From: an uncultured bacterium
GTDB lineage: Bacteria; Hydrothermota; UBA3072
DNA length: 64,000 nt
NCBI GenBank assembly: GCA_964525555.1
Contig: CAZGHN010000003.1
Span: 160 to 64,159 of the forward strand
Direction of reading: 5' to 3'
Made by a program: the position numbers and the translations under genes
The notes under the pieces: generated by a model
Seen by the model: the letters and a program-made list of their open reading frames with translations, nothing else
Database searches by the model: none
What the model was told of the DNA's origin: nothing
Part shown: piece after piece, positions 1 to 64,000 of the stretch
How positions within the stretch are numbered: the first letter of the stretch is position 1
Layout of the letters: each line of letters begins with the position of its first letter

Positions 1-982
1 AGAGAACAATGGCTTCATCGAAAGAACTATTTTCGTTTAGAAGACGGTATAGTTCTCCCGGTGTAATTTCTCTTGCGTTTTTACCTTTAGATAAAGTTTT
101 TATTTTGAACTGGTTCAGAAGAGCTGTTTTTCCTCTTCCCGTTTCTCCATATATCCTGAAAATTCGAGGTTCCGGTAAAGCCTTAAGAGAAGAATCAAAT
201 TCTTTTAGTTCTTTTTCCCGTCCTGAGAAAATAGGGACGAAAGAGGGTTTTTTATCCTTTAACGGAGCTCCAAGAGCGAGTTCCCGTTTGACCTCTTCTA
301 TACTCTTCAGGCGAATATTAGCATCCTTGGCGGTCATTCTCTGTACTAGAAGATTTATTTCGGGAGGAATGGAAGAATTCTTTTCTTCAGGTGGAGGCAG
401 TCCTTTCTTTAATTTGTTTTCTATTATTTCTGACAAGCTGTAGTCAAAGGCTTTTTCTCCCGTTAATGTTTCGTAGAGTATTACGCCGATAGAATAAATA
501 TCGGAGGAGAAAGTAGGAGAATCCGTCAGAGCTTCAGGAGCAGAATAAGAGGGAGTGATTATATCCGGGTCAAAGCCCGGGTCTATTAATTTGACGTTGT
601 TTTTCTTATCTACGAAAATATGAGTTGGTTTTAAGTCTCCGCATATTATACCCTGGTCGTGGAGTACAGAGAGAGAGTCAAGAATAGAGAAAAGAATACT
701 TTTAAATTTTTCGAAATCCTTGTTTTTAGAGGGAGGTTTTTTGAAGATATGATCGATTGTAGGCAGTTCGATTTTTTCCATCGAAAATCCGCATTTGTTA
801 CCATCTTCGAACCATTGGTAAACGGATACAAAATGGGGGTTTTTTATTTCCGATAGAAGTTCGAATTGTCCTCGAAGTATTTCTTTAAAGGAAAGGTCTC
901 CGACTTTGTACGCTACATCCCCTTTTGTGTATATTTTAGCGAATTTGCCTTCTTTTAGAAGATCTAATTTATTAAAATCCAT
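1..982 (-). CDS. Ser/Thr protein kinase domain fused to a P-loop NTPase (STAND/AAA-like); C-terminus lies beyond the left window edge
   Basis: Own translation of the minus strand from ATG at 982: MDFNKLDLLKEGKFAKIYTKGDVAYKV... Motifs: CGDLKPTHIF (catalytic loop), IDPGF (DFG position), SAPE (APE), then Walker A GETGRGKT (plus coordinates about 121-146). Frame stays open to base 1. Absent from the ORF track because there is no stop in the window. Confidence 0.7.
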   Translation of the reverse strand, partial: MDFNKLDLLKEGKFAKIYTKGDVAYKVGDLSFKEILRGQFELLSEIKNPHFVSVYQWFEDGNKCGFSMEKIELPTIDHIFKKPPSKNKDFEKFKSILFSILDSLSVLHDQGIICGDLKPTHIFVDKKNNVKLIDPGFDPDIITPSYSAPEALTDSPTFSSDIYSIGVILYETLTGEKAFDYSLSEIIENKLKKGLPPPEEKNSSIPPEINLLVQRMTAKDANIRLKSIEEVKRELALGAPLKDKKPSFVPIFSGREKELKEFDSSLKALPEPRIFRIYGETGRGKTALLNQFKIKTLSKGKNAREITPGELYRLLNENSSFDEAIVL

Positions 983-1212
983 TTACCCCCCAATTACTTA
1001 TTATATATATTATAAGAAAAATCTGGTGTTAGGTCAAGAGGTTAATATCTTACTTTGTGATTATCTGATTTATAAATTAGGGAAAAAGTTAATATGTCAG
1101 TTTAAAAAATAAATAACGAAACTATTTTATCGGTTCTTAATCTAAAATTAATAAAGGATAAAGATTCTTTTAATATATATTCTTAATAGATATAAAAGAT
1201 TGAGGTGAGTAT

Positions 1213-1416
1213 ATGATTAAAATTACACATAAAAAAGGTAGATATTTGATAGAGTATATTGATCATTATAATCATCTGGACCATTTTGAAGATATAGGTT
1301 ACAAAAATACAGGTTCTAAAGAGGAGATTATTCGTGAAAGAATAGAAGAAGTCAAAAAAAAGCTTGAAAAATTGATAAATGATGTGAAAATGTCTTCCGG
1401 TAATAAATTTGATTAA
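1213..1416 (+). CDS. small hypothetical protein (67 aa)
   Basis: ORF preceded by a strong SD (tgaGGTGAgtat-ATG). Charged, helical-looking sequence with no recognisable family. Confidence 0.4.
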   Translation: MIKITHKKGRYLIEYIDHYNHLDHFEDIGYKNTGSKEEIIRERIEEVKKKLEKLINDVKMSSGNKFD

Positions 1417-1424
1417 TTCTATAA

Positions 1425-2339
1425 TTATTGAAATTTATTTCTTATTCGCTCTAATAAAGCTTTTGTTTTCCTGATACCTTCGTATTCGTTTAAAGATTCT
1501 CCTTCATACTCAATTCCTATATATTCACGATATCCGCTAGATACAACAATATTAAGCATTCTTTCATAGTTTACTCTTGTTTCGTTTCCGTCTTCGTCAA
1601 AATCATGTGTTTTTGCACTGACTCCTTTTGCGAAAGGCGTCATTCTTTCCACGCTGTCGTATTTGTTAATTTCTTCTGGAAAGTTACCAAAATCAGGAAG
1701 AGTGCCAATGGATGAATTGTTCACTCCTCTGATAACTTCACAAAGCCATACTGCGTTACTTGATAAACCTCCATGATTTTCTATTATTATATTTATATTT
1801 ATTTTTTCGGAATATTCAACTAGCTTAGAAAGACTATCAATTATTTGATTTTTATGTTCTTCAGGAGTACCATCTCCTTGGGTGTTAACTCGTATTGAAT
1901 GGCATTCCAGGAATTTTGCCGCGTCTATCCATTTATGTGCTTTTCGATAGCCTTAAGTCTTTCTATTTTACATTTAGCGCCCAAATTACCCTCATTATCG
2001 CACATTAATAAGTAAATTCTTAACTCCCATGCTATCGGATCGATTCTTTAATTCTTTAAGGTATTTTATGTTTTCTGCTTTTTCCGGAAAGAATTGATTT
2101 ACATATTCTACGGCTTCAATTCCGAACTGATTGCGCGCAATAATAGGGAAGTCAAGATTGGATTCTATTTTATTACTAAATAGATTTCTATGTAAAGACC
2201 ACTCTGCCAGGGAAATTTTAAAGATAGGAGATGCCTCTTCAGAATTTTCTGCTTCCGAACTTTCACTTTTAGTGATTGGATGGTTAATCATTGAAACAGA
2301 TGAATCGATGAGAGAAAGAAAAGGTTTAAAACATTTCAT
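1425..2339 (-). pseudogene. xylose-isomerase-like TIM-barrel protein (sugar phosphate isomerase/epimerase family), disrupted
   Basis: ORFs 1995-2339 and 1425-1724 are the N- and C-terminal parts of one protein. My translation of 1725-1994 continues the protein in two other frames (..CDNEGNLGAKCKIERLKAIEKHING* then KWIDAAKFLECHSIRVNTQGDGTPEEHKNQIIDSLSKLVEYSEKININIIIENHGGLSS..). This implies at least two frameshifts. Confidence 0.6.
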
Positions 2340-2432
2340 AACTAAATATTGATATTATCTTTTAAAAAGTCAATTGTTGTACTTTGACTACAGAGACTAT
2401 CATAGTGACGCAAAGAACACCGAGAGAAATTA

Positions 2433-2496
2433 GTCCAAAGTCCAATGTCCGGAGTCCAAAGTCAAAACCAAAACCCAACCCCAAATCCAAAACCCC
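2433..2496. repeat. stutter run of drifting 6-7 nt words
   Basis: gtccaaa gtccaat gtccgga gtccaaa gtcaaaa ccaaaa cccaac cccaaat ccaaaa cccc. Each word differs from its neighbour by 1-3 bases. Confidence 0.7.
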
Positions 2497-2571
2497 AATA
2501 TTTAGACAGGATAAACACAGATCAACAGGATACATTTTTGTTTTTTAAAACCCAACCAATACCACAAAAAT

Positions 2572-2657
2572 AGAAAAATTGAAAAATGGAGAAATTGGTA
2601 AATGAGAAACAATTCAACTATTTTTCTATTCAACCATTTAACTTGGATTCGAAGAAT
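2572..2657 (+). repeat. ~85-nt dispersed intergenic module, copy A
   Basis: agaaaaattgaaaaatggagaaattggtaaatgagaaacaattcaactatttttctattcaaccatttaacttggattcgaagaat. Matches the reverse complement of 50125-50208 with 5 substitutions and one 2-nt indel (hand alignment). Confidence 0.8.
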
Positions 2658-2811
2658 ACATGCTCGACTACTGACTGTTCTACTGATCCTGGATAGACTC
2701 GAAACACGAAACATTTATTCGGGCAGGAACAACAGGATTTTTTATTTTTTTACTATTTAGCTATTCAATAATTGAATTATTTGACTTGCTCCAAGGCTTA
2801 TGGATTCTTAC

Positions 2812-3948
2812 TTATACATAATAATTGCAGCAACCACTACATACAGGTAGCATGTTACCCTTAAAAATCCGTCTTCGTAAATATCTGGCTTTTTCGCCAT
2901 TCCAAATTTGAAGAAAACTTTTTTGGGTTAGATCACCTACGGGAAGATCGGGACATATTTCCACTTTGCCCGGTGGTTTTATTGTAGCTGCCACCCAGGG
3001 AGCAATACATCTGCCTTCAAATCTACAAAGTAGGTCTTTTTCTTTATTGTAATATTTTTTTAAATCTTTTTCACTTATATCCGGAGTAAATCTTATTTTT
3101 ATTTTAATATTTGGGTCATTTTTATATTCCTTGATTTTCTTTATTAAAGAATTTTCGATTTTAAAAATACCATTTTTAATAAGGGCTCCCTGCCAGTAGT
3201 GAGGTTTTATTTCCCAATCTTCGCAGAAATCTTTCAGGTCTTCTGAAGTAATTGATAAAAGATGTAAAAAGTTTACTTCTTCAAAAAGGTTTTCTTGCAC
3301 AAATGAAATCATGAAATCTTCATCGGTTTCAGTATTTAACAGAGAGTTAAGAGTTAATCTGGGTCTTCTTTTATTTTGTTTTTTTTTCTCGTGATTTATT
3401 GCCTTAATACCTTTCAGGATTTTTGCAAAAGTTCCTGGAACTCTTCTAACTGAATCATGTCTTTCGGGTGTTCCATCGATAGATATATTTAATTTATCGA
3501 CTCCCAAACGGACAATGGTTTCTGCGAAGTTTTCTATCGTGGTTCCGTTTGTGATTATACTTAAGTAAAGTCCTTTTGATTTGATATATGTAATTAAATT
3601 TTTTATTTCCGGGTGGAGAAACGGCTCACCTCCCGTCATATTATATCGTGGCCTTATGTAGATAAGTTCTTTTATTACCTTTTTTGCTATATCGATGGGT
3701 ATGAAATTGTTGTTAGATTTAATTTGTTTAAGGAAACACATTTTGCAGTTAAGGTTGCATACTTCAGTTAAATAAAGTTGAATTGCTATAGGGGTCGATG
3801 CTCTTCCTCCGTTAATAGGAGTAAGTTTTTTTGCAAAATAGGAGGAAGATTTTCCCCAGAATATGAATGGTAAATTCCATAAATCTGTTTTCAAGCTCTC
3901 TTTTTGAAAAAAATTAATGAGCTTTTTATTAGATAAAAACGTTAACAT
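2812..3948 (-). CDS. radical SAM enzyme with C-terminal SPASM-like Cys-rich domain
   Basis: CNLNCKMC (CxxxCxxC) near residue 64, GGEPFLH motif, and C-terminal cysteines (CIAPW..CPD..CSGCCNYY). Confidence 0.75.
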   Translation of the reverse strand: MLTFLSNKKLINFFQKESLKTDLWNLPFIFWGKSSSYFAKKLTPINGGRASTPIAIQLYLTEVCNLNCKMCFLKQIKSNNNFIPIDIAKKVIKELIYIRPRYNMTGGEPFLHPEIKNLITYIKSKGLYLSIITNGTTIENFAETIVRLGVDKLNISIDGTPERHDSVRRVPGTFAKILKGIKAINHEKKKQNKRRPRLTLNSLLNTETDEDFMISFVQENLFEEVNFLHLLSITSEDLKDFCEDWEIKPHYWQGALIKNGIFKIENSLIKKIKEYKNDPNIKIKIRFTPDISEKDLKKYYNKEKDLLCRFEGRCIAPWVAATIKPPGKVEICPDLPVGDLTQKSFLQIWNGEKARYLRRRIFKGNMLPVCSGCCNYYV

Positions 3949-3978
3949 GCAAGGATTATAATCTTGACAGAATTTTTG

Positions 3979-5403
3979 TCAAGTTTTAATGCTTTTAAAT
4001 ATTTTATTATACAAATTCTTTATTCTAGTTCTTTCTTTATATATTAATATTATTGATAGAATTGTAAATGCGAGTATCCTTTGATATATGGTGTTGCCCG
4101 CGTGGATTGTCAAATATAATAGAATGAGACTAAAAGTTAGTTCTGAAATAAGTATTTTTAATTTATAATTCACAGGAAAAATTTTATTTCCAATTATATA
4201 AGAAAATAGGGCAAAAAGAAAGTATGAAAATAGTGTGGCTGTTGCTGCTGCTATTATACCAAAACGTGGAATTAAATAAAGATTGAGAACGATGTTTATT
4301 ATAAGGGGAGTTAAGGCGATTGGTATTAATAAGTTTGTTCTTGATTTTATGTAGAATCCGGCTGTAAAAATTTCTTCAAGGCCGAAAAAAATGTAAGAAA
4401 AAGCAATAATTGGAACTATTGATTGTGCTTCCCAGTATTGTTTTGCTACGAAAATTTTAAAAATTTCCGGAGTGAAAAATGATAAAATCCCCCACAGGAT
4501 CAAAGATAATCGTAAAAAAGTTATTGCAGTGTTTGCAAAAATTTCTTTTTTGTCAGGATTTTTGAAAAAAAATGGTGTCCAGGAAGCCCTGAATCCGTGG
4601 ACTAGTATACCCATCACTGTGCCAAACTGATATCCGAGAGTATATATACCTGTTTTTCCCAATCCTAATATCCATTTTATAATCCATCTATCTATTAGAT
4701 CTAATCCCAGCCAAATAAAAATGCTTATTGGCAATATAGGTAATCCGTATCTCAAAAGGTTTTTAATTGGTTTTAAATCGAATTTTGATGTGAATATCTT
4801 GTGTATCTCAGGATAAAGTACGAATAAAAATATAGAGCTACTTCCTAGATTACCCAGGAGTACGCCACCTATACCAAACTTGAAGTGAAGAACGAAAAGA
4901 ATATTAAGACTAATATTTGTGATAAATCTAAAAGTGTTTATTGCGACAAATTTCTTCGAGCGATTTTGTATCCTTAAAATCAAAAGTATAGGTTCTGATA
5001 AACTCTCTATCCAAATAGTTAAACCCGCAAGAGAAATAAGATAACCCTCTCCCGGTGAAATAAGAAATGATGTAATCCATTTTGAACATGATGTCAATAA
5101 AATTAGGAACAATGAAATGTAAGTTAATCTAAAGAAAAAGAATCTACTGAAAACTTCTCTTTCATTGGCGGCGGTTTCTGATAATTGTTTCATTAAAGCA
5201 TCGTTTAATCCGAGTGAAAAGAAAATAGTCAATGCGCTGGATAGTAAATAGATCATCGCTAACTTTCCGTATTCTATATGGCTGAAAGTTTGTGTATAGA
5301 TAGGTATTAAAAAAAATCCGATAGCTTTCCTAAGAAGAAACCCAAATCCGTAAACGGCGGATTCACTAAATAGAATTTTTGTACTTTGAGAGTTTCTTTT
5401 CAA
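3979..5403 (-). CDS. polysaccharide/oligosaccharide flippase (Wzx/MOP superfamily)
   Basis: 474 aa, very hydrophobic with about 12-14 predicted TM segments. Typical polysaccharide-biosynthesis-protein length and context. Confidence 0.6.
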   Translation of the reverse strand: MKRNSQSTKILFSESAVYGFGFLLRKAIGFFLIPIYTQTFSHIEYGKLAMIYLLSSALTIFFSLGLNDALMKQLSETAANEREVFSRFFFFRLTYISLFLILLTSCSKWITSFLISPGEGYLISLAGLTIWIESLSEPILLILRIQNRSKKFVAINTFRFITNISLNILFVLHFKFGIGGVLLGNLGSSSIFLFVLYPEIHKIFTSKFDLKPIKNLLRYGLPILPISIFIWLGLDLIDRWIIKWILGLGKTGIYTLGYQFGTVMGILVHGFRASWTPFFFKNPDKKEIFANTAITFLRLSLILWGILSFFTPEIFKIFVAKQYWEAQSIVPIIAFSYIFFGLEEIFTAGFYIKSRTNLLIPIALTPLIINIVLNLYLIPRFGIIAAATATLFSYFLFALFSYIIGNKIFPVNYKLKILISELTFSLILLYLTIHAGNTIYQRILAFTILSIILIYKERTRIKNLYNKIFKSIKT

Positions 5404-5447
5404 TTTATAGTACTAGCGAAATCTTAGAAGATTCCAAATTTAATCTC

Positions 5448-6416
5448 CTAAATTTTTTTGTAAAGTTGATTTCGGAAAAAACACTCGGCTCCCATGCTTG
5501 ATTTGAATGAGATTAATCCTCTATTAACTTCCATAGGATTATTTTCAGATTCTTCTTGATTTACGCCGAGATCGAGATATTTAAGTCCGTTTTTATGTCC
5601 CCATTTTATAATTTCATAGAGTAGATAGTTGATTGGTCTGTATTCTTGGTAATCGTAGTCAAGGGCGATATAAAAAGCAAGAAGAGCTTTTTCGTTACAA
5701 ATAAATATTAGGGAACCGCCCAATAGAACATTTTTCCGGTAAGCCAAAAATAATTTGAAATTATTTGGTAAAAGTTTGTTAAGTTTTTTTAATTCGGAAA
5801 GAGTGTGAGTAACCGGAACATCAAATTTTTCTTTATTTTTTATTAAGATTGGATAGAAGTTATCATAGTCATTGCTTAATTTTATTTCTACATCTGAATT
5901 TATTGCTTTTTTTATTGCACTTCTTGCATTTTGATGGCACATCTTTATTGGGTCTTGGTCAAATTGTGAAAGGTCTATTACTGAGGTATACATGTTTGCG
6001 GAATAGGAAAAACCATTGTATAAAAGTACATATTCCATATTTTTATTAATTTCTTTTGAATATATCATAGGCGGAATAGTAAAATATAATTCTTTTATTT
6101 CTTTATTTACACAGTATTCAAGGAATTTATTTATTATTATATCTGTTTTTCTGAAACTTCTATCATCCATGACTATTCCACCGAAACTTGCTCCTGAAGG
6201 TGATTTATAAATTCCACTGTTTAGCATACCAGGCAGAAGAGCTACGATATTTCCTTCTTTTTGGAATGTTAGATGATGAAAGTTAAATCTATCTTTAGTA
6301 TGATAGCTTAAGAACTGGATTTTATGAAATAAAGTTCCATTATTAGCTATCTCGACAAAATTGTCCCATTTCTCTTTGAATTCAGGTCTGTATTCTTCAA
6401 TTATTATGTCTTTCAT
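5448..6416 (-). CDS. FemAB-like / GNAT-fold acyltransferase
   Basis: 322 aa with a two-lobed layout and a C-terminal GNAT-like block (LFLAYRKNVLLGGSLIFICNEKALLAFYIALD..YRPINYLLYEIIKWGHKNGLKYLDLG). Confidence 0.5.
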   Translation of the reverse strand: MKDIIIEEYRPEFKEKWDNFVEIANNGTLFHKIQFLSYHTKDRFNFHHLTFQKEGNIVALLPGMLNSGIYKSPSGASFGGIVMDDRSFRKTDIIINKFLEYCVNKEIKELYFTIPPMIYSKEINKNMEYVLLYNGFSYSANMYTSVIDLSQFDQDPIKMCHQNARSAIKKAINSDVEIKLSNDYDNFYPILIKNKEKFDVPVTHTLSELKKLNKLLPNNFKLFLAYRKNVLLGGSLIFICNEKALLAFYIALDYDYQEYRPINYLLYEIIKWGHKNGLKYLDLGVNQEESENNPMEVNRGLISFKSSMGAECFFRNQLYKKI

Positions 6417-6428
6417 AATTCTGTTATA

Positions 6429-6506
6429 GTTAGTGTGTTAGTGCGTGAGTGTGTTGGTGGGTTCAAAAAAAAACGGACTAACATACCAACTGACTAACTG
6501 ACCAAC
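6429..6506. repeat. stutter repeat with inverted arms around an A9 loop
   Basis: Left arm gttagtgt gttagtgc gtgagtgt gttggtgg gttc, then a9, then right arm ggactaac ataccaac tgactaac tgaccaac. 8-nt periodic and partly complementary. Confidence 0.65.
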
Positions 6507-6519
6507 ATTTTGAGTTTTA

Positions 6520-7326
6520 TTAACCATATATGTACTTATCCTCAGGAAATTTACCTTTCTTGACTTCTTCTTTATACTGAGTGAAAGCTTGGCTTATTAT
6601 TTTTTCCAAATTTACATATTGTTTCGAAAACTTCGTTTTAAAATCGAATGATAAACCAAGAATGTCGTTTACGACAAGTATTTGCCCATCGAGATTTTTA
6701 CCTGCTCCTATTCCGTAGATCGGTATAGATAAGGTTTTTAGAACTTTCTGCGCCAGTTCTGTTGTTACCGATTCTAGAATAATAGCGAACACTCCGATTT
6801 TTTCAAGAATTTTTGCTGAATCAACGCTTTCTTTTATTTCTTTCTTTTTTTTACCTATTACTTTATATCCGGTTTGAAGATAATACTGTGGATTTAAACC
6901 TAGATGCCCCATTACGGGTATACCGGCATCTATCATTGCTTTTATATTTTCTTTTTGTTTTATGCCTTCTACTTTTACCCCACATGCTCCTAATTGCAGG
7001 AATTTTCCAGCGTTTGAGATAGCTTCATTTGGTGTGGTTTGTGAAGATAGGAAAGGCATATCGACGATAATCGGAGTATTCTTAGCGCCCTTAAGAACGC
7101 TCTTTGCAAATGTGAGCATGTCATCCATTGTTACGGGAATTGTGGTGGAAAATCCCATTTCACAGGTGCCTGCGGAATCTCCCACTAGAATCCAATCTAT
7201 ACCAGATCCTTCAGCGATTCTTGCTATTGAATAATTATATGCAGTAATTCCTACTGAAATTTCTTTGTTCTCTTTTTTTTTCAGGAGGGTTTTTATTGTT
7301 TTAAGTTTATCCCCCAATTCTTCCAA
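6520..7326 (-). CDS. panB: 3-methyl-2-oxobutanoate hydroxymethyltransferase
   Basis: TAYNYSIARIAEGSGIDWILVGDSAGT..VDMPF..GVKVEG..MGHLGLNPQ blocks are characteristic of PanB; 268 aa. Confidence 0.85.
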   Translation of the reverse strand: MEELGDKLKTIKTLLKKKENKEISVGITAYNYSIARIAEGSGIDWILVGDSAGTCEMGFSTTIPVTMDDMLTFAKSVLKGAKNTPIIVDMPFLSSQTTPNEAISNAGKFLQLGACGVKVEGIKQKENIKAMIDAGIPVMGHLGLNPQYYLQTGYKVIGKKKKEIKESVDSAKILEKIGVFAIILESVTTELAQKVLKTLSIPIYGIGAGKNLDGQILVVNDILGLSFDFKTKFSKQYVNLEKIISQAFTQYKEEVKKGKFPEDKYIYG

Positions 7327-8356
7327 CCAATTTTATTTTATTGCCAAGGGATATTTCAGTCTTTCCCATAATAGAAGTTATATATCCTGAGGCTGTTTCT
7401 TCTCGTACATCTACAATCTGAATTTGCCCGAGAGGTACTAGTAAATCTGACTTTTCTTTATAAATAAGAAATACATCACCCAGTTTAACCGAAGAATTCA
7501 TACCGGGTTCTATAAAAACTACTGAAAAAGGCTTTACGATGTCTTCTTTATTCTTAAATGCAATTATTCTTCCTTCGAGATCCTGAAGGGTTGGAGTAAC
7601 TTGACCTACAATAACTTCCGGAGCAGTATATTTCATAATGTGGTCACCTTTTTTTAGGGGTTCGTATGCTTCGATTATTTTAGCTGTAGAATATCTCTGT
7701 CCGGCTTCCATGATTTTCAGAGCTCCTTTTATTCTTACTATTCTTCCGTATCTTCCGACCCCTCTGTCCCATTTGAATATCATGTAAATGTCCCCTTTAT
7801 TAATGCCGTCTGAAGTTCCTTTGTTAATTTCAACTTCGTCTCCAAGTGTTGTAGGAGAACCCTTAAAAGATGGCGGGTTCTTTATTAAGTTACTAATTCT
7901 ACCAATACTAATATTTGAGTTTTTGGTTATAAATCCCGCGAGAATAGCCGCTTTCTTGGTGAACGCATAATCTTTAGCTTTAACTACAGAAAACAATATT
8001 GCTTCTTCATCTCCGACTTCCATTGGTCCTCTTGTTGTTTCTGTTTCTTCTTGTAGTTCTGTCCTCAAGCCTTTTTCTTCTTTTATTACCAAACCTTCAT
8101 CTACCGGTAAAGTTGTAGTTTGTTCCTCTGGAACATTAGGTATTACGAATACTTCTCCGGGATAAATCCAGTGTGGATCTGCTATGGAATCTTTATTTGC
8201 CTCATAAATTACTGGCCATAAAAATGGATCATTGTAATAATCGCCAGCAATAAACCATAGACACTCTCCTTTAACAACCGTATGCTTTTTGAATTGTGCA
8301 ACCAACATAATATTGGTGGTTAAGATGATAGAGATAATAAAAATAAATTTTTTCAT
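7307..8356 (-). CDS. secreted LysM-domain protein
   Basis: N-terminal signal-like helix, then LysM block HTVVKGECLWFIAGDYYNDPFLWPVIYEANKDSIADPHWIYPGEVFVIP. Confidence 0.6.
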   Translation of the reverse strand: MKKFIFIISIILTTNIMLVAQFKKHTVVKGECLWFIAGDYYNDPFLWPVIYEANKDSIADPHWIYPGEVFVIPNVPEEQTTTLPVDEGLVIKEEKGLRTELQEETETTRGPMEVGDEEAILFSVVKAKDYAFTKKAAILAGFITKNSNISIGRISNLIKNPPSFKGSPTTLGDEVEINKGTSDGINKGDIYMIFKWDRGVGRYGRIVRIKGALKIMEAGQRYSTAKIIEAYEPLKKGDHIMKYTAPEVIVGQVTPTLQDLEGRIIAFKNKEDIVKPFSVVFIEPGMNSSVKLGDVFLIYKEKSDLLVPLGQIQIVDVREETASGYITSIMGKTEISLGNKIKLVGRIGG

Positions 8357-8652
8357 TTTGACTCCTTTTCTTTTACAAATTTTAATTCAAGGTCATGAAT
8401 AATATTGTTTAAATAGCCTTCCTCTTGCTTCTCTAGATTACCTTTTGTTTTATCTCTAAGTATTCTGAGGGAATCTATTAGATACTCTGCCATCTCGAGA
8501 TCCTTGTATTTTTTTCCGGTGGTTGGATCTTCTACTAGTCCGAGAGATATATACGAACCTGTTGCAATTCTAAGGACTATGGAAATAAAAGTTGCTTTTT
8601 CTAAATTTTCTGAAATTTGCTCTTGGTTTTTGGTATCCTCTTCGCTACACAT
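8353..8652 (-). CDS. DUF1844-family small protein
   Basis: FISIVLRIATGSYISLGLVEDPTTGKK..LEMAEYLIDSLRILRDKTKGNL pattern, recalled as typical of DUF1844. 4-nt overlap with the downstream LysM gene. Confidence 0.55.
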   Translation of the reverse strand: MCSEEDTKNQEQISENLEKATFISIVLRIATGSYISLGLVEDPTTGKKYKDLEMAEYLIDSLRILRDKTKGNLEKQEEGYLNNIIHDLELKFVKEKESK

Positions 8653-8794
8653 TATTTTTCGGTTCTGTTGGGATCAGAAACCTCAAAGGATTTTTTATCT
8701 TCGGAGAAAAATATGTCAAGCTTTACTGCTCTAATGTTCTTTTTGATTTTGTAGACCTTATGCATTTAACTAATTATCCTCCGTTTTTATAAAA

Positions 8795-8869
8795 TGGGCG
8801 AAAGAGGACTTGAACCTCTGACCTCCTGCTTGTAAGGCAGGCGCTCTCACCAGGCTGAGCTATCCGCCC
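8795..8869 (-). tRNA. tRNA-Val (anticodon UAC)
   Basis: Reverse complement GGGCGGATAGCTCAGCCTGGTGAGAGCGCCTGCCTTACAAGCAGGAGGTCAGAGGTTCAAGTCCTCTTTCGCCCA folds as a cloverleaf. It has a 7-bp acceptor stem, anticodon loop CUUACAA and a GGTTCAAGT T-loop; 75 nt. Confidence 0.9.
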
Positions 8870-8958
8870 TTTTTTTATATTAATTCCTAAGTGTTGTTTT
8901 GTCAAGGTCTTTGTGGATTTATTGGCACGCAGATGAACGCAGATTTTAAATATTTTTC

Positions 8959-9069
8959 AACCACAAAACACACGAAAAATACGAAACCCAGCCCCACCAA
9001 TTATATTTTTTAACTTTAATTAAAAAAACCTAGGGGTAGGGTTTAGATTGTTTAGTGTTTTTAGTGGTT
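8959..9069. repeat. stutter repeat with ~37-nt imperfect inverted arms
   Basis: Left arm aaccacaaaacacacgaaaaatacgaaacccagcccc (8959-8995). The reverse complement of the right arm (9033-9069) is aaccactaaaaacactaaacaatctaaaccctacccc. Confidence 0.65.
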
Positions 9070-9091
9070 AATACTAGGTATTTGTGGTGAG

Positions 9092-10201
9092 CTATTTGTG
9101 GTGTTTATATTTTTTGTTTTTTATGACACTTTTGTAGAAATCTTCTGTTTTTTTTGCAACATCATGCCAGTCGTATTTTTTTGCTGTTTCCATTCCTATT
9201 TTTCTTATTCTCTGTGATTTTGAATCATTTTCCAGAATTGAAATTGCCTTATTTGCAAGGGATTGCGGATTTCCTTTTTCAAATAACATTTCTTTGTCTG
9301 GGATTACATCTTTATACCCGTCTATATTAGAGGCGATCACAGGTGTACCGCATGCCATAGCTTCAAGAAGTACAATACCAAAAGTTTCTCCGCATAAAGC
9401 GGGTGAACAGTAAATATCTGCACTACGGTAATATACCGGAACCATATTATTGGGTATCATTCCCTTGAAAATGATGAATTTTCTTAATTCTTTAGGGATG
9501 TCTTTCGGAGGATTTCCTTTTCCTGCTACGATGAGTATTGCATTAGGTATTTTTTTCTTTATTAGTGGAAAGGCTTTTATCATGACTGGCAGTCCCTTTC
9601 TAGGATCTAGTCTGCCTAAGAATAGAATGATTTTATTGTTTGAAAATTTTTTTAATTTTTTCCCTTTAGGAGTGAAACGTTTTGTGTCCACTCCGTTGGC
9701 AATGATTTTATAGTTGCCTTTTGGGAAATGAGGATAAATTTCTTTGAATGCATGCTTGGATACGCATATTGATCCATCTAATTTTTTAGAGATCGAAGTA
9801 AATAAAAATTTTGAAATTTTATAATAGTTGAAATTTGAAAAAGCAGTATGGAACGTTGCGATATTAGTCGTATTGGAATATAAAAGTGCTAAGAAAGGAA
9901 GATTAGGAGCATAGGGACCATGCGTGTGAATAATATCGAAGGAATTATCATTAATAAATTTTTTTACTTGTGAAAATAACGTTGGAGAAAAAGTCCAATT
10001 TACTTCACTTTTGTTTGCGTGTAAGGTTAATCTGTTTCCCAGTCTTGTTATTTGGCTATCTTCTTTTGCTTCGGGGTGTTTACCAGTAAGAATATGAACA
10101 TCGTTTCCTAGTGCCTTAAGAGCTTTTGAAAGATGATGAAGTACTTCGCTGACTCCTCCGGGATCTGGGTAAAAAGAATCAGATACTTGAAGAATTTTCA
10201 T
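9092..10201 (-). CDS. glycosyltransferase family 4
   Basis: GT-B fold hallmarks: N-terminal PDPGGV, C-terminal GETFGIVLLEAMACGTPVIASNIDGYKDVI (E-x7-E region). Confidence 0.8.
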   Translation of the reverse strand: MKILQVSDSFYPDPGGVSEVLHHLSKALKALGNDVHILTGKHPEAKEDSQITRLGNRLTLHANKSEVNWTFSPTLFSQVKKFINDNSFDIIHTHGPYAPNLPFLALLYSNTTNIATFHTAFSNFNYYKISKFLFTSISKKLDGSICVSKHAFKEIYPHFPKGNYKIIANGVDTKRFTPKGKKLKKFSNNKIILFLGRLDPRKGLPVMIKAFPLIKKKIPNAILIVAGKGNPPKDIPKELRKFIIFKGMIPNNMVPVYYRSADIYCSPALCGETFGIVLLEAMACGTPVIASNIDGYKDVIPDKEMLFEKGNPQSLANKAISILENDSKSQRIRKIGMETAKKYDWHDVAKKTEDFYKSVIKNKKYKHHK

Positions 10202-11528
10202 CAGAGGTAACTGCTGTTAATATAGAAGCCGGGTTGAAATCTACCTCATTTGGTGATAAAGCTCTTATTATAGTTGTTTCTTTTGGAGTTCCCTTTAGAG
10301 CTTTACCTTTTTTTACTATTGCAACTTCTCTATCGGATATCATAACTCCTTTCATTCCGCCTTTTAGGAGAACTATGGATCCTGGTGGATATATGCCCAT
10401 TATATCAAGGAATACTTTTACTAATGAAGGATCATAAATTTCGTTACTTTTTATTATATATTTAAGTGCTTCAAAAGGACTTCTTACATTCTGATATATT
10501 CTTGGAGTTGTCATTGCATCGTAAGAGTCGACTATCCTGATAATACGAGCAAATAGAGTGGGTTTCTTCGTGCTTATATCTGGATATCCGGCACCGGAAA
10601 AATCTATATGATGTTCGAGTATTCCACGAAGTCCAAATACAGGTACTTCTTCTACGCCTTTTAGAAAAATTATTCTTTCAGCGGAAAGATAAGGATGTTG
10701 TTTAATCTTCTCATATTCTATATTTGTTAAAGTATCTGGTTTGTTCAGAATATCACCTGGAATATCTATTTTCCCTAAGTCGTGGAAAAGAGCAGATATT
10801 CCAAGTTCGAGTAAATCTTTTCTTGAAATACCCAGTTCGATGCCCATAGCAATTGAAAGTATACAGACATTAGCGGAGTGGTTAAAAGTATAAGAGCCAA
10901 TGTCTTTTATTATTGTTAAAGCAATAAGATAGCTTCTTTCTTTAAAGAGTAATTCTGAAAATTTTCTCACTATTCGGCGGGCTTCATATATATTTGCTTC
11001 TTCCTCAATAGTTACTTTTTTAAGATAGCTAACCGATTCGAGAAGAGTAGAGAGAGCTTCTTTTCTTATGGAGCGTAAAATACCATCTTTTTGTTTTGAG
11101 TCTTCTATACGTGTTATTTTTATAGATTTCACACCATCTTTTTTTAGATTTTTGGATAATTCATCAAAAGAGTGTTTTGAAGCAGCAAGGTGTGAGCCTA
11201 GAGAGCATAAAAAGGATACTATTTCGTCAAGTTCCGGTAAGTTGGTAAATTCAATTGAGCCAATCGATAAAGTTTTTAAATCATGAATCAGGGATCTGTA
11301 TCTTCCCATTATGCCCATTTCTACTCTTGCCATTTCGTCATTAAAAAATAAATGGTTATCGGAAATAGATAGTTCTATTTTCTTAAAGTCTTTGAATAGT
11401 TCTGATAAAAATTGATGAGTTTTTTTAGCGTGCTGGTAAAGTGTTTGACTTTTGGTTTGAAACACTCTTGCTATATGAATTGATGATGAGAAATATAGTA
11501 TAAGATTTCTAATATCACTTTGTTTCAT
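10179..11528 (-). CDS. HD-GYP domain protein (putative cyclic-di-GMP phosphodiesterase) with N-terminal sensor region
   Basis: HSANV..ALFHDLGKIDIP..IKQHP..ILEHHIDFSGAGYP..RIIRIVDSYDAMT motifs. Confidence 0.8.
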   Translation of the reverse strand: MKQSDIRNLILYFSSSIHIARVFQTKSQTLYQHAKKTHQFLSELFKDFKKIELSISDNHLFFNDEMARVEMGIMGRYRSLIHDLKTLSIGSIEFTNLPELDEIVSFLCSLGSHLAASKHSFDELSKNLKKDGVKSIKITRIEDSKQKDGILRSIRKEALSTLLESVSYLKKVTIEEEANIYEARRIVRKFSELLFKERSYLIALTIIKDIGSYTFNHSANVCILSIAMGIELGISRKDLLELGISALFHDLGKIDIPGDILNKPDTLTNIEYEKIKQHPYLSAERIIFLKGVEEVPVFGLRGILEHHIDFSGAGYPDISTKKPTLFARIIRIVDSYDAMTTPRIYQNVRSPFEALKYIIKSNEIYDPSLVKVFLDIMGIYPPGSIVLLKGGMKGVMISDREVAIVKKGKALKGTPKETTIIRALSPNEVDFNPASILTAVTSDENSSSI

Positions 11529-13068
11529 GTTTCTTTAAAATCTCCTCGGCCGTTTCTTTTAGCTGCCTAGATTTTCTGTATTTTTTGATAATTTCGATGG
11601 CTCTTTCGTCTTTTACATTAGATAAAGCCCGGATGGTCATTTTCTTGATATCATATATTTTTTCATTAAACAGATGCTTTTTACGAAGTATTGTATTGAA
11701 TATTCTTAATGTATCTTCGGTGGTCAAAGTAGAGAGTAGTTCTAGTAATGCCTTTATTTCGTTTTCGGGTAGACGCCAGAATTTTTTTGATAGAATCCAG
11801 TCTCTTATGATTTCAAATTCCTCTGGGGTCCATATTGCTTTTAATTTTTCTAGTACTAAAACTCTGACTGATGAATCCGGATGTTTTAAATATTCGATGA
11901 CATCTTTTCTTGATAAAAGTGAAAAAAGAGTTTCTTTTATTTGGGGTAAATTTTCTCTTTCAAATAGTTCTTTTAAACATGGAATGAAGTATGGATCTTT
12001 TAGTTTTTTTACAATTGACAAAAGAACTGAGAAAGCTTTCCCCTTGGAAGTGAGTAAACGTTTTTCAAGGTCCTTTTTTCGGTCGGCAAAGATGTTCTTT
12101 AAAAGAGAGACAATCAAATCTTTTACGATAAAATCGCTGGTGATTTCTAATTCATTTATTAATGGGTCTGTTGCTTTCATGCCTATGTATTCGAGCATTT
12201 CTACTGCTTCATTTCTTGTTCTGTTTGAAGAGGATGAAGTTAAAATATGAATATATAATTGCGTAGCTGGTTCAGAGACGAGTATTTCTTTTATTTCGTT
12301 TTGAATTTGAGTAAATTCTCCTTTAGTCTCGGTGAGGCTCTCAATTAGTTTTTTTGTCTGGTATAGAGCAGAAAGGTTGCCTGATGATAGAAATTTTGGA
12401 ATTGAATCTCTAAGTATTACGTAGAGACTTTGTCTTTTTCTATGTATTTGTTCATATGATAGAAGATCCTTGATACTTTCAATTAGTAAAAAAGGAGCAC
12501 GTTCTCGATCAATTGAAATCTGTGGTTTATAGAAAATTCCGGATTTCTGTTCGTCTTTTTTATAGCTCTCTCTCTTTTTTACTTTGACCGGAAGTACTGT
12601 GAGTTGGTTGCTTTTTACTCCGGATGGCAATTTTAAACCTTCATATTCATCAATATTTTTAGTTTTTTCAACAGCATGATAAATTATATGAGGAAATTTG
12701 GATTCCCATAGATCTTCTATCAAGCCAACTTTAGAGGAATATTCTCGACCAGCTATAATTGTTACTAGAGCTTCAAGTTCTTCTTCGCTTATTCCCTCAA
12801 GGAAAGTGAAAGACCTTATCCCATTGCGATATAGGAAGAGAGGAATTGAAGTTAACCTTTTTGGGTCGGAATGTAAAACTTTTGAATCACTCATAATTTT
12901 GTCTTCATTGATTGATAAGACTATAGGGCCTAACTCTTCTTGAGCTTTCTTAAGATTATCCAGACTTTTATTTATAAAATCTTTAGTTGTATCAGAAACT
13001 TTTTGATAAAGTTTATGATTTTTTATTGATTTTACAAAATTGTTTACAAAAAAGTCTAGATCTTTCAT
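11515..13068 (-). CDS. HEAT/armadillo-like repeat protein, function unknown
   Basis: 517 aa, all-helical repeat character (..VEMLEYIGMKATDPLI.., ..HPDSSVRVLVLEKL..). 14-nt overlap with the HD-GYP gene. Confidence 0.45.
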   Translation of the reverse strand: MKDLDFFVNNFVKSIKNHKLYQKVSDTTKDFINKSLDNLKKAQEELGPIVLSINEDKIMSDSKVLHSDPKRLTSIPLFLYRNGIRSFTFLEGISEEELEALVTIIAGREYSSKVGLIEDLWESKFPHIIYHAVEKTKNIDEYEGLKLPSGVKSNQLTVLPVKVKKRESYKKDEQKSGIFYKPQISIDRERAPFLLIESIKDLLSYEQIHRKRQSLYVILRDSIPKFLSSGNLSALYQTKKLIESLTETKGEFTQIQNEIKEILVSEPATQLYIHILTSSSSNRTRNEAVEMLEYIGMKATDPLINELEITSDFIVKDLIVSLLKNIFADRKKDLEKRLLTSKGKAFSVLLSIVKKLKDPYFIPCLKELFERENLPQIKETLFSLLSRKDVIEYLKHPDSSVRVLVLEKLKAIWTPEEFEIIRDWILSKKFWRLPENEIKALLELLSTLTTEDTLRIFNTILRKKHLFNEKIYDIKKMTIRALSNVKDERAIEIIKKYRKSRQLKETAEEILKKHETK

Positions 13069-13195
13069 TGATTTAATTTTACTCTAACATTGAAAAATTT
13101 CAACCCCCCTTTTTGTTTTTGCGATATTTAAAAGATATAAATCTACTTTTAAGAGTTTTTGCTCTATCGAGGCAAAGCCGCTAAAATGTAAAAAT

Positions 13196-13360
13196 TAAAT
13201 ATCAAAATGCAAAACTACAAATCAAAGTTAAAAAATTTGTAAAAGGAAAAATTACGAGTGTCGCCAATAGAACGGATCTTTTTTTGATTTTTACTGTTTG
13301 GAGAATAGTTGATTTTGCATTTTAATTTGTAATTTTGATTTTTACTTTTTGATATTTGAT
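13196..13360. repeat. AT-rich stutter repeat with inverted arms
   Basis: Left arm aaatatcaaaatgcaaaactacaaatcaaag. Right arm ttgattttgcattttaatttgtaattttgatttttactttttgatatttgatt. The arms share inverted words (aaatatcaaaa / ttttgatattt). Confidence 0.6.
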
Positions 13361-13431
13361 TTACTGGAAATACTAAATTAACGAGAATTTTTTTAAAGAG
13401 TTAATTGATCCAAGACTTGGCGCACGAATTA

Positions 13432-14238
13432 CTATTCTATTATGCGTATTGCTTCTGGATCGGAGGTGGTTATTTCAAGTCCGTATTTTTTGTGGTCGAT
13501 GAGTTTACCTTTCAGTTCTATTTCTCTGCTGCTTAGTTCTTCAAGATTAAATCCAGTGTTTTTTAGTTTTTCTAAACCTTCTTTCCAGAGTACGAAAGTA
13601 AATTGGTCTTTTCCTTTACCAAAATCAATGAAAAGGTGTCCTGACCTAGAGACATTCCATTTGGTAGGTTTTCCTGAAATAATTATCCATTCTCCGATAT
13701 TTTTTCTCAGCTTGGGTAAATTATACGGGTTGATCCTGAGAGGTCTTTTTATGTTTCTACTCCTATTCCAAAGTTCTGCAAATTTATCTGAGAATTTACG
13801 GATAAGTTGATCACTTTCTTTTATTATTAGAAGATTTTCATCGTTGAGTTCTTCTGCCGAGTGAGTCCAGTTGAAGGAACCGGTAATCAAGACTTTCTTG
13901 TCTATTATTGCGAATTTATTATGCATTATTCCTTCGTATTTATCGCCATGTGATTTGTGGGTTTCGTCCAGTCTAACATCTAGATTTTTCTCGTTTAGAA
14001 AGTGATGTTTTGAATATCCTATTTCCTCGGTACTTTTAGAGTCGAGAAGAATTCTTACTTTTACGCCTTTTTCTTTTGCTGAAACGAGGGCATTCGATAA
14101 TTCCCTATCGGTTAATATATACATTGCAACATCTATTTCTTTTTGTGCAATTGCGATTTCTTTGAGGATTGCTTCGCGAGCACCCCCGTTTGGGCTAAAA
14201 TAAACATTTATTGATAAAGAAACTAGTAATAATAGCAT
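13432..14238 (-). CDS. phospholipase D-family (Nuc-like, single HKD) nuclease with an extra C-terminal domain
   Basis: HKD motif HNKFAIIDKKVLITGSFNWT and an N-terminal signal-like segment. About 110 aa of C-terminal extension with beta-rich, OB-like character. Confidence 0.65.
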   Translation of the reverse strand: MLLLLVSLSINVYFSPNGGAREAILKEIAIAQKEIDVAMYILTDRELSNALVSAKEKGVKVRILLDSKSTEEIGYSKHHFLNEKNLDVRLDETHKSHGDKYEGIMHNKFAIIDKKVLITGSFNWTHSAEELNDENLLIIKESDQLIRKFSDKFAELWNRSRNIKRPLRINPYNLPKLRKNIGEWIIISGKPTKWNVSRSGHLFIDFGKGKDQFTFVLWKEGLEKLKNTGFNLEELSSREIELKGKLIDHKKYGLEITTSDPEAIRIIE

Positions 14239-14243
14239 TTTTA

Positions 14244-14280
14244 AAACATCCCCCTCTGATTTATGTTGAGGGGGATGTTT
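14244..14280 (-). terminator. rho-independent terminator hairpin
   Basis: aaacatccccctc / gagggggatgttt stem with an 11-nt loop. On the minus strand it is followed by a T run, just downstream of the 14303-14647 gene. Confidence 0.6.
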
Positions 14281-14302
14281 TAGTAAGTTAAATCAACCCT
14301 TT

Positions 14303-14647
14303 TTATCTGTAGAAGAGTCCGATTATTCCGACAATTATTGCTGCTATACCGACGGGTACAGTTATTATTGTCATAAGATCATCGATTTGCTTTTCCGTTT
14401 CTTTCTTTGTTGGGATAAGTTTCAGCAAATCAAGTATTAAGACTCCACCTGCGATAACACCCACGAATAGCTGCAAAGATCCTGCGGCTCCGTGTTTTCC
14501 CAAAAATGCTATGCTGGTTAGTATTACAACGATACCGATCGGTATTTTGAGCCCGGCAAGAGCTTTTATAGAGTCTTTCAGTTTTTTGTTAACTTTCTTG
14601 ATGAGATCCATTGTCAGAATTAATCCACCTAAAATTAAAAATTCCAT
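14303..14647 (-). CDS. small integral membrane protein (about 4 TM), unknown function
   Basis: 114 aa, Gly/Ile/Leu-rich hydrophobic segments; SD aaGGAGGtatagt upstream. Confidence 0.45.
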   Translation of the reverse strand: MEFLILGGLILTMDLIKKVNKKLKDSIKALAGLKIPIGIVVILTSIAFLGKHGAAGSLQLFVGVIAGGVLILDLLKLIPTKKETEKQIDDLMTIITVPVGIAAIIVGIIGLFYR

Positions 14648-14674
14648 ACTATACCTCCTTTACGTTTTTTAAGT

Positions 14675-16117
14675 TTACGAGTTTCTGTACCATTTGACAT
14701 TCAAATCTTTGTTTGCCTTTACCTCGTCGAGTCTTCCTACGGGGGTTGTGTTAGGACTATTTTGTAACAATTTCGGATTTTCTTCTGCTTGTTTTGCTAT
14801 TATTTCCATTGCTTTTATGAAATTATCTAAAGACTCCTTCGATTCGGTTTCCGTTGGTTCTATCATCATAGCCTCCTCCACAATGAGGGGGAAGTAAATT
14901 GTGGGAGCATGATATCCCATATCTAAAAGGGTTTTTGCAATGTCAAGAGCTCTTACTCCATTTTTCTTAAATTTAGAAGCGGAGATAACAAATTCATGCA
15001 AGCACTTTTTCTTATAAGGGATATCATATTTTTCTTTGAGATGGGAAAGCAAATAGTTTGAGTTTATAATAGCCTGCTCACAGGCTGCGCGCAGGCCATC
15101 AGCACCTAACATTCTTATATATGTGTAAGCTTTTACCATTACAGAGAAAGCTCCGTAGAAGGTTGAAACTTTTCCGATAGAGTTTTTACCGGTCCAGTTA
15201 AATTTATATTTTTTTCCGTCAAATTCGATCGTTGGTACGGGCAGGAATTCCGAAAGATGCTTTTTTACTGCTACGGGTCCGCTGCCCGGACCTCCTCCTC
15301 CGTGAGGAGTCGCAAAAGTTTTATGTAGATTGAAGTGAATTATATCTACACCAAAATCGCACACTTTAGCTATGCCCATTAGTGCGTTTAAGTTCGCACC
15401 ATCCATATAAAGTAGAGATCCGTTTTTGTGCAGTACCCTCGAAAGTTCTTTTATGTTGGACTCGAAAACCCCTAACGTGTTGGGATTGGTAATCATAAGT
15501 GCTGCGGTATCCTTGTTTATTGATTTTTCTAAATTTTTTGCATCTAAAATTCCCTCTTTATTAGATTTTATTTCTTTTATTTTAAATCCAGCTCTAGTCG
15601 AAGACGCAGGATTTGTACCATGGGCTGTATCGGGAATAAGAACCATTTTTCTCTTTTCGTTTTTTAGATCGAAGTAAGCTCTGGCAATTAATAGCCCAGT
15701 TAATTCTCCATGGGAACCAGCTTCAGGTTGAATGCTTATAGAGTCCATTCCTGAGATTTCTTTTAAAAATTCTCCAAGGTCAAACATTATTTTGATTGCA
15801 CCTTGTATTTCATTCTCAGGTGTTTCCGGGTGCAGATTTTCGAGTTTATCATGATTTACAACATCTTCGGCTACTTTAGGGTTGTATTTCATTGTGCAGG
15901 ATCCAAGAGGGTATATACCTTTATCTATATGGTAGTTCTTTTCGGATAATCTTATAAAGTGTTTTATTGTTTCTCTTTCGGGAGTGGGCGAAAAATTCAT
16001 TTGTTTCTTTCTTCTTTGTGATTTCTTTAAGAGCTTTGATAGAGGTTTTGCATTGATTCCAAGGGCAGGGGTATAATGATTTCTTTTAGAACAATTATGT
16101 TCACAAAGTAATTTCAT
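14675..16117 (-). CDS. gcvPB: glycine dehydrogenase (aminomethyl-transferring) subunit 2
   Basis: YPLGSCTMKYNPK, PDTAHGTNPAS and FNLHKTF (PLP lysine) blocks; 480 aa. Confidence 0.9.
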   Translation of the reverse strand: MKLLCEHNCSKRNHYTPALGINAKPLSKLLKKSQRRKKQMNFSPTPERETIKHFIRLSEKNYHIDKGIYPLGSCTMKYNPKVAEDVVNHDKLENLHPETPENEIQGAIKIMFDLGEFLKEISGMDSISIQPEAGSHGELTGLLIARAYFDLKNEKRKMVLIPDTAHGTNPASSTRAGFKIKEIKSNKEGILDAKNLEKSINKDTAALMITNPNTLGVFESNIKELSRVLHKNGSLLYMDGANLNALMGIAKVCDFGVDIIHFNLHKTFATPHGGGGPGSGPVAVKKHLSEFLPVPTIEFDGKKYKFNWTGKNSIGKVSTFYGAFSVMVKAYTYIRMLGADGLRAACEQAIINSNYLLSHLKEKYDIPYKKKCLHEFVISASKFKKNGVRALDIAKTLLDMGYHAPTIYFPLIVEEAMMIEPTETESKESLDNFIKAMEIIAKQAEENPKLLQNSPNTTPVGRLDEVKANKDLNVKWYRNS

Positions 16118-16267
16118 ATTTGTAATATTATTAGACTAATAGTTTTTGTCAACCAGTGAGATTCTTTGAATTTTCATATCAAAGAGTACGAGATCAATTA
16201 CGCCGGCAATTGTCGTTCTGGGGTATCGTTCTAAAAAACCGCAGTCAGTTTTCCCGGCGGGTGATTC

Positions 16268-16418
16268 GCAAGGAGTACTTTTCGAGAAAGACGTGGTCAA
16301 TTTCCCCAGCGTGGAAATTGCCACTCGGCTCTCGGGTTCGCTCCTTTTGAAATGAGTATATTTCAAAAGACCATGCTCGCTCACCCTGCGAGACGCTTTC
16401 TTGAACAGCACTCCTTGC
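16268..16418 (-). promoter_or_regulatory. candidate structured 5' leader RNA upstream of gcvPB (class unassigned)
   Basis: GC-richer island closed by a 12-bp long-range helix, 16407-16418 pairing with 16268-16279. On the minus strand this reads GCAAGGAGUGCU/AGUACUCCUUGC with one G-U. It encloses hairpins 16344-16369 (10 bp), 16298-16320 (8 bp) and 16376-16392 (5 bp). Confidence 0.4.
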
Positions 16419-16538
16419 TCATTTTATTAATAAAAGTCCGTGACCGCTAGGTCTTCTATACATTTTTCTTGAGTGGAACCTCTTCATCGAATAAAAAGAT
16501 CGGTCACTATCTGTGTAAATTAGTGGCAATAATATTTT

Positions 16539-16721
16539 CAATTTACAATTTACAAATTGCAATTTACAATTATATACTAAGAAGTGTCGTATTTCTCTGT
16601 GTTCATAGGTTCTCTGTGGTTCAATTAATATTGTGGGTTGGGTTTTTTTTAACACAAATATATTTTTTCTCTGTGATCTCTGTGTGTTCTTTTTTTTCTC
16701 TGTGTTCTCTGTGGTTCAATC
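16539..16721. repeat. cluster of stutter runs
   Basis: Runs caatttaca atttacaaa ttgcaattt acaatt, and ttctctgtg atctctgtg tgttc ttttttt ctctgtg ttctctgtggttcaat. The 15-mer tctctgtggttcaat occurs twice (16611-16625 and 16707-16721). Confidence 0.7.
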
Positions 16722-16747
16722 ATTTTTTGGGGGATTGGGGGGGCGGC

Positions 16748-16775
16748 TTGACTTTGGGGTAAAGGGTATTAATAT
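16748..16775 (+). promoter_or_regulatory. sigma70-like promoter candidate for the PBP1A gene
   Basis: TTGACT (16748-16753), 16-nt spacer, TAATAT (16770-16775). Confidence 0.4.
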
Positions 16776-16784
16776 AACCCCATA

Positions 16785-18956
16785 ATGGATTTAGATGAGA
16801 TAATGTCTCGAGACGAGTCATATCCTATAAAAAAGGAACGTTTTTCCGCTTTAAAAAAATTATGGCGGAAGATTTTATCTTTAAAGGGAGAGCTTCCTTT
16901 AAGAAAACGCAGGTTCTTTATTTTAAACATAGGATTCTTTATTCTTGGTGCGGTAATTGGAATTAATTTATCGATATTAAATAGTTTGCCTGACGTTGAT
17001 TCTTTAGCTAATTATGAACCGAAATTATCTACAGGTATTTATGACATGAATGATAGACTTATTCTGGAAGTTTTTGAGCATAGAAGAATACCTATAATTC
17101 TTGATTCTATCCCGGATTACATCCCGGCAGCTGTTGTTTCTCTTGAGGACAAAAGATTCTACGAACATTTTGGTATTGATATTAAAAGGTTGACCAAAGT
17201 TGTTTGGTTGAATTTCGTCAGGAAAATTGGTCGAAAGAAGTGGGGAGCAGGCGCCAGCACTATTACCCAGCAGCTCTCGAGAAATATTTTTCTAACTTTG
17301 AAAAAAACGCTTCTTAGAAAAGTCGAGGAAATATACCTTGCCCTTTTGATTGAAAGGAGATATACGAAGAAAGAGATACTCGAAATGTATTTAAATGAAA
17401 TTTACTGGGGTTACGGTAATCATGGTATAGGCGCAGCTTCCAGGTATTATTTCGATAAAGTTCCCGATAGTCTTTCTATTTCGGAGGCGGCAGCTCTTGT
17501 GGGTTTAATTCGTTCTCCCGGGTTGTATTCTCCTTATAATAGTTATGATAGATTTATAGAGCGACGTAATCTGGCTTTGAATGAGATGTTTGAAGAGGGC
17601 GCAATTTCTAAGATACAACTCGATTCTGCTATTGCAGAATCTCTTCATGTTGTAGATCAATCAAAAAAAGAGATTGTCGGACCTTATTTTATAAATGAAG
17701 TAAAAAGGCAGATGGAAGAACTCTTTGGGAGGGCATATATTTCGTGGGGAGGTTATAAGGTTTATACAACGATGAAACAGGATATGCAGAAGAAAGCCGA
17801 TAGTATTATGGAATGGGGTTTAAAAAGAGCCGAATTATACTGGCATCTTACAAAGAAAGAGACCATTCCTGATTCTATAATTCATCCCGAAAATATTCCT
17901 TACTTGCAGGGAGCAATGGTTGTTATGGATCCGGGAACCGGCTATGTTTTTTCCCTTATTGGAGGCAGAGATTATAAGCATAGTTTGTATAATAGGGCTA
18001 CCCAGGCGAGGAGACAACCCGGTTCGTCTTTTAAGCTTTTTCTTTTTACTGCGGCTATAGATAACGGTTTTTCGCCTTCTGATTTTGTATTTGATCTTCC
18101 GATGATTAAAGAATTGGGAGGAGAAGTTTATGCACCTAAAAACTATGACGAAACTTTTATGGGTAAGATTTCTTTGCGAACGACTTTAAAGATGTCCAGA
18201 AATGTTGCTTCTTTAAACTTATGTCGGGATGTTGGACCTTTTTCCGTTGTTGAATACGCTTATCAAATGGGTATAGAAAGTACTCTTCAACCTGTTCTTT
18301 CGGTAGCTCTAGGTTCGTCGGGCGTATCTCTTCTGGAGATGGTTAGGGCTTATTCCACGATTACAAACCTTGGAGAGAAAGTTTCACCTATATTTATACG
18401 GAGGGTCGTAGATAGATATGGTAATACAGTATATGAAAATAGAATTGTAAAACAGAGAGTTTTGTCTGAAGCCACCTCTTATATAATTTTAGATATGCTG
18501 AATAGTGTTTTTGAGCCTGGAGGTACTGCTTCATCTTCGAGGATAAGCGGTTTTTCAAAACCGGCAGGAGGAAAAACAGGTACTACAGATGACTTTAGCA
18601 ATGCCTGGTTTGTAGGTTTTACTGCAAGCCTTAGTGTCGGTGTTTGGGTTGGATATGATTACCCAAGAAGTATAGGAAATGGTGCAAGCGGTGGAGCGGT
18701 GGCTCTTCCTATTTGGACTGAATTTATGAAGGCGGTTTGCGATTCTTCTATGAACTATGAATTCCCTACTACGGAAAGTGTGGAGTTCAGGTATATTTGT
18801 TCTGAAAGCGGAGATCTTGCAACTTCAAGGTGTCCAAATGTAGTAAAGGAAATATTTAGAAAAGGTAATATACCTAAGACTCAGTGTCAGCTTCATGTGA
18901 AAGGAAGGCCTAAGATTAAAAAATCAATAGAGATGCTTGATGATTTTAATTTTTAG
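16785..18956 (+). CDS. mrcA: class A penicillin-binding protein (transglycosylase/transpeptidase, PBP1A)
   Basis: GT51 motifs EDKRFYEHFGID and GASTITQQL. Transpeptidase motifs SSFK (SxxK), SRN and KTGTT. Confidence 0.9.
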   Translation: MDLDEIMSRDESYPIKKERFSALKKLWRKILSLKGELPLRKRRFFILNIGFFILGAVIGINLSILNSLPDVDSLANYEPKLSTGIYDMNDRLILEVFEHRRIPIILDSIPDYIPAAVVSLEDKRFYEHFGIDIKRLTKVVWLNFVRKIGRKKWGAGASTITQQLSRNIFLTLKKTLLRKVEEIYLALLIERRYTKKEILEMYLNEIYWGYGNHGIGAASRYYFDKVPDSLSISEAAALVGLIRSPGLYSPYNSYDRFIERRNLALNEMFEEGAISKIQLDSAIAESLHVVDQSKKEIVGPYFINEVKRQMEELFGRAYISWGGYKVYTTMKQDMQKKADSIMEWGLKRAELYWHLTKKETIPDSIIHPENIPYLQGAMVVMDPGTGYVFSLIGGRDYKHSLYNRATQARRQPGSSFKLFLFTAAIDNGFSPSDFVFDLPMIKELGGEVYAPKNYDETFMGKISLRTTLKMSRNVASLNLCRDVGPFSVVEYAYQMGIESTLQPVLSVALGSSGVSLLEMVRAYSTITNLGEKVSPIFIRRVVDRYGNTVYENRIVKQRVLSEATSYIILDMLNSVFEPGGTASSSRISGFSKPAGGKTGTTDDFSNAWFVGFTASLSVGVWVGYDYPRSIGNGASGGAVALPIWTEFMKAVCDSSMNYEFPTTESVEFRYICSESGDLATSRCPNVVKEIFRKGNIPKTQCQLHVKGRPKIKKSIEMLDDFNF

Positions 18957-18965
18957 GAGGATTAT

Positions 18966-19598
18966 ATGAGAAGAGATGTTTTTTATTTTTCGGTTATTTT
19001 GTTTTTACTTTTAGGATTTGGGTTCTTTTACTTAAGAAAATATTCCCCACTCAGCAATATTCTTATTGAGTATAAGGAAGAAAATAAGACTCTGGTATCT
19101 ATAGTAAATGATTTAAGGAAAACTTCTGAGAGAACCGATACACTTGATGAAAAGGGAGAAGTTAGTTACCTTGTTCAGGATATTAGAGATATGGTCGAAG
19201 GTGTCGAAGTGGAACTTGAAAGGGAGGCAATCTCTATTACCCTTCCCTGCAGAAAAATGTTTCCGCCAGGTTCGGTGGAATTGAGTGAGGAAGGTCAAGA
19301 AACTTTGCTTCGAATAGCAAATGTATTGAAAGAAATGCCCGAAAGGGATATTAGAATTGAAGGTCATACTGACAATACGGCAATATCCGGAAGCCTAAAG
19401 ATGGAATATCCTACTAATTGGGATCTTTCTGCTAAAAGAGCTGTTAATGTCGTAAAATTTTTGATTTCTAAAGTAGATATAGATCCATCCCGTTTGGCTG
19501 CAGTTGCCTTTGGGGAATATCAACCGATAGCTGGCAACGATACTGAAGGAGGTCGAAATAAAAATCGTAGAATTGTTATAGATGTTTTACCGGAATGA
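18966..19598 (+). CDS. OmpA/MotB-family peptidoglycan-binding protein
   Basis: N-terminal TM, then C-terminal OmpA-like block GHTDNTAI..NWDLSAKRAVNVVKFL..FGEYQPIA..NRRIV. Confidence 0.8.
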   Translation: MRRDVFYFSVILFLLLGFGFFYLRKYSPLSNILIEYKEENKTLVSIVNDLRKTSERTDTLDEKGEVSYLVQDIRDMVEGVEVELEREAISITLPCRKMFPPGSVELSEEGQETLLRIANVLKEMPERDIRIEGHTDNTAISGSLKMEYPTNWDLSAKRAVNVVKFLISKVDIDPSRLAAVAFGEYQPIAGNDTEGGRNKNRRIVIDVLPE

Positions 19599-19614
19599 TA
19601 TAAAAGAGAATAGC

Positions 19615-19732
19615 CACGGATGAACACAGATGTACACTGATAAAAAAATTTTTTATTCTGTTAAAAAAAACAAAAAAGTATTTAGTAATGGGTTGTTGGG
19701 GGGATCTGTGTTAATCAGTGAAAATCAGTGGC
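19615..19732. repeat. stutter repeat with ~29-nt inverted arms
   Basis: Left arm gccacggatgaacacagatgtacactgat (19615-19643) and right arm atctgtgttaatcagtgaaaatcagtggc (19704-19732). The arms are imperfect reverse complements around an A/T-rich centre. Confidence 0.7.
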
Positions 19733-19814
19733 TGATTAAGGGTTGAGGGGTGGGTTTAAAACAATAAAAAATCTTGAGTTAATCCTGTGGTTAAATAAAA
19801 GGAGAGGAGGTTTG

Positions 19815-20717
19815 ATGAAAGTTTTAATCTGTGATGCGATAGCGAAAGATGCTGTTGACGGTTTAAAAGGGCTTGGAATTGAAGTAGTAGAGAATACTTC
19901 AGTAGAAAAAGAAGAGCTGGCCGGGATTATTGCCGACTATGACGGAGTTATCATAAGGAGCAGAACCAAAATAAGAAAAGATCTTATAGATATAGCAGCA
20001 GGAAGTGTAAAATTCGTAATAAGGGCAGGTGTGGGATTAGATAATATTGATGTGGATTATGCTGTAGGCAAAGGAATTGAAGTTATAAATACTCCTGAAG
20101 CTTCTACGAATGGAGTGGCAGAATTAGCTGTGGCGCATATGCTTGCACTTCTTAGGCATATACCTCAGGCAACTGCCAGTATGAAAAACGGAAAGTGGCC
20201 TAAAAAGGAACTTAAAGGTAACGAACTTGGCTCCTGTACGGTGGGTATTATAGGTTTGGGTAGGATAGGAAAAAGGACGGCTGAGTTAGTTCAGTGTTTT
20301 GGAGCAAAAGTCATTGGTCATGACCCTTACGTTAAGGAAGTCCAGGGTATAGATATTGAAATGGTCGGACTCAATGAATTGCTCACTTCTGCAGATATCG
20401 TTTCGCTTCATTTGCCTCACATTGACGAAACGCATCATTTGATTGGAGAGGAAGAATTTGGGAAGATGAAAAACAGCGTATATTTAGTAAATTGCGCACG
20501 GGGAGGGGTTATTGATGAGGATGCCTTATATAGTGCACTTAAAGATGGCAATATTAGAGGTGCTGCACTGGACGTTTTCGAGGTAGAACCGCCGACAGAT
20601 TTAAAATTAATGGAGTTGGATAACTTTATTTGCACTCCACATCTTGGTGCCCAGGCCGTTGAATCTTCAAATAGAGTAGGAGAAGAAGTCGTCAAGAAAG
20701 TAGCTGCTAAATTGTAG
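19815..20717 (+). CDS. serA: D-3-phosphoglycerate dehydrogenase-type 2-hydroxyacid dehydrogenase (short form)
   Basis: NAD-binding GIIGLGRIGK, then NCARGGVIDE and TPHLGA motifs. Start moved to ATG 19815 behind GGAGAGGAGG; the track start 19743 has no SD. Confidence 0.8.
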   Translation: MKVLICDAIAKDAVDGLKGLGIEVVENTSVEKEELAGIIADYDGVIIRSRTKIRKDLIDIAAGSVKFVIRAGVGLDNIDVDYAVGKGIEVINTPEASTNGVAELAVAHMLALLRHIPQATASMKNGKWPKKELKGNELGSCTVGIIGLGRIGKRTAELVQCFGAKVIGHDPYVKEVQGIDIEMVGLNELLTSADIVSLHLPHIDETHHLIGEEEFGKMKNSVYLVNCARGGVIDEDALYSALKDGNIRGAALDVFEVEPPTDLKLMELDNFICTPHLGAQAVESSNRVGEEVVKKVAAKL

Positions 20718-20941
20718 AAAATAAGATTATTTCTTGCATCATGCAAAAAGCTTTCTTATTTTCCAGAAGTGAACTCCGTAAGACGTTGATTTTTAATGTC
20801 TTAATTTTTGGAGTGTTTTTTTATTTATTCTAAAGGCTTTTGGCGATTTAGCGAAGTGTCTGTTATTATGGTCATTCATTATTGGATTTTCCTGTTTTTT
20901 GGTAATTTATGCTTTGAAGGGGAGAGTAGATAAAAAATACC

Positions 20942-20969
20942 TTGACAAAAGATAATTACTTCTTAAATT
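20942..20969 (+). promoter_or_regulatory. sigma70-like promoter candidate, RsbR-like paralog 1
   Basis: TTGACA, 16-nt spacer, TAAATT. The same arrangement is conserved in the duplicated copy at 22715-22742. Confidence 0.45.
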
Positions 20970-21092
20970 TCCTTTATATGATAAAGCTTCTGGAGATTTT
21001 TAAAAAAGGCTTTTTAAGAATTTTTTAATTTTCGGAAAAAGCTTTTGAGATAATGTTTTCTCTTTTTTATTTTTTAAATTAAGGAGTGAAAT

Positions 21093-22394
21093 ATGGATAA
21101 AAAAAACAGAAATAAAAAGAATGTTGAGAAAGAATTTGACAAACTCCGTAAAGAAAGAGACGAAGCTTTATTCAAAGAAGCTTTGTTTGATGCTCTTTTA
21201 GAACACGTTCCTGAGCAAATTTATTTTAAAGATAAAGAAAGTCGTTTTGTTATGGCGAGCAAATCGGTTGTCGAACAGTTTGGTGTTAAAAAGATAGGTG
21301 AGCTAATCGGGAAAACGGATTTCGATTATTTTACCGATGAACATGCAAGAGCGGCGTATGAAGATGAGCAGAAAATAATAAAAACCGGAAAGCCCATTCT
21401 TGGTAAGGTTGAAAAAGAAACTCATCCCGACGGGAGAGTGACATGGGTTTCAACAACAAAAATTCCCAGGTATGACAAGAAGGGAAAGATAATAGGTATT
21501 TTGGGTCTTTCAAAGGATGTTACCACAAGAAAAGAGTTGGAAGAAAAACTTGAGTCAAAACTTAAAGAGCTAGGTAAAGAGGCTATGCTTAAGAGTAGCT
21601 TGCTTGATGCTCTTTTAGAGCACATTCCGGATCGTATATATTTTAAGGATAAGGAAAGTCGTTTTTTGGATGTTAGTAAATCGAAGGCGGAAGGAACTGG
21701 GCTAAAAAGGGAAGAGTTTAAAGGTAAGACAGATTTTGACTTTTTCTCCGAGGAAGAAGCGAAGGTGATGAGTGAAGACGAAATGAAAATAATGGAAACT
21801 GGAGAATCTGTCGTTGACAAAGTACAAAAAATTGAAATGTCCGATGGTAAAGAAAGGTGGTTCTCACAAACAAAAGTTCCTTTTTTCGACAAGAATGGAA
21901 ATATTATGGGCACTTTAGGGATCACAAGAGATGTAACAAGTGTAAAGACCCTTGAATTGGAAAAACAGGAAAAAATAGAGGCACAAAAAGAAGAACTCTT
22001 AGAGCTTTCTACCCCCGTAATCAATGTATGGGAAGGAATTCTTACGGTTCCTATATTAGGGGCTCTTGATAGCGAGAGAGCATCCAGAATTTCCGAGGCT
22101 CTTCTGACCGAGATAGTAGAAAAGAGAGCAGCGGCAGCTATTATAGACATTTCAGGTATAAGTGCGGTAGATAGTGCTGTTGCAGACCGGTTGATCCGTA
22201 CTGCCAAAGCAGTTAGGTTGGTAGGTGCTGAGGCGGTACTAACCGGAGTGGGAATAGAAATAGCCCAGACAATTGCCGATCTTGGAATTGATATGGGCGG
22301 GCTTAAGACAATGTCTACTCTCGCAGATGGTTTGAGATATGTTATTAATATTGGGCAGAATCCCAAAAAGAGACAAAATAAAGGAATTAAATAA
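21093..22394 (+). CDS. RsbR-like stressosome scaffold paralog 1: coiled coil, PAS(A), PAS(B), STAS
   Basis: Two PAS blocks (HVPEQIYFKDKESRF..GKTDFDYF..; HIPDRIYFKDKESRF..GKTDFDFF..). C-terminal STAS is ELSTPVINVWEGILTVPILGALDSERA..DISGISAVDSAVADRLIRTAKAVRLVGAEAVLTGVGIEIAQTI, resembling B. subtilis RsbR. Confidence 0.8.
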   Translation: MDKKNRNKKNVEKEFDKLRKERDEALFKEALFDALLEHVPEQIYFKDKESRFVMASKSVVEQFGVKKIGELIGKTDFDYFTDEHARAAYEDEQKIIKTGKPILGKVEKETHPDGRVTWVSTTKIPRYDKKGKIIGILGLSKDVTTRKELEEKLESKLKELGKEAMLKSSLLDALLEHIPDRIYFKDKESRFLDVSKSKAEGTGLKREEFKGKTDFDFFSEEEAKVMSEDEMKIMETGESVVDKVQKIEMSDGKERWFSQTKVPFFDKNGNIMGTLGITRDVTSVKTLELEKQEKIEAQKEELLELSTPVINVWEGILTVPILGALDSERASRISEALLTEIVEKRAAAAIIDISGISAVDSAVADRLIRTAKAVRLVGAEAVLTGVGIEIAQTIADLGIDMGGLKTMSTLADGLRYVINIGQNPKKRQNKGIK

Positions 22395-22398
22395 TTTT

Positions 22399-22488
22399 AT
22401 ATGCACTCCACATCTTGGTGCCCAGGCCGTTGAGTCTTCGAATAGGGGGGGAGAAGAAGTGGTTAAAAAAGTAGCGTCTAAATTATAA
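22399..22488 (+). pseudogene. orphan copy of the last 29 codons plus stop of serA (duplication scar)
   Basis: Translates ICTPHLGAQAVESSNRGGEEVVKKVASKL*, versus the serA C-terminus ICTPHLGAQAVESSNRVGEEVVKKVAAKL*. It begins 5 nt after the stop of paralog 1. No upstream coding continuation. Confidence 0.85.
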
Positions 22489-22714
22489 GAAAAGGAACAA
22501 TTTCTCGCATTACGCAAAAAGTTTTCTCATTTTGCAAATATTTTTTTAGCTAAACCTATGATTATAAATGACTTAAAATTTGGAATACTTTTTGCTCTGT
22601 ATTCCTATAGCTTTTTGAAAATTTAGCGGAGCGTCAATTTTTTCGGTTATTACCCTATAGAGGTTTATTTTTTTAAGGTTTTAAACCTTAAAATTGAAGT
22701 GCATAAAAAATCCC

Positions 22715-22742
22715 TTGACAAAAATATTTTTTTTCTTAAATT
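22715..22742 (+). promoter_or_regulatory. sigma70-like promoter candidate, RsbR-like paralog 2 (duplicate of 20942-20969)
   Basis: TTGACA, 16-nt spacer, TAAATT. Confidence 0.45.
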
Positions 22743-22866
22743 TCTTTTATGATAAGGATTTTAGAGGTTTATGGATAATAATCTATCGTTCGACTACGGG
22801 TATTATATAGGATCTTTTGACAACTATATTTTTGGTGTACGTCTTAAAATTTGATTGGAGGTTTTT

Positions 22867-23736
22867 TTGGCTAATAAAAATAAGAACAAAAGTAAAAGCG
22901 AGCTGGAAAGAGAAATTAAAACACTACGTAAAAAAATAAATGCGTTAGAGCTCAAGGGAAATTTACTGGACGCGCTTTTAGACCAAATCCCAGATCGTGT
23001 TTATTTTAAGGACAGAGAAAGCCGTTTTTTAGCGGTAAGTAGTTCGAAAGCTAAAGGAACAGGACTTACAAGACATCAGTTTGTAGGTAAGACTGATTTT
23101 GATTTCTTTAAAAAAGAAGAAGCTGAGGTGATGCGTGCAGATGAGGAAAAAATAATGACTAGCGGAAAACCTGTAGTAGATAAAGTCGAAAAGATGGTAT
23201 TATCGGATGGTAGGGAAATGTGGGCTTCTGCAACCAAAGTTCCTCTTTGTGATAGTAAAGGAAATGTCAAAGGTACATTAGGAATCACAAGGGATGTTAC
23301 AAGGCTTAAAACTCTTGAACTTGAAAAAGCAAAGAAGATAGAAGCACAGAAAGAAGAACTTATCGAACTTTCAACGCCTGTAATAGACGTCTGGGAAGGA
23401 GTACTTACGGTTCCCGTAATGGGAGTTCTTGATAGTGAGAGAGCGTCAAGGATTTCGGAAGAGTTGTTGACTCAAATTGTCGAGAAAAATGCAGTTTCTG
23501 CAATTATCGATATTTCGGGTATAAGTTCTGTTGATAGCGCAGTAGCTGATCTTTTGATACGTACAGCGAGAGCGGTAAAATTAGTCGGTGCTGAGGCGAT
23601 ATTAACCGGAGTTGGAGTGGAGATAGCTCAGACAATTGCAGATTTAGGCATTGATATGGAAGGGCTTAAAACGATGTCTACCCTCAGAGATGGCCTGAAA
23701 TATGTGATTAATAAAGGAAAGAAGGCATTATATTAA
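22867..23736 (+). CDS. RsbR-like paralog 2: coiled coil, PAS(B), STAS
   Basis: QIPDRVYFKDRESRF..GKTDFDFF.. PAS, then a STAS block about 85-90% identical in protein to the other paralogs. Probable TTG start at 22867, 5 nt after GGAGG (the track starts at 22855). Confidence 0.8.
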   Translation: MANKNKNKSKSELEREIKTLRKKINALELKGNLLDALLDQIPDRVYFKDRESRFLAVSSSKAKGTGLTRHQFVGKTDFDFFKKEEAEVMRADEEKIMTSGKPVVDKVEKMVLSDGREMWASATKVPLCDSKGNVKGTLGITRDVTRLKTLELEKAKKIEAQKEELIELSTPVIDVWEGVLTVPVMGVLDSERASRISEELLTQIVEKNAVSAIIDISGISSVDSAVADLLIRTARAVKLVGAEAILTGVGVEIAQTIADLGIDMEGLKTMSTLRDGLKYVINKGKKALY

Positions 23737-23828
23737 ATGTTACACATTTATTTCGAAATTAATATTTTACCTCGAGAAACGGAAAATCTTATATTATTAC
23801 ATTTTACTTGATTAATGGAGGTAGTATT

Positions 23829-25046
23829 TTGGATAAGAAAAACTATGAAAAAGAAATAGAAAGATTACGCAGAGAGAATGAAGAATACAAAAAATTAATA
23901 GAGGAAATGAGCGAAGGTTTCGCTTATCTTGAAGAAAATTTAACTTTTTCTTTTTCAAATCCCGCATGTGATAAACTTTTTGGTGTTCCTGAAAATGGGT
24001 TGATGGGCAGGAATATTACTGAATTTTTGAGTCCGGAGACCGCTAAAGAAGTTACGAAGAAAATAAAAATGCAGAGAAAAAATAAAAAAAATGTATTTGA
24101 AATGGAAATAAAAACTGGCAAGGATAAAAAATGTTATTTGTTGGTAAGGTCAAATCCTTCTTTTGATAATAAGGGAAATTTTGTTGGTTCATTTGTTTTT
24201 TTCTATGATATTTCAAAAAGGATAAAATTAGAAGAAGAACTTATTTTTGAGAGAGGTTTATTAAATTCACTTCTGGATTACATTCCGGACCGGATTTATT
24301 TTAAAGATAAGGAAAGTCGTTTTTTGAAAGTTAGTAAATCGAAAGCGGAAGGGACAGGGCTAAAAAGAGAGGAGTTTGAAGGTAAAACAGATTTTGACTT
24401 TTTCTCAGAGAAAGAAGCAAAAGAAATGCGTGAGGACGAAGAAAGAATAATGAAAACCGGAGAATTTGTCGTTAACAAGTTGCAAAAGTTAAAAATGCCT
24501 GATGGTAAAGAGAAATGGTTTACTGCAACCAAAGTTCCTTTCTATGACAAGGATGGAAATGTTATGGGTACATTAGGCATCACGAGAGATGTTACTAGGC
24601 TAAAAACCCTTGAATTGGAAAAAGGGGAAAAAATAGAGGCACAGAGAGAAGAACTCATAGAGCTTTCGACACCTGTGATCGATGTGTGGGATGGGGTTCT
24701 TACTGTTCCGATATTGGGGTCTCTGGATAGCGAGCGGGCATCGAGGGTTTCAGAGAGTTTGTTAACCCACATAGTGGAGAGGAGAACGGGGGTAGCTATA
24801 ATTGATATTTCCGGTATAAGCGCTGTGGATAGCGCCGTTGCCGATAGACTAATACGTACGGCAAAAGCGGTGCGGTTAGTCGGTGCTGAGGCGATATTAA
24901 CCGGAGTTGGAGTGGAGATTGCTCAAACGATTGCCGATCTTGGAATTGATATGGGGGGTCTTAAGACGATGTCTTCCCTGAAAGAAGGTTTGAAATATGT
25001 TATTTCACGCAAAAAAACCACTTTAGAAGAGGAGGAAAATGGCTAG
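23829..25046 (+). CDS. RsbR-like paralog 3: PAS(C), PAS(B), STAS
   Basis: A distinct N-terminal PAS (MSEGFAYLEENLTFSFSNPACDKLFGVPENGLMGRNITEFL..) followed by PAS(B) and STAS. Probable TTG start at 23829, 7 nt after GGAGG. Confidence 0.8.
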   Translation: MDKKNYEKEIERLRRENEEYKKLIEEMSEGFAYLEENLTFSFSNPACDKLFGVPENGLMGRNITEFLSPETAKEVTKKIKMQRKNKKNVFEMEIKTGKDKKCYLLVRSNPSFDNKGNFVGSFVFFYDISKRIKLEEELIFERGLLNSLLDYIPDRIYFKDKESRFLKVSKSKAEGTGLKREEFEGKTDFDFFSEKEAKEMREDEERIMKTGEFVVNKLQKLKMPDGKEKWFTATKVPFYDKDGNVMGTLGITRDVTRLKTLELEKGEKIEAQREELIELSTPVIDVWDGVLTVPILGSLDSERASRVSESLLTHIVERRTGVAIIDISGISAVDSAVADRLIRTAKAVRLVGAEAILTGVGVEIAQTIADLGIDMGGLKTMSSLKEGLKYVISRKKTTLEEEENG

Positions 25047-25404
25047 ATTAACGCGTATGCATTTAGGTGATATTCTCGTTGTTCCTATCCAGGAAGAATT
25101 GCATGATACAGCTGCTGAGGAGGCGGGAGAGACTATTATCAGAGAAGCGGATAATTCTGATATTAAAGGAGTTGCTATAGATATTTCCGCTCTTGATATA
25201 GTTGATAGTTTTCTTGGAAGATTGCTGCAGAAAATTGCCTGGGGTCTAAGGGCTATGGGGAAGGAAGTTATACTTGTTGGTATTCAGCCGGAGGTTGCTG
25301 TTGCCCTTGTTGAGCTTGGTTTGTATCTTGAAGAAATAAATACAGCTTTTGAGCTTGATTCAGCTTTGGAAAAATTAAGAGAAGTGATAGATAAAGGTTC
25401 TTGA
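25039..25404 (+). CDS. rsbS: RsbS-like single-domain STAS protein
   Basis: 121 aa with ..VVPIQEELHD..GVAIDISALDIVDSFLGRLL..VILVGIQPEVAVALVELGL.., closely parallel to B. subtilis RsbS. The Ser in the IVDSF position is conserved. 8-nt overlap with paralog 3. Confidence 0.85.
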   Translation: MARLTRMHLGDILVVPIQEELHDTAAEEAGETIIREADNSDIKGVAIDISALDIVDSFLGRLLQKIAWGLRAMGKEVILVGIQPEVAVALVELGLYLEEINTAFELDSALEKLREVIDKGS

Positions 25405-25793
25405 TGAAAGAAGAAATATTACGTATTCCTATAAATAAAGAGATAGACGTCTTAATTGCCAGGCGAGAGATAAAGAGTGAAGCTGAACGTATAGGTTTCA
25501 GGTGGATTGACCAGACGCGTATTGCTACAGCAGTTTCTGAACTTACTAGAAATATAATAAAACATGCCTATAGAGGTGAAGTCATAGTCAATAAAGATGA
25601 CGGAGGGATAGAAATTATATGTGAGGATGAAGGCCCCGGAATCCCGGATATTGATCAGGCTATGGAGAGAGGATACAGTACGACCAATTCGCTTGGTATT
25701 GGACTGATTGGAGCAAAACATCTTATGGATAGTTTTGAAATTGAAAGTACTGATAGCGGAACAAAAATAACTACTTACAAAAAGCTGAAATGA
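25401..25793 (+). CDS. rsbT: RsbT-like serine/threonine kinase (GHKL, HATPase_c_2 type)
   Basis: 130 aa: RIATAVSELTRNIIKHA (N box), CEDEGPGIPDID (G1), GYSTTNSLGIGLIGAKHLMD (G2). 4-nt overlaps with both neighbours. Confidence 0.85.
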   Translation: MMKEEILRIPINKEIDVLIARREIKSEAERIGFRWIDQTRIATAVSELTRNIIKHAYRGEVIVNKDDGGIEIICEDEGPGIPDIDQAMERGYSTTNSLGIGLIGAKHLMDSFEIESTDSGTKITTYKKLK

Positions 25794-26779
25794 GTACTAA
25801 AGAAACATTTCCTTCAATAAAGTTTACTGTCGAATCCGATGAGGATATTTATCGGATTCGTTCGGAGATGGCTAAATTTGCTAATAAGATAAGTCTTACA
25901 GCAAAGGAGATAGAAGAACTTAAAATTGTTATAACTGAAATATCAAAAAATATTATAAAACATAGTTCCTCGGGTAAGTTAATAATTTCTTTCGGGCATG
26001 GTGAACAAAGAAGTGTACATATAGTAGCTGAAAATCCTACTGATAATTCTGATACTACCGAAATTTTTGATGACGGATACAGTACGGCAAATACTCTCGG
26101 CATAGGATTGGGAGCTGTTAAGAGATTGCTTACTGATGTTAAGGTTAGGGTCGAAGAAGGAAAATTTATTCTGACGGGAGAGAAGGTGTTTGTCGATAAA
26201 AATAAAAGTATAATACAAACCAGTGTTTATAGTCGTCCGAAACCTGGTTTTAGAAGCAATGGAGACGCCTACTTTATAAAAAGATATGAAGATAAAGCAA
26301 TAGTTGCTGTTATAGATGGTATTGGTCATGGAGATAAAGCTAATGAGGCAAGTAGAATTGCTTTAAAAGTACTTGAAGATAAGTTTAGAGATGAACTTGA
26401 GCAAATAGCAGTTACGGTGCATAGAAAATTGCATGGAAGTAGAGGATGTGTTATGGGTATTGTTCGTATGGATAAAGAAGGTAAGATTGAATACCTGGGA
26501 GTGGGAAACATTCGTACGCAGATATACACTGCAGAAATGTATAAACGACTTGTTTCTTTTGATGGATTGTTGGGCAGCAATATGAGAACCGTAAGGACTG
26601 ATCGTCTCATCCTCACTACGCCTTGTTTAATTGTGTTGCATTCGGATGGTGTGTCTTCTTTTAATTTTGACGATAAACGTATTATTTATAGGCCAATTAT
26701 GGAGGTTGCAAAAGAATCTTTCGAGAAACACAAGAAAAGTTCTGATGATGCGACTCTATTAGTTGCAAGAATTCCATAG
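25790..26779 (+). CDS. PP2C/SpoIIE-type phosphatase (RsbX position) with an N-terminal degenerate RsbT/RsbW-like domain
   Basis: The N-domain keeps the N box (EISKNIIKH) and G2 (GYSTANTLGIGLGAVKRL), but the G1 position reads AENPTDNSD. The C-domain has PP2C motifs: NGDAYF, VIDGIGHGDKA, LHSDGV, DDATLLV. Confidence 0.75.
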   Translation: MSTKETFPSIKFTVESDEDIYRIRSEMAKFANKISLTAKEIEELKIVITEISKNIIKHSSSGKLIISFGHGEQRSVHIVAENPTDNSDTTEIFDDGYSTANTLGIGLGAVKRLLTDVKVRVEEGKFILTGEKVFVDKNKSIIQTSVYSRPKPGFRSNGDAYFIKRYEDKAIVAVIDGIGHGDKANEASRIALKVLEDKFRDELEQIAVTVHRKLHGSRGCVMGIVRMDKEGKIEYLGVGNIRTQIYTAEMYKRLVSFDGLLGSNMRTVRTDRLILTTPCLIVLHSDGVSSFNFDDKRIIYRPIMEVAKESFEKHKKSSDDATLLVARIP

Positions 26780-26802
26780 TAAGAAAAAAGAAGGAGGATT
26801 TA

Positions 26803-27657
26803 ATGGTGAAGAAAGAAAAGAACAAAACGGACCTTGAGAAAAAACTAAAAGCACTGGAGAAGGAAAATAAAGAATTAAGATTAGACAGAAATTTGCTAAA
26901 TTCTCTTTTAAAACATGTGCCGGAAAACATATATTTTAAAGATATAGAGAGCAGATTTATCAGAGTAAGCGAAGCTTTTGTTGATTATTTGGGTTTTGAT
27001 AGAGCCAAGGAGTTGACCGGTAAAACTGATTTTGATATTTTCGATGAAGAACATGCAAGCCCTGCCTACGAAGATGAACAAAAAATAATAAAGACTGGCG
27101 AATCAATACAAAAAGAGGAAAGAGAAGTTTATCCCAACGGAAGTGAGAAGTGGGTTGAAACTACTAAATTTCCCAGATATGATAAAAAGGGCAAAATTGT
27201 GGGGACTTTTGGTATCTCTAGAGATGTTACAGAAAAGAAACTCTGGGAAACGGAAAGAGAAAAGAAGTTAGAAGCTCAGAGAGAGGAACTGATAGAACTT
27301 TCAACTCCTGTAATAGATGTATGGGATGGTGTCCTTACGGTTCCCATATTAGGTTCTTTAGATAGCGAGAGAGCATCGAGGGTTTCAGAGGCTTTGTTGA
27401 CTCAGATAGTAGAAAAGAGAGCAGCGATAGCAATAATTGATATTTCCGGTATTAGCGCTGTGGATAGTGCTGTTGCTGATAGATTGATACGTACGGCAAA
27501 AGCGGTGAGGTTGGTCGGTGCTGAAGCGATATTAACCGGTGTTGGAGTGGAAATTGCTCAGACGATTGCAGATCTGGGAATTGATATGGAAGGTCTAAAA
27601 ACCATGTCTACATTAAAAGACGGTTTAAGATACGTGATTTCTTCACATACTAAGTGA
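26803..27657 (+). CDS. RsbR-like paralog 4: coiled coil, PAS(A), STAS
   Basis: HVPENIYFKDIESRF..GKTDFDIFDEEHASPAYEDEQKIIKTG.. PAS(A) type, then STAS. SD GAAGGAGGA upstream. Confidence 0.8.
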   Translation: MVKKEKNKTDLEKKLKALEKENKELRLDRNLLNSLLKHVPENIYFKDIESRFIRVSEAFVDYLGFDRAKELTGKTDFDIFDEEHASPAYEDEQKIIKTGESIQKEEREVYPNGSEKWVETTKFPRYDKKGKIVGTFGISRDVTEKKLWETEREKKLEAQREELIELSTPVIDVWDGVLTVPILGSLDSERASRVSEALLTQIVEKRAAIAIIDISGISAVDSAVADRLIRTAKAVRLVGAEAILTGVGVEIAQTIADLGIDMEGLKTMSTLKDGLRYVISSHTK

Positions 27658-27779
27658 TGACCTTTTAATAATGTCATAAAGTATACAAAGACGCTTTTAA
27701 TTACTATGTAATATAAACATTTTTTTCTTTATACACATAATAAGTTTTTACGATTATAGGTTAAATCCGAAAAATTATA

Positions 27780-27807
27780 TTGACAATTTGAGATAGATAC
27801 GTAAAAT
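27780..27807 (+). promoter_or_regulatory. sigma70-like promoter candidate for the second signalling tier
   Basis: TTGACA (27780-27785), 16-nt spacer, TAAAAT (27802-27807). Confidence 0.45.
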
Positions 27808-28023
27808 ACATTATAAGACATTAGAACAGAAAATGCATAATATGAGTAGCCTTGTTAAATTCAAATGTTAATTTAATGGTATTTTTCTGTTTTATAAAAG
27901 GGTGAAAGTTTTTATGGCACTAAGAATTTTCTTACATGAAGGATTTCTTCGAAGAGCGACTTATTTTAAAATTGAATTTTTTGGAATGTTTTTATATTTA
28001 ATGATAAGCAAAGGGGTGTTTAG

Positions 28024-28809
28024 ATGAATAAAAAAACCAGAGATTATGAAGAAGGTGATAATATTACGGTAATGAATGTCCTTCTGATTGAAGATGCTTC
28101 GTTTGCAGTTACTTTTATTAGAGAAACGCTTGCTTATTGTGAAGAGGCTGAATTGGTTAAAGCTACTAAATTTGCGTTAACCAATGTAGAAACTCTCGGA
28201 GAAGCACTTAAATGTCTTTCAGAGAACCAATTTGATCTTATTCTGCTTGATTTGAATTTACCCGATAGTAAAGAATTAAACACTCTCGATAGCGTGAGGG
28301 AAAATGCGCATAAAGTTCCTATAGTAGTTATAACAGCATTAAGTGATGAAGGTCTCGCTCTTGAAGCTATGAAGAGGGGAGCTGAAGGTTTTCTTGTTAA
28401 AGGCCAAATGGGTGTAAATGCCCTTTTGCAGGCAATTTTCTTTGCCGTAGAGCGTCATAGGATTTTGATTAAATTGGAGGAAAAAATTCGAGCGCTTAAA
28501 AGGAGCGAATCCAGATTTAAAAATATAATAGAAAAAATAGAAGATGCGATTATAGTTGCTGATAAACAAGGCGTAATTCAATTTACGAATATTTCCTCGA
28601 AAGATTTTCTTGGATCATCTCCTGAAGATCTTTTAGGTGAGAAATTTAAGTTTCCTTTGGAAGTTGACAAAACGAAAGAAATCGAATTAAAAGGAAAAGG
28701 AAAAAAGGTAATCAAAGCAGAAATGAGAGTGATCGAGACACAATGGGAAGGTGACGGAGCATATCTTATTCTGCTCAGAGAAATTAAAGTTGGTAAAAGC
28801 AAAAAATAA
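28024..28809 (+). CDS. response regulator: receiver domain plus PAS domain
   Basis: REC: VLLIEDA..LILLDLNLPDS..VVITAL..GFLVKG. C-terminal PAS: FKNIIEKIEDAIIVADKQGVIQFTN... Confidence 0.75.
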   Translation: MNKKTRDYEEGDNITVMNVLLIEDASFAVTFIRETLAYCEEAELVKATKFALTNVETLGEALKCLSENQFDLILLDLNLPDSKELNTLDSVRENAHKVPIVVITALSDEGLALEAMKRGAEGFLVKGQMGVNALLQAIFFAVERHRILIKLEEKIRALKRSESRFKNIIEKIEDAIIVADKQGVIQFTNISSKDFLGSSPEDLLGEKFKFPLEVDKTKEIELKGKGKKVIKAEMRVIETQWEGDGAYLILLREIKVGKSKK

Positions 28810-28825
28810 TTTATAGGAGAGGATT

Positions 28826-29371
28826 TTGCCTGATTTATCTGTTCATGTCTCCCGTGGTTGCCTTGTCGTGCCTATTCAGGGAGATATAGATGAAGAAATA
28901 ATGCATAATATTCAAAAGTTAGTTTTGTCAGGAGTCGAAGAAACGGGCGTCAAGGGAGTGGTAATAGATTTATCAGGAGTTAAGATTATAGATCCTTATA
29001 ATGCGGGTATTATCGATAAAACCGCTAAGATGATTAATTTATTGGGAGCCAAAACGGTACTTTCGGGGATTAAACCGGGGGTGGCTATTGCGCTTTCGGA
29101 TTCTCATTTTGAATTTGAAGAAATTTTTGAAATCGCGAGGACTTTCGAAGATGGAGTCGAAAAACTCCAATCTGTAGTTGAAGCCCACGAGATATTGCAG
29201 TCAGAAAAAGAGGAGACGGAGGAAGAGGATGAAGTTGCATTTGAGAAGGAGAGGATAGTAGATGAAGAGGTGATAGAGGTGGATGAAGTTAGTACAAAAG
29301 AGCAAATTGAGGAGAGCGAATATAATAAGACAGAATCTCCTCCTGAAGAGGAAAAGCGAGACTTTGATTGA
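28826..29371 (+). CDS. RsbS/RsbV-like STAS protein with a long acidic C-terminal tail
   Basis: [45 protein letters not shown]. Pro replaces the phospho-acceptor Ser (IIDPY versus IVDSF). About 60 aa of Glu/Asp-rich tail. TTG start after AGGAGAGGA. Confidence 0.7.
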
Positions 29372-31488
29372 TGTTTGCACTTGGTAAGATTTCCTTAAAA
29401 GATAAAGAATTTCTTATTGAAAAGAGAAATAAACTGCTTGATTTGGCAGTGGATCTCGGATTTGGAGAGGTTACTGCGATAAGGCTTACAACTGCCGCTT
29501 CTGAAGTAATTCGTAAGATTGCGGGATCCGGCAATGATTCTGTAGTTGAATTTTTTATTGATGAAAGGCAGGGCAAGTTTGGATTGTTAGTTCGATTTAT
29601 TTCCGGTAACGGTGTTTCAGAAACAGCTGAAATCCTCCAGTGTATATTCGATGAGGTGGAATGTTCTTTTTCTGATAACGGAAAAGAGATCTTAGTTGCA
29701 TTTAAATTTATTCCCGATTATTATTTTAAGCCAACTGAAGATTTCATAAATCAAGAGAGAGAAAAAATAGGCCGTCTTACGCGTGATGAATTATTCTTTG
29801 AACTCAAGAAATCATATTCGGAACTTGAAGAGGAGATTGAAGCCCATAAAGAAACAGAAGAGATGTTGAAAAGTGCAAAGATACAGGCAGAATCAGCCAA
29901 TAAAGCCAAAAGTGAGTTTTTAGCTTCCATGAGTCATGAGATTCGTACCCCTATGAACGCAATTATTGGAATGACTGAACTCCTTTTGGATACATCCCTT
30001 TCTAATGAGCAGAAGGGTTTTGTTGAAACACTCAGTAAGGCGGGAGATGCTTTACTTTCTTTGATAAATGATATACTTGATCTTTCTAAAATTGAAGCTG
30101 GTGATGTTGAACTAGAGAAGACGAATTTTGATCTTGCTGAACTTATTGAGGGGACCTGTGATGTTATGGCAGTTCGTGCCAGAAAGAAAAGTATAGAGTT
30201 TTTAAGTAGAATAGAACCTGATGTACCGATAAATTTAGTTGGCGATCCTGCAAGACTGCGTCAAATAATAGTCAATCTTATCGGGAATGCGATAAAATTT
30301 ACCGATGGAGGTGAGGTTGTTCTCAATGTGGCACTTTTGAAAAAAGGAGATGCCAGTTATTGTGGATCGGAGAGGGAAAAAAATATTTGTTTGCTATTCT
30401 ATGTGAAAGATTCTGGAATTGGTATAGCTAAGGATAAACAGGATAAAATTTTTGAAAGTTTTAAACAGGCAGATTCTTCGACTACAAGAAGATATGGTGG
30501 AACCGGTCTGGGCTTGAGTATTTCTAAAAAAATTACGAAATTAATGGGTGGTAAAATGTGGGTCGAAAGTGAATTAGAGAAAGGAAGTAAATTTTGCTTC
30601 ACTACTGTTTTCAAACCTCAGAAAGAGAAAGGGGAAGAGACATTTATTAAGCCGGGAGAAATCGATGTTAAGGGTATTTCTACTTTGATTGTCGATGATA
30701 ACGCAACTAACAGGCTGATTTTAAGGGAAATTCTGGCAGCGTGGGAAGCCAAAATAACGGAGGCTTCCGGAGGAAAAGAAGCTATTTCTATAATTAAATC
30801 GGCTTATGAGAAAAACAACCCATATGAACTGGTTCTTCTAGATTGTCGTATGCCGGAAATAGACGGCATGGGTGTGGCAAAGTTTTTAAGAGAACAAAAA
30901 AACTCTGAGGAAACAACAATAATGATGCTGTCTTCTGATTATAAGCCGAATGATTTAAAGCAAATAGATAGATATGGCATTGGCGCATATCTTTTAAAAC
31001 CTATAAAGAGAAAAGAATTGAAAAATGCTATTCTAACAACACTTGGTCTATGGAAAGCTCAAATTGGTAAAGAAAAAAAGATAAAGGAAAAGAAAGTGGA
31101 GGTTTCTATACCTGTTTTGAGAGTGTTGCTGGTTGAGGACAATCCTGATAATCGTTTGTTGGTAAAAGCTTTCTTGAAGAAAACTCCGATAGAAATAGAA
31201 GAAGCAGAAAATGGCCAGATAGCTGTTGATAAATTTACTGAAAATAAATATGATATAGTTTTGATGGATATGCAGATGCCGGTAATGGATGGTTATACTG
31301 CTACCAGGACTATTAGGAAATGGGAGACTGAAAACGATAAAGAGAAGACGCCTATTCTGGCTTTGACTGCTTATGCAATGAAGGAAGATAGAGATAAAAC
31401 ACTGAAAGCCGGTTGCACTGATTACCTTACGAAACCTATAAAGAAGGAAAAACTTATGGAAGCGCTCCGAAGATTATCAGGCAAATGA
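29368..31488 (+). CDS. hybrid histidine kinase: degenerate RsbT-like N-domain, coiled coil, HisKA, HATPase_c, REC, REC
   Basis: N-domain [22 protein letters not shown] resembles the RsbT N-terminus but lacks the N, G1 and G2 boxes. H box SHEIRTPMN; N box GNAIKFT; G1 DSGIGI; G2 GGTGLGLSI. Two receivers ([11 protein letters not shown]; [11 protein letters not shown]). 4-nt overlap with the STAS gene. Confidence 0.8.
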
Positions 31489-31509
31489 ATCTTTTTTAAA
31501 TAAATATAT

Positions 31510-32247
31510 ATGAAAGATAATAGAAAAGATGAGCAATCGGTAAATACGGAAAAAATTAAAAAAAAGAAGAAAAAAATCCTTATAATAGAAGATGATGAAA
31601 AATTTGCACGTGTCCTTTCGAAACAGCTTGAAAAGAACGGCTACGAGGTATCTAACGCGGGTAGTTTTTCTGGTTTTCTGGAAATTATATTAAAAGAAAA
31701 ATTTAATTTAATATTGCTTGACCTTGGATTGCCCGATAGTTCCGGACTCGAAACTTATGAAAAGATATCTAATACGGTGGGAGATATTCCCATTGTAGTA
31801 TTAACCGGGCTTGATGATGAGGAAATTGCAGTTGGAGCTGTTAAAAAGGGCGCGCAGGATTATCTTGTTAAAGGTGAAGTCGATAATAGAGTATTATTAC
31901 GTTCTCTTGATTATGCGATTGAGCGAAGCAGGTTATTATTCAGTTTGAAAAAACTTCAGGAGTTGGTGCTACAGTCGGAAAGGATTAAGGTTCTGGTGGA
32001 AACTGCCGGGGCAGCAGCGCACGAAATAAATCAGCCTTTAACTTCTATTTTCGGTATGTTGGAAATTTTGAAAAAGGACTTACCCGAAGACTCTTCAGTT
32101 AGACAAAAATTGGATTTTATTTTTGAGGCAGCCTGTCAGATAAGAGATATCATAAAAAAGATGGGGAGCGTAAAACAATATATAACGAAACCTTATTTGA
32201 AAGGTGTGGATATCGTAGATTTTGAAGAAGCAGCGGAAGACGAATAG
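31510..32247 (+). CDS. receiver domain fused to a stand-alone DHp/HisKA-like domain (no ATPase domain)
   Basis: REC: ILIIEDD..LILLDLGLPDS..VVLTG..DYLVKGE. H-box-like AAAHEINQPLTSI. The protein ends about 70 aa later with no N/G boxes. Confidence 0.65.
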   Translation: MKDNRKDEQSVNTEKIKKKKKKILIIEDDEKFARVLSKQLEKNGYEVSNAGSFSGFLEIILKEKFNLILLDLGLPDSSGLETYEKISNTVGDIPIVVLTGLDDEEIAVGAVKKGAQDYLVKGEVDNRVLLRSLDYAIERSRLLFSLKKLQELVLQSERIKVLVETAGAAAHEINQPLTSIFGMLEILKKDLPEDSSVRQKLDFIFEAACQIRDIIKKMGSVKQYITKPYLKGVDIVDFEEAAEDE

Positions 32248-32299
32248 ATTCTTCGAATCTAAGTTTATTGGTTAATTGGTTGATTGGTTTATTGGTTAC
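32247..32299. repeat. stutter run plus gattcttcgaatc palindrome
   Basis: gattcttcgaatc (also at 50124-50136 and, reversed, at 2646-2657), then tttattgg ttaattgg ttgattgg tttattgg ttac. Confidence 0.65.
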
Positions 32300-32405
32300 A
32301 GAAAAAACTTCATCTTTCTTGTGTCTTTGCGGTAAATGTTTTTCTACTAATTTTCTAATTAACTAATTGCCTAATATACTATTTCCGCTAAGGCGGAAAT
32401 CCTCC

Positions 32406-32433
32406 TTGACTTTTTCTCTAGTAGTTTTATCTT
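32406..32433 (+). promoter_or_regulatory. weak sigma70-like promoter candidate for the V-ATPase operon
   Basis: TTGACT, 16-nt spacer, TATCTT. Preceded by hairpin atttccgc-taag-gcggaaat. Confidence 0.3.
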
Positions 32434-32560
32434 GATTTAATGGATAAAATTACCCTTGCTATTTTATGGTTTTTCATATTTATAAGAGCTGTCATTTTCT
32501 TTGGACTTATCTATTTTATTGTGGTTGAATATAGAAAATATAAAAAGAAACGAGAGGAAG

Positions 32561-32875
32561 ATGAAAAACGGAATTGAGGAAATTCTTGATATTGAAAAGA
32601 AAGCAAGGAAGATAATCGACGAAGCGCAAGCGAAATCAGATAACATAAGAAGAGAAGCTGAGAAGGAAGCGAAAAAGATTGTAGCGAATGCAAACAAAGA
32701 AGCTAAATCAATAATTGAAGGATATAAGTTAAGACTTTCTAACGTTCAAAAAGAGGAACAAAAGGAAGTTGAAAAAAAGGGAATGGATTTGGAGAACGAC
32801 TGGATAAAAAATTATAAAGGAAAAAAAGATGAGCTGTTATCGAAATTAATAGCCTCCTCTATGAAAATAAAATAA
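32561..32875 (+). CDS. V/A-type ATPase peripheral-stalk subunit (G/H-like coiled coil)
   Basis: MKNGIEEILDIEKKARKIIDEAQAKSDNIRREAEKEAKKIV.. is a typical stalk coiled coil. Start set at ATG 32561 after GAGGAAG (the track starts at 32501). Confidence 0.5.
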   Translation: MKNGIEEILDIEKKARKIIDEAQAKSDNIRREAEKEAKKIVANANKEAKSIIEGYKLRLSNVQKEEQKEVEKKGMDLENDWIKNYKGKKDELLSKLIASSMKIK

Positions 32876-33753
32876 TGTATTATTCTATTTATTCTAAATT
32901 AAGAGCGATATATTCTTTTCTTCCGGATCGGGAAGATATCGAAAGCTTTCTCAATGTGCAGAGTACTTCGGGTCTTGTAAACATTCTTACTAAAACGAAT
33001 TTCTTGAAGAGATTTCCTGTTACAGATAAGGATTTGGAATCGCATTTGAAGATGATTCCTTTTTCTCTTGCAAAATTTGTAAGAAGTCAGATACCGGATA
33101 CCTCGGCTCTTTTCTTTGATTCTTATCTTAGAAGTTATGAATTACAGGATATTAAAAATATAATTCATGGTGGACAGGGTTTTTTTGTTGATGAATTACA
33201 TGGCAAAAAATTTAACATTCAAGAATTGAACGATTTTATGCAAAAGAGATTCTGGAAAGACTGTTGGAATGTTGCATACTCGAAGTATAAAAACACTCTG
33301 AGAAAAGTTGATATTGAAATTTCTTTAGATCATTGTTATTATTCTTCTTTCCTCAAGGATACGGATTATCTACCTTTTGAAGATAAATACCAGACAATGG
33401 AGCTTATTTTTATTCTTATTAATTTTAAAAATAGACTCAGCTTGCATCGTCTTAAAAATATTTATAATTTGGAAGGTTTCGAGCTAAAAAAATTTCTTAT
33501 TCCTGAAGGTGAAATTTTAGAAAGTATCGAAGAACAGAAAGGGTTACTTGAAAATACTTTCATAAAAGAATTTACACATATTTGCTATCGGGATTTTAAA
33601 TTCAAGATGTATTCTATGAGAGCAATTCTAGCTTTTTTCTTTCTCCTGGCAATTAGAATAAATGAAATTCTCTCTATTTATAGAGCTAAACCATTAGGAT
33701 TTGATAAAGAACGACTTAAGGATATTTGGGGTGGGGTTTATGTGGGTTCCTGA
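32875..33753 (+). CDS. ntpC: V-type ATPase subunit C (eukaryotic d-like)
   Basis: 292 aa, helical. Position and length fit subunit C; 1-nt overlap with the upstream gene. Confidence 0.6.
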   Translation: MYYSIYSKLRAIYSFLPDREDIESFLNVQSTSGLVNILTKTNFLKRFPVTDKDLESHLKMIPFSLAKFVRSQIPDTSALFFDSYLRSYELQDIKNIIHGGQGFFVDELHGKKFNIQELNDFMQKRFWKDCWNVAYSKYKNTLRKVDIEISLDHCYYSSFLKDTDYLPFEDKYQTMELIFILINFKNRLSLHRLKNIYNLEGFELKKFLIPEGEILESIEEQKGLLENTFIKEFTHICYRDFKFKMYSMRAILAFFFLLAIRINEILSIYRAKPLGFDKERLKDIWGGVYVGS

Positions 33754-35635
33754 GGAGATGACGCATTTTTTATTTGCGACAGATGAGGAAGATTTGCCTG
33801 GGATTCTTGAATTTATTGGGAAAGAAGGGAAATTTCATATTGTGGAGTTTTCGCATAATGGCCTGCGGGAGTCTGAATATAAAGGAATTTATTTAAAGTT
33901 AGAAGATTATGAAAAAAGAATAGAAGAGATAATTGAATATTTTGGTATTACAGTTGGGAGACAAATTTCGTCTGGTGCTGTGGATGTGAATGAAGTTGCG
34001 GATGAGGTTGGGAATTTTTTAAACGAATTTCAGCAAGAGCTCGGAGACAAAGAGGATAGGCTTGAAGAGCTAAAATATGAAGAGAAGCAATTGAATCTTG
34101 CTTCAGAACTTTTGAGTTTGCTTCCCGAATCGGATACGCCTATAGAGGAAATCCGTAGCGGCAGATTTCTTAAGATGTTGGGTGGAATGGTGCCTTATTC
34201 TGAAGAAAAAAATATTTTAGAGATTATAGAGGATAGGGACATTCTTGTTTACAGAAGAGCTGTTCAGGATAATCTGGTGCCATTAATAATATTTTGTTCA
34301 TCTCTTGAAATGGATTCATTGGATAAAGTTTTAGAGAGTGTCCATTTCAGCGGGCTTGATTTTTTTAATCATCTCCAAGGACCTATTGTGGGTTTGAAAG
34401 ATAAAATTGAGACTAAATTTTGGGAAATAAAGGAAGAGAGAACAGAACTTCAGTCTGCTATAAAGAAGACGGGCCGTAATTTAGAAGAAGAGATTTTGAA
34501 ATTAAAGGATGATATTCGTATTTCAAAGCTGGAGTTAAGATGGATGAGTAAGACGGCAAGATCAGAAAAGATTTTTTTTATAAGTACTTATTTGCCAAGT
34601 AGAGTAGTTCCGGAAATCAAGAAAAAAGGAGAGAATTTGAATCTTTATATCTTGAGCGAAGAGAACGTGAAGCGAAAAAGCAAAGAGGCAAACAAAACGC
34701 CCACCAAACTTGATAATCCTTTTGCTTTTCGACCTTTTGAATTTCTTGTTAGTTCTTATGGTGTGCCGTCATATAAAGGAATAGATCCGACCGTTTTTAC
34801 AACTCTATCGTTCCTGGTTTTTTTTGGTATTATGTTTGCGGATTTGGGACATGGACTTCTCTTGATCTTAGCAGGTGTTTCTTTGTACTTTATACGCGTA
34901 TTAAGAAGATTCGCTATTTTTCCCTTAGTTTTAGGAATATCTTCATCTATTTTTGGTACCATTTTCGGAGAGTTTTTCGGAACCCATCCTTTTGCCCCGA
35001 TATGGTTTTCTCCTTTCGAAGAACCAGAAAAAGCTATGCTTCTAGCAGTTTATCTTGGGATATTTATGGTTTCTTTTGGTTTTATTCTGCGTTTGATAGA
35101 GTTAGTTATGGAGAATAATAGAGAAGATTTGTTTCTTTCTGGTCACGGTTTACCCGGTTTTATTTTCTACCTTTCCTCACTTTCACTTGCTTTTTCTGTA
35201 ATTAATGGACATTCTGGTAGGATAATTCTGACGGAAGGTCTTATTATAGGAGTTAGCACCTTAGCAGTTGTTTTAGGAATTCCTTTAAAATATGCATTAA
35301 AGGAGGGGCTGAATTCCAATAAGTTATTGGTATCTCTGGGAGAATTGGTTCATCTTTCTCTTTCTATGATTTCCAATACTCTTTCTTTTATTCGAATAGC
35401 GGCTTTTAACATTGGACATGTAATTCTGACAATATCGCTGATTGAAATTGCGAATTTAATTGGAAATATGATCGGTACCGGAGGGGCCGCAACATTGTTT
35501 CTTGGGAATATTGCCATTATCGGGCTTGAAGCAATGATAGTTTTTATTCAGGGACTTAGACTTGAATACTATGAATTTTATTCTCGTTTCTTTGAAAAGG
35601 GAAAAGTAATTTACAAACCTGTAAAATTAAATTAG
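33740..35635 (+). CDS. ntpI: V-type ATPase subunit I (a-like membrane stator)
   Basis: Soluble N-terminal half, then a C-terminal multi-TM half with SNTLSFIRIAAFNIGH and LRLEYYEFYSRFF blocks. The start could be 33740 or 33767. Confidence 0.8.
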   Translation: MWVPEEMTHFLFATDEEDLPGILEFIGKEGKFHIVEFSHNGLRESEYKGIYLKLEDYEKRIEEIIEYFGITVGRQISSGAVDVNEVADEVGNFLNEFQQELGDKEDRLEELKYEEKQLNLASELLSLLPESDTPIEEIRSGRFLKMLGGMVPYSEEKNILEIIEDRDILVYRRAVQDNLVPLIIFCSSLEMDSLDKVLESVHFSGLDFFNHLQGPIVGLKDKIETKFWEIKEERTELQSAIKKTGRNLEEEILKLKDDIRISKLELRWMSKTARSEKIFFISTYLPSRVVPEIKKKGENLNLYILSEENVKRKSKEANKTPTKLDNPFAFRPFEFLVSSYGVPSYKGIDPTVFTTLSFLVFFGIMFADLGHGLLLILAGVSLYFIRVLRRFAIFPLVLGISSSIFGTIFGEFFGTHPFAPIWFSPFEEPEKAMLLAVYLGIFMVSFGFILRLIELVMENNREDLFLSGHGLPGFIFYLSSLSLAFSVINGHSGRIILTEGLIIGVSTLAVVLGIPLKYALKEGLNSNKLLVSLGELVHLSLSMISNTLSFIRIAAFNIGHVILTISLIEIANLIGNMIGTGGAATLFLGNIAIIGLEAMIVFIQGLRLEYYEFYSRFFEKGKVIYKPVKLN

Positions 35636-35644
35636 GAGGTAGTT

Positions 35645-36013
35645 ATGGGAAGATTTAGTGGTATTATACAAGGACTGAAAAAAATCAATGTCCTTCTTTT
35701 AATTGTTGCTGCGTCTTTTGGTATAATGGGTATATTTACTGTCTTAACACCTGTTGCTCTTTTCGGGCAGGAAAGTACGGTTTCCGGCTCTTCCGGTAAT
35801 TACGCAGGATTTGCTTTTCTTGCGGCAGGTTTATCGATTTCGGTTTCCGTGCTGGGAGCTGGAATAGCTCTTTCCAAGATAGGTTCGGCTGCTGTGGCTG
35901 CGATTGCGGAAAAGCCTGAAATTATGGGAGCTGCAATTGTCTTTGCGGGACTTGCCGAAGGGCTTTCTATCTGGGGGCTTATTGTTTCTGTGCTTATACT
36001 TATGAAAGTATGA
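35645..36013 (+). CDS. ntpK: V-type ATPase proteolipid subunit K (c)
   Basis: Gly/Ala-rich hairpin GLSISVSVLGAGIALSKIGSAAVAAIAEKPE..AIVFAGLAEGLSIWGLIVSVLIL with a membrane carboxylate (LAEGL). It also carries an extra N-terminal hydrophobic segment. Confidence 0.8.
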   Translation: MGRFSGIIQGLKKINVLLLIVAASFGIMGIFTVLTPVALFGQESTVSGSSGNYAGFAFLAAGLSISVSVLGAGIALSKIGSAAVAAIAEKPEIMGAAIVFAGLAEGLSIWGLIVSVLILMKV

Positions 36014-36312
36014 AGATAAAAGTTATAGGCGATGAATTTACATGTCTTGGTTTTACTCTTTCCGGGGTTTCTGTAACGCCTGTGGAAGGTGAAGATTCGG
36101 TAGCGGAGGAATTTGAGAAGGCTATTAGCGATAATGATGTAGGGATTATTCTTGTAACGGAAAACGAAGCTGATTTAATAAGGGATAATATCAATAAGCA
36201 GAAGACCGAGGGTGAACTGCCACTTGTTGTAGAAATTCCTTCCAGAAGTGGCTGGAAAGAAAGAGGTAAAGCGCTTGAATTAATCAAAAGAGTTTTATCT
36301 ATTAGTATATGA
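36010..36312 (+). CDS. ntpF: V-type ATPase subunit F
   Basis: MKIKVIGDEFTCLGFTLSGV..DVGIILVTENEADLI pattern; 100 aa. Confidence 0.8.
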   Translation: MKIKVIGDEFTCLGFTLSGVSVTPVEGEDSVAEEFEKAISDNDVGIILVTENEADLIRDNINKQKTEGELPLVVEIPSRSGWKERGKALELIKRVLSISI

Positions 36313-36678
36313 AAGAGAAAAACTTGGCCACAAAGGCACAAAGACACAAAGGTAGAATTATGAATTTTGAACCATTGTTTAAGAAAAATGAAATATTAAA
36401 ATTTAAAAAGGAAAATGACAAATAAAAATGCAAAAACTAAAAATGATAGGATGAAAGATTAATGCTGATTGAAAAGGATTCTTTGTTTGTTTCTTTTTGT
36501 TCATTTTTGAACTTTGATTTATCATTTTCCATTTTGGCATTTGATTTTTACATTATTTGAGAGGGTATAAAAAGATATGTTATATAATCTTAATGCTTTG
36601 GTTGGTGACTTAGTGATGAATAAAATAATGATATTTAATCTTAGTGCCTTGGTGTTATTCGTGGCGTAAGAAATTATT
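36313..36678. repeat. 366-nt non-coding spacer inside the V-ATPase operon, filled with stutter runs
   Basis: Runs include ccacaaaggcacaaagacacaaagg (36328-36352), aaaatgacaaataaaaatgcaaaaactaaaaatgatagg, tttgttcatttttgaactttgatttatcattttccattttggcatttgatttttacatt, and aatcttaatgctttggttggtgacttagtgatg...aatcttagtgccttggtg. Confidence 0.7.
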
Positions 36679-37257
36679 ATGAAAAAAGATATAAATGAAT
36701 TGAGAGAAAAAATAATTAGTAATGCCGAGAAAGAGGCAGAAAATCTCCTTTCCAGAGCTAAGAAAGTTGAAAAACGCATATTAATTCAAGCAAGAGAAGA
36801 AGAGAAAAAAATTAAAGAAGAGGCTGAAAAAAAGGGTAAATCCTTGTTTGAAAAGGAAAAAATGAGGATAAATTCAAAGAAAAAAAATGATGAGAAAAAA
36901 GAATTCTTTTCGTTGAGGAATAAACTTTTTGAATTATTGCATAAGGATTTGGAAGAAGCGCTTGTTTTAATGCTTGAAACCGGTAAGCTGGACGATTGGG
37001 TAAAGTCGTGCTGCGAGGAGATTATTAAAGAAGAAAAAGAAGTTACTTTGGTTGCAAGAGAAGAAGACCTCGGAGGTTTAAAGAAGATCTGTAGCGGGCT
37101 AAATGGCTTAAAATTTGCTCATGAGCCGGTAACAGGCGGTTTTTTAATAAGGAGTAAAGAAAACGAATATGATTTTCGTTTTTCCGTTCTTTCTTCTAAT
37201 ATATTGAAACAAAATATGAAAATGGTTGCCGATAAATTGGGGGTTAGCAGTGGGTGA
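36679..37257 (+). CDS. ntpE: V-type ATPase subunit E
   Basis: N-terminal long coiled coil (INELREKIISNAEKEAENLLSRAKKVEK..) plus a globular C-terminus; 192 aa. Confidence 0.65.
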   Translation: MKKDINELREKIISNAEKEAENLLSRAKKVEKRILIQAREEEKKIKEEAEKKGKSLFEKEKMRINSKKKNDEKKEFFSLRNKLFELLHKDLEEALVLMLETGKLDDWVKSCCEEIIKEEKEVTLVAREEDLGGLKKICSGLNGLKFAHEPVTGGFLIRSKENEYDFRFSVLSSNILKQNMKMVADKLGVSSG

Positions 37258-39010
37258 GGCTATAATTAAAAGAATTGAAGGTCCCATAATTATATCTAAA
37301 AATACCCGGGATATCGAAATGAATGAGGAAGTTCGTATCGGTGATGAGAATCTTGTGGGAGAGGTTATAAGAATTAATGGTGATGAATCTATGATACAGA
37401 TATATGAAGATACGACCGGGCTTTCGCCCGGGATTAAAATATTTGGTACCGGAAAGCCCTTGTCGGTTGAATTAGGCCCCGGAATTATATCCAATACCTT
37501 TGACGGAATACAACGCCCTCTTACTGTAATAAAAGAAAAACAGGGTATTTTTATAAAAAGAGGGGCAAAAGTGTCTGCACTTCTGCGGGATAAAAAATGG
37601 AAAGTCGATATAAAAGTGAATAAAGGAGATGAAGTCTTTCCTAATTCTATAATCGGAGAAGTGGAAGAGACTTCTCTCGTTAAGCATAGAATTTTGGTTC
37701 CTCCCGGGATTACCGGGAAGGTTATCGAGGTGGAAGAGACTTCCGATTATAGGGTTACAGATATCATTTGCCTGGTGGAAAGAATAGATGGTGAAAGAGA
37801 AGAAATCAAGTTATTTCATTCCTGGCCGGTGAGAAAAAAGAGACCTTTTTTGGAAAGAATTCCACCGGAAGAGATAATGTTTACGGGTCAGCGGGTTATA
37901 GATTCGGTTTTCCCGATTGCAAAGGGTGGGGTTGCGGCGATCCCGGGAGGATTTGGTACAGGTAAAACCGTAACTCAGCATTCTCTCGCCAAATGGTCTG
38001 ATGTAGATATAATTATATACATTGGTTGTGGTGAAAGAGGTAATGAAATGGCACAGGTATTGGAAGAATTTCCCGCACTCAAAGATCCCAGATCCGGTAA
38101 ATCTCTTATGGAACGAACCATCCTTATTGCTAATACTTCCAATATGCCGGTTACTGCCAGAGAGTCCAGCATATATACAGGTATAACTATAGCCGAATAT
38201 TTTCGCGATATGGGATATGATGTTGCTCTCTTTGCCGATTCTACTTCACGCTGGGCTGAAGCCCTTCGAGAAATATCCGGTAGAATGGAGCAGATGCCTG
38301 CAGAAAAAGGTTTTCCAGCTTATTTATCTTCCAGGCTTGCCGGGTTTTATGAGAGGGGAGGTAGAGTCAAAGTTGCAGAAGATAGAATAGGCTCCGTCAG
38401 TATAGTAGGAGCGGTATCGCCGCCGGGTGGTGATTTTTCCGAGCCGGTTACAAGTCATACGAAACGTTTTATTAGTACATTCTGGGTTTTAGATAGGGAA
38501 CTTGCATATTCAAGACATTATCCGGCTATATCCTGGACGGAATCATATTCAGGATATTTAGATAGAGTTAGCAGCTGGTGGGAAAGTAAAGGTTTGTCTA
38601 ATAAAGAGTTACGTAATAAATTGATGGCTATTCTCCTTCTGGATTCGCATTTAAGAGAAATTGTACAATTAGTAGGAGAAGGAGCTCTTCCGGAAAGAGA
38701 GCGACTTACTTTAAGGAAAGCCGAACTTATCAAGGAAAGTTTCTTACAGCAAAATTCTCTTTCTATTATTGATGGATATTGCGGACCTGAAAAACAGTAT
38801 AGAATGCTAAAAACTATATTTGATTTCGGAGATGGAGCGGAAGATCTTCTTAAGATAGGTGTTCCTTTATTTAAGATAGAGGAATTACCGGTTTTTTCCG
38901 AGATTAAAAGAATGAAAGAAGAAATAAAAAATGATGACTTGCATAAATTCGATGAGTTGGCGTCGAGAATTGAAGAGAATTTTTCTGACCTGAGGAAAGA
39001 ATATGGATAA
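37226..39010 (+). CDS. ntpA: V-type ATPase catalytic subunit A
   Basis: Walker A GGFGTGKT, then GERGNEM and [13 protein letters not shown] blocks. An alternative GTG start at 37250 is possible. Confidence 0.92.
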
Positions 39011-40379
39011 ATTGTATGAGAAAAAACAGATAGGTGCAAATGTAATAAGCGGTCCGCTTCTCATAATTGAAGGTGTCAGAGGTGTTGGATTCGGAGAGAT
39101 GGTTGAAATAGAACAAGATGATGAAAAAAGACTGGGTAGAGTGATCGATATTGACGAGGATCGGGCTGTAGTGCAGATTTTTTCCGGTACCAGCGGTATA
39201 AACAGAGAGAAAGTAAGGACCAGATTCGTAGGTTCTCCGATTACTATTTCTGTATCAGAAGAGATGCTTGGAAGAGTTTTTGATGGACTTGGAAGACCTT
39301 TAGACGGAGGAGGTGAGGTTTTGGGTGAAGATGAAAGAGACGTCAATGGTTTTCCTTTGAATCCCGACGTACGCGAATATCCAAGGGAGAATATTATAAC
39401 CGGTATATCTGCGATAGATTCTCTTGCAACTTTGATTCGGGGTCAGAAATTGCCGATATTTTCCGGCTCGGGCTTACCTCATAATGAAATAGCTGCTCAG
39501 ATTGTTAATCAAGCGAGAATCTCTACCAAAGAAGAATTCGTTGTTGTTTTTGCTGCTATGGGGATAAGAGCCGATGAAGCAGAATTTTTTCAAAGGAAAT
39601 TTGAGGAAGGAGGAGAATTAGGGCGTTTGATAACTTTTCTTAATTTAGCTGATAGCCCTTCGGTAGAGAGACTGATTACGCCCCGTTGTGCTCTTAGCGT
39701 AGCTGAGTTTTTTGCTTTCGAGAAGGATAAACATGTTCTTGTAATACTGACCGATATTACGAATTATTGTGAGGCTTTAAGGGAAGTATCTTCGGTTAGA
39801 GGAGAAGTTCCCTCGCGGAAGGGTTATCCTGGATACCTTTACAGTGATCTTGCTTCGCTTTATGAGAGGACGGGTAGAATTAAGGGTAAAAAGGGTTCTA
39901 TTACGCAGATACCGATACTTACCATGCCAAATGACGATATAACGCACCCGATTCCTGACCTTACCGGTTACATAACGGAAGGGCAAATCGTTCTTTCTAG
40001 AGATATGCATCAGAAGGGTATATACCCACCTTTTGATACTCTTTCCTCTCTTTCGAGGTTAATGAAAGATGGTATTGGGGAAGGTAAGACCAGAAAAGAC
40101 CATGCGAACCTTTACGGACAATTGTATGCTTCTTATTCGAGGGTTCAAAAAGTTCGTTCTCTGGCTTCGATAATCGGAGAAGAGGAATTATCTGAAGTGG
40201 ATAGAAGTTATCTTAATTTCGGAGAAAAATTCGAGAAGTCTTTCCTTCAGCAAGACTCTAAAGAATCTTACACTATCGAAGAAACTCTAAACAGAGGTTG
40301 GGAATTGCTTCGCATACTCCCTAGAAATGAGTTGACCAGAGTAAAAGAAGTTGAAATAAATGAATTTTTGGGAGGTTAA
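39003..40379 (+). CDS. ntpB: V-type ATPase subunit B
   Basis: [31 protein letters not shown] and [17 protein letters not shown] blocks. Confidence 0.92.
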
Positions 40380-40985
40380 ATGCGTGTAGCTCCGACGCAG
40401 AGTAATTTGTTGAAACTTAAAAGGAAGTTGGAAATTACAGAAGAGGGATATGGTCTCCTTGATGAAAAGAGAGAAGTGATGATAATGGAGTTGATGAGAA
40501 ACATACGTGGTTTTAAAGAAATGGAAGAAGAAGTTACTCAGGAATTGAAAGAGGCTTATGGTGCACTTGAAAAAGCATGGGTTTATACGGGTAGGGAAAA
40601 AATAGAGAATTCCATAGGAGACGAAGAAGAAGTTAATGTTGAAGTTCGGTTCAGATCGGTTATGGGAATTCCTGTGCCGGAATTTCTTTTGGATGTTCCC
40701 TCGAAAAAGGTTCAAGCGAGTCTTGACTCGACTGATGAGTATTTTGATGACGCTTTTATAAGGTTCAGAGAAATAATTGAAGTTATTGCCAAGTGGGCTG
40801 AAAAAGAGATACTTATATGGAGACTCGGGTCGGAGATAAGTAAAACCCAGAAGAGGGTAAATGCCTTGGAGAAGATTTTTATACCTCAGTATAAAGAAGA
40901 TATCAGTAGAATAGAAGATAGTCTTGAGGAGGAAGAAAGAGAAGCATTTTTTAGAATGAAAAGGTTGAAAAGAGGAGAAAAATAA
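40380..40985 (+). CDS. ntpD: V-type ATPase subunit D
   Basis: MRVAPTQSNLLKLKRKLEITEEGYGLLDEKREVMIMEL is a typical subunit D N-terminus. Confidence 0.85.
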   Translation: MRVAPTQSNLLKLKRKLEITEEGYGLLDEKREVMIMELMRNIRGFKEMEEEVTQELKEAYGALEKAWVYTGREKIENSIGDEEEVNVEVRFRSVMGIPVPEFLLDVPSKKVQASLDSTDEYFDDAFIRFREIIEVIAKWAEKEILIWRLGSEISKTQKRVNALEKIFIPQYKEDISRIEDSLEEEEREAFFRMKRLKRGEK

Positions 40986-40990
40986 TTATT

Positions 40991-41431
40991 ATGGAAAAAA
41001 TTCTTTTATATATAATTTCAGGAGAAACAAGGGCTTCCTGGGATAGGGCTGTAGAAATTAGTAAAGGTCTTTCAGCTACTCTATATGCTTTATTCATCGT
41101 AGATAAGGATTTGGTTAAGACTGTAGCAAATATGAGAGGATTAGATGAAATCGATACTGCTATACAGATTGAAGAAGAGGGTTGGAAATATCTTTACTAT
41201 CTTGAAGATAAGGCAGTTAATGAGGGTGTTAAGACGGCTCTTTTTGTTGAGGAAGGTGATTCTATTGATATCCTTAGAAGATTCGTGAAAGAAAGAAATA
41301 TTGAGCTGCTTATTGTAGGACATCGAAGCGGACAGGGTGTCGAGGGAAGGAAAGTAGAAAGAATGATTCAGCAGATGATTGAATATGTTCAATGTCCGAT
41401 TCTTATTGAAAAAGAGGGAGGAAAGAGATGA
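40991..41431 (+). CDS. universal stress protein (UspA family)
   Basis: 146 aa with ..ATLYALFIVD.., ..IELLIVGHRSGQG.. and ..CPILI.. patterns. Confidence 0.65.
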   Translation: MEKILLYIISGETRASWDRAVEISKGLSATLYALFIVDKDLVKTVANMRGLDEIDTAIQIEEEGWKYLYYLEDKAVNEGVKTALFVEEGDSIDILRRFVKERNIELLIVGHRSGQGVEGRKVERMIQQMIEYVQCPILIEKEGGKR

Positions 41432-41880
41432 TTGAAGAATTTCTCGATGAGGACTTAATTATTGTTTTAGATAAGATTGAAGATAAATTCACAATGATTG
41501 AAAAGATGGTGGACCAGGCTCTTCGAAAGGGAGTTATAATGACAAGGGAACCAATTTTGCATAAGATTAGAGAAAGAGAGGAGTTGGAAAGCACCGGAGT
41601 GGTTGAAGGTATAGCCATACCGCATGCAAGAACTGAAGCAGTTAAAGATCTTTTAATGGTTATAGGAATTATTAAAGAAGGTCTGGATTTTAATTCTCTT
41701 GATGGAAAACCGGTTAATATTGTTTTTCTGATTGTAGCTCCTGAAGAAGCGAAGAGTAAATATATACAGGTTCTTGCGCGAATATCGAGGATGTGCAGAC
41801 AGGAAGATTTCCGGAAGACTTTGCTGGGTACGACTTCACCTTCCGAAGTGATTTCGGTTTTGCGAAAATTTGATACTTAA
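41428..41880 (+). CDS. PTS EIIA type-2 domain protein (PtsN-like regulator)
   Basis: GIAIPHARTEAV (phospho-His site) and VNIVFLIVAPEE blocks; 150 aa. Confidence 0.75.
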   Translation: MIEEFLDEDLIIVLDKIEDKFTMIEKMVDQALRKGVIMTREPILHKIREREELESTGVVEGIAIPHARTEAVKDLLMVIGIIKEGLDFNSLDGKPVNIVFLIVAPEEAKSKYIQVLARISRMCRQEDFRKTLLGTTSPSEVISVLRKFDT

Positions 41881-41893
41881 GAAGGATCCTTAG

Positions 41894-43126
41894 ATGAAGT
41901 ATTACGCGGATTTTCATATTCATTCTAAATATTCTATGGCAACGAGTAAACATATGGAGATTCCTTTTATTGCAAGAGAAGCAAAAGCTAAAGGAATTAA
42001 TCTCGTAGGCACCGGTGATTTTACGAACCCGGGATGGCTTTATATGTTGGAGGAAGGATTAAAGGAAACCGATCGGGAAGGGATTTATGGGTTTGAAGGA
42101 ATAGATTTTATTTTATCAGCTGAGGTATGCAATATATACAATGAGAGAGGGCAGACAAAAAAAGTTCACTCCCTTATTATTTTACCAGACTTTGAGATGG
42201 TAAAAGAGTTCAATAAAAACATAAGAAGATTTGGTAAATTGGAGGCTGACGGAAGGCCTATTCTTACTTTTACCCTACATGATCTGGCTGAGACTCTTTT
42301 TTCGGTATATGAAGACGCTATTTTAATTCCTGCTCATCTCTGGACCCCATGGTTTGGGCTTTTCGGTTCTCAATCAGGATTTGATTCTATATCGGAAGCA
42401 TTCGGTGATTACAGCGGAAAGATTTATGCGGTAGAAACGGGTCTTTCATCGGATCCACCTATGAACTGGCTTTTATCTTCTCTTGATGAAATAACCCTTA
42501 TTTCGAATTCTGATGCGCATTCTCCTGCCAACATAGGCAGAGAAGCCAATTGTTTTAGACAGGTAATAGATTATCCTGTTCTTCTGGATGTTTTAAAAAA
42601 TCAAGATACAAATGTGTTTGATTTTACGGTAGAATTCTTTCCTGAGGAAGGTAAATACCATTACGACGGTCATAGGAAATGTAATGTGACTTTTCATCCT
42701 GATGATTCAAAAAAACACAATAATATTTGCCCGGAATGTGGTAGACCTTTAACTCTTGGAGTCCTTCACCGTGTTTGCGATCTTGCGGATAGGACTGCTG
42801 CGAAAAGCGAGGGTAGAGTTGTCTATAAAAGACTTATTCCGCTTAAGGAGATAATTGCGGATTCTCTGGGGGTTGGAACTAAAACGAGAGCAGTAGAAGA
42901 TACTTATAGAAAACTTACGACTTATTTTGGTAACGAATTTAGAATACTTCTTGATCTTCCTGAAAAGGATTTGATTGCTTCTACCGAGGAAAAAATAGCC
43001 CGATCTATTATTAAAGTTAGGAAAGAGCAAGTCGAAATTCGTCCGGGTTTCGATGGTGTTTACGGACGTATTGTAATTCCTGAAGAAAAGTCTGAAAAAA
43101 TTGTAAAACAACAATCTCTTTTTTGA
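41894..43126 (+). CDS. PHP-domain protein resembling endonuclease Q (TIGR00375-like)
   Basis: N-terminal YADFHIHSKYSMATS PHP motif, internal AHLWTPW and SDAHSP, and a zinc ribbon CPECGRPLTLGVLHRV. About 410 aa, as recalled for EndoQ. Confidence 0.55.
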   Translation: MKYYADFHIHSKYSMATSKHMEIPFIAREAKAKGINLVGTGDFTNPGWLYMLEEGLKETDREGIYGFEGIDFILSAEVCNIYNERGQTKKVHSLIILPDFEMVKEFNKNIRRFGKLEADGRPILTFTLHDLAETLFSVYEDAILIPAHLWTPWFGLFGSQSGFDSISEAFGDYSGKIYAVETGLSSDPPMNWLLSSLDEITLISNSDAHSPANIGREANCFRQVIDYPVLLDVLKNQDTNVFDFTVEFFPEEGKYHYDGHRKCNVTFHPDDSKKHNNICPECGRPLTLGVLHRVCDLADRTAAKSEGRVVYKRLIPLKEIIADSLGVGTKTRAVEDTYRKLTTYFGNEFRILLDLPEKDLIASTEEKIARSIIKVRKEQVEIRPGFDGVYGRIVIPEEKSEKIVKQQSLF

Positions 43127-43620
43127 TGAATAGAATATTCGCTCCCTGGAGATATAAATATGTGAAAAATCCAAATGCTGAAGGTTGTATTTTTTGCAAG
43201 GCAGTAGATTCTGGTGATGATAAAAAATCCGGAGTTCTTTTTCGTGGAGAGACCTCTTTTGTAATAATGAATATTTTTCCTTACAATAACGGACATATAA
43301 TGGTAGCTCCATATAGACATACTGGTGATTTTGGTTCGATGAGCGAGAAGGAAATGTTGGAGATGTCTGTTTTACTTGCAAAATGGCAAAGAATTGTAAA
43401 GAGAGCAATGAACCCCGATGGCTTTAATTTAGGGATGAATCTCGGCAGGATAGCTGGTGCGGGTTTTGAAGATCATCTTCATTATCATCTTGTTCCGAGA
43501 TGGAGCGGCGACACAAACTTTATGCCTGTAATAGGTGAGACAAAAGTGGTTCCGATGTCTATAGAAGAAGGCTATGAACTTTTATTAAAAATTTATAAGG
43601 AAACGGGAGAAAAAAGTTAA
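43123..43620 (+). CDS. HIT-family nucleotide hydrolase/transferase
   Basis: Histidine triad HLHYHLVPRW and a CIFC N-terminal motif. Confidence 0.8.
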   Translation: MMNRIFAPWRYKYVKNPNAEGCIFCKAVDSGDDKKSGVLFRGETSFVIMNIFPYNNGHIMVAPYRHTGDFGSMSEKEMLEMSVLLAKWQRIVKRAMNPDGFNLGMNLGRIAGAGFEDHLHYHLVPRWSGDTNFMPVIGETKVVPMSIEEGYELLLKIYKETGEKS

Positions 43621-43656
43621 AATGCCGTTAATAATTGGAAAAGTAAAAAAATATGC

Positions 43657-43685
43657 TTGACAATGTTAGCTCATTTAGTTATCAT
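43657..43685 (+). promoter_or_regulatory. sigma70-like promoter candidate for the pal-tol operon
   Basis: TTGACA (43657-43662), 17-nt spacer, TATCAT (43680-43685). Confidence 0.55.
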
Positions 43686-43705
43686 TAATAAAAAATGGAG
43701 GCAAG

Positions 43706-44176
43706 ATGAAATATGTAAAGCTATTTGTACCAGTACTGGTGATTATTGTTTTGTTCTTTGGGTGTGCCAGTCAGCCTGTTGTTGAAGAAGAAGTAGTCGA
43801 AGAGCCCGAGGTTGTTGAAGAAGATACAGTTGAAGTTGAAGAACCTGAAAGGCCGGAACTTGTCTTAAATCGTATATTCTTTGATTTCGACAAATCCGAC
43901 ATCAAACCGGAAGCGTCAGATATTCTTAATGCCAATGCCGAAATGCTTGAATTATATCCGGAAGTGAGCGTAGTTATTGAAGGGCATTGTTGTAGAATAG
44001 GAACTTCTGAATATAATATGGCTCTTGGCGAAAGAAGGGCGAAAGCCGCTTATGACTATCTTGTAAAAGCTGGCGTTGCTGCAGATAATCTATCAACTGT
44101 GAGTTATGGAGAAGAGCGCCCGCTTGATGAGAAGGTTCTTGAAAAGAATCGTCGTTGCGAGTTTGTCGTAAAATAA
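43706..44176 (+). CDS. pal: peptidoglycan-associated lipoprotein
   Basis: Lipobox LFFGC, an acidic linker, then OmpA-like domain IFFDFDKSDI..GHCCRIGTSEYNMALGERRA..SYGEERP. Confidence 0.8.
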   Translation: MKYVKLFVPVLVIIVLFFGCASQPVVEEEVVEEPEVVEEDTVEVEEPERPELVLNRIFFDFDKSDIKPEASDILNANAEMLELYPEVSVVIEGHCCRIGTSEYNMALGERRAKAAYDYLVKAGVAADNLSTVSYGEERPLDEKVLEKNRRCEFVVK

Positions 44177-44207
44177 AAGAGTTACTCCATAAGATAAAGT
44201 TATTTTT

Positions 44208-44888
44208 ATGACTGAGCAATTAAAGTTGCTTATTAGTGGGTTTTGTTTGCTTCTAATGCTTAATGGCTGTTTTAAACCGAAGCATTTTGATAGCTATTAC
44301 TGGCAGCTTGATAGTTTAAGATATTATACCAGAAAGCAATTAAAGGAAATGAATCAGCTGCGGGTCGATTTGTATACCAAAACGGGAGAAATGGCCGAGA
44401 AGATAGAGATGTTGAATACGCGTTTGAACGAATCCGAAGCGCTGTTAACACAGATAAACGAAAAAATTGCTAAAGGAAAAAAGACCGCCGATGAATCCGA
44501 GGAAGCTTCTTCGGTAAGTCCTGAGGCAAGGATGATATATGAATCTGCCTATCTAAATTATGTAAAAGGCAATTACAGTGAATCGATAGATGGATTCAAC
44601 TCTTATATTAAGATTTCGCCTGATTCTCCTCTTTCTGATAATGCTTTATACTGGGTTGGTGAATGCAACTATGCAATGGGAAAGAGGCAGGCTGCGGTCG
44701 ATATATTTAACGAATTGGTGAACAAATATCCCGAGAGTAATAAAAAGCCAACTTCATTATATAAAATCGGTATTATATATGAAGAAGCCAAGGAATTAAA
44801 GATTGCTAAGAAGTATTTTGAACGAGTGATCAAAGAGTTTCCTAATTCACCCGAGGCAGGACTTGCAGAGAACAGATTGAATCAATGA
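44208..44888 (+). CDS. cpoB: Tol-Pal system protein YbgF/CpoB (coiled coil plus TPR)
   Basis: N-terminal coiled coil, then C-terminal TPR-like repeats (YESAYLNYVKGNYSESIDGFNSYI..ALYWVGECNYAMGK..SLYKIGIIYEE). Confidence 0.6.
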   Translation: MTEQLKLLISGFCLLLMLNGCFKPKHFDSYYWQLDSLRYYTRKQLKEMNQLRVDLYTKTGEMAEKIEMLNTRLNESEALLTQINEKIAKGKKTADESEEASSVSPEARMIYESAYLNYVKGNYSESIDGFNSYIKISPDSPLSDNALYWVGECNYAMGKRQAAVDIFNELVNKYPESNKKPTSLYKIGIIYEEAKELKIAKKYFERVIKEFPNSPEAGLAENRLNQ

Positions 44889-45547
44889 ACATTTTCAGGG
44901 TTTTTATCGAGTCAGGTCTTATAGCCCAGTTTATAATGGTTGTCCTGGTATTCTTTTCTATATGGTCCTGGGCCATATTCTTCAAAAAATTGCGTGATTT
45001 AAGACATGTCAAGAAAAAAAGTCAGGCTTTTTTAACAAATTTTGAATTTCAGAGAAATATCAAAGAGATTGGAAATTTCGGATATATGTTGAGTGATAAC
45101 CCTTTCGGTAGAATCTTAAAAAGCGGGTTTGATGAATTCAAATTTCTTAAAAGAGATGCAAACGTTAAGAAGATTGCACTGGCCGACAATATAAAACTGG
45201 CTATGGATAGGACAAAATCAACTGAGATAGAAACCCTTGAAAATGATTTACCCATTCTGGGCACTATTGTTGCCGCCAGCCCGTTTTTAGGGCTCTTAGG
45301 AACCGTATGGGGTATTATGGAAGCCTTTTTAGAAATAAGGGCGCGTGGTTCGGCACATATAACTGTTGTTGCTCCGGGTATCTCGGATGCTTTGATTACT
45401 ACCGTATATGGTCTAATTGTCGCAATTCCGGCGCTTATTTTCAACAATCTTTTGCGCAGTCGTATAATGAAAATTGATTCCCAACTTGATAAATTTATAA
45501 GTGAGGCATTTGCCAATCTAAAAAGGGAATTGGTTGAAACCGAATAG
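44885..45547 (+). CDS. tolQ: MotA/TolQ/ExbB proton channel protein
   Basis: LPILGTIVAASPFLGLLGTVWGIM..GISDALITTVYGLIVAIPA blocks. Confidence 0.8.
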   Translation: MNIFRVFIESGLIAQFIMVVLVFFSIWSWAIFFKKLRDLRHVKKKSQAFLTNFEFQRNIKEIGNFGYMLSDNPFGRILKSGFDEFKFLKRDANVKKIALADNIKLAMDRTKSTEIETLENDLPILGTIVAASPFLGLLGTVWGIMEAFLEIRARGSAHITVVAPGISDALITTVYGLIVAIPALIFNNLLRSRIMKIDSQLDKFISEAFANLKRELVETE

Positions 45548-45941
45548 AGATAGGGGTTTAATTCAGGACATAAATATCACAAACCTCGTGGATGTTGCGT
45601 TGACGATTCTGGTTGTTTTCATTATTACGGCCCCCATGATGACACCCGGCATAGATGTAAATTTGCCCAGTACCGATGCTTCGCTACCTCACGATGAAGA
45701 AGGAATAAAGGTGACGCTTAAGGCTGGCAAGATTGTGTTTATAGAGAATGAAAAAATCGATTTGGGAAAGTTCGAATCGAGTTTAAAAGAGATTCTTAAG
45801 AAAAAACCACCTGGGGTGACTGTTTATCTTAGAGCCGATAGAGGACTTGAATATGGTTTTGTTGTAGAAATAGTTGGGAAGATGAGAAAGGCAGGTGTGA
45901 AAGAGCTGGGTCTGGTCGCAGAATTTTCATCCGGAAAATGA
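45534..45941 (+). CDS. tolR: ExbD/TolR family protein
   Basis: INITNLVDVALTILVVFIITAPM.. plus a periplasmic domain (VYLRADRGLEYGFVVEIVGKMRKAGV). Confidence 0.8.
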   Translation: MKPNRDRGLIQDINITNLVDVALTILVVFIITAPMMTPGIDVNLPSTDASLPHDEEGIKVTLKAGKIVFIENEKIDLGKFESSLKEILKKKPPGVTVYLRADRGLEYGFVVEIVGKMRKAGVKELGLVAEFSSGK

Positions 45942-46516
45942 ACCGTTTTTATTTATTTTCATTTTTACTTCATATCGCACTGTTTTCTACTCTTGGAATT
46001 ACCACAAAGAGTAGTTTCAGGAAAATACCCCAAATCGAGGTTTACAAGGTAAGTATCGCTCCGCTTCCACAGCCAAAGGTTTCTGGGAGGGTAAACGCTA
46101 GACCCAAACCGCAGGAGAAGAAAAGTGCAGAAAAATCAGTGCCGAAAGCAAAGAAAAAACCAACCAGGAGAAAAAGATTGCCAGACGGTTTGCCCGATAT
46201 TACGCCTGAAATTTATACAGGTAGTGGTAGGGGATTCAATTATTCTTATTACTTGAATATTCTCTTAAGTAAAATCGGTCAAAACTGGAATAATCCGTAT
46301 AGAAACAAAGATGTATTTTTGAGGAGTATCGTATATTTTGAGGTTGATGAGAGTGGTCTTATTTCCAATATACGTATTGAAGTTGATTCTGGTGATGAAA
46401 TATATAATGAATCTACTATTCGAGCTGTGGCTATCACTAAAAAATTGCCGCCTCTGCCAGAGGAGTTTTCTGATGACTATCTAAAAGTTCACTTGGAGTT
46501 TTTAACCGCCCGATGA
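45938..46516 (+). CDS. TolA/TonB-like energy transducer
   Basis: N-terminal TM, a Pro/Lys-rich linker (PLPQPKVSGRVNARPKPQEKK..KKKPTRRKR), and a TonB_C-like C-terminus. Confidence 0.55.
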   Translation: MNRFYLFSFLLHIALFSTLGITTKSSFRKIPQIEVYKVSIAPLPQPKVSGRVNARPKPQEKKSAEKSVPKAKKKPTRRKRLPDGLPDITPEIYTGSGRGFNYSYYLNILLSKIGQNWNNPYRNKDVFLRSIVYFEVDESGLISNIRIEVDSGDEIYNESTIRAVAITKKLPPLPEEFSDDYLKVHLEFLTAR

Positions 46517-47772
46517 GAAAAACTTTTTTAATCAATAAACTTACTTTTTTGAAAATATTACTTATTTTTGCTATTCCGTCCAAAATGGTTTTCGGTCAAG
46601 ATGTTTTCTTAAGACTTACTGATTACGCGGGAGGTAAAATTAATCTGGTGCTTGACTCCCTCGAAATTCAGGGTACACCTAAATTTATAAGAAATGTTAA
46701 TAGGATCAATAGAATAATAAAATCTGATTTGGATTATTCTTTATATTTTGAAATTTATTCCGATACTACGTTTTTGAACGGGAATCCTAAAAAGAGCGGG
46801 GTTTTGCTTAAAGTATCGGGAAGCGAACCAAATTTGATTATTAGTTTGCAGGATTTCAAGTCTAAAGAGAAGATTGGCGATTTGAGTTTGCAGGTTTCCG
46901 GAAATCTGCGAAGTTTTGCCCATCAAGTTTCGAATCAGGTTATCGAAATTCTTACGGGAGAGAAAGGTATCGCCTCGACAAAAATAGTTTTTTCTTATCT
47001 GAAAGACAATAAAAAGCAATTGGGACTGATCGATTATGACGGTTATAATTTTAGAAAGCTTACTGATAATGACAATTACAATCTCTTTCCCTGCTGGGGC
47101 AGCGACGGTAAAAGGGTTTTATATTCCAGCTACGGTGTTGACCGTTTGGTTTTGAATTTATTTGATCTTTCTAATGGAAGTTCCAGAGCTATATTTTCTT
47201 ACAAGGGACTAAATTTTGCTCCGGATTACGCACCCGACGGTACAATGATTGCTCTTACAATGTCTAAAGACGGTAATACAGAGATTTATATTCTGGATTT
47301 GGAGGCAAAGAAATTAAACCGTTTGACAAGGAATTGGGCGATCGATTGTTCTCCGGTTTTTTCGCCGAATGGGAGAGAGATTGCTTTCGTTTCAGACCGC
47401 GGCGGTATGCCCCAGATTTATATTATGGATATATATGGCGGTAACCTGCGGAGACTTACCTTTCATGGTGATTATAATACTTCACCGGCCTGGTCTCCGA
47501 AGGGAAGTTTGATTGCTTATGTTTCGCGTACGGAGGATAACTCCCAGCAAATCTGTGTTACCGATCCTTATGATTTTCAGCCCACACAGGTAACCTTTGA
47601 AGGTAATAACGAAGAACCTTCATGGTCTCCTGACGGTTTACATATAACTTTTATGTCCAACCGCTCCGGCTGGTATGAATTATGGACAATGAACTGGGAT
47701 GGTACCAGGCAGAGAAAACTTACGCTTGGGAAAGTCGCCTTTTCCCCCGACTGGTCACCGTACTTAGAGTAG
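46513..47772 (+). CDS. tolB: TolB beta-propeller protein
   Basis: N-terminal TolB-like domain followed by repeated ..SPDG/SPNG/SPKG.. propeller blades. Confidence 0.8.
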   Translation: MRKTFLINKLTFLKILLIFAIPSKMVFGQDVFLRLTDYAGGKINLVLDSLEIQGTPKFIRNVNRINRIIKSDLDYSLYFEIYSDTTFLNGNPKKSGVLLKVSGSEPNLIISLQDFKSKEKIGDLSLQVSGNLRSFAHQVSNQVIEILTGEKGIASTKIVFSYLKDNKKQLGLIDYDGYNFRKLTDNDNYNLFPCWGSDGKRVLYSSYGVDRLVLNLFDLSNGSSRAIFSYKGLNFAPDYAPDGTMIALTMSKDGNTEIYILDLEAKKLNRLTRNWAIDCSPVFSPNGREIAFVSDRGGMPQIYIMDIYGGNLRRLTFHGDYNTSPAWSPKGSLIAYVSRTEDNSQQICVTDPYDFQPTQVTFEGNNEEPSWSPDGLHITFMSNRSGWYELWTMNWDGTRQRKLTLGKVAFSPDWSPYLE

Positions 47773-47839
47773 AAAACGAATAGATTTGTTTCTTTAAATA
47801 GTAGTTAAATCATTATTGATGTAATTTCGTTTTGCGGAG

Positions 47840-47987
47840 AAATTAAATATTAAAAATTAAAAATTAAAATGACATATATAAATGTAAAATTATTTCACAA
47901 CCCATAAATTTGTATAACTTTTTTGTAATTCTTTTTTGAATTTTGATCTGTATTTTTACATTTTGATATTTGATTTTTTAATTTTTG
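47840..47987. repeat. AT-rich stutter repeat with inverted arms
   Basis: Left arm aaattaaatattaaaaattaaaaattaaaatgacatatataaatgtaaaatt. Right arm gaattttgatctgtatttttacattttgatatttgattttttaatttttg. The word ttttgatatttgattt is shared with 13345-13360. Confidence 0.6.
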
Positions 47988-47992
47988 AAAAT

Positions 47993-48025
47993 AAAAACCC
48001 CTACTCGAACTGAGTAGGGGTTTTT
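47993..48025. terminator. bidirectional rho-independent terminator
   Basis: aaaaa-cccctactc-gaact-gagtagggg-ttttt lies between the convergent tolB and OMP genes. Confidence 0.8.
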
Positions 48026-48044
48026 ATTTAAGACTATATTGTTC

Positions 48045-49730
48045 TTAGTATATATTAATCGTTGCTGAAAGTTTTAAGGACCTGAGCCAATCTGTCGACA
48101 GTAATTCTACGCCTGATACATCAAACATACCTATAAGATCGAGAGACAGATTTGGTGAAGGTTTCCATCCAAGTCCGTATGTATAATATACATCCGTCAT
48201 AGTGGTTTTCGTATCCATTTCCATATCGGTGTATCCCAGATCGTTGGCAACGGTTGTTGTACTTGAACCATCTCCACGATCAACGACGGTGGTATACGGT
48301 GCTATGGAATCAACTGTGGTTGTCATATTCATTTCTGTTTTTGATCCCATTGCGAGAGCTCCGAGTCTCATGAACCAGTCTTTATTTTTGCCGAAATTCA
48401 CTTCGACTCCTGCAGGAATGGCAATTCTGTTTGCCGACATTTCTGCGTTGATTGTCAAGTCGGTATCTTCTCCGTTTACCGTTAAATCATAGTCAAAAAA
48501 GTCATTTACGCCGTTGTCGTTATCAAAGGTCGAAAATACATCCAATCTTTCTGCCATATCTATTTCGAATGAAGCACTCATAGAATTAACCATGCAGCCT
48601 AGTCCAAAGCGTACGTTTTCGCTTATCTGCCATTCAATTCTTCCGTTTACGCCCATGGAATTACCGGATGGGGATACTGTACCTGTCATACTGTTTGTAT
48701 ACGTACTATCGAGAACCGATATTTGGTTAACAACGAATTCATCCTGACTTATGGAGTGAACACGTTCCGTTACATCCACGTCGCCGCTTCCGAATATCAT
48801 GGCGAAATTTCCGCCAAGTTCCCATAGCAAACCGGTTTGTTCGTTCAAATCGCTTAATCTAAGACCAATGCCTGCCATGTTGGCTTTTACGGAAATGTCC
48901 ATATTTCCTGCGAATGAATCCAGTTGTTCAAATGTGATGGCCGGGTCCATAGGGAATTCATCTTCCCAGAAGCGTGCATATACTTCTTCGAGCATGTTTA
49001 CGCCGCCCATCATTAAGAAAGCGTCTCCTCTTAATTTCCAGTTTCTGAAAGGCATGGTATAAGAAAGTGCATATTCGCTTATAGGAGCTGACAATTCCAT
49101 GCTTGCATCTGCGACTGTATCCCATACTTCATCAGTTTCCGTATTGTCAAGATCTTCCTCTATATAATATGCCGAATCGAAGTATGCTTGTTTCATTGTA
49201 TATCCAATACGTTTATAAGTCAAAGCGACTTGTGACTCTTCGTTTAGTTGTTTTCCGATATTGAGTAGAATCGTGTTTCCTGATTCTTCTCCACTTTCGG
49301 ATCCCTTTGTGTGATAAAAATAACTCATATCGAATTCATCATCAGCGTCAATGTTCCACTCGTAAGTTTCCATGTCTTCTTCGGTATCGGATTCGTTATA
49401 ATTTCCGTTACCGTAAAATATGGTAGCTTTCCAGCCTCTATAGATCGGGCTTGTAGCACCAATCGCCAATACGTCGGCAGAATTCATGTTATTCCCCTGG
49501 GTTTCTTGACCTGATACGATGTTGCTCAGATTCGTGTATATTCGAGCGCCATCTACGTAAAAAATATCAGTTCCGTCTATGGCGTTATCGAGATCGTCTT
49601 CGATAGTCGCGGTGGCTTGATGTCTGAATGATTCAAGGTTGAGTAAATCAACATCTAGTGGTAGCCAAACTTGTGCTGAGATGCCCTGTACTAAAAACAA
49701 GGCAAACAACAACAGTACTAACTTTTTCAT
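48045..49730 (-). CDS. secreted acidic outer-membrane beta-barrel-like protein, unknown family
   Basis: Signal peptide MKKLVLLLFALFLVQGISAQ, alternating-hydrophobicity strands, and a C-terminal ..LKLSATINIY ending in an aromatic residue. Confidence 0.5.
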   Translation of the reverse strand: MKKLVLLLFALFLVQGISAQVWLPLDVDLLNLESFRHQATATIEDDLDNAIDGTDIFYVDGARIYTNLSNIVSGQETQGNNMNSADVLAIGATSPIYRGWKATIFYGNGNYNESDTEEDMETYEWNIDADDEFDMSYFYHTKGSESGEESGNTILLNIGKQLNEESQVALTYKRIGYTMKQAYFDSAYYIEEDLDNTETDEVWDTVADASMELSAPISEYALSYTMPFRNWKLRGDAFLMMGGVNMLEEVYARFWEDEFPMDPAITFEQLDSFAGNMDISVKANMAGIGLRLSDLNEQTGLLWELGGNFAMIFGSGDVDVTERVHSISQDEFVVNQISVLDSTYTNSMTGTVSPSGNSMGVNGRIEWQISENVRFGLGCMVNSMSASFEIDMAERLDVFSTFDNDNGVNDFFDYDLTVNGEDTDLTINAEMSANRIAIPAGVEVNFGKNKDWFMRLGALAMGSKTEMNMTTTVDSIAPYTTVVDRGDGSSTTTVANDLGYTDMEMDTKTTMTDVYYTYGLGWKPSPNLSLDLIGMFDVSGVELLSTDWLRSLKLSATINIY

Positions 49731-50088
49731 AAGACCTCCTTATGAGTTTGTTTTTTAACTTTCCCCAAATTCTTTTCTAAATCATGCCTTTTACATGTGT
49801 ATCCATGTAGTTGACCTAAAAAATAAGTTATTTTTTTATTTTGTCAATACCCTTTTTGGTTATTTTAGTACCCATAATGGCTTGAAATGCTTACAGCAAA
49901 AGGTTTATGTTAATATCTAAAAAAGTTTAAATTCGTGCTATTTTTGCGAGTTTTACGTTATTTTTTGGTTTTTGTATTGAGAAATAGTTAAATAGTAAAA
50001 AAAGAAACGACAATTCCTACATTTTCTACATGTGAATAATAGTGTTGTATTGTGGGTTTTAAACAACGAAATGTATTTTTTGTTTCTT

Positions 50089-50113
50089 TCTCTGTGTCTT
50101 TGTGTCTCTGTGG
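50089..50113. repeat. stutter run (ctctgtg word family)
   Basis: tctctgtgtctttgtgtctctgtgg uses the same word family as 16592-16721. The reverse-complement style (ccacaaagg...) is seen at 36328-36352. Confidence 0.65.
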
Positions 50114-50124
50114 CGATATAATAG

Positions 50125-50208
50125 ATTCTTCGAATCAGTTGAATCGTTGAATAGAAAAATAGTTGAATTGTTTCCCATTTCCCAATTTCCCCATTTTTCA
50201 ATTTTTCT
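50125..50208 (-). repeat. ~85-nt dispersed intergenic module, copy B (inverted relative to 2572-2657)
   Basis: The reverse complement reads agaaaaattgaaaaatggggaaattgggaaatgggaaacaattcaactatttttctattcaacgattcaactgattcgaagaat. Confidence 0.8.
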
Positions 50209-50373
50209 GATTTGTTCTTCGTGTCTTCGTGGATGTTATTTCGTTAAAATAAAATTAAAATAAGGGGTTGACAAATCAGGTTAGGCGCATAACATATAAG
50301 CATATTTAGTGATTTAAATCACAAAATAACTTTTATAGTAAAATTTGTAGTAAAACTAAGATTATAAAAAATA

Positions 50374-51444
50374 ATGAATACATATTTTTTAAGTGAAGCA
50401 AAAATAAAAGATTTGATGTATGTCCTATCGGGATATGGCAAAATATTCGCCTCTCGAGAGGGGGAAGTTGCTTCAAACCGGAATTCTATTTCTCGAATAT
50501 TTATAAATGAGCTGGATGAGGATTCTATTTCCGGTTATCGTGTTCCCGGATTCAGGGCTTTCGATAATTTTAAGTCCTTCGTTCTGCCTGCAAGGTTGAA
50601 AGTTGCCGATTACCCGAGTGTGAATGGGGCTGATGTTAAGGAGAATAGAAATAAGAAAGTTCTTGTTGGCGTTAAGGCCTGTGATCTTGCGTCTTTTGCT
50701 ATAATTGACAAAGTCTTCCTCGAAGATGGGGATTTTGTAGATCCTTTCTACAAAAACAGGAGGCAGTCTTTAGTTCTGGTTTCTTCGGATTGCACTTATT
50801 CCCTCGATACTTGTTTTTGTAATCTTATGGGGTATTCCCCCTATCCGAAAGAAGGATTTGATATAAACTTGTCTGAGATTAAAGGCGGTTATGTAATCGA
50901 GAGTGGGAGTGGCGTGGGTAATAAGATTCTGAAAGATTTATCCCTTCCTGAAGCTAAAGAGAATCAAATTTCGGAAAGGAATAAATTGAGGAAAAAAGTA
51001 CTGGATGAATTGGAAAAGAAAAACGCTAGTTTTGTGAAGGCTTTTTCTAAGCTCGAAGTACTTGCTTCTAAGGTTTTTGATTCGGATTCTGGATGGGAGC
51101 TCGGCAGTACTTGTGTTTCTTGTGGCGCATGTACAAATGTTTGCCCGGTTTGTTATTGTTTTAGCCTTTTCGACAGGGAAGGAAATAAGAAAGAGCAATA
51201 TAAAAGATTCATGGTATGGGATTCCTGCCAGTTTAAAGGTTTTTCGCAGATGGCCGGCGGTATGAATCCGCGGTTTTCGCACATGAATCATTTTAAAAAC
51301 AGATTTTATCATAAATTTTTCCGTTTTTTTAAGATATATAAAACTTATAAATGTACCGGATGCGGACGGTGTATCGATAATTGTCTTGGGGATATAGATA
51401 TGAGGGAAGTTTTTTCCGGGGCTCTTTCTGGTAAGGGGAAATAG
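50374..51444 (+). CDS. AsrA / sulfhydrogenase-beta (HydB)-like iron-sulfur subunit
   Basis: VLVGVKACDLASFAIIDKVF block and two ferredoxin-type motifs, CVSCGACTNVCPVCYC and CTGCGRCIDNC; 356 aa. Confidence 0.6.
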   Translation: MNTYFLSEAKIKDLMYVLSGYGKIFASREGEVASNRNSISRIFINELDEDSISGYRVPGFRAFDNFKSFVLPARLKVADYPSVNGADVKENRNKKVLVGVKACDLASFAIIDKVFLEDGDFVDPFYKNRRQSLVLVSSDCTYSLDTCFCNLMGYSPYPKEGFDINLSEIKGGYVIESGSGVGNKILKDLSLPEAKENQISERNKLRKKVLDELEKKNASFVKAFSKLEVLASKVFDSDSGWELGSTCVSCGACTNVCPVCYCFSLFDREGNKKEQYKRFMVWDSCQFKGFSQMAGGMNPRFSHMNHFKNRFYHKFFRFFKIYKTYKCTGCGRCIDNCLGDIDMREVFSGALSGKGK

Positions 51445-52278
51445 ATGGAAAACATATACTATCCATTTCAGGCGACATTAAAGAGTGTAAAGGAAGAGAC
51501 TTCGACGATTAAGACTTATGGGCTTAAGTTGAATAAAAAATTAGCCTTTAAAGCCGGACAATTTATGCAGCTTACTGTGCCCGGCGTAGGTGAAGCTCCA
51601 TTTACACCTTCTTCGGTTCCCGGTGATGTCAAGGAGATGGATATTACAATCATGAAAACGGGGAGAGTTACGGACGTGCTGCATGAAAAGGTTAAGGTAG
51701 GGGATTCTCTCGCTCTTCGTGGTCCTTTTGGAAAGGGCTATCCTTTGGATAGGTTTTCCGGGAAAGAAATCTTGATTGTCGGTGGTGGTGTTGGCCTTGC
51801 TCCTCTTCGTTCGCTCATTTATGCTTTATTTGAAAGACTGGATAAAGTTAAGAAAATTCATATTTGTTATGGGGCAAAGAGTCCTTTGGATCAGTGTTTT
51901 AAAGATGAATATAAAGGATGGGAAGATAAGAAAAAAGTTTCCGTTAATTTGACTATAGATAAAGCTCATTCTGATTGGAAGGGAAATGTGGGTCTTGTAA
52001 CCTGTCTCTTGGAGAAGAACTACCTTAAAAAGATTGGTGTTGATATCGCAAACGCATATGCGGTTTCTTGTGGTCCGGAAGTTATGTTAAAATTTGTAAC
52101 GTTCAAGTTGCTGGATGTTGGTTTTAAACCGGAGCAAATTTATCTTTCTATGAACAGGCGTATGAGCTGTGGTGTTGGAAAATGTGCGAGGTGTAACATT
52201 GGGCCTTATTACCTCTGCAAGGATGGGCCCGATATGTGTTACGCAGATATAAAGGATTATCCGAATGTCTTCGGTTGA
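51445..52278 (+). CDS. AsrB / HydG / PyrK-like FAD-NAD(P)-binding subunit with C-terminal [2Fe-2S] motif
   Basis: GQFMQLTVPGVGEAPFTPSS, ILIVGGGVGLAPLRSL and MSCGVGKCARCNIGPYYLCKDGP. The start abuts the upstream stop. Confidence 0.7.
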   Translation: MENIYYPFQATLKSVKEETSTIKTYGLKLNKKLAFKAGQFMQLTVPGVGEAPFTPSSVPGDVKEMDITIMKTGRVTDVLHEKVKVGDSLALRGPFGKGYPLDRFSGKEILIVGGGVGLAPLRSLIYALFERLDKVKKIHICYGAKSPLDQCFKDEYKGWEDKKKVSVNLTIDKAHSDWKGNVGLVTCLLEKNYLKKIGVDIANAYAVSCGPEVMLKFVTFKLLDVGFKPEQIYLSMNRRMSCGVGKCARCNIGPYYLCKDGPDMCYADIKDYPNVFG

Positions 52279-53917
52279 GGAATATAGGACTAAGTGTACG
52301 TTCTGTAGTGTTCAGGACGATATTATCTTAAAGAGACAATCTTCTAAAGCGGCATTGTTCGGGAAGGATTCTCAATTTAAGCTTTATTATGACGAAAAAA
52401 GCAAAAGAGGCTTGTGTCCGAGGGGAAACTTCACTCTTGAAATCTTAAATTCTCCTTATCGTCTGAGACAGGCAGAACTTTTCGGTAAAAATTGCTCCGT
52501 AGATGAAGCTATAGAAGGTTGTGTCCCGGAACTAAAAAGAATTATCAAGAAAAAAAATAATATCGCGATTTTGATTAGCGGCAATCATACACTTGAAGAA
52601 GCATATCTTGCAAAGGCTCTTTCTGAAGAGTTAAATACGGAACTTCTGGGTCTTTTTCCGTTTGAGGATGAAGCGTTGCTATCCGTTAAAAATGGATTTT
52701 CTTTTAACGGTTTAGGTGAATCTGATCTTATTGTTGCCGTCGGAGATGTTTTTTCTCTTTCTCCTACTCTTGCGAAAAGTATACTCGATGCACGTAACAA
52801 GAGCAGGGGTAACCGTTTGATTTCTTTCGATATTTTAAAGGGTAGGGTCTCTCTTTTTGCGGAACATTTTAATGTTAATCCCGGTAATACGGCTTATTTT
52901 CTTTCATGTCTTCTTTCATATCTTGAAGGTAAAAATGTGAAATTAGATGAATCCTCCACAGGGATTTCTTCTGTGCAGATGAAGATTGTTGCAGATGCTT
53001 TAAAAGAATCTAAAAAAGGACAAATACTTTTTTCAAATATTTACGGACATTTTGAAAATCCTTATACAATTATAAGCAGACTTTCTGCTATTTCGGAAAT
53101 CACTGAAAATAAGTTTGCCGTTATTCCTGTGGGGCAAAATTCTCTTGGAGTTGGTAGAATCGTTGGAGGATTTAACAACAAGAATATTATTGATTCTCTC
53201 AAAAATAAAAAAGTAGAAGGTCTTATAGTGCTAGGAGGAGATCCGTTTGAATTTGTTCCGAATTTTGCGGATACGTTTGAATATTTGAATTTTGTTTTAT
53301 CTACGGTTTCCTTTAAAGGCTTGAACTCAACTGAGTGTATAATTCCTACGACTTTTTCTTTTGAGAAAAGCGGGTCTTTTGTTTCGTTGGAAGAAAAAAT
53401 CGTGAATTTGGGTGAACCTGTTTCTACGGTCGGAGATGCGATATCCGATGGGGATTTTATAAGTAAGCTAATTTTGAAGGTTACGAAAAACAAACCCAAA
53501 GCTAAGGTTTCCGGAGCAAAGGTGCTTCCTTTTAAGGAAACGAGTAGTAAAGAGCCTGTTTACTTGACTACAGGTAAGTTTCCCTATATTCTAGTTGGTA
53601 TTGGGATGCCTTTTCATCATGGTAGGGGAGAGGTTACCAGAAAGGTAAAATGGAATGAGCAAAATAAAGAACCTTTTGTATTTATTAATCCGGAAAAGAT
53701 AAAAGAGCTTTCACTTGGTTCCGAAATAATAATTGAAACCACTAATGGCTCTTCAGTTTTTAAAATTGGAGAATGTAGTGATTTGCCTTTTGATATACCT
53801 GAAGATGTGATAGCTGTACCTGTACATTATCCGCAGAGTAGGAAATTATTCGCAGGCGGTTCTGATGCCGACGGTATTATGTCTTCGGGAGCAGTCAGAG
53901 CGAGGATAAAGAAATGA
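52265..53917 (+). CDS. molybdopterin-oxidoreductase (MopB/formate dehydrogenase alpha)-like subunit, apparently degenerate
   Basis: Hand alignment to the E. coli FdhH pattern. The N-terminal cluster motif is C11-x2-C14-x3-D18...C51 (Asp in place of the third Cys). The Sec/Cys-His active-site position reads FPFEDE. The MGD-domain block DLIVAVGDVFSLSP and the C-terminal beta-barrel domain are retained. 550 aa. Confidence 0.6.
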   Translation: MSSVEEYRTKCTFCSVQDDIILKRQSSKAALFGKDSQFKLYYDEKSKRGLCPRGNFTLEILNSPYRLRQAELFGKNCSVDEAIEGCVPELKRIIKKKNNIAILISGNHTLEEAYLAKALSEELNTELLGLFPFEDEALLSVKNGFSFNGLGESDLIVAVGDVFSLSPTLAKSILDARNKSRGNRLISFDILKGRVSLFAEHFNVNPGNTAYFLSCLLSYLEGKNVKLDESSTGISSVQMKIVADALKESKKGQILFSNIYGHFENPYTIISRLSAISEITENKFAVIPVGQNSLGVGRIVGGFNNKNIIDSLKNKKVEGLIVLGGDPFEFVPNFADTFEYLNFVLSTVSFKGLNSTECIIPTTFSFEKSGSFVSLEEKIVNLGEPVSTVGDAISDGDFISKLILKVTKNKPKAKVSGAKVLPFKETSSKEPVYLTTGKFPYILVGIGMPFHHGRGEVTRKVKWNEQNKEPFVFINPEKIKELSLGSEIIIETTNGSSVFKIGECSDLPFDIPEDVIAVPVHYPQSRKLFAGGSDADGIMSSGAVRARIKK

Positions 53918-54402
53918 AAGGAAAAGCTGAAAAGAGAATTATACTTGATGTAGATAGGTGTATTTCCTGTCATGCGTGTGATATTGCCTGTTACGAGAGT
54001 CATTCGGAAAAATTCTGTCTTTCCCGTTCGAATTTTGATATTTCGGTCGACTTGCCTCTACACTGTAAACATTGTACGGATGCTTCATGTGTGGCGGTTT
54101 GTCCTGTGGAGGCATTAGAAAAGCGAAAGGACGGGTTGGTTTATCATAATAACTTTAGATGTATAGGATGTCTTTCCTGTACTATTGCATGTCCTTTTGG
54201 CGTTATCACGGCAAAGAGAATCAGGCATATTATTTCTAAGTGCGATCTTTGTTATGATATGTTGGAAGAAGGAAAAGATCCGAGATGTGTTCAGAGTTGT
54301 ACAAGTGGAGCTCTCTCATTTGAAGAAATAACTTACGAAGAAGAGAGCGAGAAAAACCGGGTGGATGGACGAGTTAAAGCGAAACCCTGGAGAAGATTAT
54401 GA
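53914..54402 (+). CDS. HycB-like polyferredoxin (multiple [4Fe-4S] motifs)
   Basis: CISCHACDIAC, CKHCTDASCVAVCP, CIGCLSCTIACP and CDLC...C..C motifs. Confidence 0.75.
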   Translation: MKGKAEKRIILDVDRCISCHACDIACYESHSEKFCLSRSNFDISVDLPLHCKHCTDASCVAVCPVEALEKRKDGLVYHNNFRCIGCLSCTIACPFGVITAKRIRHIISKCDLCYDMLEEGKDPRCVQSCTSGALSFEEITYEEESEKNRVDGRVKAKPWRRL

Positions 54403-55304
54403 AGTTGTTTATTTATTATTTTGTTTTTCCGGGTTTCATATTCTCTTCCGTGATTGGTCTTTTGACGGTCTGGCTCGATAGGAAAGTTTCTGCAAGAGTT
54501 CAGTGGAGACAGGGTCCTCCGTGGTATCAAGGTTTTGCAGATATTGGGAAATTACTTTATAAAGAAGTTATAATTCCCCAGGAGGCTTTCGGGTCAGGTT
54601 TTATTGCGGCTCCTCTTATTGGGCTTGCTTCCGTTACTCTTGCCGTTACGATTCTTTGTGTTTCTTTCTTTGGTATGAGTGAAGGTTTCGTAGGAGATAT
54701 AATCGTCGTGTGGTACCTGTTTGCTATACCTGCTATAGCTCTTGTTTATATAGGTTCGACTTCCGGTAATCCTTTGAGTTCAGTAGGTGTTGCAAGAGAG
54801 ATAAAACTTCTTCTGTCCTATGATCTTCCCATGATTATCGTTATTGTTATGGTCGCTACTAAAGCTGGTGGGTTTTCCATCCAGTCTATTGTGCAGTGGC
54901 AGAGAGCTAATGGGTCTAATATATCAAATTGGTATGGTATTACCGCATTTGTGGTTGCGATATTCTGTATACAGGCAAAACTTGGAAGAGTTCCGTTTGA
55001 TTTGGCGGAAGCGGAAACAGAGCTTGGTTCAGGGATTTTAATGGAACTTTCCGGCGGAGTCCTTGCTGCTTATGAATTAAGTAAAGCCATAATGCTTTTT
55101 GGATTACCTTTATTTTTGACTATACTTTTCTGGGGAAAAGGAATTATTGGCGGAGTTTTAATTTATTTGCTGATTGTTGTGTTGCTTATATTGATTAAAA
55201 ATACTAATCCCAGGGTAAGAATTGATCATGCAATGAAGTATTTCTGGGGTTGGATGAGCGGAGCTGCGATTCTGGCAGGAATCCTTGCTCATTTTGGAGT
55301 TTAG
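54399..55304 (+). CDS. NuoH/HycD/MbhM-like membrane subunit
   Basis: 301 aa, about 8 TM. Contains WLDRKVSARVQWRQGP, which matches the NuoH-type motif. Confidence 0.75.
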   Translation: MKLFIYYFVFPGFIFSSVIGLLTVWLDRKVSARVQWRQGPPWYQGFADIGKLLYKEVIIPQEAFGSGFIAAPLIGLASVTLAVTILCVSFFGMSEGFVGDIIVVWYLFAIPAIALVYIGSTSGNPLSSVGVAREIKLLLSYDLPMIIVIVMVATKAGGFSIQSIVQWQRANGSNISNWYGITAFVVAIFCIQAKLGRVPFDLAEAETELGSGILMELSGGVLAAYELSKAIMLFGLPLFLTILFWGKGIIGGVLIYLLIVVLLILIKNTNPRVRIDHAMKYFWGWMSGAAILAGILAHFGV

Positions 55305-55736
55305 ATGGATATTTTAAAGAAATCTTTTAAGAAATCTATATGGGTTTTTCACCTGTCTACTGCAGCGTGTAATAACTGTGATATTGAGGTTCTGGAGCTT
55401 CTGACTCCAAAGTATGATGTCGAGAGATTCGGGATAAAATTGATTGGGAGTCCGAGGCATGCGGATGCTCTGCTTGTTTGCGGTTCCGTAAATGCCCATG
55501 CGAAACCGAGGCTTCTTGAAGTTTACCGCCAAACGCCCAAGCCCTGCCTCGTTGTTGCTTTCGGCTCCTGTGGTTGCTCTTCAGGTATATTCAGAGATAG
55601 TTATTCGATCGTCGGACCGGTTGATAAGGTTTTAAGAGAGGAAGATCCTAATGCTTTAATAGTTTATGTTCCCGGATGTCCTCCTAAGCCTGAAGCAATG
55701 ATAGAAGCAATCGTTATGGGGTTGGGGGTTGTTTGA
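55305..55736 (+). CDS. group 4 [NiFe] hydrogenase small subunit (NuoB/HycG-like)
   Basis: Proximal-cluster cysteines CNNC..GSCGCS..PGCPPKPE. Confidence 0.85.
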   Translation: MDILKKSFKKSIWVFHLSTAACNNCDIEVLELLTPKYDVERFGIKLIGSPRHADALLVCGSVNAHAKPRLLEVYRQTPKPCLVVAFGSCGCSSGIFRDSYSIVGPVDKVLREEDPNALIVYVPGCPPKPEAMIEAIVMGLGVV

Positions 55737-56218
55737 TGAGTAAGGAAATTATGAAAGATTTGAGAGAAAATTTAAAAGGAAAGATAATGGATATTGTCCA
55801 ACCCAGAGACAACAGGATATATTTGAGAGTGGACTCTAAGAAGATTCCTGAGGTTATCGAGTATTTGTTTTTTAAATATAAATGTAAATTATGCACTGCC
55901 AGTGGTATAGACATGCGGGAAGGAATAGAAATAATTTATCATCTGGCAAGAGAAGATAAGAATATGTTAATAAATGTGAAGACTCTTATTCCTTATCCTA
56001 AATTGGAAATAGAGTCTATAGGTAAAAAGATACTGGCATTTAGATGGATTGAAAGGGAGTTAAACGAGATGCTTGGAATTACTTTTGTAGGTCACCCTGA
56101 TATGAGAAGGCTTCTTCTTGCCGATTCTTTTCCGAAGGGTAAGTATCCTTTAAGAAAGAATTTTAAACATTTAGATGTAAATGATGAAGATTATGATTAT
56201 GAGAGGTCAGGATTATGA
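55733..56218 (+). CDS. NuoC/HycE-N-like subunit
   Basis: WIERELNEMLGITFVGHPDMRRLLL block. Confidence 0.8.
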   Translation: MMSKEIMKDLRENLKGKIMDIVQPRDNRIYLRVDSKKIPEVIEYLFFKYKCKLCTASGIDMREGIEIIYHLAREDKNMLINVKTLIPYPKLEIESIGKKILAFRWIERELNEMLGITFVGHPDMRRLLLADSFPKGKYPLRKNFKHLDVNDEDYDYERSGL

Positions 56219-57429
56219 AGCAGACAATAATTCCTCTTGGTCCTTATCATCCGCTTCTTGAAGAGCCTGAACACTTTAAGCTCTATGTAGAGGGTGAGAG
56301 AGTGGTGGATCTTGATGTCGAAATAGGTTACAATCATAGAGGTGTGGAGAAATTATCCGAGGGAAAGACATGGGACCAGGTTGCGTATCTTGTGGAGCGA
56401 ATTTGCGGTATTTGTTCTACCTCACATCCGATGGCTTATTGCCTGGCTGTTGAAGATTTGGTTGGATGTGAAGTTCCGAAGAGAGCTCAGTTAATTAGAG
56501 TTGTTGTTTGCGAATTAGAAAGACTGCATTCTCATCTTTTATGGGTTGGGCTTGCTGGGCATTTCATCGGATATAACACAGTCTGGATGTGGGCATGGAA
56601 ATACAGGGAGACGATTTTAGAGATATGTGAAAAACTCACTGGTAATAGAAATCACTATGCTATGTTTAAGCCCGGTGGAGTTAGAAGAGATTTTAATAAA
56701 GAGCAAATAGATTATGCATTAGAGCATATTGTCGATGTAGAAAAACCCACCAAGATGCTTACTGATGCAATTCTTGATGATCCCGTAATACACAAGAGAC
56801 TTAAAGGGATAGGAGTATTGACAAAAAAAGACGCTATCCTTTATTCTGCGCTTGGACCTACATCTCGTGGGTCAGGAGTACCCTGGGATGTACGCAATGA
56901 TGAACCTCTTGATGGGTTTAAAGACCTTAAGTGGAATGTTATTGTTCAAAAGAATGGAGATGTTTTCAGTAAGGGTGTGGTACGCCTTCTTGAATGTTTT
57001 GAATCGATTTCCTTAATAAAGCAGGCTCTTTTAAAGCTGCCCAAAGGCGGAGCTATTGATGCGGATATAAAGGAAGTTCCGCCCGGAGAGGGATGCGGAC
57101 GATATGAAGCTCCGAGAGGAGAAGTCTTCCATTATGTGAGGAGCGACGGTTCCAATATGCCTTATCGGCATAAAATCAGAGCTCCGACGTTTAATAATCT
57201 TCCGACTTTTAAAGCCTCATGTAAGGGAGAAACTATTGCCGATGTCGCTTTAATTACAGCTTCTATCGATCCATGCTATTGCTGTACCGAGAGAGTCTCT
57301 GTTGTCGATAAAAATAACAATAATAAGATACTCAGAGAGAAAGATTTGTTAAAATTAAGCGTAGAAAAGACTAAGCGTATTATGAAGAGACTGGGTAAAG
57401 TACCGCCTCTCTATAGAATGGAGATATAA
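56215..57429 (+). CDS. group 4 [NiFe] hydrogenase large subunit (NuoD/HycE/MbhL-like)
   Basis: Both Ni-Fe ligand motifs are present: L1 RICGICSTSH (56401-56427) and L2 DPCYCCTER (57268-57294). 44 residues follow L2. Confidence 0.88.
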   Translation: MKQTIIPLGPYHPLLEEPEHFKLYVEGERVVDLDVEIGYNHRGVEKLSEGKTWDQVAYLVERICGICSTSHPMAYCLAVEDLVGCEVPKRAQLIRVVVCELERLHSHLLWVGLAGHFIGYNTVWMWAWKYRETILEICEKLTGNRNHYAMFKPGGVRRDFNKEQIDYALEHIVDVEKPTKMLTDAILDDPVIHKRLKGIGVLTKKDAILYSALGPTSRGSGVPWDVRNDEPLDGFKDLKWNVIVQKNGDVFSKGVVRLLECFESISLIKQALLKLPKGGAIDADIKEVPPGEGCGRYEAPRGEVFHYVRSDGSNMPYRHKIRAPTFNNLPTFKASCKGETIADVALITASIDPCYCCTERVSVVDKNNNNKILREKDLLKLSVEKTKRIMKRLGKVPPLYRMEI

Positions 57430-59294
57430 TGTTTGATAAGATATTATTGTACCCGATTATAATACCTTTCTTTGCCGGGCTTTTTACTCTGATTGTCCCT
57501 CGATTGAAGAAATTTAAGCAATTGATAACAATTGCCGTAACTCTGTACCTTCTAATTCTTTCGTATCATTTGTTTAATTTAACCGGTACCGTAGAGAGTT
57601 TATTATCCATTAGTTTCTTAAACTACCGGACAGATTTTCTGCTTAAAGTCGATCAGATAAGCGGCTTTATGCTTTTGTTTACTTTCCTGTTTGGCTTTTT
57701 GATATCTATATATCTTATTAGTTCCCGTAGTGAAGTTAAAACGGGAGATAATCAATTCTTAACCTATTTCCTCTGGACTCTTGGAGGTGTATCTGGTGTA
57801 TTCCTTTCTGCTAATTTATTATTCGTGCTTATTTTCTGGGAGATGGTTACAGCTATTTTCTTCCTTTATATTAATTTGGGAAAGGGTAAGGGTATTTCCG
57901 AGGCAGCTCGTAAAACTTATATTATACTTGGTTTTGCGGATGCTTTGTTCTTATTTGGTGTTACCTATATATGGGTTACTGTAGGTGTTCTTAATATTGA
58001 TTTGATTTCTATTTCTACTGCTTCCGGTGTACTTCCAAGAATTGTGTTTTTCTCTTTTGTCGTGGCCGCTGTTGCAAAAGCAGGGGCAATACCTTTCCAC
58101 ACATGGATTCCTGCGATTGCAGAAGAATCTCCTGCATCATTGATGGCTTTCTTACCGGCATCTCTTGATAAATTACTGGGTATTTATCTTTTGGCAGTAA
58201 CAATGTTAAAGTTATTTAATGTCGAACCGATTTTACAATTTATCGTTATGCTAATAGGAGCGCTTACTATTATCATAGCTGTACTTATGGCTCTTATACA
58301 ACATAATCTTAAAAAACTACTTTCTTTTCACGCAGTTAGTCAGGTCGGTTATATGGTTCTTGGTATCGGTACGGGTAATCCTATTGGAGTTTTAGGTGGA
58401 TTGTTCCATATGTTAAACCATGCTGTTTACAAGAGCGGACTCTTTCTATGTGCAGGTGCCATTGAAAAAGAAACAGGGACAACAGAATTGGAAGAATTGG
58501 GAGGCTTGTACAGAAAAATGCCGTTTTTGATGATTTCCAATATAATACTCGCTATGGCTATCTCCGGTGTACCGCCTTTAAATGGTTTTACTTCCAAATG
58601 GATGGTTTACCAGGGTGTTCTACAAGCAGGACAACCCGTGTTTCTTGTTCTGGCAATTTTCGGAAGTGCTTTGACGCTTGCTTCTTTCCTGAAAGTGATT
58701 TATTCGGTTTACTTCGGAGGTGCCTCGGAAGCTTATGATAAGGCGCGGAAACCTTCTTTATTAATGACAGCTCCTATAGCTGTTTTGGCTACTCTGTGTC
58801 TTTTCTTTGGCATATTCCCTGCATTTACAGTGAGCCTCTTCCTGGTGCCTATGGAATTTAACATATTTGCAAGTTTATCGATATCTAAATTTCTTTCCGG
58901 TAACTTGAGCTTTGTCAATACGTTGTGGGATCCGGGTCAGGCTACTTTAGCTTTGGTAATCGGTCTTTTTATTGGTCTTATAGTGTATGTAATAGGTAAG
59001 GTATTTGATTACAGGGAACAGCCTGTCTTCACCTGCGGTGAGAGGTTAGATGTTGAGAAAAGAAGATTTCCCGGGACAGGGCTCTATCTTACCATACTTG
59101 AGTTGCCGTTTATTGGGACATATCTTAAAGATAGAGATAAGGGTACTTATGATATTTATAATATAGTTAAGGTTTCTGGTTGGAAAGCAATAGTTGAAAA
59201 GTTGAAAAATATGCATGACGGTATTCTATCTACTTATTTATCATGGTGTATTGTTGGTTTAATGATAATCATGTTTGTTCTTATGAACAGGTAG
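57429..59294 (+). CDS. NuoL/MrpA/HycC-like antiporter-type membrane subunit
   Basis: 621 aa, many TM segments. Contains AGAIPFHTWIP, SQVGYMVLGIG and HMLNHAVYKSGLFLCAG blocks. Confidence 0.8.
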   Translation: MFDKILLYPIIIPFFAGLFTLIVPRLKKFKQLITIAVTLYLLILSYHLFNLTGTVESLLSISFLNYRTDFLLKVDQISGFMLLFTFLFGFLISIYLISSRSEVKTGDNQFLTYFLWTLGGVSGVFLSANLLFVLIFWEMVTAIFFLYINLGKGKGISEAARKTYIILGFADALFLFGVTYIWVTVGVLNIDLISISTASGVLPRIVFFSFVVAAVAKAGAIPFHTWIPAIAEESPASLMAFLPASLDKLLGIYLLAVTMLKLFNVEPILQFIVMLIGALTIIIAVLMALIQHNLKKLLSFHAVSQVGYMVLGIGTGNPIGVLGGLFHMLNHAVYKSGLFLCAGAIEKETGTTELEELGGLYRKMPFLMISNIILAMAISGVPPLNGFTSKWMVYQGVLQAGQPVFLVLAIFGSALTLASFLKVIYSVYFGGASEAYDKARKPSLLMTAPIAVLATLCLFFGIFPAFTVSLFLVPMEFNIFASLSISKFLSGNLSFVNTLWDPGQATLALVIGLFIGLIVYVIGKVFDYREQPVFTCGERLDVEKRRFPGTGLYLTILELPFIGTYLKDRDKGTYDIYNIVKVSGWKAIVEKLKNMHDGILSTYLSWCIVGLMIIMFVLMNR

Positions 59295-59302
59295 GGGATG
59301 TT

Positions 59303-59866
59303 ATGAATGTAATATTGTTGTTGCACTCACTTCTTGTGTTTATGATAATAGGGGCTTTTATAACTGTAGAGATAAAAAATATGCTTTCGGCGGTAATCTC
59401 TGTGGGTGCTGTTGGATTCGCACTTTCAATGACCTTCCTTTTCCTTGGGGCACCTGATATTGCTATCACTCAGGTTATAGTTGAAATTTTGTCATTGATA
59501 CTTTTGATAAGGGCTACTGTTAATGTAGATAATGTTGCTATCGAGGAGAAGGGAGAATCTGTTTTTCATAATAGGACAGCCTTGATTTTTGTAGGTATTA
59601 TACTTGTTTTTGCGTGGATTGCATTTCATTCGCTTCCCCCGTTTGGAGAACCTTTAATGAGAGTTTCTAAATTCTATCTGGATAATGGTCTGGCGAAGGT
59701 AGGGGCAACAAATTTTGTGACTTCTGTTATTCTAGATTTCAGAGCTTACGATACTTTTGGTGAGGCAATGGTTCTGTTTGTTTCGATAAGCGGTGCTTTC
59801 GCGATCTTACGGAGATGGAAAAGAGAACAAAATAAAGATTTCTTAAGGATAGATCGGGAGCATTAA
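59303..59866 (+). CDS. MrpA C-terminal/MrpB-like (MbhD/E-like) membrane subunit
   Basis: APDIAITQVIVEIL and NFVTSVILDFRAYDTFGEAMVLF blocks. Start moved to ATG 59303, after the upstream stop (the track starts at 59243). Confidence 0.65.
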   Translation: MNVILLLHSLLVFMIIGAFITVEIKNMLSAVISVGAVGFALSMTFLFLGAPDIAITQVIVEILSLILLIRATVNVDNVAIEEKGESVFHNRTALIFVGIILVFAWIAFHSLPPFGEPLMRVSKFYLDNGLAKVGATNFVTSVILDFRAYDTFGEAMVLFVSISGAFAILRRWKREQNKDFLRIDREH

Positions 59867-59868
59867 TT

Positions 59869-60342
59869 ATGAAGAGAAAAAAACAATCCGGAATGACTTT
59901 TATAGTAAAAACGATAACTAATTTGATAGTTGGATTTATGTTAGTTTTTGGTGCATATGTAGTTCTGTACGGACATATAACGCCGGGTGGTGGTTTTCCT
60001 GGTGGGGTAATGATTGCTCTTACCTATATTTTGATAACTCTTGCTTATGGAAGGAAGGTTGTGGAAAGTATAGTTTCGGGAGTTGCGGGTTCAATTATGG
60101 ATGATTTAGGCGCAATTGCTATCATAATATTAGGTTTTATCGGATTATATATAGGAGGAACATTTCTTTATAATTTTTTGCCTAAGGGTAATCCTTTTGA
60201 TTTGTTTTCAGCCGGTTATATCGTACTGTATAACCTTGCAATAATGTTGAAAGTAGGCATGAGTCTTTATATCGTTTTTCTTGCTCTTGCTATACTACAA
60301 AGAGTCGTGGTAACCAGGAATGAAAAGGAGGAGGGAAAATAA
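59869..60342 (+). CDS. mrpB: MrpB/MnhB-like subunit
   Basis: YGHITPGGGFPGGVMIAL motif. Confidence 0.7.
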   Translation: MKRKKQSGMTFIVKTITNLIVGFMLVFGAYVVLYGHITPGGGFPGGVMIALTYILITLAYGRKVVESIVSGVAGSIMDDLGAIAIIILGFIGLYIGGTFLYNFLPKGNPFDLFSAGYIVLYNLAIMLKVGMSLYIVFLALAILQRVVVTRNEKEEGK

Positions 60343-60692
60343 TGACTCTATACTTTCTGAATTTTGTGCTTCTGATTATAGGTTTATACGCGCTCGTGGT
60401 TAAGAGACATATTGTTAAAAAGATTCTTGGGGTTGCGATAATGGAATATGCTGTGAATCTATTTTTAATACTTCTTGGTTTTAAGAAATCCGGAATTGCA
60501 CCTATTCTTACCGAAGATATGGATTTAAGAACTTTTATTCATACAGCGGTAGATCCTCTCCCACAAGCGCTAGTTCTGACGTCTATAGTCATTGGTCTCG
60601 GAACTCTTGCTCTTATGGTAGCAATGGCTATCAGACTTTATGAGAGATATGGAACTTTTGATATGGATGAAATAAACAGGCTTAGAGGTTGA
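60342..60692 (+). CDS. mrpC: MrpC/NuoK-like subunit
   Basis: 116 aa, 3 TM. LGVAIMEYAVNLFLI..VLTSIVIGLGTLAL pattern. Confidence 0.7.
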   Translation: MTLYFLNFVLLIIGLYALVVKRHIVKKILGVAIMEYAVNLFLILLGFKKSGIAPILTEDMDLRTFIHTAVDPLPQALVLTSIVIGLGTLALMVAMAIRLYERYGTFDMDEINRLRG

Positions 60693-62179
60693 AGATGGGT
60701 TCTTTATTACCATTATTTACTGCGATTCCTGTATTTAGTGCGATTTTGATGCTGATTGTTGGCAAATTTGATAAGAAGAACTTCCCCAGAATTTGGTCGA
60801 TTCTTACATCTCTTTCTCTACTTTATATATTGTCAGCTGTATGGGGAAAGGGAATAATTATTCATGAAATGGGAGGGTGGAGACCGCCTTTTGGTATAGT
60901 GCTTGTTAAAGATAATCTTTCGCAGTTTATGCTTTTAATCGTTAATGTAGTAGCCTTCCTTACAATTATTTATTCATACGTTTATATGAAGAAATACGAA
61001 GATTACTTAAGATTTTTCACTCTGTTTTTGTTTATGCTTGCAGGTATGAATGGAGTTGTACTGACCGGAGATTTGTTTAATCTGTTTGTATTTCTTGAGA
61101 TTGCCTCTATTGCATCGTATGCACTGGTTGGTTATGGGGTAGATGCTGAAGAGCTGGAGGCTTCATTTAAATATTTGATATTGGGAGCTCTTGCTTCAAC
61201 CTTTATTCTGTTTGGTATAGGAATGATTTATTCTCTTACAGGTTCTGTTAATATGGCCGATGTGGCAAGATTTCTTATAGATAATAATTTAGCTAGCAAT
61301 AATGCGCTTTTAATGGCGACTGGTTTATTTATAGTCGGTTTTGGGCTTAAGGCTGGGCTTGTTCCTTTCCATGCCTGGTTGCCTGATGCTCATTCTTCGG
61401 CTCCTGCTCCTATTTCCGTAATGCTGTCAGGCGTTTTAATTAAAGTTCTTGGGATTTATGCTATTATAAGAGTTTTCTATAATGTGATCGGAGTTACATC
61501 TGTTATTTCCAATATATTTATAACGATGGGAACTATATCTATGCTTGTTGGTGCTTTTATGGGTTTTGGACAGGATGATATGAAAAGAATGTTTGCTTTT
61601 TCTTCTGTAAGCCAGATGGGTTATATTGCTGTTGGAATTGGTATTGGTACTCCTCTAGCTCTTATCGGTGCTTTATTCCATCTCCTTAACCATGCCGGAT
61701 TTAAGTCTCTACTCTTTCTTTCCTCAGGGGCGATAGAATCTTCTACAGGAACGAGAAATTTATCTGAACTTGGCGGACTTGGTAAAAAGATGCCGGTTAC
61801 TTCGGGGGCGTCAGTTGTTGGCTCTCTTTCTATTGCTGGTGTACCTCCGTTTAATGGGTTCTGGAGTAAGTTGATTATAATCCTTGCTGCTTTTTCAGCC
61901 GGATACATCTGGCTTGGAGCAATTCTCGTTTTAACTGCTTTTTTAACTTTGGCTTATTACTTACGTTTTCAAAAGAATGTAATTTTTGGAGAACCGAGTT
62001 CAAGTATGAAAGATGTCAGGGAAGCCCCGTTGTTAATGCTGTTACCCATACTTGTTTTTGCTGCTTTCTGTCTTATTGCCGGGATTTTTAATGGCTGGAT
62101 TGTAAGTAATATTGTTATTCCGGCTCAAAGCATAATACTTGATCAATTAGGTTATATTTCATCTGTGATGGGTATATAG
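60689..62179 (+). CDS. mrpD: MrpD/NuoM/N-like antiporter subunit
   Basis: GLVPFHAWLPDAHSSAP, SQMGYIAVGIG and HLLNHAGFKSLLFLSSG blocks. Confidence 0.8.
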   Translation: MKMGSLLPLFTAIPVFSAILMLIVGKFDKKNFPRIWSILTSLSLLYILSAVWGKGIIIHEMGGWRPPFGIVLVKDNLSQFMLLIVNVVAFLTIIYSYVYMKKYEDYLRFFTLFLFMLAGMNGVVLTGDLFNLFVFLEIASIASYALVGYGVDAEELEASFKYLILGALASTFILFGIGMIYSLTGSVNMADVARFLIDNNLASNNALLMATGLFIVGFGLKAGLVPFHAWLPDAHSSAPAPISVMLSGVLIKVLGIYAIIRVFYNVIGVTSVISNIFITMGTISMLVGAFMGFGQDDMKRMFAFSSVSQMGYIAVGIGIGTPLALIGALFHLLNHAGFKSLLFLSSGAIESSTGTRNLSELGGLGKKMPVTSGASVVGSLSIAGVPPFNGFWSKLIIILAAFSAGYIWLGAILVLTAFLTLAYYLRFQKNVIFGEPSSSMKDVREAPLLMLLPILVFAAFCLIAGIFNGWIVSNIVIPAQSIILDQLGYISSVMGI

Positions 62180-62188
62180 GGAGATTTT

Positions 62189-62677
62189 ATGAAGAAGAGA
62201 TTGGCTGAATTTATTATAACTTTTTCGATGTGGATTCTTTTAACATGGTCTTTGAAATTACAGGATATTATGGTTGGAGCTGTTGTGGCTTTAATTGTAA
62301 CGATTATTACACGAAAGCTTTTTCCTAGAGATGTTGTTAGACTACTACATCCGCGACGTTTTTTCTTTGCCATTCTTTATATGCCTTATTTGGTTTATTA
62401 TATTCTACTTGCTAATCTGGATGTAGCGTACAGAGTATTGAATCCGTATCTTCCGATAAATCCGGGAATTGTTAGGGTGAGAACGAGTCTCACATCAGAT
62501 TTTGCTAAGACTATTCTTGCTAATTCTATTACGCTAACTCCTGGAACTCTAACTGTGGAAGTTGATGGTGATGATTTTTACGTTCACTGGATAAATGTTT
62601 CGAGTGATAATCCGGAAGTTCAGAGGGAGATAATTTTAGGTAGATTTGAGAGAATGCTAAGGAGGATATTCGAATAA
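62189..62677 (+). CDS. mrpE: MrpE/MnhE-like subunit
   Basis: LANLDVAYRVLNP..ILANSITLTPGTLTVEVD block. Confidence 0.75.
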   Translation: MKKRLAEFIITFSMWILLTWSLKLQDIMVGAVVALIVTIITRKLFPRDVVRLLHPRRFFFAILYMPYLVYYILLANLDVAYRVLNPYLPINPGIVRVRTSLTSDFAKTILANSITLTPGTLTVEVDGDDFYVHWINVSSDNPEVQREIILGRFERMLRRIFE

Positions 62678-62934
62678 TGTTTACATTTTTATTTGCCTCT
62701 TTAATTATAGCATCTTTTATGTGTCTGTACAGGGTTATGGTGGGTCCGACACCGCCTGATCGGATGGTAGCAATAGATATACTTGGAATTATTGTTGTCG
62801 GCATGTGTGCTCTTTTCGCAGCGCAAAAAGGCAGAGATTTTTATCTCTATATAGCTATATCCTGGTCGATACTATCTTTCGTTGGTACTCTTGCACTTGT
62901 TAAGTTCCTGGAAGGTAGGGGGTTCGATGAATAA
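62677..62934 (+). CDS. mrpF: MrpF/MnhF-like subunit
   Basis: YRVMVGPTPPDRMVAIDILG motif. Confidence 0.75.
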   Translation: MFTFLFASLIIASFMCLYRVMVGPTPPDRMVAIDILGIIVVGMCALFAAQKGRDFYLYIAISWSILSFVGTLALVKFLEGRGFDE

Positions 62935-63259
62935 TAATTTTGCTATAGCTTTTGTTTTTATAGGGGTAACTTTTGATCTGCTTGGATGTCTGGGTTTAAT
63001 CAGGCTCCCGGATATTTATAATAGATTGCAAGCTGCTACAAAATCCGTTACACTTGGTACCTGTGCCATACTATTTGGTGTCTTTCTTGAGTTTGGTTTT
63101 TCTTCCGGTGGTATTAAGGCATTGATTTGTATAATGTTTGTGATGTTTACTTCTCCTACGGCGGCTCATGCGCTGGCAAGAGGTTCTCATATAAGAGGAT
63201 TTAAATTATGGGAAGGAAGTAAAGTAGATAAATTAAAAGAAGACAGGGAGAAGAAATAA
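62927..63259 (+). CDS. mrpG: MrpG/MnhG-like subunit
   Basis: GCLGLIRLPDIYNRLQAATKSVTLG motif. Start set at ATG 62927 (the track starts at 62882). Confidence 0.75.
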   Translation: MNNNFAIAFVFIGVTFDLLGCLGLIRLPDIYNRLQAATKSVTLGTCAILFGVFLEFGFSSGGIKALICIMFVMFTSPTAAHALARGSHIRGFKLWEGSKVDKLKEDREKK

Positions 63260-63261
63260 TA

Positions 63262-63876
63262 ATGAAAAAACCTAAGATAAGAGAACTAGGTGAGGCGATA
63301 AAGGCTGTAGTTAAAGGACCGTATACAACAAAATTTCCTTTTGAAGCGCCTGATATTATTCCTGAATTCCGCGGGTTCCCTGAGTATCAGGATGCTGATT
63401 GCGTAAGATGTGGGGCGTGTGCAGAAGTTTGTCCTGCGCGTGCTATTGAAGTGGAAGAGTACGAAAAAGACGGAAAAAAATTCAGGAAAGTTCGTTTTCT
63501 TTATGATGTTTGTCTCCTCTGCGGTCAGTGCGGAGCTCTTTGTACAACCGGTAAAGGTATAGTATATACTAATAATTACGCTAAGAATACCCTGGATAGA
63601 AGCGAGGTGATTCAGGAGGTAGAGGATGAATTGGTTGAATGCGAGAAGTGCGGAGAGATTATATCTACAAAACTCCATCTTGACTGGATTGCCGACAGAC
63701 TCGGAGAAAAGGCATATGCTAACCCAACTATTATTCTGGCGAAACAGGTTAAAATGAAAATTTCAGATGAAGAAGGAAGAGCTAAGGACTCTTGCGAATT
63801 TACCAGAGAGGATTGGTATAAAGTTCTTTGTCCGGATTGTAGGCGAGCTGCCTGGATGAAGGAAAACTTCCAGTAA
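63262..63876 (+). CDS. NuoI/HycF/MbhN-like 2x[4Fe-4S] subunit with a C-terminal extension carrying two CxxC pairs
   Basis: CVRCGACAEVCP and CLLCGQCGALC. The extra motifs are CEKCGE....CPDCRR. Confidence 0.75.
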   Translation: MKKPKIRELGEAIKAVVKGPYTTKFPFEAPDIIPEFRGFPEYQDADCVRCGACAEVCPARAIEVEEYEKDGKKFRKVRFLYDVCLLCGQCGALCTTGKGIVYTNNYAKNTLDRSEVIQEVEDELVECEKCGEIISTKLHLDWIADRLGEKAYANPTIILAKQVKMKISDEEGRAKDSCEFTREDWYKVLCPDCRRAAWMKENFQ

Positions 63877-63905
63877 GATTCATTTGCCATAAAGGCAAAT
63901 GAATC
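63877..63905 (+). terminator. perfect 12-bp hairpin immediately after the operon stop (terminator-like, no T run)
   Basis: gattcatttgcc-ataaa-ggcaaatgaatc, followed by the stutter run agtcatc agtcacg agtcattt gtcgag agtcaaaaag. Confidence 0.4.
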
Positions 63906-64000
63906 AGTCATCAGTCACGAGTCATTTGTCGAGAGTCAAAAAGCCCCCCAAGCCCTAAAAGAAGATTAAATTATATTAATATCGAAAATGCTTTTCCTAT

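Follow-up and report, generated by a model that had tools for sequence, protein, structure and literature searches.

Short tandem repeats between bacterial genes have been described as the cyanobacterial STRR heptamers and as "long simple sequence repeats" with units of 5-11 nt (Mrazek et al., 2007), and as the intergenic TAACTGA heptamers of Beggiatoaceae, Cyanobacteria and Bacteroidetes (MacGregor, 2015, PMC4679880). STRR/TAACTGA-type repeats are reported to consist mostly of identical units, in arrays just upstream of start codons (Mrazek et al., 2007; PMC4679880). The spacers of the 64,000-nucleotide stretch of DNA analyzed here (the window) contain "stutter" runs, in which short words follow one another with slight changes. 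Like the STRR, long simple sequence and TAACTGA repeats, these are tandem units of 6-10 nt, nearly all intergenic and at many loci per genome, with different heptamer blocks side by side, sporadic phyletic spread, unit-step indels and unassigned function. Period-7 chains of up to 200 nt in the WOR-3 relatives L014 and L015 also recall STRR/TAACTGA repeats, and the chain at 6474-6506 of the window contains TAACTGA itself. However, the arrays of the window are short (2-6 copies) and degenerate, form the arms of larger dispersed elements or inverted pairs, and are strongly conserved between species.

REP/BIME and REPIN elements of E. coli and Pseudomonas, MITEs (Correia, RUP) and modular BOX elements are likewise small, non-coding, extragenic, multi-copy and hairpin-capable, mosaic and nested, located between genes or at operon ends, and variably present among relatives; one element of the window shares terminal inverted repeats with MITEs. 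In contrast to REP/BIME, the arms here are tandem word chains and not a single 20-40 nt palindrome, and no GTAG-headed REP, RAYT, transposase or target-site duplication was seen. Orthologous copies are also conserved where four-fold codon sites are saturated, whereas REP copies do not typically keep their positions over such distances.

Operator arrays offer a third comparison. MetJ operators are built of 8-bp metboxes, omega-repressor operators of 7-bp heptads in direct or inverted runs, and MraZ binds triple GTG-type repeats with a period of about 10 bp; BldC is reported to bind direct repeats. Shared features are 2-5 adjoining sub-sites, each with a short anchor that is conserved while the rest varies, direct and inverted arrangements, a period of 7-10 bp, a fixed position upstream of a promoter and a marked predominance of three copies. 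Unlike operators, the candidate sites here have no assigned protein, lie in most long spacers and past stop codons instead of in one regulon, and belong to many coexisting word families. Finally, Tautz and co-workers reportedly used "cryptic simplicity" in 1986 for scrambled, imperfect repetition of short motifs above chance, which is generally seen as a by-product of slippage that evolves fast. Imperfect short-motif repetition beyond chance is found here too, but in some of the best-conserved non-coding sequences of the clade. The modules are a variant of known intergenic repeat elements, built as conserved word chains.

Stutter runs are non-random

All eleven loci of the initial annotation were read, and the drifting words quoted there were present at the positions given or a few bases off:

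2432-2499: gtccaaa/gtccaat/gtccgga
16667-16714: ttctctgtg/atctctgtg
32247 and 50124: gattcttcgaatc
32263-32299: tttattgg/ttaattgg/ttgattgg
36328-36352: ccacaaagg/cacaaaga
50215-50232: ccacgaaga (as reverse complement)
63904-63937: agtcatc/agtcacg/agtcattt

One spacer boundary needed correction: spacer 19599-19742 actually continues to 19814, since the gene that follows truly starts at ATG 19815.

Self-repetition was scored as ungapped self-matches at lags 6-10 (match +1, mismatch -1.5, segment score at least 8) and compared with 200 dinucleotide- or trinucleotide-preserving shuffles. These matches covered 913 of 6,991 intergenic nt, against 88 ± 43 nt in dinucleotide and 99 ± 46 nt in trinucleotide shuffles, with a maximum of 251 nt. 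Coding DNA had a cover of 540 of 57,009 nt (0.9%; 353 ± 84 nt in shuffles). Ten of the eleven loci each lay beyond all, or all but one, of the shuffles, and the locus at 63877-64000 was marginal, being reached by 3-4 of 200. The spacers of the stressosome locus, said to be free of runs, had 21, 0 and 0 nt of self-match, within shuffle expectation. Low-threshold TRF placed almost all arrays of at least three copies in the same spacers with 66-92% matches, their copies therefore being degenerate, and confirmed that the runs are neither CRISPR arrays nor perfect tandem repeats. They are also non-coding, as proposed, yet make pseudo-ORFs such as 2502-2714(-), 16469-16762(+) and 49953-50201(-).

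By the same metric, cover of intergenic DNA was mostly 0-2% in about 60 control loci taken from other phyla. It was 6-17% in close relatives, and 12% and 29% in two WOR-3 MAGs, a masked N run of 144 nt accounting for part of the 12%. In 33 kb of clade intergenic DNA, CAC/GTG had the strongest periodic autocorrelation of all trinucleotides (10.5 times expected at lag 9, 8 times at lag 10), with a flat profile in coding DNA. G6/C6 runs were 33-fold enriched in spacers. The stutter runs between genes are genuine and non-random.

Dispersed modules built from word chains

In blastn comparisons of window spacers with 445 kb of clade DNA from related uncultured genomes, almost every run belonged to a dispersed repeat family present at other loci, with 82-94% identity for copies of 2414-2463, 6429-6506, 16534-16599 and 16658-16715. 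Word families are indeed common to different loci, and of the roles suggested in the initial annotation a REP/MITE-like one fits best, given that nearly every run is a dispersed-family copy and that the AT-chain element has terminal inverted repeats. Protein-binding arrays and terminator or insulator structures are further candidate roles. Beyond that description, many runs are inverted pairs or arms of larger, nested elements. Three main module types were distinguished: the AT-chain element, CAC/GTG-anchored word arrays ending in GTGG, and GT-rich/AC-rich inverted chain pairs. The module set characterizes an uncultured lineage that has WOR-3 and Stahlbacteria as its closest named relatives. 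Each module can be described as short tandem words that combine a fixed anchor with variable filler at a period of 7-10 nt, which is why it would read as "drifting words"; the words were probably born by local duplication and kept uniform inside each array.

The AT-chain element is about 185 nt long, with terminal inverted repeats of 16-19 bp, conserved X and Y arms and a variable core in an alignment of 19 copies, and gave 66-77 blastn matches in about 30 clade loci. Its copies in the window are:

13164-13364, plus strand: copy 1, with degenerate GC hairpin head (13169-13182), A-rich X arm, variable core and T-rich Y arm; 77 matches in 34 loci, aligned with 18 other copies
36386-36556, minus strand: copy 2, in opposite orientation; 66 matches in 31 loci, in the 19-copy alignment
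47838-47987, minus strand: copy 3, between convergent genes; 69 matches in 29 loci, in the alignment

Copy 1 and its L006 ortholog share about 97% identity in the arms and 44-49% at flanking four-fold sites, and copy 3 is followed by the sole canonical bidirectional terminator hairpin of the window (47993-48025). AT-chain elements lie 12-80 nt past a stop codon and 60-130 nt ahead of the next start codon. Their orientation is unbiased with respect to the genes on either side (14 sense, 12 antisense), which is evidence against a strand-specific RNA role. Native arm pairs were no more complementary than chimeric ones, and 1 of 19 hairpin pairs covaried.

Heptamer chains and composite modules were found at five positions:

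2432-2499, plus strand: AGTCCAA-type heptamer chain with 4-5 drifting copies, continued by a C-run chain CAAAAC/CCCAA (TRF period 7 x5.1, period 6 x5.2); self-match beyond all shuffles; copies at L003 9868-9919 (88%) and L269
2572-2657, minus strand: second, inverted copy of the 50125-50208 module, with AAAAATAG/TTGAAAAATGG words and GATTCGAAGAAT end (blastn); 86 nt match window 50208-50125 at 92%, with further matches at L002 3583-3645 and L256
16539-16571, plus strand: CAATTTA heptamer chain of 5 copies (TRF period 7 x5.4); copies at L002 222-287 (85%) and L329
50124-50208, plus strand: composite module of GATTCTTCGAATC palindrome, AGTTGAAT words, then TTTCCCA/ATTTCCCC words (blastn); 92% to window 2657-2572, 94% to L002 3582-3645
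63904-63955, plus strand: AGTCATC-type heptamer chain, then C-run block (reading, TRF; marginal against shuffles), preceded by a hairpin GATTCATTTGCC..GGCAAATGAATC (63877-63905) that itself follows a stop codon

An assembly or chimera artefact of the contig was considered and excluded, since the same modules occur in independent assemblies (binchicken co-assemblies, UBA and CSMAG MAGs and several JGI metagenome contigs), some at orthologous positions; the chance that the runs are confined to this contig for such a reason is negligible.

Conservation and replacement in orthologous spacers

Orthologous stutter spacers, inter-module sequence included, align end to end at 82-91%, and modules are 82-97% identical between species, despite saturation of four-fold sites (36-60% identical) in flanking genes with 70-87% amino-acid identity. 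One of them, spacer B, which carries the arm at 19704-19731, is 91% identical to L325 across 218 nt (blastn). This strong conservation, which the initial annotation did not mention, places the spacer modules among the best-conserved non-coding sequences of the window's clade. Gene conversion among many copies could imitate purifying selection.

The same spacers also show replacement. Spacer A measures 77-100 nt without a repeat element (L002, L003) and 355-397 nt with one (window, L006, L004). Spacer B holds four different hairpin modules across five species, and in the outgroup L005 the two genes overlap with no spacer at that junction. Nesting is seen in L203, with a GT/AC hairpin within an AT-chain core, and in L223, with AT arms enclosed by a CACAGAG pair. 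The modules are nested and interchanged at orthologous spacers, and their sequence comparison indicates that each is under strong constraint.

Copies at non-orthologous sites, presence/absence differences and nesting, the terminal inverted repeats of the AT-chain element, random insertion orientation and the frequency of CACAGAG arrays in viral contigs would all suit selfish miniature transposable elements without host function, whose conservation reflects ongoing transposition and gene conversion from transposase-recognized master copies. We consider this unlikely, as whole orthologous spacers, with the sequence between modules, are 82-91% identical while four-fold sites are saturated, and the array-promoter distance is roughly constant (32-39 nt) in at least nine species. 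Furthermore, no transposase gene was found among the 20 of about 65 genes scanned in the window, and no target-site duplications were seen.

Neutral cryptic simplicity, as slippage debris in unconstrained AT-rich spacers or as hypermutable contingency tracts, would account for short, tandem, degenerate units, for word variants that are uniform inside each array, which implies duplication or homogenization at some past time, and for the one copy-number difference seen between species (2 versus 3 words at 19770-19790). It is largely refuted and very improbable: conservation is far above the neutral rate, the same multi-word sequences occur at unlinked loci, and the stressosome-locus spacers, similar in composition, have no runs. 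The suggestion of present-day slippage-prone hotspots is not supported, given the 82-97% identity of orthologous runs beside saturated four-fold sites and arrays that are identical across independent samples of one species.

Probable hairpins past stop codons

The modules come after a stop codon and ahead of the promoter that follows it. The reading we favor, with about even confidence, is that stutter spacers are mosaics of selected, MITE/REP/BIME-like, non-coding multi-copy modules, which, since they stand where one transcription unit ends and before the promoter of the following one, most likely serve as operon punctuation. Folding into long imperfect hairpins directly past stop codons is probable for inverted-pair modules, and these hairpins may be terminator-like or protect 3' ends in a region without an excess of classical terminators. 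The inverted pairs and their arms are:

6429-6506, no strand: inverted chain pair filling the spacer between co-directional genes, with GT-rich arm of GTTAGTG words (6429-6463), A9 loop and AC-rich arm of GACTAAC/GACCAAC words (6474-6506); RNAfold z = -5.0 (+), -3.1 (-)
8961-8998, plus strand: left arm, CCAC-anchored chain CCACAAAA CACACGAAAAA TACGAAA ending in a C-block (reading)
9033-9067, minus strand: right arm, G-block then TTTAGTG-type words ending GTGG (reading; hairpin with 8961-8998, z = -3.7/-3.9)
19614-19641, plus strand: left arm, CAC words CCACGGATGA ACACAGATGT ACACTGAT of period 10 (reading, TRF), 16 nt past the stop codon of an OmpA-family gene and invariant in 4 species
19704-19731, minus strand: right arm ATCTGTGTTA ATCAGTGAAA ATCAGTGG (hairpin z = -2.6/-4.3), flanked by G-blocks at 19690-19703 and 19740-19754
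32247-32259, no strand: palindrome GATTC-TTC-GAATC overlapping a stop codon (reading), repeated at 50124
32263-32379, no strand: inverted chain pair of TTAATTGG-type words (32263-32299) and CTAATTA-type words (32344-32379), with a GTG-type mini-array (32310-32332, minus sense) in the loop (RNAfold; TRF period 8 x4.5)

Dispersed copies of 6429-6506 occur at L267 5288-5362 (82%), in L203 within the AT-chain element and at L004 9771-9812. In L005, the spacer of two convergent genes consists of an inverted chain pair.

A purely RNA-level explanation, in which every chain belongs to a transcribed hairpin with a REP-like role in termination or in protecting mRNA 3' ends, and seemingly single arrays have degenerate or distant partners, is a tentative possibility. 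It agrees, as the punctuation reading does, with the CCAC chains that begin 16 nt past stop codons at both 19614 and 36328, with a CACAGAG pair just downstream of the 5S rRNA gene in L195, and with canonical terminators in 1-20000 not being enriched over shuffles, none lying inside a stutter spacer; it also agrees with the frequency of inverted pairs. The 32263-32379 hairpin also fits, with z = -4.5 on the plus and +0.5 on the minus strand, so that its pairing depends on G.U pairs and is stable in the sense strand only. Across pairs, hairpin z-scores ranged from -2.2 to -5.0 (RNAfold), but two of six hairpins were more stable on the antisense strand, and the AT-chain element is orientation-independent. 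Compensatory changes were absent in both spacer B and the AT-chain element: 1 of 39 spacer B pairs covaried, and right-arm changes in L328 and L333 had no compensating left-arm change. The scant covariation is mostly due to sequences that hardly vary.

Arrays upstream of promoters and outside the lineage

Arrays that have no partner keep a fixed distance from the -35 element downstream of them in at least nine species, which also speaks against hairpins as the only function. Under the punctuation reading, single CAC/GTG arrays, with anchors about one helical turn apart, would probably act on DNA as phased binding or bending sites that are part of the promoter. The CAC/GTG-anchored arrays and associated blocks are:

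8925-8944, plus strand: two GCACGCAGAT words of period 10 (reading, self-match), whose reverse complement lies upstream of the tRNA-Val promoter (TTGACA-17-TAATAT, 8905-8877, minus strand)
9080-9103, minus strand: two CACCACAAATAG words, copy one supplying the last codons and stop of the gene at 9092-10201(-) (reading)
16592-16619, minus strand: GTG-anchored words TTTCTCTGTG ... TTCTCTGTGG ending GTGG-TTCAAT (reading)
16667-16714, minus strand: GTG-anchored array of 4 words TTCTCTGTG/ATCTCTGTG ending GTGG-TTCAAT (TRF period 9 x5)
16723-16746, plus strand: T-run and G-block TTTTTTGGGGGATTGGGGGGGCGG adjoining the -35 TTGACT, conserved in relatives
19770-19790, minus strand: mini-array AATCTTGAG TTAATCCTGTGG directly upstream of the Shine-Dalgarno and ATG 19815; 3 copies in L328 and L333
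36328-36352, plus strand: CCACAAAGG CACAAAGA CACAAAGG (reading, TRF), past the V-ATPase F gene stop codon
36595-36664, minus strand: degenerate GTG-anchored words CTTAGTG, TTGGTG, TTCGTGG (reading), upstream of ATG 36679
50088-50113, minus strand: TTCTCTGTG TCTTTGTG TCTCTGTGG array of period 8 (reading, TRF)
50215-50232, minus strand: TTCTTCGTG TCTTCGTGG array (reading), 37 nt upstream of GGGG-TTGACA

The 16667-16714 array is separated by 33 nt from the downstream -35 element of the PBP1A promoter and has dispersed copies at L253 546-603 (93%) and in L243 (94%) (blastn). At this promoter, at least nine species have 2-4 GTG-ending words, then 32-39 nt, then TTGACT, and the filler differs between species yet is uniform inside each array. 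The many word families would need several binding proteins or one of loose specificity, and no candidate protein was identified.

Also beyond the initial annotation, CACAGAG-type arrays occur far outside the lineage. We found no literature description of YTYTGTG x3 arrays ending GTGG-Y, which are present in many other phyla and in viral contigs. Three copies are by far the commonest array copy number. As would suit a role in RNA, 33% of the cross-phylum genomic YTYTGTG arrays have an inverted partner, and in other phyla the GTGG end usually faces a stop codon, the median distance being about 37 nt by crude ORF calls. CACAGAG arrays are common in viral contigs and were also found in the finished genomes of Desulfonema magnum and Calothrix PCC 7716.

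Occurrence and extent of the stutter runs

The initial annotation had described stutter runs, intergenic chains of drifting short words, and direct reading of the loci located all of its quoted words in place. Window intergenic and coding DNA was scored for ungapped self-matches at lags of 6–10 and compared with 200 shuffles. Self-matches covered 913 of 6,991 intergenic bases (13%) versus 0.9% of coding DNA (540 of 57,009 bases, 353 ± 84 expected). Equivalence to shuffled sequence, named beforehand as grounds for dismissing the runs, was not seen: intergenic expectations were 88 ± 43 (dinucleotide-preserving) and 99 ± 46 (trinucleotide-preserving), and the highest value among the 200 was 251. 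The spacers singled out in the annotation were indeed the significant ones against shuffles, and nearly all TRF arrays of three or more copies lay within them; at 66–92% matches they are not perfect tandem units, in agreement with the annotation. The three stressosome-locus spacers said to be ordinary were so in the self-match scan, as were 444–1994 and 62678–62881.

Confinement to this contig as an assembly artefact was not borne out either. Close relatives carried 6–17% on the same metric. Control loci in about 60 other genomes mostly scored 0–2%, and two WOR-3 MAGs, in which multi-block period-7 chains extend for up to 200 nt, reached 12% and 29%, the lower figure being raised in part by a 144-nt stretch masked as N. 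Stutter was seen at its most extreme in these WOR-3 chains (L015 2024–2227; L014 3815–3910, 5155–5252 and 7203–7374): the period-7 register is kept for up to 200 nt while the heptamer switches block by block (AAAATGA, AAGCAGT, AAGGAAA and others), in one case as an inverted AATGACA/TGTCATT pair.

An unbiased scan of trinucleotides in 33 kb of clade spacers found the strongest periodic autocorrelation for CAC/GTG, at 10.5 times expectation at lag 9 and 8 times at lag 10; the signal was flat in coding DNA.

Module families and architecture

Many chains in the window form inverted pairs, in which an A-/C-rich chain, an A/T loop and a complementary T-/G-rich chain follow one another and fold into long imperfect hairpins, as indicated by folding z-scores. 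Others are direct arrays with no inverted pairing.

Folding of inverted pairs and location of direct arrays in the window
6425–6510, hairpin: z −5.0 (+ strand), −3.1 (− strand)
8950–9075, hairpin: z −3.7 (+), −3.9 (−)
19610–19735, hairpin: z −2.6 (+), −4.3 (−)
32255–32385, hairpin: z −4.5 (+), +0.5 (−)
2425–2560, direct arrays only
16580–16730, direct arrays only
50060–50240, direct arrays only

In blastn searches of window spacers against 445 kb of clade DNA, nearly every run was a copy of a dispersed family. The AT-chain element, a repeat of about 185 nt (13164–13364, 36386–36556 and 47838–47987), gave 66–77 matches across about 30 loci (maximum 77 in 34). The segment 2572–2657 is an inverted copy of 50125–50208 at 92% identity, and 6429–6506, 16658–16715, 16534–16599 and 2414–2463 have copies elsewhere at 82–94%. 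Alignment of 19 oriented AT-chain copies resolved three parts: an X arm (AAAATGYAAAAATCAAATATCAAAATGGAAAATTACAAATCAAAGTTCAAAAAT) and a Y arm terminating in TTTTGATATTTAATTT, both conserved, and between them a variable core that is often itself a CACAAAT chain with a T-run and a G-block. The terminal inverted repeats AAATCAAATATCAAAA / TTTTGATATTTAATTT (16–19 pairs) are invariant in the 19 copies and complementarity is limited to these ends, while in other modules the inverted symmetry spans whole arms. Modules are also nested: one AT-chain core (L203) contains a GT/AC hairpin, and a Stahlbacteria contig has AT arms enclosed by a CACAGAG pair.

The small palindrome TA-GATTC-NNN-GAATC recurs at module boundaries (window 32247–32259 and 50124–50136; comparison loci L256 at 77, L320 at 30 and L261 at 49), overlapping a stop codon in one case, and the same GATTCA..TGAATC bounds a hairpin at 63877–63905. 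Runs of G6/C6 are 33-fold enriched in spacers, with eight in 7 kb versus one in 57 kb of coding DNA; the blocks often adjoin a −35 element and read GGAGGTGGTGG or GCTGGTGG in relatives.

G-/C-run blocks in the window
16723–16746
19690–19703
19740–19754
9033–9045
2463–2499
63942–63955

Conservation and exchange among relatives

Flanking genes of the window and its relatives share 70–87% protein identity, and their four-fold sites are only 36–60% identical, i.e. near saturation. The orthologous stutter spacers can nevertheless be aligned end to end.

Identity of orthologous stutter spacers between the window and related loci
Spacer B (19599–19814, after the OmpA-family gene), L325: 91% over 218 nt
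Spacer B, L328 and L333: 82% over 180 nt
Spacer A, L323: 85% over 365 nt
Two AT arms, L006: about 97%, intervening core replaced

As the spacers are far more alike than four-fold sites, the runs are either under constraint or kept uniform by steady homogenisation towards a conserved master sequence. Neutral slippage, which would account for imperfect tandem words, is hard to reconcile with this similarity and we regard it as highly improbable. The word chains rank among the lineage's most conserved non-coding sequences. Small repeats between genes (REP elements, MITEs, STRRs and the like) are commonly held to evolve fast and to be neutral or mostly selfish; the low-complexity-looking chains described here are conserved, modular, swappable per spacer and located at operon boundaries.

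Modules interchange at one and the same orthologous position. The junction behind the OmpA-family gene has a hairpin of CCAC chains (CAC-anchored words) in the window, L325, L328 and L333, an AT-chain element in L003 and L004, a short CACAGAG hairpin in L002 and a GCTTTTA/TAAAAGC hairpin in L016; in the outgroup L005 the two genes overlap with no spacer at all. Taken together, these observations give good support to identifying the runs as a set of non-coding modules that are conserved, dispersed and nested, with arms of tandem word chains.

Genomic setting and position relative to promoters

The window has about 36% GC, about 65 genes and one tRNA-Val. The closest relatives of its PBP1A are found in binchicken MAGs (75–83% amino-acid identity); identity drops to about 42% in those that rank next, from Stahlbacteria, UBP2 and WOR-3. 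According to Pfam, genes parted by stutter spacers have unrelated functions, including a radical SAM enzyme, a FemAB-like protein, PanB, a glycosyltransferase, a PLD-like protein, the glycine-cleavage P protein, PBP1A with an OmpA-family protein, a 2-hydroxyacid dehydrogenase and V-ATPase subunit F. Pfam also backed the stressosome-type locus (21093–26779; three PAS-STAS proteins, one STAS protein and RsbT-like kinases), where spacers are long yet without stutter because the upstream regions of the PAS-STAS (RsbR-like) paralogues are duplicates (20625–20762 versus 22396–22533 and 20930–20977 versus 22703–22750, 83–86% identical). The switch in gene orientation at 16.1 kb is not a replication origin, as GC skew is positive on both sides.

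Near-consensus promoters (TTGACA-16/17-TAATAT/TATAAT) finish 7–9 nt 5′ of several start codons or the tRNA 5′ end, implying that leaderless transcripts are a common feature of the organism.

Near-consensus promoters
16152–16125 (− strand)
13103–13076 (− strand)
3982–3955 (− strand)
8905–8877 (− strand)
16749–16777 (+ strand)

Other genes have a strong GGAGG Shine-Dalgarno sequence, among them the 2-hydroxyacid dehydrogenase, for which this sequence and an alignment to four relatives place the start at ATG 19815; the mechanical ORF call at TTG 19743 wrongly included 19743–19814.

Modules are placed downstream of the preceding stop codon and upstream of the next promoter. CCAC chains at 19614 and 36328 begin 16 nt past stop codons, and AT-chain elements lie 12–80 nt past a stop codon and 60–130 nt ahead of the next start codon, with 14 in sense and 12 in antisense orientation to genes. 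Classical terminators were not enriched in 1–20000 (16 sites versus 13.7 ± 3.8 expected, none in stutter spacers), and only 47993–48025 has the classical form.

The PBP1A promoter has one common arrangement in 6 MAG loci and 13 contigs from metagenomes, representing at least nine species: two to four GTG-ending words, the final one GTGG, are followed by 32–39 nt of A/T plus a G-block and then by TTGACT. The filler varies by species (CTCTGTG, CTTTGTG, TTAGTG, TTCGTG) and is uniform inside each array, which argues for concerted evolution around a fixed anchor. In a small sample, arrays 5′ of this promoter were the same in independent samples of one species (L322 = L326 = L330, L002 = L331, L016 = L327, L001 = L323), and the arrays are therefore not contingency tracts.

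Comparison with known repeat classes

The initial annotation had excluded CRISPR arrays, which consist of near-identical direct repeats of about 23–50 nt and unique spacers of similar length. Tandem-repeat search and direct reading agree, since the units are 6–10 nt, contiguous and degenerate, with no repeat-spacer structure. Phase-variable simple sequence repeats can likewise be rejected because the units are imperfect and, in the small sample available, copy number is the same in independent samples of a species.

The nearest known kinds are STRRs and long simple sequence repeats (LSSRs), REP/BIME/REPIN elements, MITEs, and the operator arrays that cooperatively binding proteins recognise. 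STRRs and LSSRs share the 5–11 nt tandem units, repetition above chance and mainly intergenic location, but form long runs of identical units, whereas the window runs have two to six copies with differing neighbours. The closest known heptamer repeats are cyanobacterial STRR/LSSR and TAACTGA repeats (PMC4679880). REP and REPIN elements, which go with a RAYT gene in the genome, are imperfect palindromes of 20–40 nt with a conserved GT[AG]G head, unlike the word-chain arms of the modules. Intrinsic terminators, with a GC-rich stem of 5–20 bp, a short loop and a U-tract, also differ, as no stutter spacer in 1–20000 has one. Operator arrays resemble the runs in their repeated sub-sites, conserved anchor (CAC/GTG in the runs), regular period and fixed promoter distance, the last being 32–39 nt across at least nine species for the single PBP1A promoter.

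Like MITEs, the modules are small, non-coding and present in many copies at unlinked sites, and the AT-chain element bears terminal inverted repeats. No transposase was found among 20 window proteins scanned. Filled and empty orthologous spacers differ along their entire length, so no clean insertion boundary can be defined for a target-site duplication. In view of the conservation of orthologous spacers, we find it unlikely that the modules are purely selfish MITEs.

By-eye comparison of the arrays with DnaA boxes, IHF sites, LexA boxes, Chi, boxA and transposon ends showed mismatches at critical positions in each case, and phased A-tract curvature does not fit the AT arms, whose period is about 7 nt rather than 10.5.

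Structure and potential roles

At gathering thresholds, Rfam matched only the tRNA-Val in the whole window, and 16100–16800 had no match at E ≤ 1. A purely RNA-level role would be in line with the folding of inverted pairs into hairpins. Among 20 AT-chain elements, native arm pairs were not more stable than chimeric ones (permutation p = 0.9995), and RNAalifold found almost no covariation in spacer B or in 19 AT-chain elements; the method was able to detect it, as a neighbouring GC-rich element gave 13 compensatory pairs of 34. We therefore consider an exclusively RNA-level role doubtful.

The placement of the modules, their capacity to form hairpins and the absence of any enrichment of classical terminators suggest that some could act as terminator-like or 3′-protecting hairpins. 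The near-helical anchor period, fixed promoter distance, partnerless arrays, independence of orientation and a conservation that holds for sequence and not for pairing suggest arrays that would be bound or bent at the DNA level. That both roles apply, each in different modules, is a reading to which we would give about even odds. The region around the modules shows leaderless promoters, and classical terminators are not in excess there. Should these roles hold, the modules would make up a compact and portable system that punctuates transcription units in a part of the bacterial tree about which little is known. The runs are in any case worth recognising in annotation, as they generate pseudo-ORFs and can break assemblies.

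The GC-richer element (16143–16452, core 16290–16400) lies within the divergent spacer. Folded on the + strand from six aligned copies, one of them non-orthologous (L323 1508–1651), it is predicted to have three helices, and the pairs with compensatory double changes are accompanied by almost no broken ones. With no Rfam match at E ≤ 1, it is a candidate for an as yet undescribed structured RNA, which a mobile element may carry.

CACAGAG-type arrays in other phyla

The pattern TGTG-N0-2-TCTYTGTG-N0-2-TCTYTGTG had at least 120 matches in species-representative genomes of many phyla and at least 120 in viral contigs, against about 40 single matches expected by chance by our own estimate. A composition-matched scrambled control pattern also gave at least 120, so the raw count is uninformative and was rejected as evidence; inverted partners and the G-Y end alone distinguish real arrays. 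Among the matches listed, an inverted CACARAGA partner within 400 nt accompanied 33% of genomic, 11% of viral and 0% of control matches, at a distance of 15–250 nt in genomes. Array ends among the matches listed were G in 85–87%, then Y in 93–95%, then D-A-A, and periods of 8 and 9 were used interchangeably.

The arrays were spread over Acidobacteriota, Proteobacteria, Planctomycetota, Chloroflexota, Bacteroidota, Cyanobacteria, Chlamydiota, archaea and viral contigs. Pyrinomonadaceae pairs have a fixed 40-nt arm and 23-nt loop, and further inverted partners occur in Brocadiaceae, Chlamydiia, Desulfonema magnum and Calothrix. The GTGG/CCAC end lies on the outer side in some pairs and on the loop side in others. 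As a general extended −10 promoter, GTGG-YDAAW can be rejected, with A at the would-be −11 in only 20% of arrays and information fading past +5, although it may serve as one locally at 19786–19800.

Rfam searches of 19 loci with CACAGAG pairs returned rRNA and tRNA only. The literature searched held no match to the literal dimer strings CACAGAGA/CACAAAGA, and broader searches recovered only work on STRRs, LSSRs, TAACTGA and triplex motifs; the triplex-motif paper has no apparent relation to the arrays. With their fixed end and frequent inverted partners, the arrays may thus represent a signal in DNA or RNA that is shared widely and has so far escaped recognition. A more specific proposal, which we put forward as speculative, is that (N)YTYTGTG in three copies with a GTGG-Y-D-A-A end might serve as the recognition site for a cellular factor that is conserved widely and still undescribed, or else typify a mobile, non-coding module of pan-bacterial range; the window lineage would merely have multiplied this module, along with sister modules, until most long spacers were filled.

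In the Desulfonema magnum chromosome (L134 200–440), a unit of about 114 nt is duplicated in tandem. It holds a terminator hairpin of the classical kind and, after it, a GCCACGAAG.../...CTTTGTGGC chain pair that depends on G·U for pairing on the given strand, and this dependence hints at a role at the RNA level in that organism.

Follow-up and report, generated by a model that had tools for sequence, protein, structure and literature searches.

How would a stressosome pass on its signal where no sigma factor accompanies it? This question is raised by a locus of 11 ORFs, all on the + strand (21093–32247), in a 64,000-nucleotide stretch of DNA (the window) from an uncultured Hydrothermota bacterium. 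ORF calls and Pfam searches bore out the eleven same-strand genes and the domains given in a first-pass annotation; corrections of detail are described below.

Organization of the locus

The features of the locus (domains by Pfam) are as follows:

20942–20969, + strand: promoter-like site (TTGACA-16-TAAATT) upstream of R1; consensus match only
21093–22394, + strand: R1, RsbR paralogue, PAS-PAS-STAS, 433 aa
22363–22485, + strand: duplication scar, which repeats the 3′ end of the 2-hydroxyacid dehydrogenase gene lying upstream
22715–22742: second promoter-like site after the scar, identical to the first; consensus match from a promoter scan
22855–23736, + strand: R2, RsbR paralogue, PAS-STAS, 293 aa
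23808–25046, + strand: R3, RsbR paralogue, PAS-PAS-STAS, 412 aa
25039–25404, + strand: RsbS, single STAS domain, 121 aa
25401–25793, + strand: RsbT-type GHKL serine kinase, HATPase_c_2, 130 aa
25790–26779, + strand: X, phosphatase at the RsbX position, HATPase_c_2 and PP2C/SpoIIE, 329 aa
26803–27657, + strand: R4, RsbR paralogue, PAS-STAS, 284 aa
27780–27807, + strand: promoter-like site (TTGACA-16-TAAAAT), 11/12; consensus match only
28024–28809, + strand: REC-PAS protein, 261 aa
28826–29371, + strand: STAS2, STAS domain, 181 aa
29368–31488, + strand: D1-type hybrid histidine kinase (HK), HisKA, HATPase_c and two REC, 706 aa
31510–32247, + strand: REC-DHp (REC-HisKA) protein, 245 aa

The genes had been divided into tier 1 (R1, R2, R3, RsbS, RsbT, X and R4) and tier 2 (REC-PAS, STAS2, the hybrid HK and REC-DHp). 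Position 20942, previously taken as the start of the locus, is the TTGACA hexamer of a promoter-like site and not a gene start. The scar has 80% amino acid identity to residues 284–324 of the ORF at 19743–20717 (tblastn) and is also found in the relative L001. The overlaps of 4–8 nt described within both tiers exist at four junctions only, namely R3/RsbS (8 nt), RsbS/RsbT and RsbT/X (4 nt each), and STAS2/HK (4 nt, or 1 nt with an ATG start), where the STAS2 stop codon overlaps the kinase start; the remaining junctions are gaps of 16–460 nt. The 367-nt gap between R4 and REC-PAS contains the best promoter-like site of the region (27780–27807), which suggests that tier 2 could be transcribed separately. 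Because the domain E-values range from 1e-12 to 1e-51 and the entire locus is syntenic in seven related MAGs (locus proteins 65–96% identical), chance domain matches or a chance arrangement are, on these grounds, not an issue.

Judged by its domains and motifs, tier 1 holds every component expected of a stressosome module, in agreement with its earlier description as a classical stressosome. The four PAS-STAS proteins, RsbS, RsbT and the PP2C protein are all present, but the fourth PAS-STAS protein (R4) lies downstream of the phosphatase rather than before RsbS, a position kept in all relatives (synteny). R1 retains a serine (VDSAVAD; site alignment) at what we take to be the equivalent of RsbR T171 in B. 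subtilis numbering. RsbS keeps the phosphorylatable serine (IVDSF) and has no acidic tail. The N-box (SELTRN), G1 (DEGPG) and G2 (GIGLIGAK) motifs of RsbT are all intact, and its NCBIfam SpoIIAB/RsbW matches are below the cut-off. Protein X, annotated simply as a PP2C, has this domain and also bears an N-terminal RsbT-like GHKL domain (residues 1–135; Pfam and HMM map). This architecture is that of the widespread NCBI family “ATP-binding SpoIIE family protein phosphatase” (HATPase_c_2 and PP2C, ~330 aa), of which >200 proteins from many phyla were matched. X differs from this family in that (i) the G1 box has been lost in the window lineage (NPTDNS), for which only PF13581 is recorded, and (ii) it sits at the RsbX position of a stressosome operon.

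The tier 2 proteins contain the parts of a phosphorelay. REC-PAS has an acceptor-Asp motif (LLDLNLPD), and REC-DHp, which lacks a catalytic domain, combines a receiver with a HisKA helix pair that contains a His box (AAHEINQPL); it is a likely His phosphotransfer step. Within this window, the relay was not seen to end in an output domain (DNA-binding or c-di-GMP enzyme). A Pfam scan of 44 window ORFs, which covered all but a few of the large ones, detected no sigma-factor domain, and a six-frame HMM scan of the window detected no STAS, RsbT-like or PP2C domains beyond the locus; RsbU_N, RsbV and an active RsbW are absent from the locus itself. These results support the earlier statement that the window has no sigma factor or RsbV/W. 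Together, the two tiers point to a stressosome that signals into a His-Asp phosphorelay instead of a sigma factor.

The kinase N-domain and the proline-substituted STAS2

The hybrid HK is composed of an N-domain (residues 1–~120), a helical linker (residues 124–180), HisKA (residues 180–245), HATPase_c (residues 292–412) and two REC domains (residues 438–558 and 584–704). No Pfam or NCBIfam model matches its first 135 residues. A profile of 63 N-domain family members aligned to residues 6–63 of the window RsbT with 34.7 bits (E = 3.8e-10 against the six-frame window), spanning the AR and TR.AT.SEL.R motifs. In a Foldseek search of the PDB with the AF2 model of the N-domain (pLDDT 92, pTM 0.86), the best 19 matches were all RsbW, SpoIIAB or UsfX (E-values 5e-6 to 1.5e-3, 17 at ≤1e-3; TM 0.53–0.72). 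Profile and predicted structure together support the first-pass view that the kinase begins with a degenerate domain of the RsbT/RsbW fold.

Comparison with RsbW, SpoIIAB and UsfX and their STAS antagonists (PDB 6M36/6M37, 1TH8 and 8IH8) revealed the same fold and a translationally coupled STAS gene, with the following differences: (i) the N-domain has no ATP lid, its N-box Asn is replaced (SEVIRK) and the G1/G2 glycines are absent; (ii) it is fused to a histidine kinase; (iii) the STAS partner has no phospho-Ser; and (iv) a sigma factor plays no part. Both the helix-1 Arg and the S-E pair in the N-box helix are retained, and R20, K22, L26, S45, E46, L73, F77, F94 and D95 are near-invariant. 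Having lost the N-box Asn and the G1/G2 motifs, the N-domain is, judged by sequence, a catalytically dead pseudokinase. In the full-length kinase model, a continuous helix (residues 139–207) runs into the H-box. Neither Pfam nor this model revealed any other sensor domain; therefore, the N-domain would be the only input of the kinase.

STAS2 had been proposed as an RsbV-like antagonist of a second-tier partner switch, a proposal that we reject. The phospho-Ser of RsbS-type STAS domains is replaced by Pro in STAS2 (IDPYNAG; site alignment), and this Pro is conserved in five relatives (L001, L002, L004, L005 and L006), which excludes a phosphorylation-driven switch of the RsbV/RsbW type at that site. 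The nearest kin of STAS2 are the RsbS proteins of canonical loci, with which it has up to 49% identity, more than any other window protein, and with which it shares an acidic tail (in STAS2, 63 C-terminal residues rich in Asp/Glu); mean similarity to canonical RsbS is 88 bits for STAS2 versus 58 bits for the window RsbS. By these alignments, STAS2 is orthologous to the RsbS with an acidic tail that canonical loci encode. Independently, in L012 and L013, a tailed RsbS directly precedes the N-domain kinase and RsbT is missing. In Vibrio loci, an extra STAS is absent and RsbS lacks the acidic tail; STAS2 is therefore no general requirement.

Conserved neighbourhood and known systems

About 105 protein clusters carry the N-domain (E ≤ 1e-3), nearly always starting at residue 1; 66 of the 78 family members scanned are histidine kinases, and the others are PP2C, GGDEF or cyclase proteins. 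Neighbourhoods were counted at 33 distant metagenomic loci whose upstream sequence was long enough. STAS genes lay directly upstream in the same orientation at 32 of the 33 loci, RsbT at 30 and an abutting PP2C gene at 27, and Pfam spot checks agreed. The usual order is RsbR-RsbS-RsbT-(RsbX)-kinase, that is to say, RsbT either immediately precedes the N-domain gene or is separated from it by RsbX only; eight canonical loci lack the intervening phosphatase, so that RsbT abuts the kinase gene. Judged from these neighbourhoods, the N-domain family almost never occurs away from RsbS and RsbT, and the association of stressosome genes with N-domain kinases is strongly conserved in distant relatives. 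The two tiers of the first-pass annotation appear to be an expanded and rearranged version of a single canonical RsbR-S-T-X-kinase module.

The suggestion that this arrangement was new is too strong. RsbRSTX modules with two-component or phosphorelay outputs have been catalogued (Heinz et al. 2022, PMC9237108), and genetic work in V. vulnificus has tested the wiring of RSTX to output (Cutugno et al. 2023, PMC10014275), so that stressosome-to-phosphorelay wiring is already known, for example in Vibrio; its bearer in the window is probably a member of candidate division WOR-3. Like the V. vulnificus-type locus RsbR-RsbS-RsbT-RsbX-VvD1-VvD2 (Pane-Farre 2005; PMC9237108; PMC10014275), the window has an RsbRST(X) module that lacks a sigma factor and precedes a hybrid histidine kinase and response regulators. 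In the RSTX-D1-D2 locus of Vibrio aquimaris, the D1-type kinase carries the same N-domain (113 bits), with HisKA at positions identical to those of the window kinase (residues 180–245). The window locus differs in that (i) four PAS-RsbR paralogues take the place of a single globin-RsbR; (ii) its RsbX is fused to an RsbT-like domain; (iii) RsbX is separated from the kinase by an RsbR gene, REC-PAS and the Pro-substituted, tailed RsbS; and (iv) its relay ends in REC-DHp and REC-PAS, whereas that of Vibrio ends in a REC-HD-GYP c-di-GMP phosphodiesterase.

With the B. subtilis RsbR/S/T-RsbU-RsbV-RsbW-SigB system, the locus shares RsbR paralogues, RsbS, RsbT, a PP2C feedback phosphatase and, presumably at the same numbered positions, conserved Ser/Thr sites in STAS domains. 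By contrast, the window has no RsbU_N, RsbV, active RsbW or sigma factor, its output enzyme is a histidine kinase, and its input domain has the RsbT/RsbW fold rather than that of the four-helix RsbU_N. In Moorella thermoacetica (MtR/MtS/MtT/MtX-MtG) and in RsbU_N-fused kinases and cyclases (Quin 2012; Baral et al. 2025, PMC12143880), a stressosome likewise controls an output other than a sigma factor, by way of an N-terminal adaptor and a helical linker; the adaptor there is RsbU_N, whereas that of the window is an unrelated GHKL-fold pseudokinase domain.

Possible routes from the stressosome to the kinase

The explanation that we favour, with a probability of about 0.5, is that RsbT-fold domains compete for STAS docking and that the stressosome signals into a His-Asp phosphorelay. 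The analysis establishes which domains are present, that the catalytic motifs are lost, that Ser has given way to Pro and that the neighbourhood is conserved; the binding partners and the sign of the effect are inferred. The four PAS-RsbR co-antagonists and RsbS would form the sensing core, with RsbT as the switch kinase and X as a PP2C feedback phosphatase with its own RsbT-like docking domain. The RsbT fold would be a STAS-docking module, of which three versions (active RsbT, the phosphatase N-domain and the kinase N-domain) would compete for RsbS-type STAS surfaces. STAS2, non-phosphorylatable at the canonical site, would hold the kinase N-domain, which a long helix connects to the DHp domain and which would provide the coupling. 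Upon a signal, RsbT would leave the PAS-RsbR/RsbS core, bind STAS2 and displace the kinase; the state of the linker helix, and with it autophosphorylation, would change. Phosphate would then pass from the D1-type hybrid kinase (H, D, D) to the His of REC-DHp and on to a receiver (its own or that of REC-PAS). The similar phenotypes of RSTX and D1 deletions in V. vulnificus (PMC10014275) count in favour of this mechanism. Vibrio loci without an extra STAS, the promoter-like site before REC-PAS and the lack of a relay-end output domain in the window were counted against it. The STAS partner of SpoIIAB covers the nucleotide pocket and lid when docked (PDB 1TH8), and because the N-domain has no lid in this docking region, its STAS binding may be lost.

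The eight loci in which RsbT abuts the kinase gene favour, against docking competition, a direct contact between RsbT and the N-domain. Free RsbT would bind the N-domain as a GHKL heterodimer mimicking the RsbW/SpoIIAB homodimer, the N-domain would be to the kinase what RsbU_N is to RsbU, and STAS2 would be an extra non-phosphorylatable subunit of the stressosome core. This is possible, though we consider it clearly less probable than docking competition. It agrees with the upstream position of RsbT at 30 of the 33 loci, the N-domain-PP2C protein at the RsbU position in L051 and L052, the fusion of the N-domain to the same range of outputs (HK, PP2C and GGDEF) as RsbU_N (PMC12143880), and the modelled linker helix, which resembles the RsbT-RsbU coiled-coil mechanism (PMC12143880). 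However, bacterial two-hybrid analysis detected no VvRsbT-VvD1 interaction (Heinz et al. 2022, PMC9237108), and direct binding leaves unexplained why the window lineage keeps a Pro-substituted RsbS translationally coupled to the kinase and why L012 and L013 retain a tailed RsbS after losing RsbT.

The negative two-hybrid result is compatible with a transient contact, and Heinz et al. (2022, PMC9237108) suggested that RsbT transiently phosphorylates a kinase Ser/Thr, in the N-domain or the linker, without a stable complex. The window RsbT has the intact boxes for this, and RsbT reportedly phosphorylates the cyclase MtG in Moorella (PMC4976288). The one near-invariant hydroxyl of the N-domain, S45, nevertheless looks like an inherited feature of the fold rather than an acceptor site, because it lies within the S-E pair common with the N-box helix of RsbT; furthermore, a whole conserved fold exceeds the needs of a substrate site, and we regard this route as improbable. 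Equally poor are the prospects of the view that 28024–32247 is an autonomous two-component system with its own promoter, its adjacency being a historical remnant without present cross-talk: the 367-nt gap with its promoter-like site, the separation of RsbT and RsbX from the kinase and the lost STAS2 phosphorylation site fit it, but the arrangement, the N-domain and the Pro variant are kept across the seven MAGs, the N-domain family stays beside RsbS and RsbT, and the N-domain is the sole input that the kinase appears to have.

Docking competition thus remains the reading that we prefer. A dead copy of the stressosome’s own switch kinase, placed at the start of the output kinase, may be the missing link between stressosome and phosphorelay.

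Gene content of the locus

The region comprises 11 open reading frames (ORFs), all on the forward strand, as determined by ORF calling and Pfam. The stressosome-type genes R1 to R4 form tier 1, and the genes from REC-PAS to REC-DHp form tier 2.

Genes of the locus, with domains assigned by Pfam
21093–22394, +, R1: PAS-PAS-STAS
22855–23736, +, R2: PAS-STAS
23808–25046, +, R3: PAS-PAS-STAS
25039–25404, +, RsbS: STAS only
25401–25793, +, RsbT: HATPase_c_2
25790–26779, +, X: HATPase_c_2 and PP2C/SpoIIE
26803–27657, +, R4: PAS-STAS
28024–28809, +, REC-PAS
28826–29371, +, STAS2: second single-STAS protein
29368–31488, +, hybrid kinase: HisKA, HATPase_c and two REC domains
31510–32247, +, REC-DHp: REC-HisKA, without a catalytic domain

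The observation of this locus in the first-pass annotation is confirmed, and its interpretation is partly supported. Its inventory of 11 same-strand genes with their domains was borne out by Pfam apart from 4 corrections: (i) the fourth PAS-STAS gene, R4, is not among the first sensor genes and follows the phosphatase X; (ii) the gene described as PP2C does encode a phosphatase, which is not PP2C alone and has an N-terminal RsbT-like domain too; (iii) the overlapping junctions ascribed to each tier exist at R3/RsbS, RsbS/RsbT, RsbT/X, and STAS2/kinase, and stop and start overlap nowhere else; and (iv) position 20942, taken as the start of the locus, is a promoter-like hexamer. A six-frame HMM scan revealed no further STAS, RsbT-like, or PP2C domain elsewhere in the window. 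The locus is flanked upstream by PBP1, OmpA, and 2-hydroxyacid dehydrogenase genes and directly downstream by a V-type ATPase operon (32501–40985). The 3' end of the window is occupied by a gene cluster for an Mbh/Mrp-type membrane-bound hydrogenase or a complex-I-like enzyme (53914–63876), and for 2 ORFs of 410 and 561 residues (41894–43126, +; 48045–49730, −) Pfam gave no family at the thresholds applied.

The stressosome gene set is complete. The 4 PAS-STAS proteins combine a sensor with a C-terminal STAS domain carrying the Ser/Thr of RsbR proteins (VDS and EIAQT motifs in all 4); the ORF at 25039–25404 encodes a single STAS domain with the phospho-Ser of RsbS (IVDSF); RsbT is a small GHKL Ser kinase (HATPase_c_2, E = 4e-13) whose N, G1, and G2 boxes are legible in the sequence; and the adjoining X is the PP2C feedback phosphatase. 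Seven related metagenome-assembled genomes (MAGs) with phosphatases 76–86% identical to X contain the complete locus between the same flanking genes; at such close range, synteny is by itself little informative on coupling. Among these close relatives, 2 to 4 RsbR genes precede RsbS, and R4 is present 3' of the phosphatase in every one.

Between R1 and R2, positions 22363–22485 repeat the final ~40 codons of the 2-hydroxyacid dehydrogenase gene that precedes the locus; 3' of this copy, a promoter-like site (22715–22742) is identical to that at 20942. The same dehydrogenase-tail scar is found in one related MAG (L001, 5220–5393). The tail copy and the repeated promoter-like site point to R1 as the product of a recent tandem duplication of a unit consisting of dehydrogenase tail, promoter, and rsbR. 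The possibility that R4 is a LOV photoreceptor like YtvA was rejected, as its NCBIfam score (93 bits) is below the cut-off (250 bits) and an NCRFL motif is absent.

X belongs to a large family of ~330-residue HATPase_c_2-SpoIIE proteins, named "ATP-binding SpoIIE family protein phosphatase" at NCBI, and its closest named homologues (81% and 68% identity) are annotated as candidate division WOR-3. Its PP2C/SpoIIE domain (residues 157–327) has a DGIGHGD motif and scores 237 bits with a local PP2C HMM, with Pfam scores under the curated cut-offs. The GHKL domain (25790–26203) has retained a G2-like motif and its N-box, EISKN. Family members at greater distance carry the annotation "ATP-binding" and match PF02518 as well. 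In the window lineage, the G1 box has been lost (NPTDNS opposite DEGPGI of RsbT), because of which we consider this domain probably a docking module rather than a kinase.

In tier 2, the hybrid kinase has the His box SHEIRTP and 2 REC domains with LLDCRMP and LMDMQMP, both stand-alone REC domains have LLDL motifs, and the REC-DHp protein, which lacks a catalytic domain, has AAHEINQPL. These motifs supply every His and Asp of a multi-step phosphorelay: the His of the kinase, the Asp residues of the receivers, and a His-phosphotransfer module on a protein of its own. Pfam revealed no DNA-binding or enzymatic output domain in the locus, whose only stand-alone receivers are REC-PAS and REC-DHp.

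The N-terminal domain of the hybrid kinase

The first ~135 residues of the hybrid kinase (the N-domain) matched nothing in Pfam (E ≤ 10) or NCBIfam when searched alone, and BLASTP revealed no significant similarity to the window RsbT. The contig index contained no exact match to the kinase. Exhaustive HMMER against 1.84 billion representatives yielded 105 clusters at E ≤ 1e-3, compared with only 2–4 relatives from a word-indexed search, and almost all of these matches begin at residue 1. The N-domain is thus an uncurated family, without a Pfam-A or NCBIfam model; a fragment with 62% identity is annotated as candidate division WOR-3. Among 78 full-length members, 66 contain HisKA, 29 REC, and 14 Hpt, and a few carry SpoIIE, GGDEF, cyclase, EAL, or HD domains instead. 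One member of 552 residues (P0004) matches in 2 stretches, the best at residues 131–254, and may contain a tandem pair of pseudokinase domains.

The profile of 63 members aligns to residues 6–63 of the window RsbT with 34.7 bits, and shares with it 2 motifs, A-R (helix 1) and T-R-x-A-T-x-x-S-E-L-x-R (helix 2). The near-invariant helix-1 Arg of the N-domain occupies the same position as the Arg in the A-R motif of RsbT and SpoIIAB; in SpoIIAB this residue, R20, touches sigma F as well as SpoIIAA. The N-box has lost its Mg-binding Asn, and the G1 and G2 glycine motifs are absent. Searching the profile against PDB sequences gave noise only, and a fold search was what worked. With the AlphaFold2 model built from the 63-member alignment (pLDDT 92, pTM 0.86), the 19 best Foldseek matches in the PDB were all RsbW, SpoIIAB, or UsfX (E from 5e-6 to 1.5e-3, 17 of them at ≤1e-3), followed by noise or ordinary kinase catalytic domains. 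The description "degenerate RsbT-like" in the first-pass annotation is therefore correct: the profile aligns to RsbT, the modelled fold is of the RsbW type, and the domain falls short of the length of a true GHKL kinase, with neither G1 nor G2. In the full-length model of the kinase (pLDDT 91.5), a helix at residues 124–135 and a continuous helix at residues 139–207 lead to the His box, a predicted layout that is the usual geometry of a histidine-kinase input domain. We found no description of an RsbT/RsbW-fold N-domain in such kinases in the searchable literature; subscription work (e.g., Pane-Farre 2005, 2017) may hold one.

Distant N-domain loci and the 2 RsbS copies

A metagenome scan, in which a 12-sequence sub-alignment served as the query (the 63-sequence alignment being too diverse), yielded 48 loci with N-domains 26–48% identical to that of the window (26–44% where the match spans most of the domain). 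Gene order was taken from a six-frame HMM map, with which Pfam spot checks agree. Upstream sequence reached 1.5 kb or more in 33 loci; among these, a STAS gene was found in 32, RsbT in 30, and a PP2C gene abutting the N-domain gene in 27, all on the same strand and in the order RsbR–RsbS–RsbT–(RsbX)–N-domain protein. As sensors, the RsbR proteins have protoglobin, PAS, or Cache-HAMP domains (Pfam spot checks). The apparent absence of RsbT/RsbX from 5 loci (L008, L009, L014, L026, and L034) was rejected, being due to spurious antisense ORFs without Pfam hits; the six-frame map restored the genes. Such ORFs can crowd out true short genes in naive ORF calling in the window too, where long antisense ORFs opposite real genes (e.g., 21422–22366, −) have no Pfam hits and the GC skew is strongly positive on the forward strand (0.2–0.35).

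The association of N-domain kinase genes with RsbS and RsbT genes is close to obligate, and the expected co-location of the 2 tiers in relatives survives decisively; functional independence of the 2 halves of the locus is the less likely reading. In the window, the kinase gene is not directly 3' of RsbT or RsbX, and R4, REC-PAS, and STAS2 (2.6 kb) intervene. In 2 distant loci (L051, 5605–11281; L052, 3–5229), genes for Cache-HAMP-STAS, protoglobin-STAS, RsbS, a 186-residue RsbT, and RsbX are followed, in the position expected of RsbU, by the gene for an N-domain-PP2C protein, which looks like an RsbU analogue with a pseudokinase domain replacing RsbU_N.

An alignment of all STAS domains revealed Ser at the canonical phosphorylation position in the window RsbS and all 4 RsbR proteins, and Pro in STAS2 (IDPYNAG); STAS2 orthologues in 5 related MAGs have D/E-P-Y. 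Against RsbS proteins of canonical distant loci, STAS2 scores 88 bits on average and the window RsbS 58 bits, with best identities of 49% and 37%, respectively. An Asp/Glu-rich C-terminal tail of at least 10 residues is found in STAS2 and in 30 of 34 RsbS proteins of distant N-domain loci, and the window RsbS has none. Because of the closer match to canonical RsbS and the shared acidic tail, STAS2 is an RsbS orthologue and no RsbV analogue; the Pro at its phospho-site also disagrees with an RsbV-like role. To judge from these sequences, STAS2 is the orthologue of the original RsbS of the module. Its translation is now coupled to that of the kinase, and it is predicted to be non-phosphorylatable at the canonical site, whereas RsbT is accompanied by a second RsbS, which is phosphorylatable and has no tail.

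Two distant loci are an independent parallel to this arrangement (L012, 4539–8397; L013, 8704–11542): a tailed RsbS directly precedes an 861-residue N-domain kinase, RsbT is missing, and the PP2C (RsbX) is cut down to a fragment of ~74 residues. Two further loci (L015 and L025) contain a near-identical RsbS in a complete locus. The acidic tails across the distant loci (L008–L055) are 10–55 residues long. The tail was considered as a partner feature shared by all N-domain loci and rejected, since the RsbS of Vibrio aquimaris has none; it is common, not universal.

Proposed coupling of the stressosome to the kinase

A tblastn search of plasmids with one globin-type N-domain found nothing, and a second query identified a Vibrio aquimaris replicon encoding PAS-PAS-PAS-STAS, STAS, HATPase_c_2, SpoIIE (196 residues), a 913-residue kinase (HisKA at residues 180–245, HATPase_c, REC, REC, and Hpt), and REC-HD-GYP. 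Residues 1–140 of this kinase score 113 bits with the N-domain profile, and the gene order is the RSTX-D1-D2 one reported from V. vulnificus (PMC9237108, PMC10014275). Stressosome modules with two-component or phosphorelay outputs downstream have been described before (PMC9237108, section 10; PMC10014275), and the novelty suggested for this wiring does not stand. The window kinase is of the D1 type as defined here by domains (N-terminal RsbT/RsbW-fold pseudokinase, helical linker, HisKA, and HATPase_c), whereas the literature defines D1 by position alone.

As a variant of the Vibrio-type system, the window locus is new, and it belongs to another phylum. It differs in that (i) it has 4 PAS-RsbR paralogues, one apparently from the recent tandem duplication; (ii) RsbS is split in two, one copy being phosphorylatable and the other having Pro at the site; (iii) the phosphatase is GHKL-fused; and (iv) it ends with REC-PAS and REC-DHp. 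Compared with the RsbV/RsbW partner switch, STAS2 has Pro instead of a phosphorylatable Ser; the N-domain, without the N-box Asn and G1/G2, is no kinase-active anti-sigma factor; and, as had been noted, there is no cognate or other sigma factor among the 44 window ORFs scanned with Pfam, a subset of those in the window.

The link between stressosome and output is understood only for targets containing RsbU_N. Heinz et al. reported that most such downstream proteins, including VvD1 of V. vulnificus, have no RsbU_N and that their coupling is unknown (PMC9237108). In the window, 2 further RsbT-fold domains without full catalytic motifs are fused to the feedback phosphatase and the output kinase. 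We suggest that the RsbT fold would act as a STAS-docking module: STAS2 would hold the N-domain of the kinase, RsbT freed from the PAS-RsbR/RsbS core would compete for STAS2, and the change at the N-domain would be passed through the linker helix to the DHp domain. More generally, the N-domain family might consist of "RsbT mimics", catalytically dead GHKL domains through which output enzymes, be they histidine kinases, PP2C phosphatases, GGDEF proteins, or cyclases, would dock on stressosome RsbS-type STAS proteins in competition with RsbT; we give this tentative reading about one chance in three.

Its main rival is that RsbT would bind the N-domain directly, by analogy with RsbT and RsbU_N (PMC12143880). 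The RsbT gene adjoins the N-domain gene in 8 loci, which favors direct binding, but Heinz et al. (2022) found no RsbT–D1 contact in Vibrio-type systems, the two-hybrid assay of VvRsbT with VvD1 being negative (PMC9237108). RsbT looks active by its motifs, and phosphorylation of the kinase by RsbT on Ser/Thr is a less likely alternative.

For most Gram-negative loci, that of the pathogen V. vulnificus among them, the Vibrio authors describe the link as unknown. The dead RsbT/RsbW-fold start of D1-type kinases, nearly always encoded beside RsbS and RsbT, is a concrete and testable object that turns this acknowledged gap between stressosome and two-component output into a specific binding question. 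The window lineage offers a natural dissection, with a non-phosphorylatable RsbS copy beside the kinase and a phosphorylatable RsbS beside RsbT. If the docking reading is true, "RsbT mimics" would be the missing physical link to non-sigma outputs in Vibrio and in many other Gram-negative and uncultured bacteria.

Follow-up and report, generated by a model that had tools for sequence, protein, structure and literature searches.

A widespread operon of uncultured bacteria joining sulfhydrogenase-like subunits, a group 4 [NiFe] hydrogenase and an Mrp module downstream of a predicted Rex-type operator

The architecture described here was called "enigmatic" in a Saganbacteria genome paper of 2019 (PMC6349859), and a paper of 2026 described a subclade of Group 4b that combines SHI beta/gamma homologues with Cys-less Fdh (PMC13582414). 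The operon architecture is not new and is known from genomes alone. Since it already stands in genome papers, its novelty is lower than a sequence-only reading of this DNA had implied; the claim of that reading that the subunit combination is uncharacterised holds for biochemistry and does not hold for genome descriptions.

Gene content and conservation of the operon

The window analysed (the whole stretch of DNA, 64,000 nucleotides) contains 17 ORFs at 50374 to 63876, all on the plus strand, which abut or overlap along this region and confirm the cluster as real at the coordinates first reported. They are listed below as g1 to g17, with the junction to the following gene counted from the ORF list (gap positive, overlap negative).

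g1, 50374 to 51444, plus strand, 356 aa, SHI-beta / HydB / AsrA-like Fe-S subunit; junction 0 nt
g2, 51445 to 52278, plus strand, 277 aa, SHI-gamma / HydG / AsrB-like flavoprotein, predicted to bind FAD, NAD(P) and [2Fe-2S]; junction -14 nt
g3, 52265 to 53917, plus strand, 550 aa, FdhH-fold MopB-like protein without formate dehydrogenase catalytic residues; junction -4 nt
g4, 53914 to 54402, plus strand, 162 aa with 16 Cys, HycB/CooF-like polyferredoxin; junction -4 nt
g5, 54399 to 55304, plus strand, NuoH/HycD/MbhM-like membrane subunit (Pfam NADHdh, 6e-56); junction 0 nt
g6, 55305 to 55736, plus strand, NuoB-like hydrogenase small subunit (Oxidored_q6, 8e-25); junction -4 nt
g7, 55733 to 56218, plus strand, NuoC-like subunit (Complex1_30kDa, 7e-24); junction -4 nt
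g8, 56215 to 57429, plus strand, 404 aa, [NiFe] hydrogenase large subunit (Complex1_49kDa and NiFeSe_Hases); junction -1 nt
g9, 57429 to 59294, plus strand, 621 aa, antiporter-like (MrpA N-terminal part / MbsH' / HycC-like; Proton_antipo_M); junction +8 nt, given a g10 start at the internal ATG 59303 (longest ORF, 59243)
g10, 59303 to 59866, plus strand, MbhD+MbhE-like, MrpA C-terminal part (MbhD, 4e-16; MbhE, 3e-11); junction +2 nt
g11, 59869 to 60342, plus strand, MrpB/MnhB-like (MnhB, 1.5e-22); junction -1 nt
g12, 60342 to 60692, plus strand, MrpC/NuoK-like (Oxidored_q2, 1.5e-25); junction -4 nt
g13, 60689 to 62179, plus strand, 496 aa, MrpD-like antiporter subunit (Proton_antipo_M, 6e-72, and Proton_antipo_N); junction +9 nt
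g14, 62189 to 62677, plus strand, MrpE (MNHE, 3e-44); junction -1 nt
g15, 62677 to 62934, plus strand, MrpF (MrpF_PhaF, 2e-17); junction -8 nt, given a g16 start at ATG 62927 (longest ORF, TTG 62882)
g16, 62927 to 63259, plus strand, MrpG (PhaG_MnhG_YufB, 1e-24); junction +2 nt
g17, 63262 to 63876, plus strand, 204 aa, NuoI/HycF/MbsN-like 2x[4Fe-4S] subunit (Fer4_7 and related families)
Hairpin, 63878 to 63906, plus strand, perfect 12-bp stem GATTCATTTGCC-ATAAA-GGCAAATGAATC, read directly from the sequence just past the stop codon

These counts agree with the earlier description of overlaps of 1 to 14 nt or gaps of at most 9 nt, and overlaps of 4 nt and 1 nt, indicating translational coupling, span the g3/g4 junction and onward. 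The hairpin is a possible transcript end of the operon; no T run follows it, and a terminator scan requiring a T run made no call there. The cluster of a WOR-3-type relative (L006) likewise ends with g17.

The first two genes were labelled AsrAB/HydBG-like in the sequence-only reading, which is borne out by their closest PDB matches, P. furiosus sulfhydrogenase I beta for g1 (9nez_B, 1e-29; Pfam Fer4_22, 3e-27) and gamma for g2 (9nez_C, 2e-46; FAD_binding_6, NAD_binding_1 and DHODB_Fe-S_bind). Invariant across phyla are 15 Cys of g1 and the FAD, NAD(P) and [2Fe-2S] motifs of g2 (APFTPSS, GGGVGLAP, CGP and C242/C247/C250/C258). The best match of g4 was HycB (7z0s_B, 2e-19; Fer4_11, 3e-20), as its HycB-like label had it, and 13 of its Cys are invariant.

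The large subunit g8 was proposed to be a true hydrogenase, and it holds both Ni-Fe ligand motifs, ERICGICSTSHP (RICGICSTSH) and DPCYCCTER, with closest matches to MbhL (6cfw_L, 6e-91) and HycE (7z0s_E, 1e-84). A C-terminal extension of 44 residues comes after DPCYCCTER, which fits the HycI-type protease and hyp genes flanking the clusters of relatives. The small subunit g6 carries the Cys of CNNC...GSCGC...GCPP, and g17, with an extra C-terminal CxxC...CxxC, matched 6u8y_N (6e-14), HycF (7z0s_F, 1.5e-13) and TYKY/NuoI. The PDB matches of g9 were MrpD (7qru_D), MbhH (6cfw_H), 6u8y_X and HycC (7z0s_C). By Pfam, g9 to g16 together encode all seven Mrp subunit types (MrpA-G), so that the Mrp module is full as claimed.

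The gene order was found again in five independent contigs from at least four phyla, and gene order was conserved at 69 of the 73 genome loci reaching far enough to judge; the recurrence is therefore far beyond chance. The order g1-g2-(g3)-g4-g5-g6-g7-g8-g9 and onward is conserved in WOR-3, Zixibacteria, Latescibacterota, Omnitrophota, Planctomycetota and Krumholzibacteria, and also in Gemmatimonadota, Elusimicrobia, Bacillota, Caldisericota and others. All 80 of the 80 closest loci belong to MAGs, and the operon design is common among uncultured bacteria. Neither a characterised subgroup of identical content, nor a separate operon, nor failed ligand motifs, the findings that the sequence-only reading had named as counting against it, were encountered.

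Promoter-like site and predicted Rex-type operator

Two features lie upstream of g1.

Promoter-like site, 50268 to 50295, plus strand, TTGACA-16-TAACAT, sigma-70-like, 10/12 matching
Predicted Rex-type operator, 50307 to 50324, plus strand, TAGTGATTTAAATCACAA, one mismatch to TTGTGA-N6-TCACAA

The promoter-like site is the best plus-strand sigma-70-like match within 49700-64000 and is directly followed by the operator, which is the only Rex-type site with at most one mismatch in the 64-kb window (0.15 expected). Six related upstream regions of WOR-3 type share the block GGGGTTGACAAA at the promoter-like site without change, the operator is likewise invariant in WOR-3 relatives, and no block of these regions beyond promoter and operator is invariant. 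Of the 80 related operons, 18 have a Rex-type site with at most one mismatch upstream, where 0.18 would be expected, and at 11 of 73 loci a rex gene is encoded no more than 2 kb upstream of the operon; at many of the 80 related operons a Rex box was not found. Two-component/sigma-54 regulators adjoin some related operons instead of a Rex box, for example at locus L004.

The Rex link is the new element of this analysis, and it would tie the operon to the NADH/NAD+ balance. The earlier idea that the hydrogenase is NAD(P)H-linked and ion-coupled thereby gains independent support from the occurrence of Rex operators and rex genes among related operons. Rex senses NADH, while SHI uses NADPH. Since Rex regulons of anaerobes also contain ferredoxin-dependent hydrogenases, the Rex link is to be read as redox-balance control and not as evidence for NADH as the direct substrate.

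Proposed function and competing readings

We see about an even chance that Rex represses this operon and that its product is a membrane-bound group 4 [NiFe] hydrogenase coupled through Mrp, whose peripheral arm follows the plan of formate hydrogenlyase (FHL) but has a different electron partner. The most likely function is that of a hydrogenase that is reversible, linked to NAD(P)H and coupled to an ion gradient, and that sheds reducing power. The gene content, the motifs, the conserved synteny, the missing Fdh catalytic residues and the Rex association are observed, whereas we infer how the subunits dock, which route electrons take, which nucleotide serves, and in which direction and at what stoichiometry coupling runs. 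NAD(P)H would bind the flavoprotein g2, and electrons would pass from FAD to the [2Fe-2S] cluster of g2, onward to g1 and the HycB-like polyferredoxin g4 with their [4Fe-4S] clusters, and then through the NuoI-like g17 and the NuoB-like g6 to the Ni-Fe site of g8; the path would also run backwards. The membrane arm (g5 and g9 to g16) would link the redox chemistry to transport of H+/Na+. Against this reading, g4 or g17 may hold a ferredoxin docking site.

Rex would leave its operator at high NADH/NAD+, so the enzyme would be made when reducing equivalents pile up, and its likely role would thus be to discard electrons from NAD(P)H in the form of H2. With standard potentials of -320 mV for NAD(P)H and -414 mV for H2, this reaction is uphill, and the membrane arm probably pays for H2 evolution out of the ion-motive force. 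Ions would instead be pumped if H2 were kept very low, or if the enzyme ran from H2 to NAD(P)+. Since thermodynamics makes an NAD(P)H-driven H2 evolver that pumps implausible at all but very low H2, the coupling direction is a guess.

The same subunits could instead form a confurcating or bifurcating enzyme, with an Fe-S network branching to three ends, namely the Ni-Fe site, the flavin of g2 and one more, which would be either g3 or ferredoxin docking on g4/g17. NAD(P)H to H2 would then be pulled by co-oxidation of reduced ferredoxin or some other low-potential donor, and the reverse could also run. For a related Group 4b cluster (Cys-less Fdh, SHI beta/gamma homologues), an AlphaFold 3 model has a three-way branched chain, and the authors of the model propose bifurcation/confurcation (PMC13582414). 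Confurcation would resolve the thermodynamic problem of NAD(P)H to H2, and up to four clusters on g4 are beyond the needs of a linear wire. However, 45 of the 69 related clusters have no g3 gene, and a third terminus on g3 is therefore not essential. Furthermore, g2 is an SHI-gamma/PyrK-type single-FAD protein, SHI itself is not known to be bifurcating, and the membrane ion-coupling arm already offers a means of covering the energy difference or of drawing on it. We consider confurcation unlikely.

Even less probable is an ordinary ferredoxin-dependent Mbh-type hydrogenase (usually annotated as "Mbh, Group 4g/4d, Mrp-linked"), in which g1-g2 would be a side outlet acting as ferredoxin:NAD(P)+ oxidoreductase, or a separate soluble enzyme merely co-transcribed. 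The catalytic core is closest to MbhL, the reaction from ferredoxin to H2 plus ion pumping is energetically straightforward, and MAG papers annotate the Mrp-linked Group 4g of Omnitrophota, Cloacimonadota and Auribacterota as ferredoxin-coupled Mbh, possibly for another gene cluster. Against this stands the linkage of g1-g2-(g3)-g4 to the core with overlapping stop and start codons in those 69 of 73 judgeable loci, only 4 of the 73 having g1-g2 in other context. By Pfam and PDB matches the operon also has HycB-like and SHI-beta/gamma-like subunits, which are not known from the characterised Mbh (6CFW).

The MopB-like protein g3

The sole weak Pfam case among the 17 genes was g3 (Molybdopterin family, 5e-7; Molydop_binding under its cut-off), the others being clear and agreeing with their first labels. 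Its AF2 model (pLDDT 80) gave Fdh, Nap and NuoG as top Foldseek matches, FdhH and the FHL complex chain 7z0t_A among them. In an hhalign comparison with FdhH (probability 95%), U140-H141 fall within a deletion and R333 is missing; SeCys/Cys140, His141 and Arg333 are missing from g3 and 24/24 homologues examined. One Fe-S motif is kept (C11-x2-C14-x3-D18...C51), in which the third Cys is replaced by Asp in the WOR-3-type lineage of this operon. The degenerate MopB subunit of the sequence-only reading is thus a catalytically stripped MopB, while "NuoG-like" was imprecise: g3 belongs with the stand-alone MopB proteins of FdhH type, has a single N-terminal Fe-S motif and lacks all N-terminal ferredoxin domains of NuoG. 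Most related clusters are without the gene, so g3 is dispensable; this and the missing catalytic residues led to its rejection as a formate dehydrogenase. It would be an FdhH relic keeping one Fe-S cluster, most likely as a structural or side-branch electron-transfer subunit.

There is a slim chance that g3 is an active enzyme with Mo/W or another cofactor for some other substrate, within a hydrogenlyase-type or respiratory complex in which NAD(P)H is secondary. The MopB fold appears retained, with high model confidence in domains I-IV, the pocket-lining motifs GQNS.G, EK.GS and HHG.G..TR are kept, and an Asp near the former Mo-ligand site is invariant in 24/24 homologues; in NarG-type enzymes the Mo ligand is Asp. 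However, the best sequence match of g3 is the cofactor-less MopB domain of NfnABC (9bov_A), the catalytic loop is deleted along with the loss of R333, the cofactor-capping domain IV is gone in two Latescibacterota copies, the gene is absent from most clusters, and molybdopterin synthesis or transporter genes were not found near g3.

A formate hydrogenlyase resembling either Fdh-Mfh-Mnh of Thermococcus or FHL of E. coli, oxidizing formate at g3 to yield H2 and ion export, is barely credible: the peripheral arm has the FHL layout (MopB, HycB-like, HycF-like, small and large subunits) and the top Foldseek matches include FdhH and the FHL complex chain, but this reading is already contradicted by the g3 sequence, g3 is optional, and a formate transporter was not found in the cluster.

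The conservation of g3, including its invariant Asp, exceeds the needs of a pure spacer, which counts against the relic reading.

Gene content of the operon and its closest solved proteins

The hydrogenase genes were found as 17 consecutive ORFs (g1-g17) on the plus strand at 50374-63876, and each junction in the ORF list was an overlap of 1-14 nt or a gap of 0-9 nt when internal ATG starts were used for g10 (59303) and g16 (62927). The range of overlaps and gaps agreed with that of the sequence-only reading, and its 17-gene plus-strand operon was confirmed by the ORF list and by the Pfam domain of each product, showing a tight predicted operon structure. Terminator and promoter matches within the operon were no more numerous than in shuffled sequence, thus lending no support to a separate transcript of 50374-53917. 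The downstream end of the cluster was judged from relatives such as L006, a WOR-3-type locus ending with g17. No rex, hycI or hypA-F was found in the 64-kb window by tblastn.

Pfam domains of the 17 products and, after the semicolon, best matches among solved proteins
g1: Fer4_22; P. furiosus sulfhydrogenase I (SHI) beta, 9nez_B, 1e-29
g2: FAD_binding_6, NAD_binding_1 and DHODB_Fe-S_bind; SHI gamma, 9nez_C, 2e-46
g3: Molybdopterin / Molydop_binding, weak
g4: Fer4_11; E. coli HycB, 7z0s_B, 2e-19
g5: NADHdh (NuoH)
g6: Oxidored_q6 (NuoB)
g7: Complex1_30kDa (NuoC)
g8: Complex1_49kDa and NiFeSe_Hases; MbhL, 6cfw_L, 6e-91, and HycE, 7z0s_E, 1e-84
g9: Proton_antipo_M; MrpD, MbhH, 6u8y_X and HycC
g10: MbhD and MbhE
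g11: MnhB
g12: Oxidored_q2
g13: Proton_antipo_M/N
g14: MNHE
g15: MrpF
g16: MrpG
g17: two-cluster ferredoxin; MbsN, HycF and NuoI/TYKY

The large subunit g8 contains ERICGICSTSHP and DPCYCCTER, followed by a C-terminal tail of 44 residues. Both Ni-Fe ligand motifs named in the sequence-only reading were found in it, L1 (RxCGxCxxxH) as RICGICSTSH and L2 (DPCxxCxxR/H) as DPCYCCTER, alongside the Pfam domains NiFeSe_Hases and Complex1_49kDa. Taken together, these motifs and the tail identify g8 as a genuine [NiFe] large subunit, of a kind that a HycI-type protease matures. Its scores against MbhL (309 bits) and HycE (288 bits) were nearly equal. The NuoB-like small subunit g6, in which the proximal-cluster Cys were read in the sequence, and the NuoC-, NuoH- and NuoI-like partners (g7, g5 and g17) were all present.

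For the flavoprotein pair, g1 and g2 showed the homology expected of SHI beta and gamma, with FAD and NAD(P) motifs and [2Fe-2S] Cys in the gamma-like g2 and multiple [4Fe-4S] motifs in the beta-like g1. The FAD motif APFTPSS, the NAD(P) motif GGGVGLAP, CGP and the four [2Fe-2S] Cys of g2 were unchanged in six phylogenetically distant copies, and fifteen cysteines of g1 and thirteen of g4 were invariant. Homologues of MrpA-G were all encoded in the operon, with MrpA split between g9 and g10, and B to G corresponding to g11, g12, g13, g14, g15 and g16, respectively. The peripheral arm has the layout of formate hydrogenlyase (FHL), namely MopB, HycB, HycF, small subunit and large subunit; an SHI-type NAD(P)H flavoprotein pair stands before this arm, and an Mbh/Mrp-type membrane arm with two antiporter-like subunits behind it. 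At the sequence level, these predicted products showed an intact Ni-Fe site, a complete Fe-S carrier set, an FAD/NAD(P)-binding subunit and a full Mrp-type membrane arm.

Three other assignments were rejected. An Mbx/MBS/Ehr reading was ruled out by the intact Ni-Fe ligands, a group 3b SHI holoenzyme by the only hydrogenase subunits of the operon being of group 4 / NuoB-NuoD type with no delta/alpha, and an AsrABC sulfite reductase by the lack of AsrC and of any Pfam sulfite/nitrite reductase domain in the 17 gene products.

The MopB-like subunit

An AlphaFold2 model of g3 built from 19 homologues was confident except for residues 1-55 (mean pLDDT 80, pTM 0.83). Searched with Foldseek, it matched formate dehydrogenases at the top (7vw6, 8rqz, FdhH 1fdi and the FHL chain 7z0t_A), then Nap and then NuoG, whereas by sequence the top solved match was the cofactor-less MopB domain of NfnABC (9bov_A, 1e-5). 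Profile alignment with E. coli FdhH by hhalign gave 95% probability, and in this alignment, for which E. coli numbering was used, SeCys140-His141 fell in a 6-residue deletion of g3 and Arg333 was gone. A MAFFT alignment of the homologues from the census revealed the same loss of SeCys/Cys140-His141 and Arg333 in 24 of 24. Since the catalytic residues are lost across the family, g3 is not a formate dehydrogenase, and the formate hydrogenlyase / formate dehydrogenase reading was ruled out.

The Asp beside the lost Mo-ligand position was invariant in all 24 homologues, usually within an E-D or D-D pair, as follows.

about 52667-52669, plus strand: D135 of g3 (homologues within loci L001-L065)

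The Fe-S motif of the window protein consists of C11, C14, D18 and C51, with Asp at the third Cys position. This CxxCxxxD...C form of the N-terminal motif was found in the WOR-3/Zixibacteria-type copies, and the canonical CxxCxxxC...C was kept in homologues from Krumholzibacteria, Latescibacterota, Calditrichaceae and Phycisphaerae. Two copies from Latescibacterota, of 476 and 483 aa, have no domain IV at all. With 196 cluster representatives at E <= 1e-3 among 1.84 billion, the family is small and isolated. The g3 protein looks like a relic retained for structure or for its one cluster; a role of another kind would be compatible with its good conservation and invariant Asp.

A NuoG-like MopB scaffold had been proposed from the sequence. 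The degenerate MopB part held up, while the N-terminal 2Fe-2S/4Fe-4S ferredoxin domains of NuoG were absent and a single Fe-S motif was present. As NuoG itself g3 was rejected, for it corresponds to the MopB part only, and the NuoG chains (including 8e9g_G and 4hea_3) ranked below Fdh and Nap structurally.

Distribution of the gene cluster and its predicted Rex control

The nearest named g8 homologues came from candidate division WOR-3 (79-81% identity), followed by Latescibacterota, Omnitrophica, Zixibacteria and Anaerolineae at 60-66%. Five contigs reached through g8 homologues had the same gene order. Four of them (an NCBI MAG, a Latescibacterota MAG, a Zixibacteria contig and a WOR-3-type JGI contig) carried all 17 genes, and the Omnitrophica contig carried 16, with only g3 missing; HycI, HypA and HypB, or HypFCDEA adjoined several of the five. 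For a wider census, 185,579 GTDB species genomes were scanned with an alignment of g1 homologues, giving 383 relatives, from which the best 80 loci were kept, all 80 from MAGs and none from an isolate. The 17 window proteins were then mapped by tblastn onto the 80 loci and the five contigs.

Arrangement in the 80 census loci and five contigs
g1-g2-g4-g5-g6-g7-g8-... order, g3 absent: 45 loci
same order, g3 present: 24 loci
locus ends before the junction could be judged: 12 loci
g1-g2 in another context: 4 loci

The 17-gene synteny, which the sequence-only reading had proposed to look for in MAG collections, thus recurs, with g3 often missing. By these counts the SHI-beta/gamma-like pair is nearly always linked to this hydrogenase, whose cluster may or may not include g3. 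The census taxa included Omnitrophota, Planctomycetota/Phycisphaerae, Elusimicrobia/Endomicrobiales, Krumholzibacteria, Gemmatimonadota, Calditrichaceae, Anaerolineales, Bacillota/Clostridia, Caldisericota, Acetothermia, Auribacterota, Chlamydiota, Spirochaetota, Actinomycetota and one Hadarchaeota MAG. The Hadarchaeota archaeon locus (L041) has homologues of g1-g2-g4-g7-g8-g17 in another arrangement, with NuoH-like and MrpD-like genes on the opposite strand and HycI upstream; unless this is a binning artefact, the module may not be limited to Bacteria. In four other loci (L020 and L029 from Calditrichaceae MAGs, L015 and L060) a second, more divergent g1(-g2)-like copy lies directly upstream of the main g1-g2, which suggests a tandem duplication of the flavoprotein module.

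Upstream of g1 stands the best plus-strand sigma-70-like site of the whole 14-kb region, followed twelve bases further 3' by a candidate operator of the repressor Rex.

50268-50295, plus strand: sigma-70-like site, TTGACA-16-TAACAT
50307-50324: candidate Rex operator TAGTGATTTAAATCACAA

The candidate operator has one mismatch to the Rex consensus TTGTGA-N6-TCACAA, and a site of this quality was unique in the window (0.15 expected). In the otherwise variable upstream regions of six WOR-3-type relatives, only GGGGTTGACAAA and the palindrome were invariant. Upstream sequence was long enough in 80 loci; a perfect Rex operator stood no more than 300 nt before g1 in 10 of these and a one-mismatch operator in 8. 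The background in the same loci was 0.0023 per 330 nt, from which 0.18 sites would be expected. In 11 of 73 related loci, a rex homologue was found no more than 2 kb upstream. Rex acts as a repressor when NADH/NAD+ is low, and the operon, given the predicted operator, would therefore be on when reducing equivalents accumulate. Predicted Rex control would tie the operon to the NADH/NAD+ balance and offers a concrete, testable regulatory handle.

The 643-bp intergenic region before the operon also bears three short direct-repeat sets, the paired copies 8 nt apart (49972-50231), in a part which was not conserved in the aligned WOR-3 relatives, where only the promoter and operator blocks were invariant.

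50171-50202: repeat TTTCCCATTTCCCAATTTCCCCATTTTTCAAT
near 50094-50112: repeat GTGTCTTTGTGTCTCTGTG
near 50217-50231: repeat CTTCGTGTCTTCGTG

A 561-aa ORF divergent from the operon (48045-49730, minus strand) had no Pfam match at E <= 1e-4.

Known systems and the proposed electron path

This architecture is not new to the literature. [quoted passage not shown] 2019, main text and Supplementary Note 5; PMC6349859). Compared by description rather than by sequence, the RX5A region and the present one both have relatives in these two lineages, but RX5A belongs to WOR-1 whereas the present MAG is of WOR-3 type, and the residue loss, the optional MopB and the predicted Rex control are absent from that paper. 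A 2026 study in Front Microbiol reported the Mo-ligand Cys/Sec to be missing from about half of the Fdh subunits of a Group 4b subclade, and SHI-gamma and SHI-beta homologues to be present in the clusters concerned; it suggested bifurcation/confurcation involving NADP(H) (PMC13582414). Its FHL-like cluster, ligand-less Fdh and P. furiosus SHI gamma/beta homologues resemble the present case. It centres on Sec-containing variants in Chloroflexota, Desulfobacterota and others, with modelled sets of 11-12 proteins and MrpE/F/G unmentioned, while here the large subunit is of plain CxxC type and the Mrp set is full.

As to classification, the cluster type with Cys-less Fdh and SHI-beta/gamma has been assigned to Group 4b (PMC13582414). 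The label 'Mbh, Group 4g, ferredoxin-coupled' is given in MAG papers to Mrp-linked enzymes of Omnitrophota, Cloacimonadota and Auribacterota, although these may be encoded by another cluster, and HydDB defines group 4g as loosely clustered and of unknown function. The literature search found no biochemical or structural characterisation of this hydrogenase type. Hence the claim that the subunit combination was uncharacterised stood for biochemistry and structure and fell for the architecture, which was already in genome papers (PMC6349859, PMC13582414); the sequence-only reading as a whole was essentially right, and its observation real. The window is one more member of a widespread, biochemically uncharacterised clade. 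New in this analysis are the Rex link, the census showing that the MopB relic is optional and the family-wide residue evidence against a formate dehydrogenase.

Each characterised system shares part of this design. The P. furiosus membrane-bound hydrogenase MBH (PDB 6CFW, HydDB group 4d) provides the closest solved large subunit, MbhL (6e-91), and has a NuoB/C/D/H/I core and an Mrp-type membrane arm (MbhA-H, homologues of g10-g16); however, its donor is ferredoxin, it lacks HycB-like, SHI-beta/gamma-like and MopB subunits, and it has one antiporter-like subunit where two are found here (g9 and g13), as in MBS and Mrp. FHL (E. coli FHL-1, PDB 7Z0S; Thermococcus Fdh-Mfh-Mnh; HydDB 4a/4b) shares the arm order MopB, HycB, HycF, HycG, HycE, the matches of g4, g17 and g8 to HycB, HycF and HycE, the C-terminal extension of the large subunit and HycI proteases, which here adjoin relatives. 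Against FHL, g3 is without catalytic residues, an NAD(P)H flavoprotein module is added and NuoC and NuoD are separate proteins, and the full Mrp module is unlike E. coli FHL-1. The beta/gamma homologues of g1/g2 in SHI (PDB 9NEZ, group 3b) bear Fe-S clusters, FAD and an NADP(H) site, but SHI is soluble and its pair serves group 3b small/large subunits. A core of NuoB/C/D/H/I/K/L/M type, a flavoprotein input that oxidises nucleotides and a MopB relic without cofactor (cf. the NuoG C-terminal domain) are shared with complex I (NuoA-N), whereas here the g1/g2 input is not homologous to NuoE/F, g3 lacks the N-terminal Fe-S domains of NuoG, the Ni-Fe site is kept in place of the quinone pocket and MrpE/F/G are present.

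We propose that electrons from NAD(P)H would pass to the FAD and [2Fe-2S] of g2, to the clusters of g1 and through g4, g17 and g6 to the Ni-Fe site, the SHI-type module presumably being joined to the group 4 core through the HycB-like protein. The path would be reversible, with g5 and g9-g16 coupling it to ion movement. Going by textbook potentials, electron transfer from NAD(P)H to H2 is uphill at standard conditions. Most plausibly the membrane arm would spend ion-motive force for H2 release, which in a fermenter would allow NADH oxidation and more acetate and ATP; otherwise energy could be conserved with H2 as the donor to NAD(P)+, or at a very low H2 level.

Confurcation with ferredoxin is an alternative to this simple NAD(P)H-linked path and was proposed by the authors of an AlphaFold 3 model of a related cluster (PMC13582414), but the optional occurrence of g3 in related clusters speaks against g3 as an essential third terminus of such a reaction. 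Another alternative is an ordinary Mbh that depends on ferredoxin and has a side branch to NAD(P). A further, unlikely reading is an independently evolved complex-I-like machine, in which Fdh activity was lost from an FHL-type ancestor, the MopB shell was retained and an NAD(P)H flavoprotein other than NuoEF was recruited, in parallel to the presumed origin of the complex I N-module and the NuoG relic. Such a machine would either spend ion-motive force on moving NAD(P)H electrons uphill to protons or conserve energy when working from H2 to NAD(P)+, and the MopB subunit, whose Asp is invariant and whose Fe-S cluster would be Asp-ligated, might be a new third redox terminus.

If the proposed NAD(P)H-linked function is true, a direct exchange between NAD(P)H and H2 at the membrane, coupled to an ion gradient, would be open to many uncultured anaerobes, among them those of WOR-3, Omnitrophota, Zixibacteria, Latescibacterota, Planctomycetota and Krumholzibacteria. 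Since MAG-based metabolic models take the enzyme as a plain ferredoxin-dependent Mbh, this link is absent from them. The family would be a natural analogue of the step thought to have given complex I its nucleotide-oxidising module and dead MopB domain, and lineages with and without the relic in the census are a natural experiment on its role. The enzyme would reward biochemical work and is useful for considering how complex I arose, and is neither a surprise nor a categorically new system.

A V/A-type ATPase operon (32501-40985, plus strand) lies about 10 kb upstream of the hydrogenase operon and is likely a consumer or producer of the ion gradient handled by the Mrp arm.

33701-35635, plus strand: subunit I
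35645-36013, plus strand: 122-aa proteolipid
37226-39010, plus strand: A subunit
39003-40379, plus strand: B subunit
40380-40985, plus strand: D-like protein

Gene orientation and GC skew flip at about 16100-16800, where no dnaA was seen. Genes before about 16.1 kb are on the minus strand, the last being a glycine cleavage P-protein subunit (14675-16117), and after the flip almost all are on the plus strand, the first being a class A penicillin-binding protein (16785-18956). At gathering threshold, Rfam gave one match in the window, a single tRNA gene (8795-8869, minus strand). At 43706-47772 on the plus strand, a Tol-Pal / ExbBD-TonB-like envelope cluster encodes OmpA-family, TPR (YbgF/YfiO-like), MotA/ExbB/TolQ and ExbD/TolR proteins, a TonB_2 C-terminal domain protein and a PD40 beta-propeller (TolB-like) protein.
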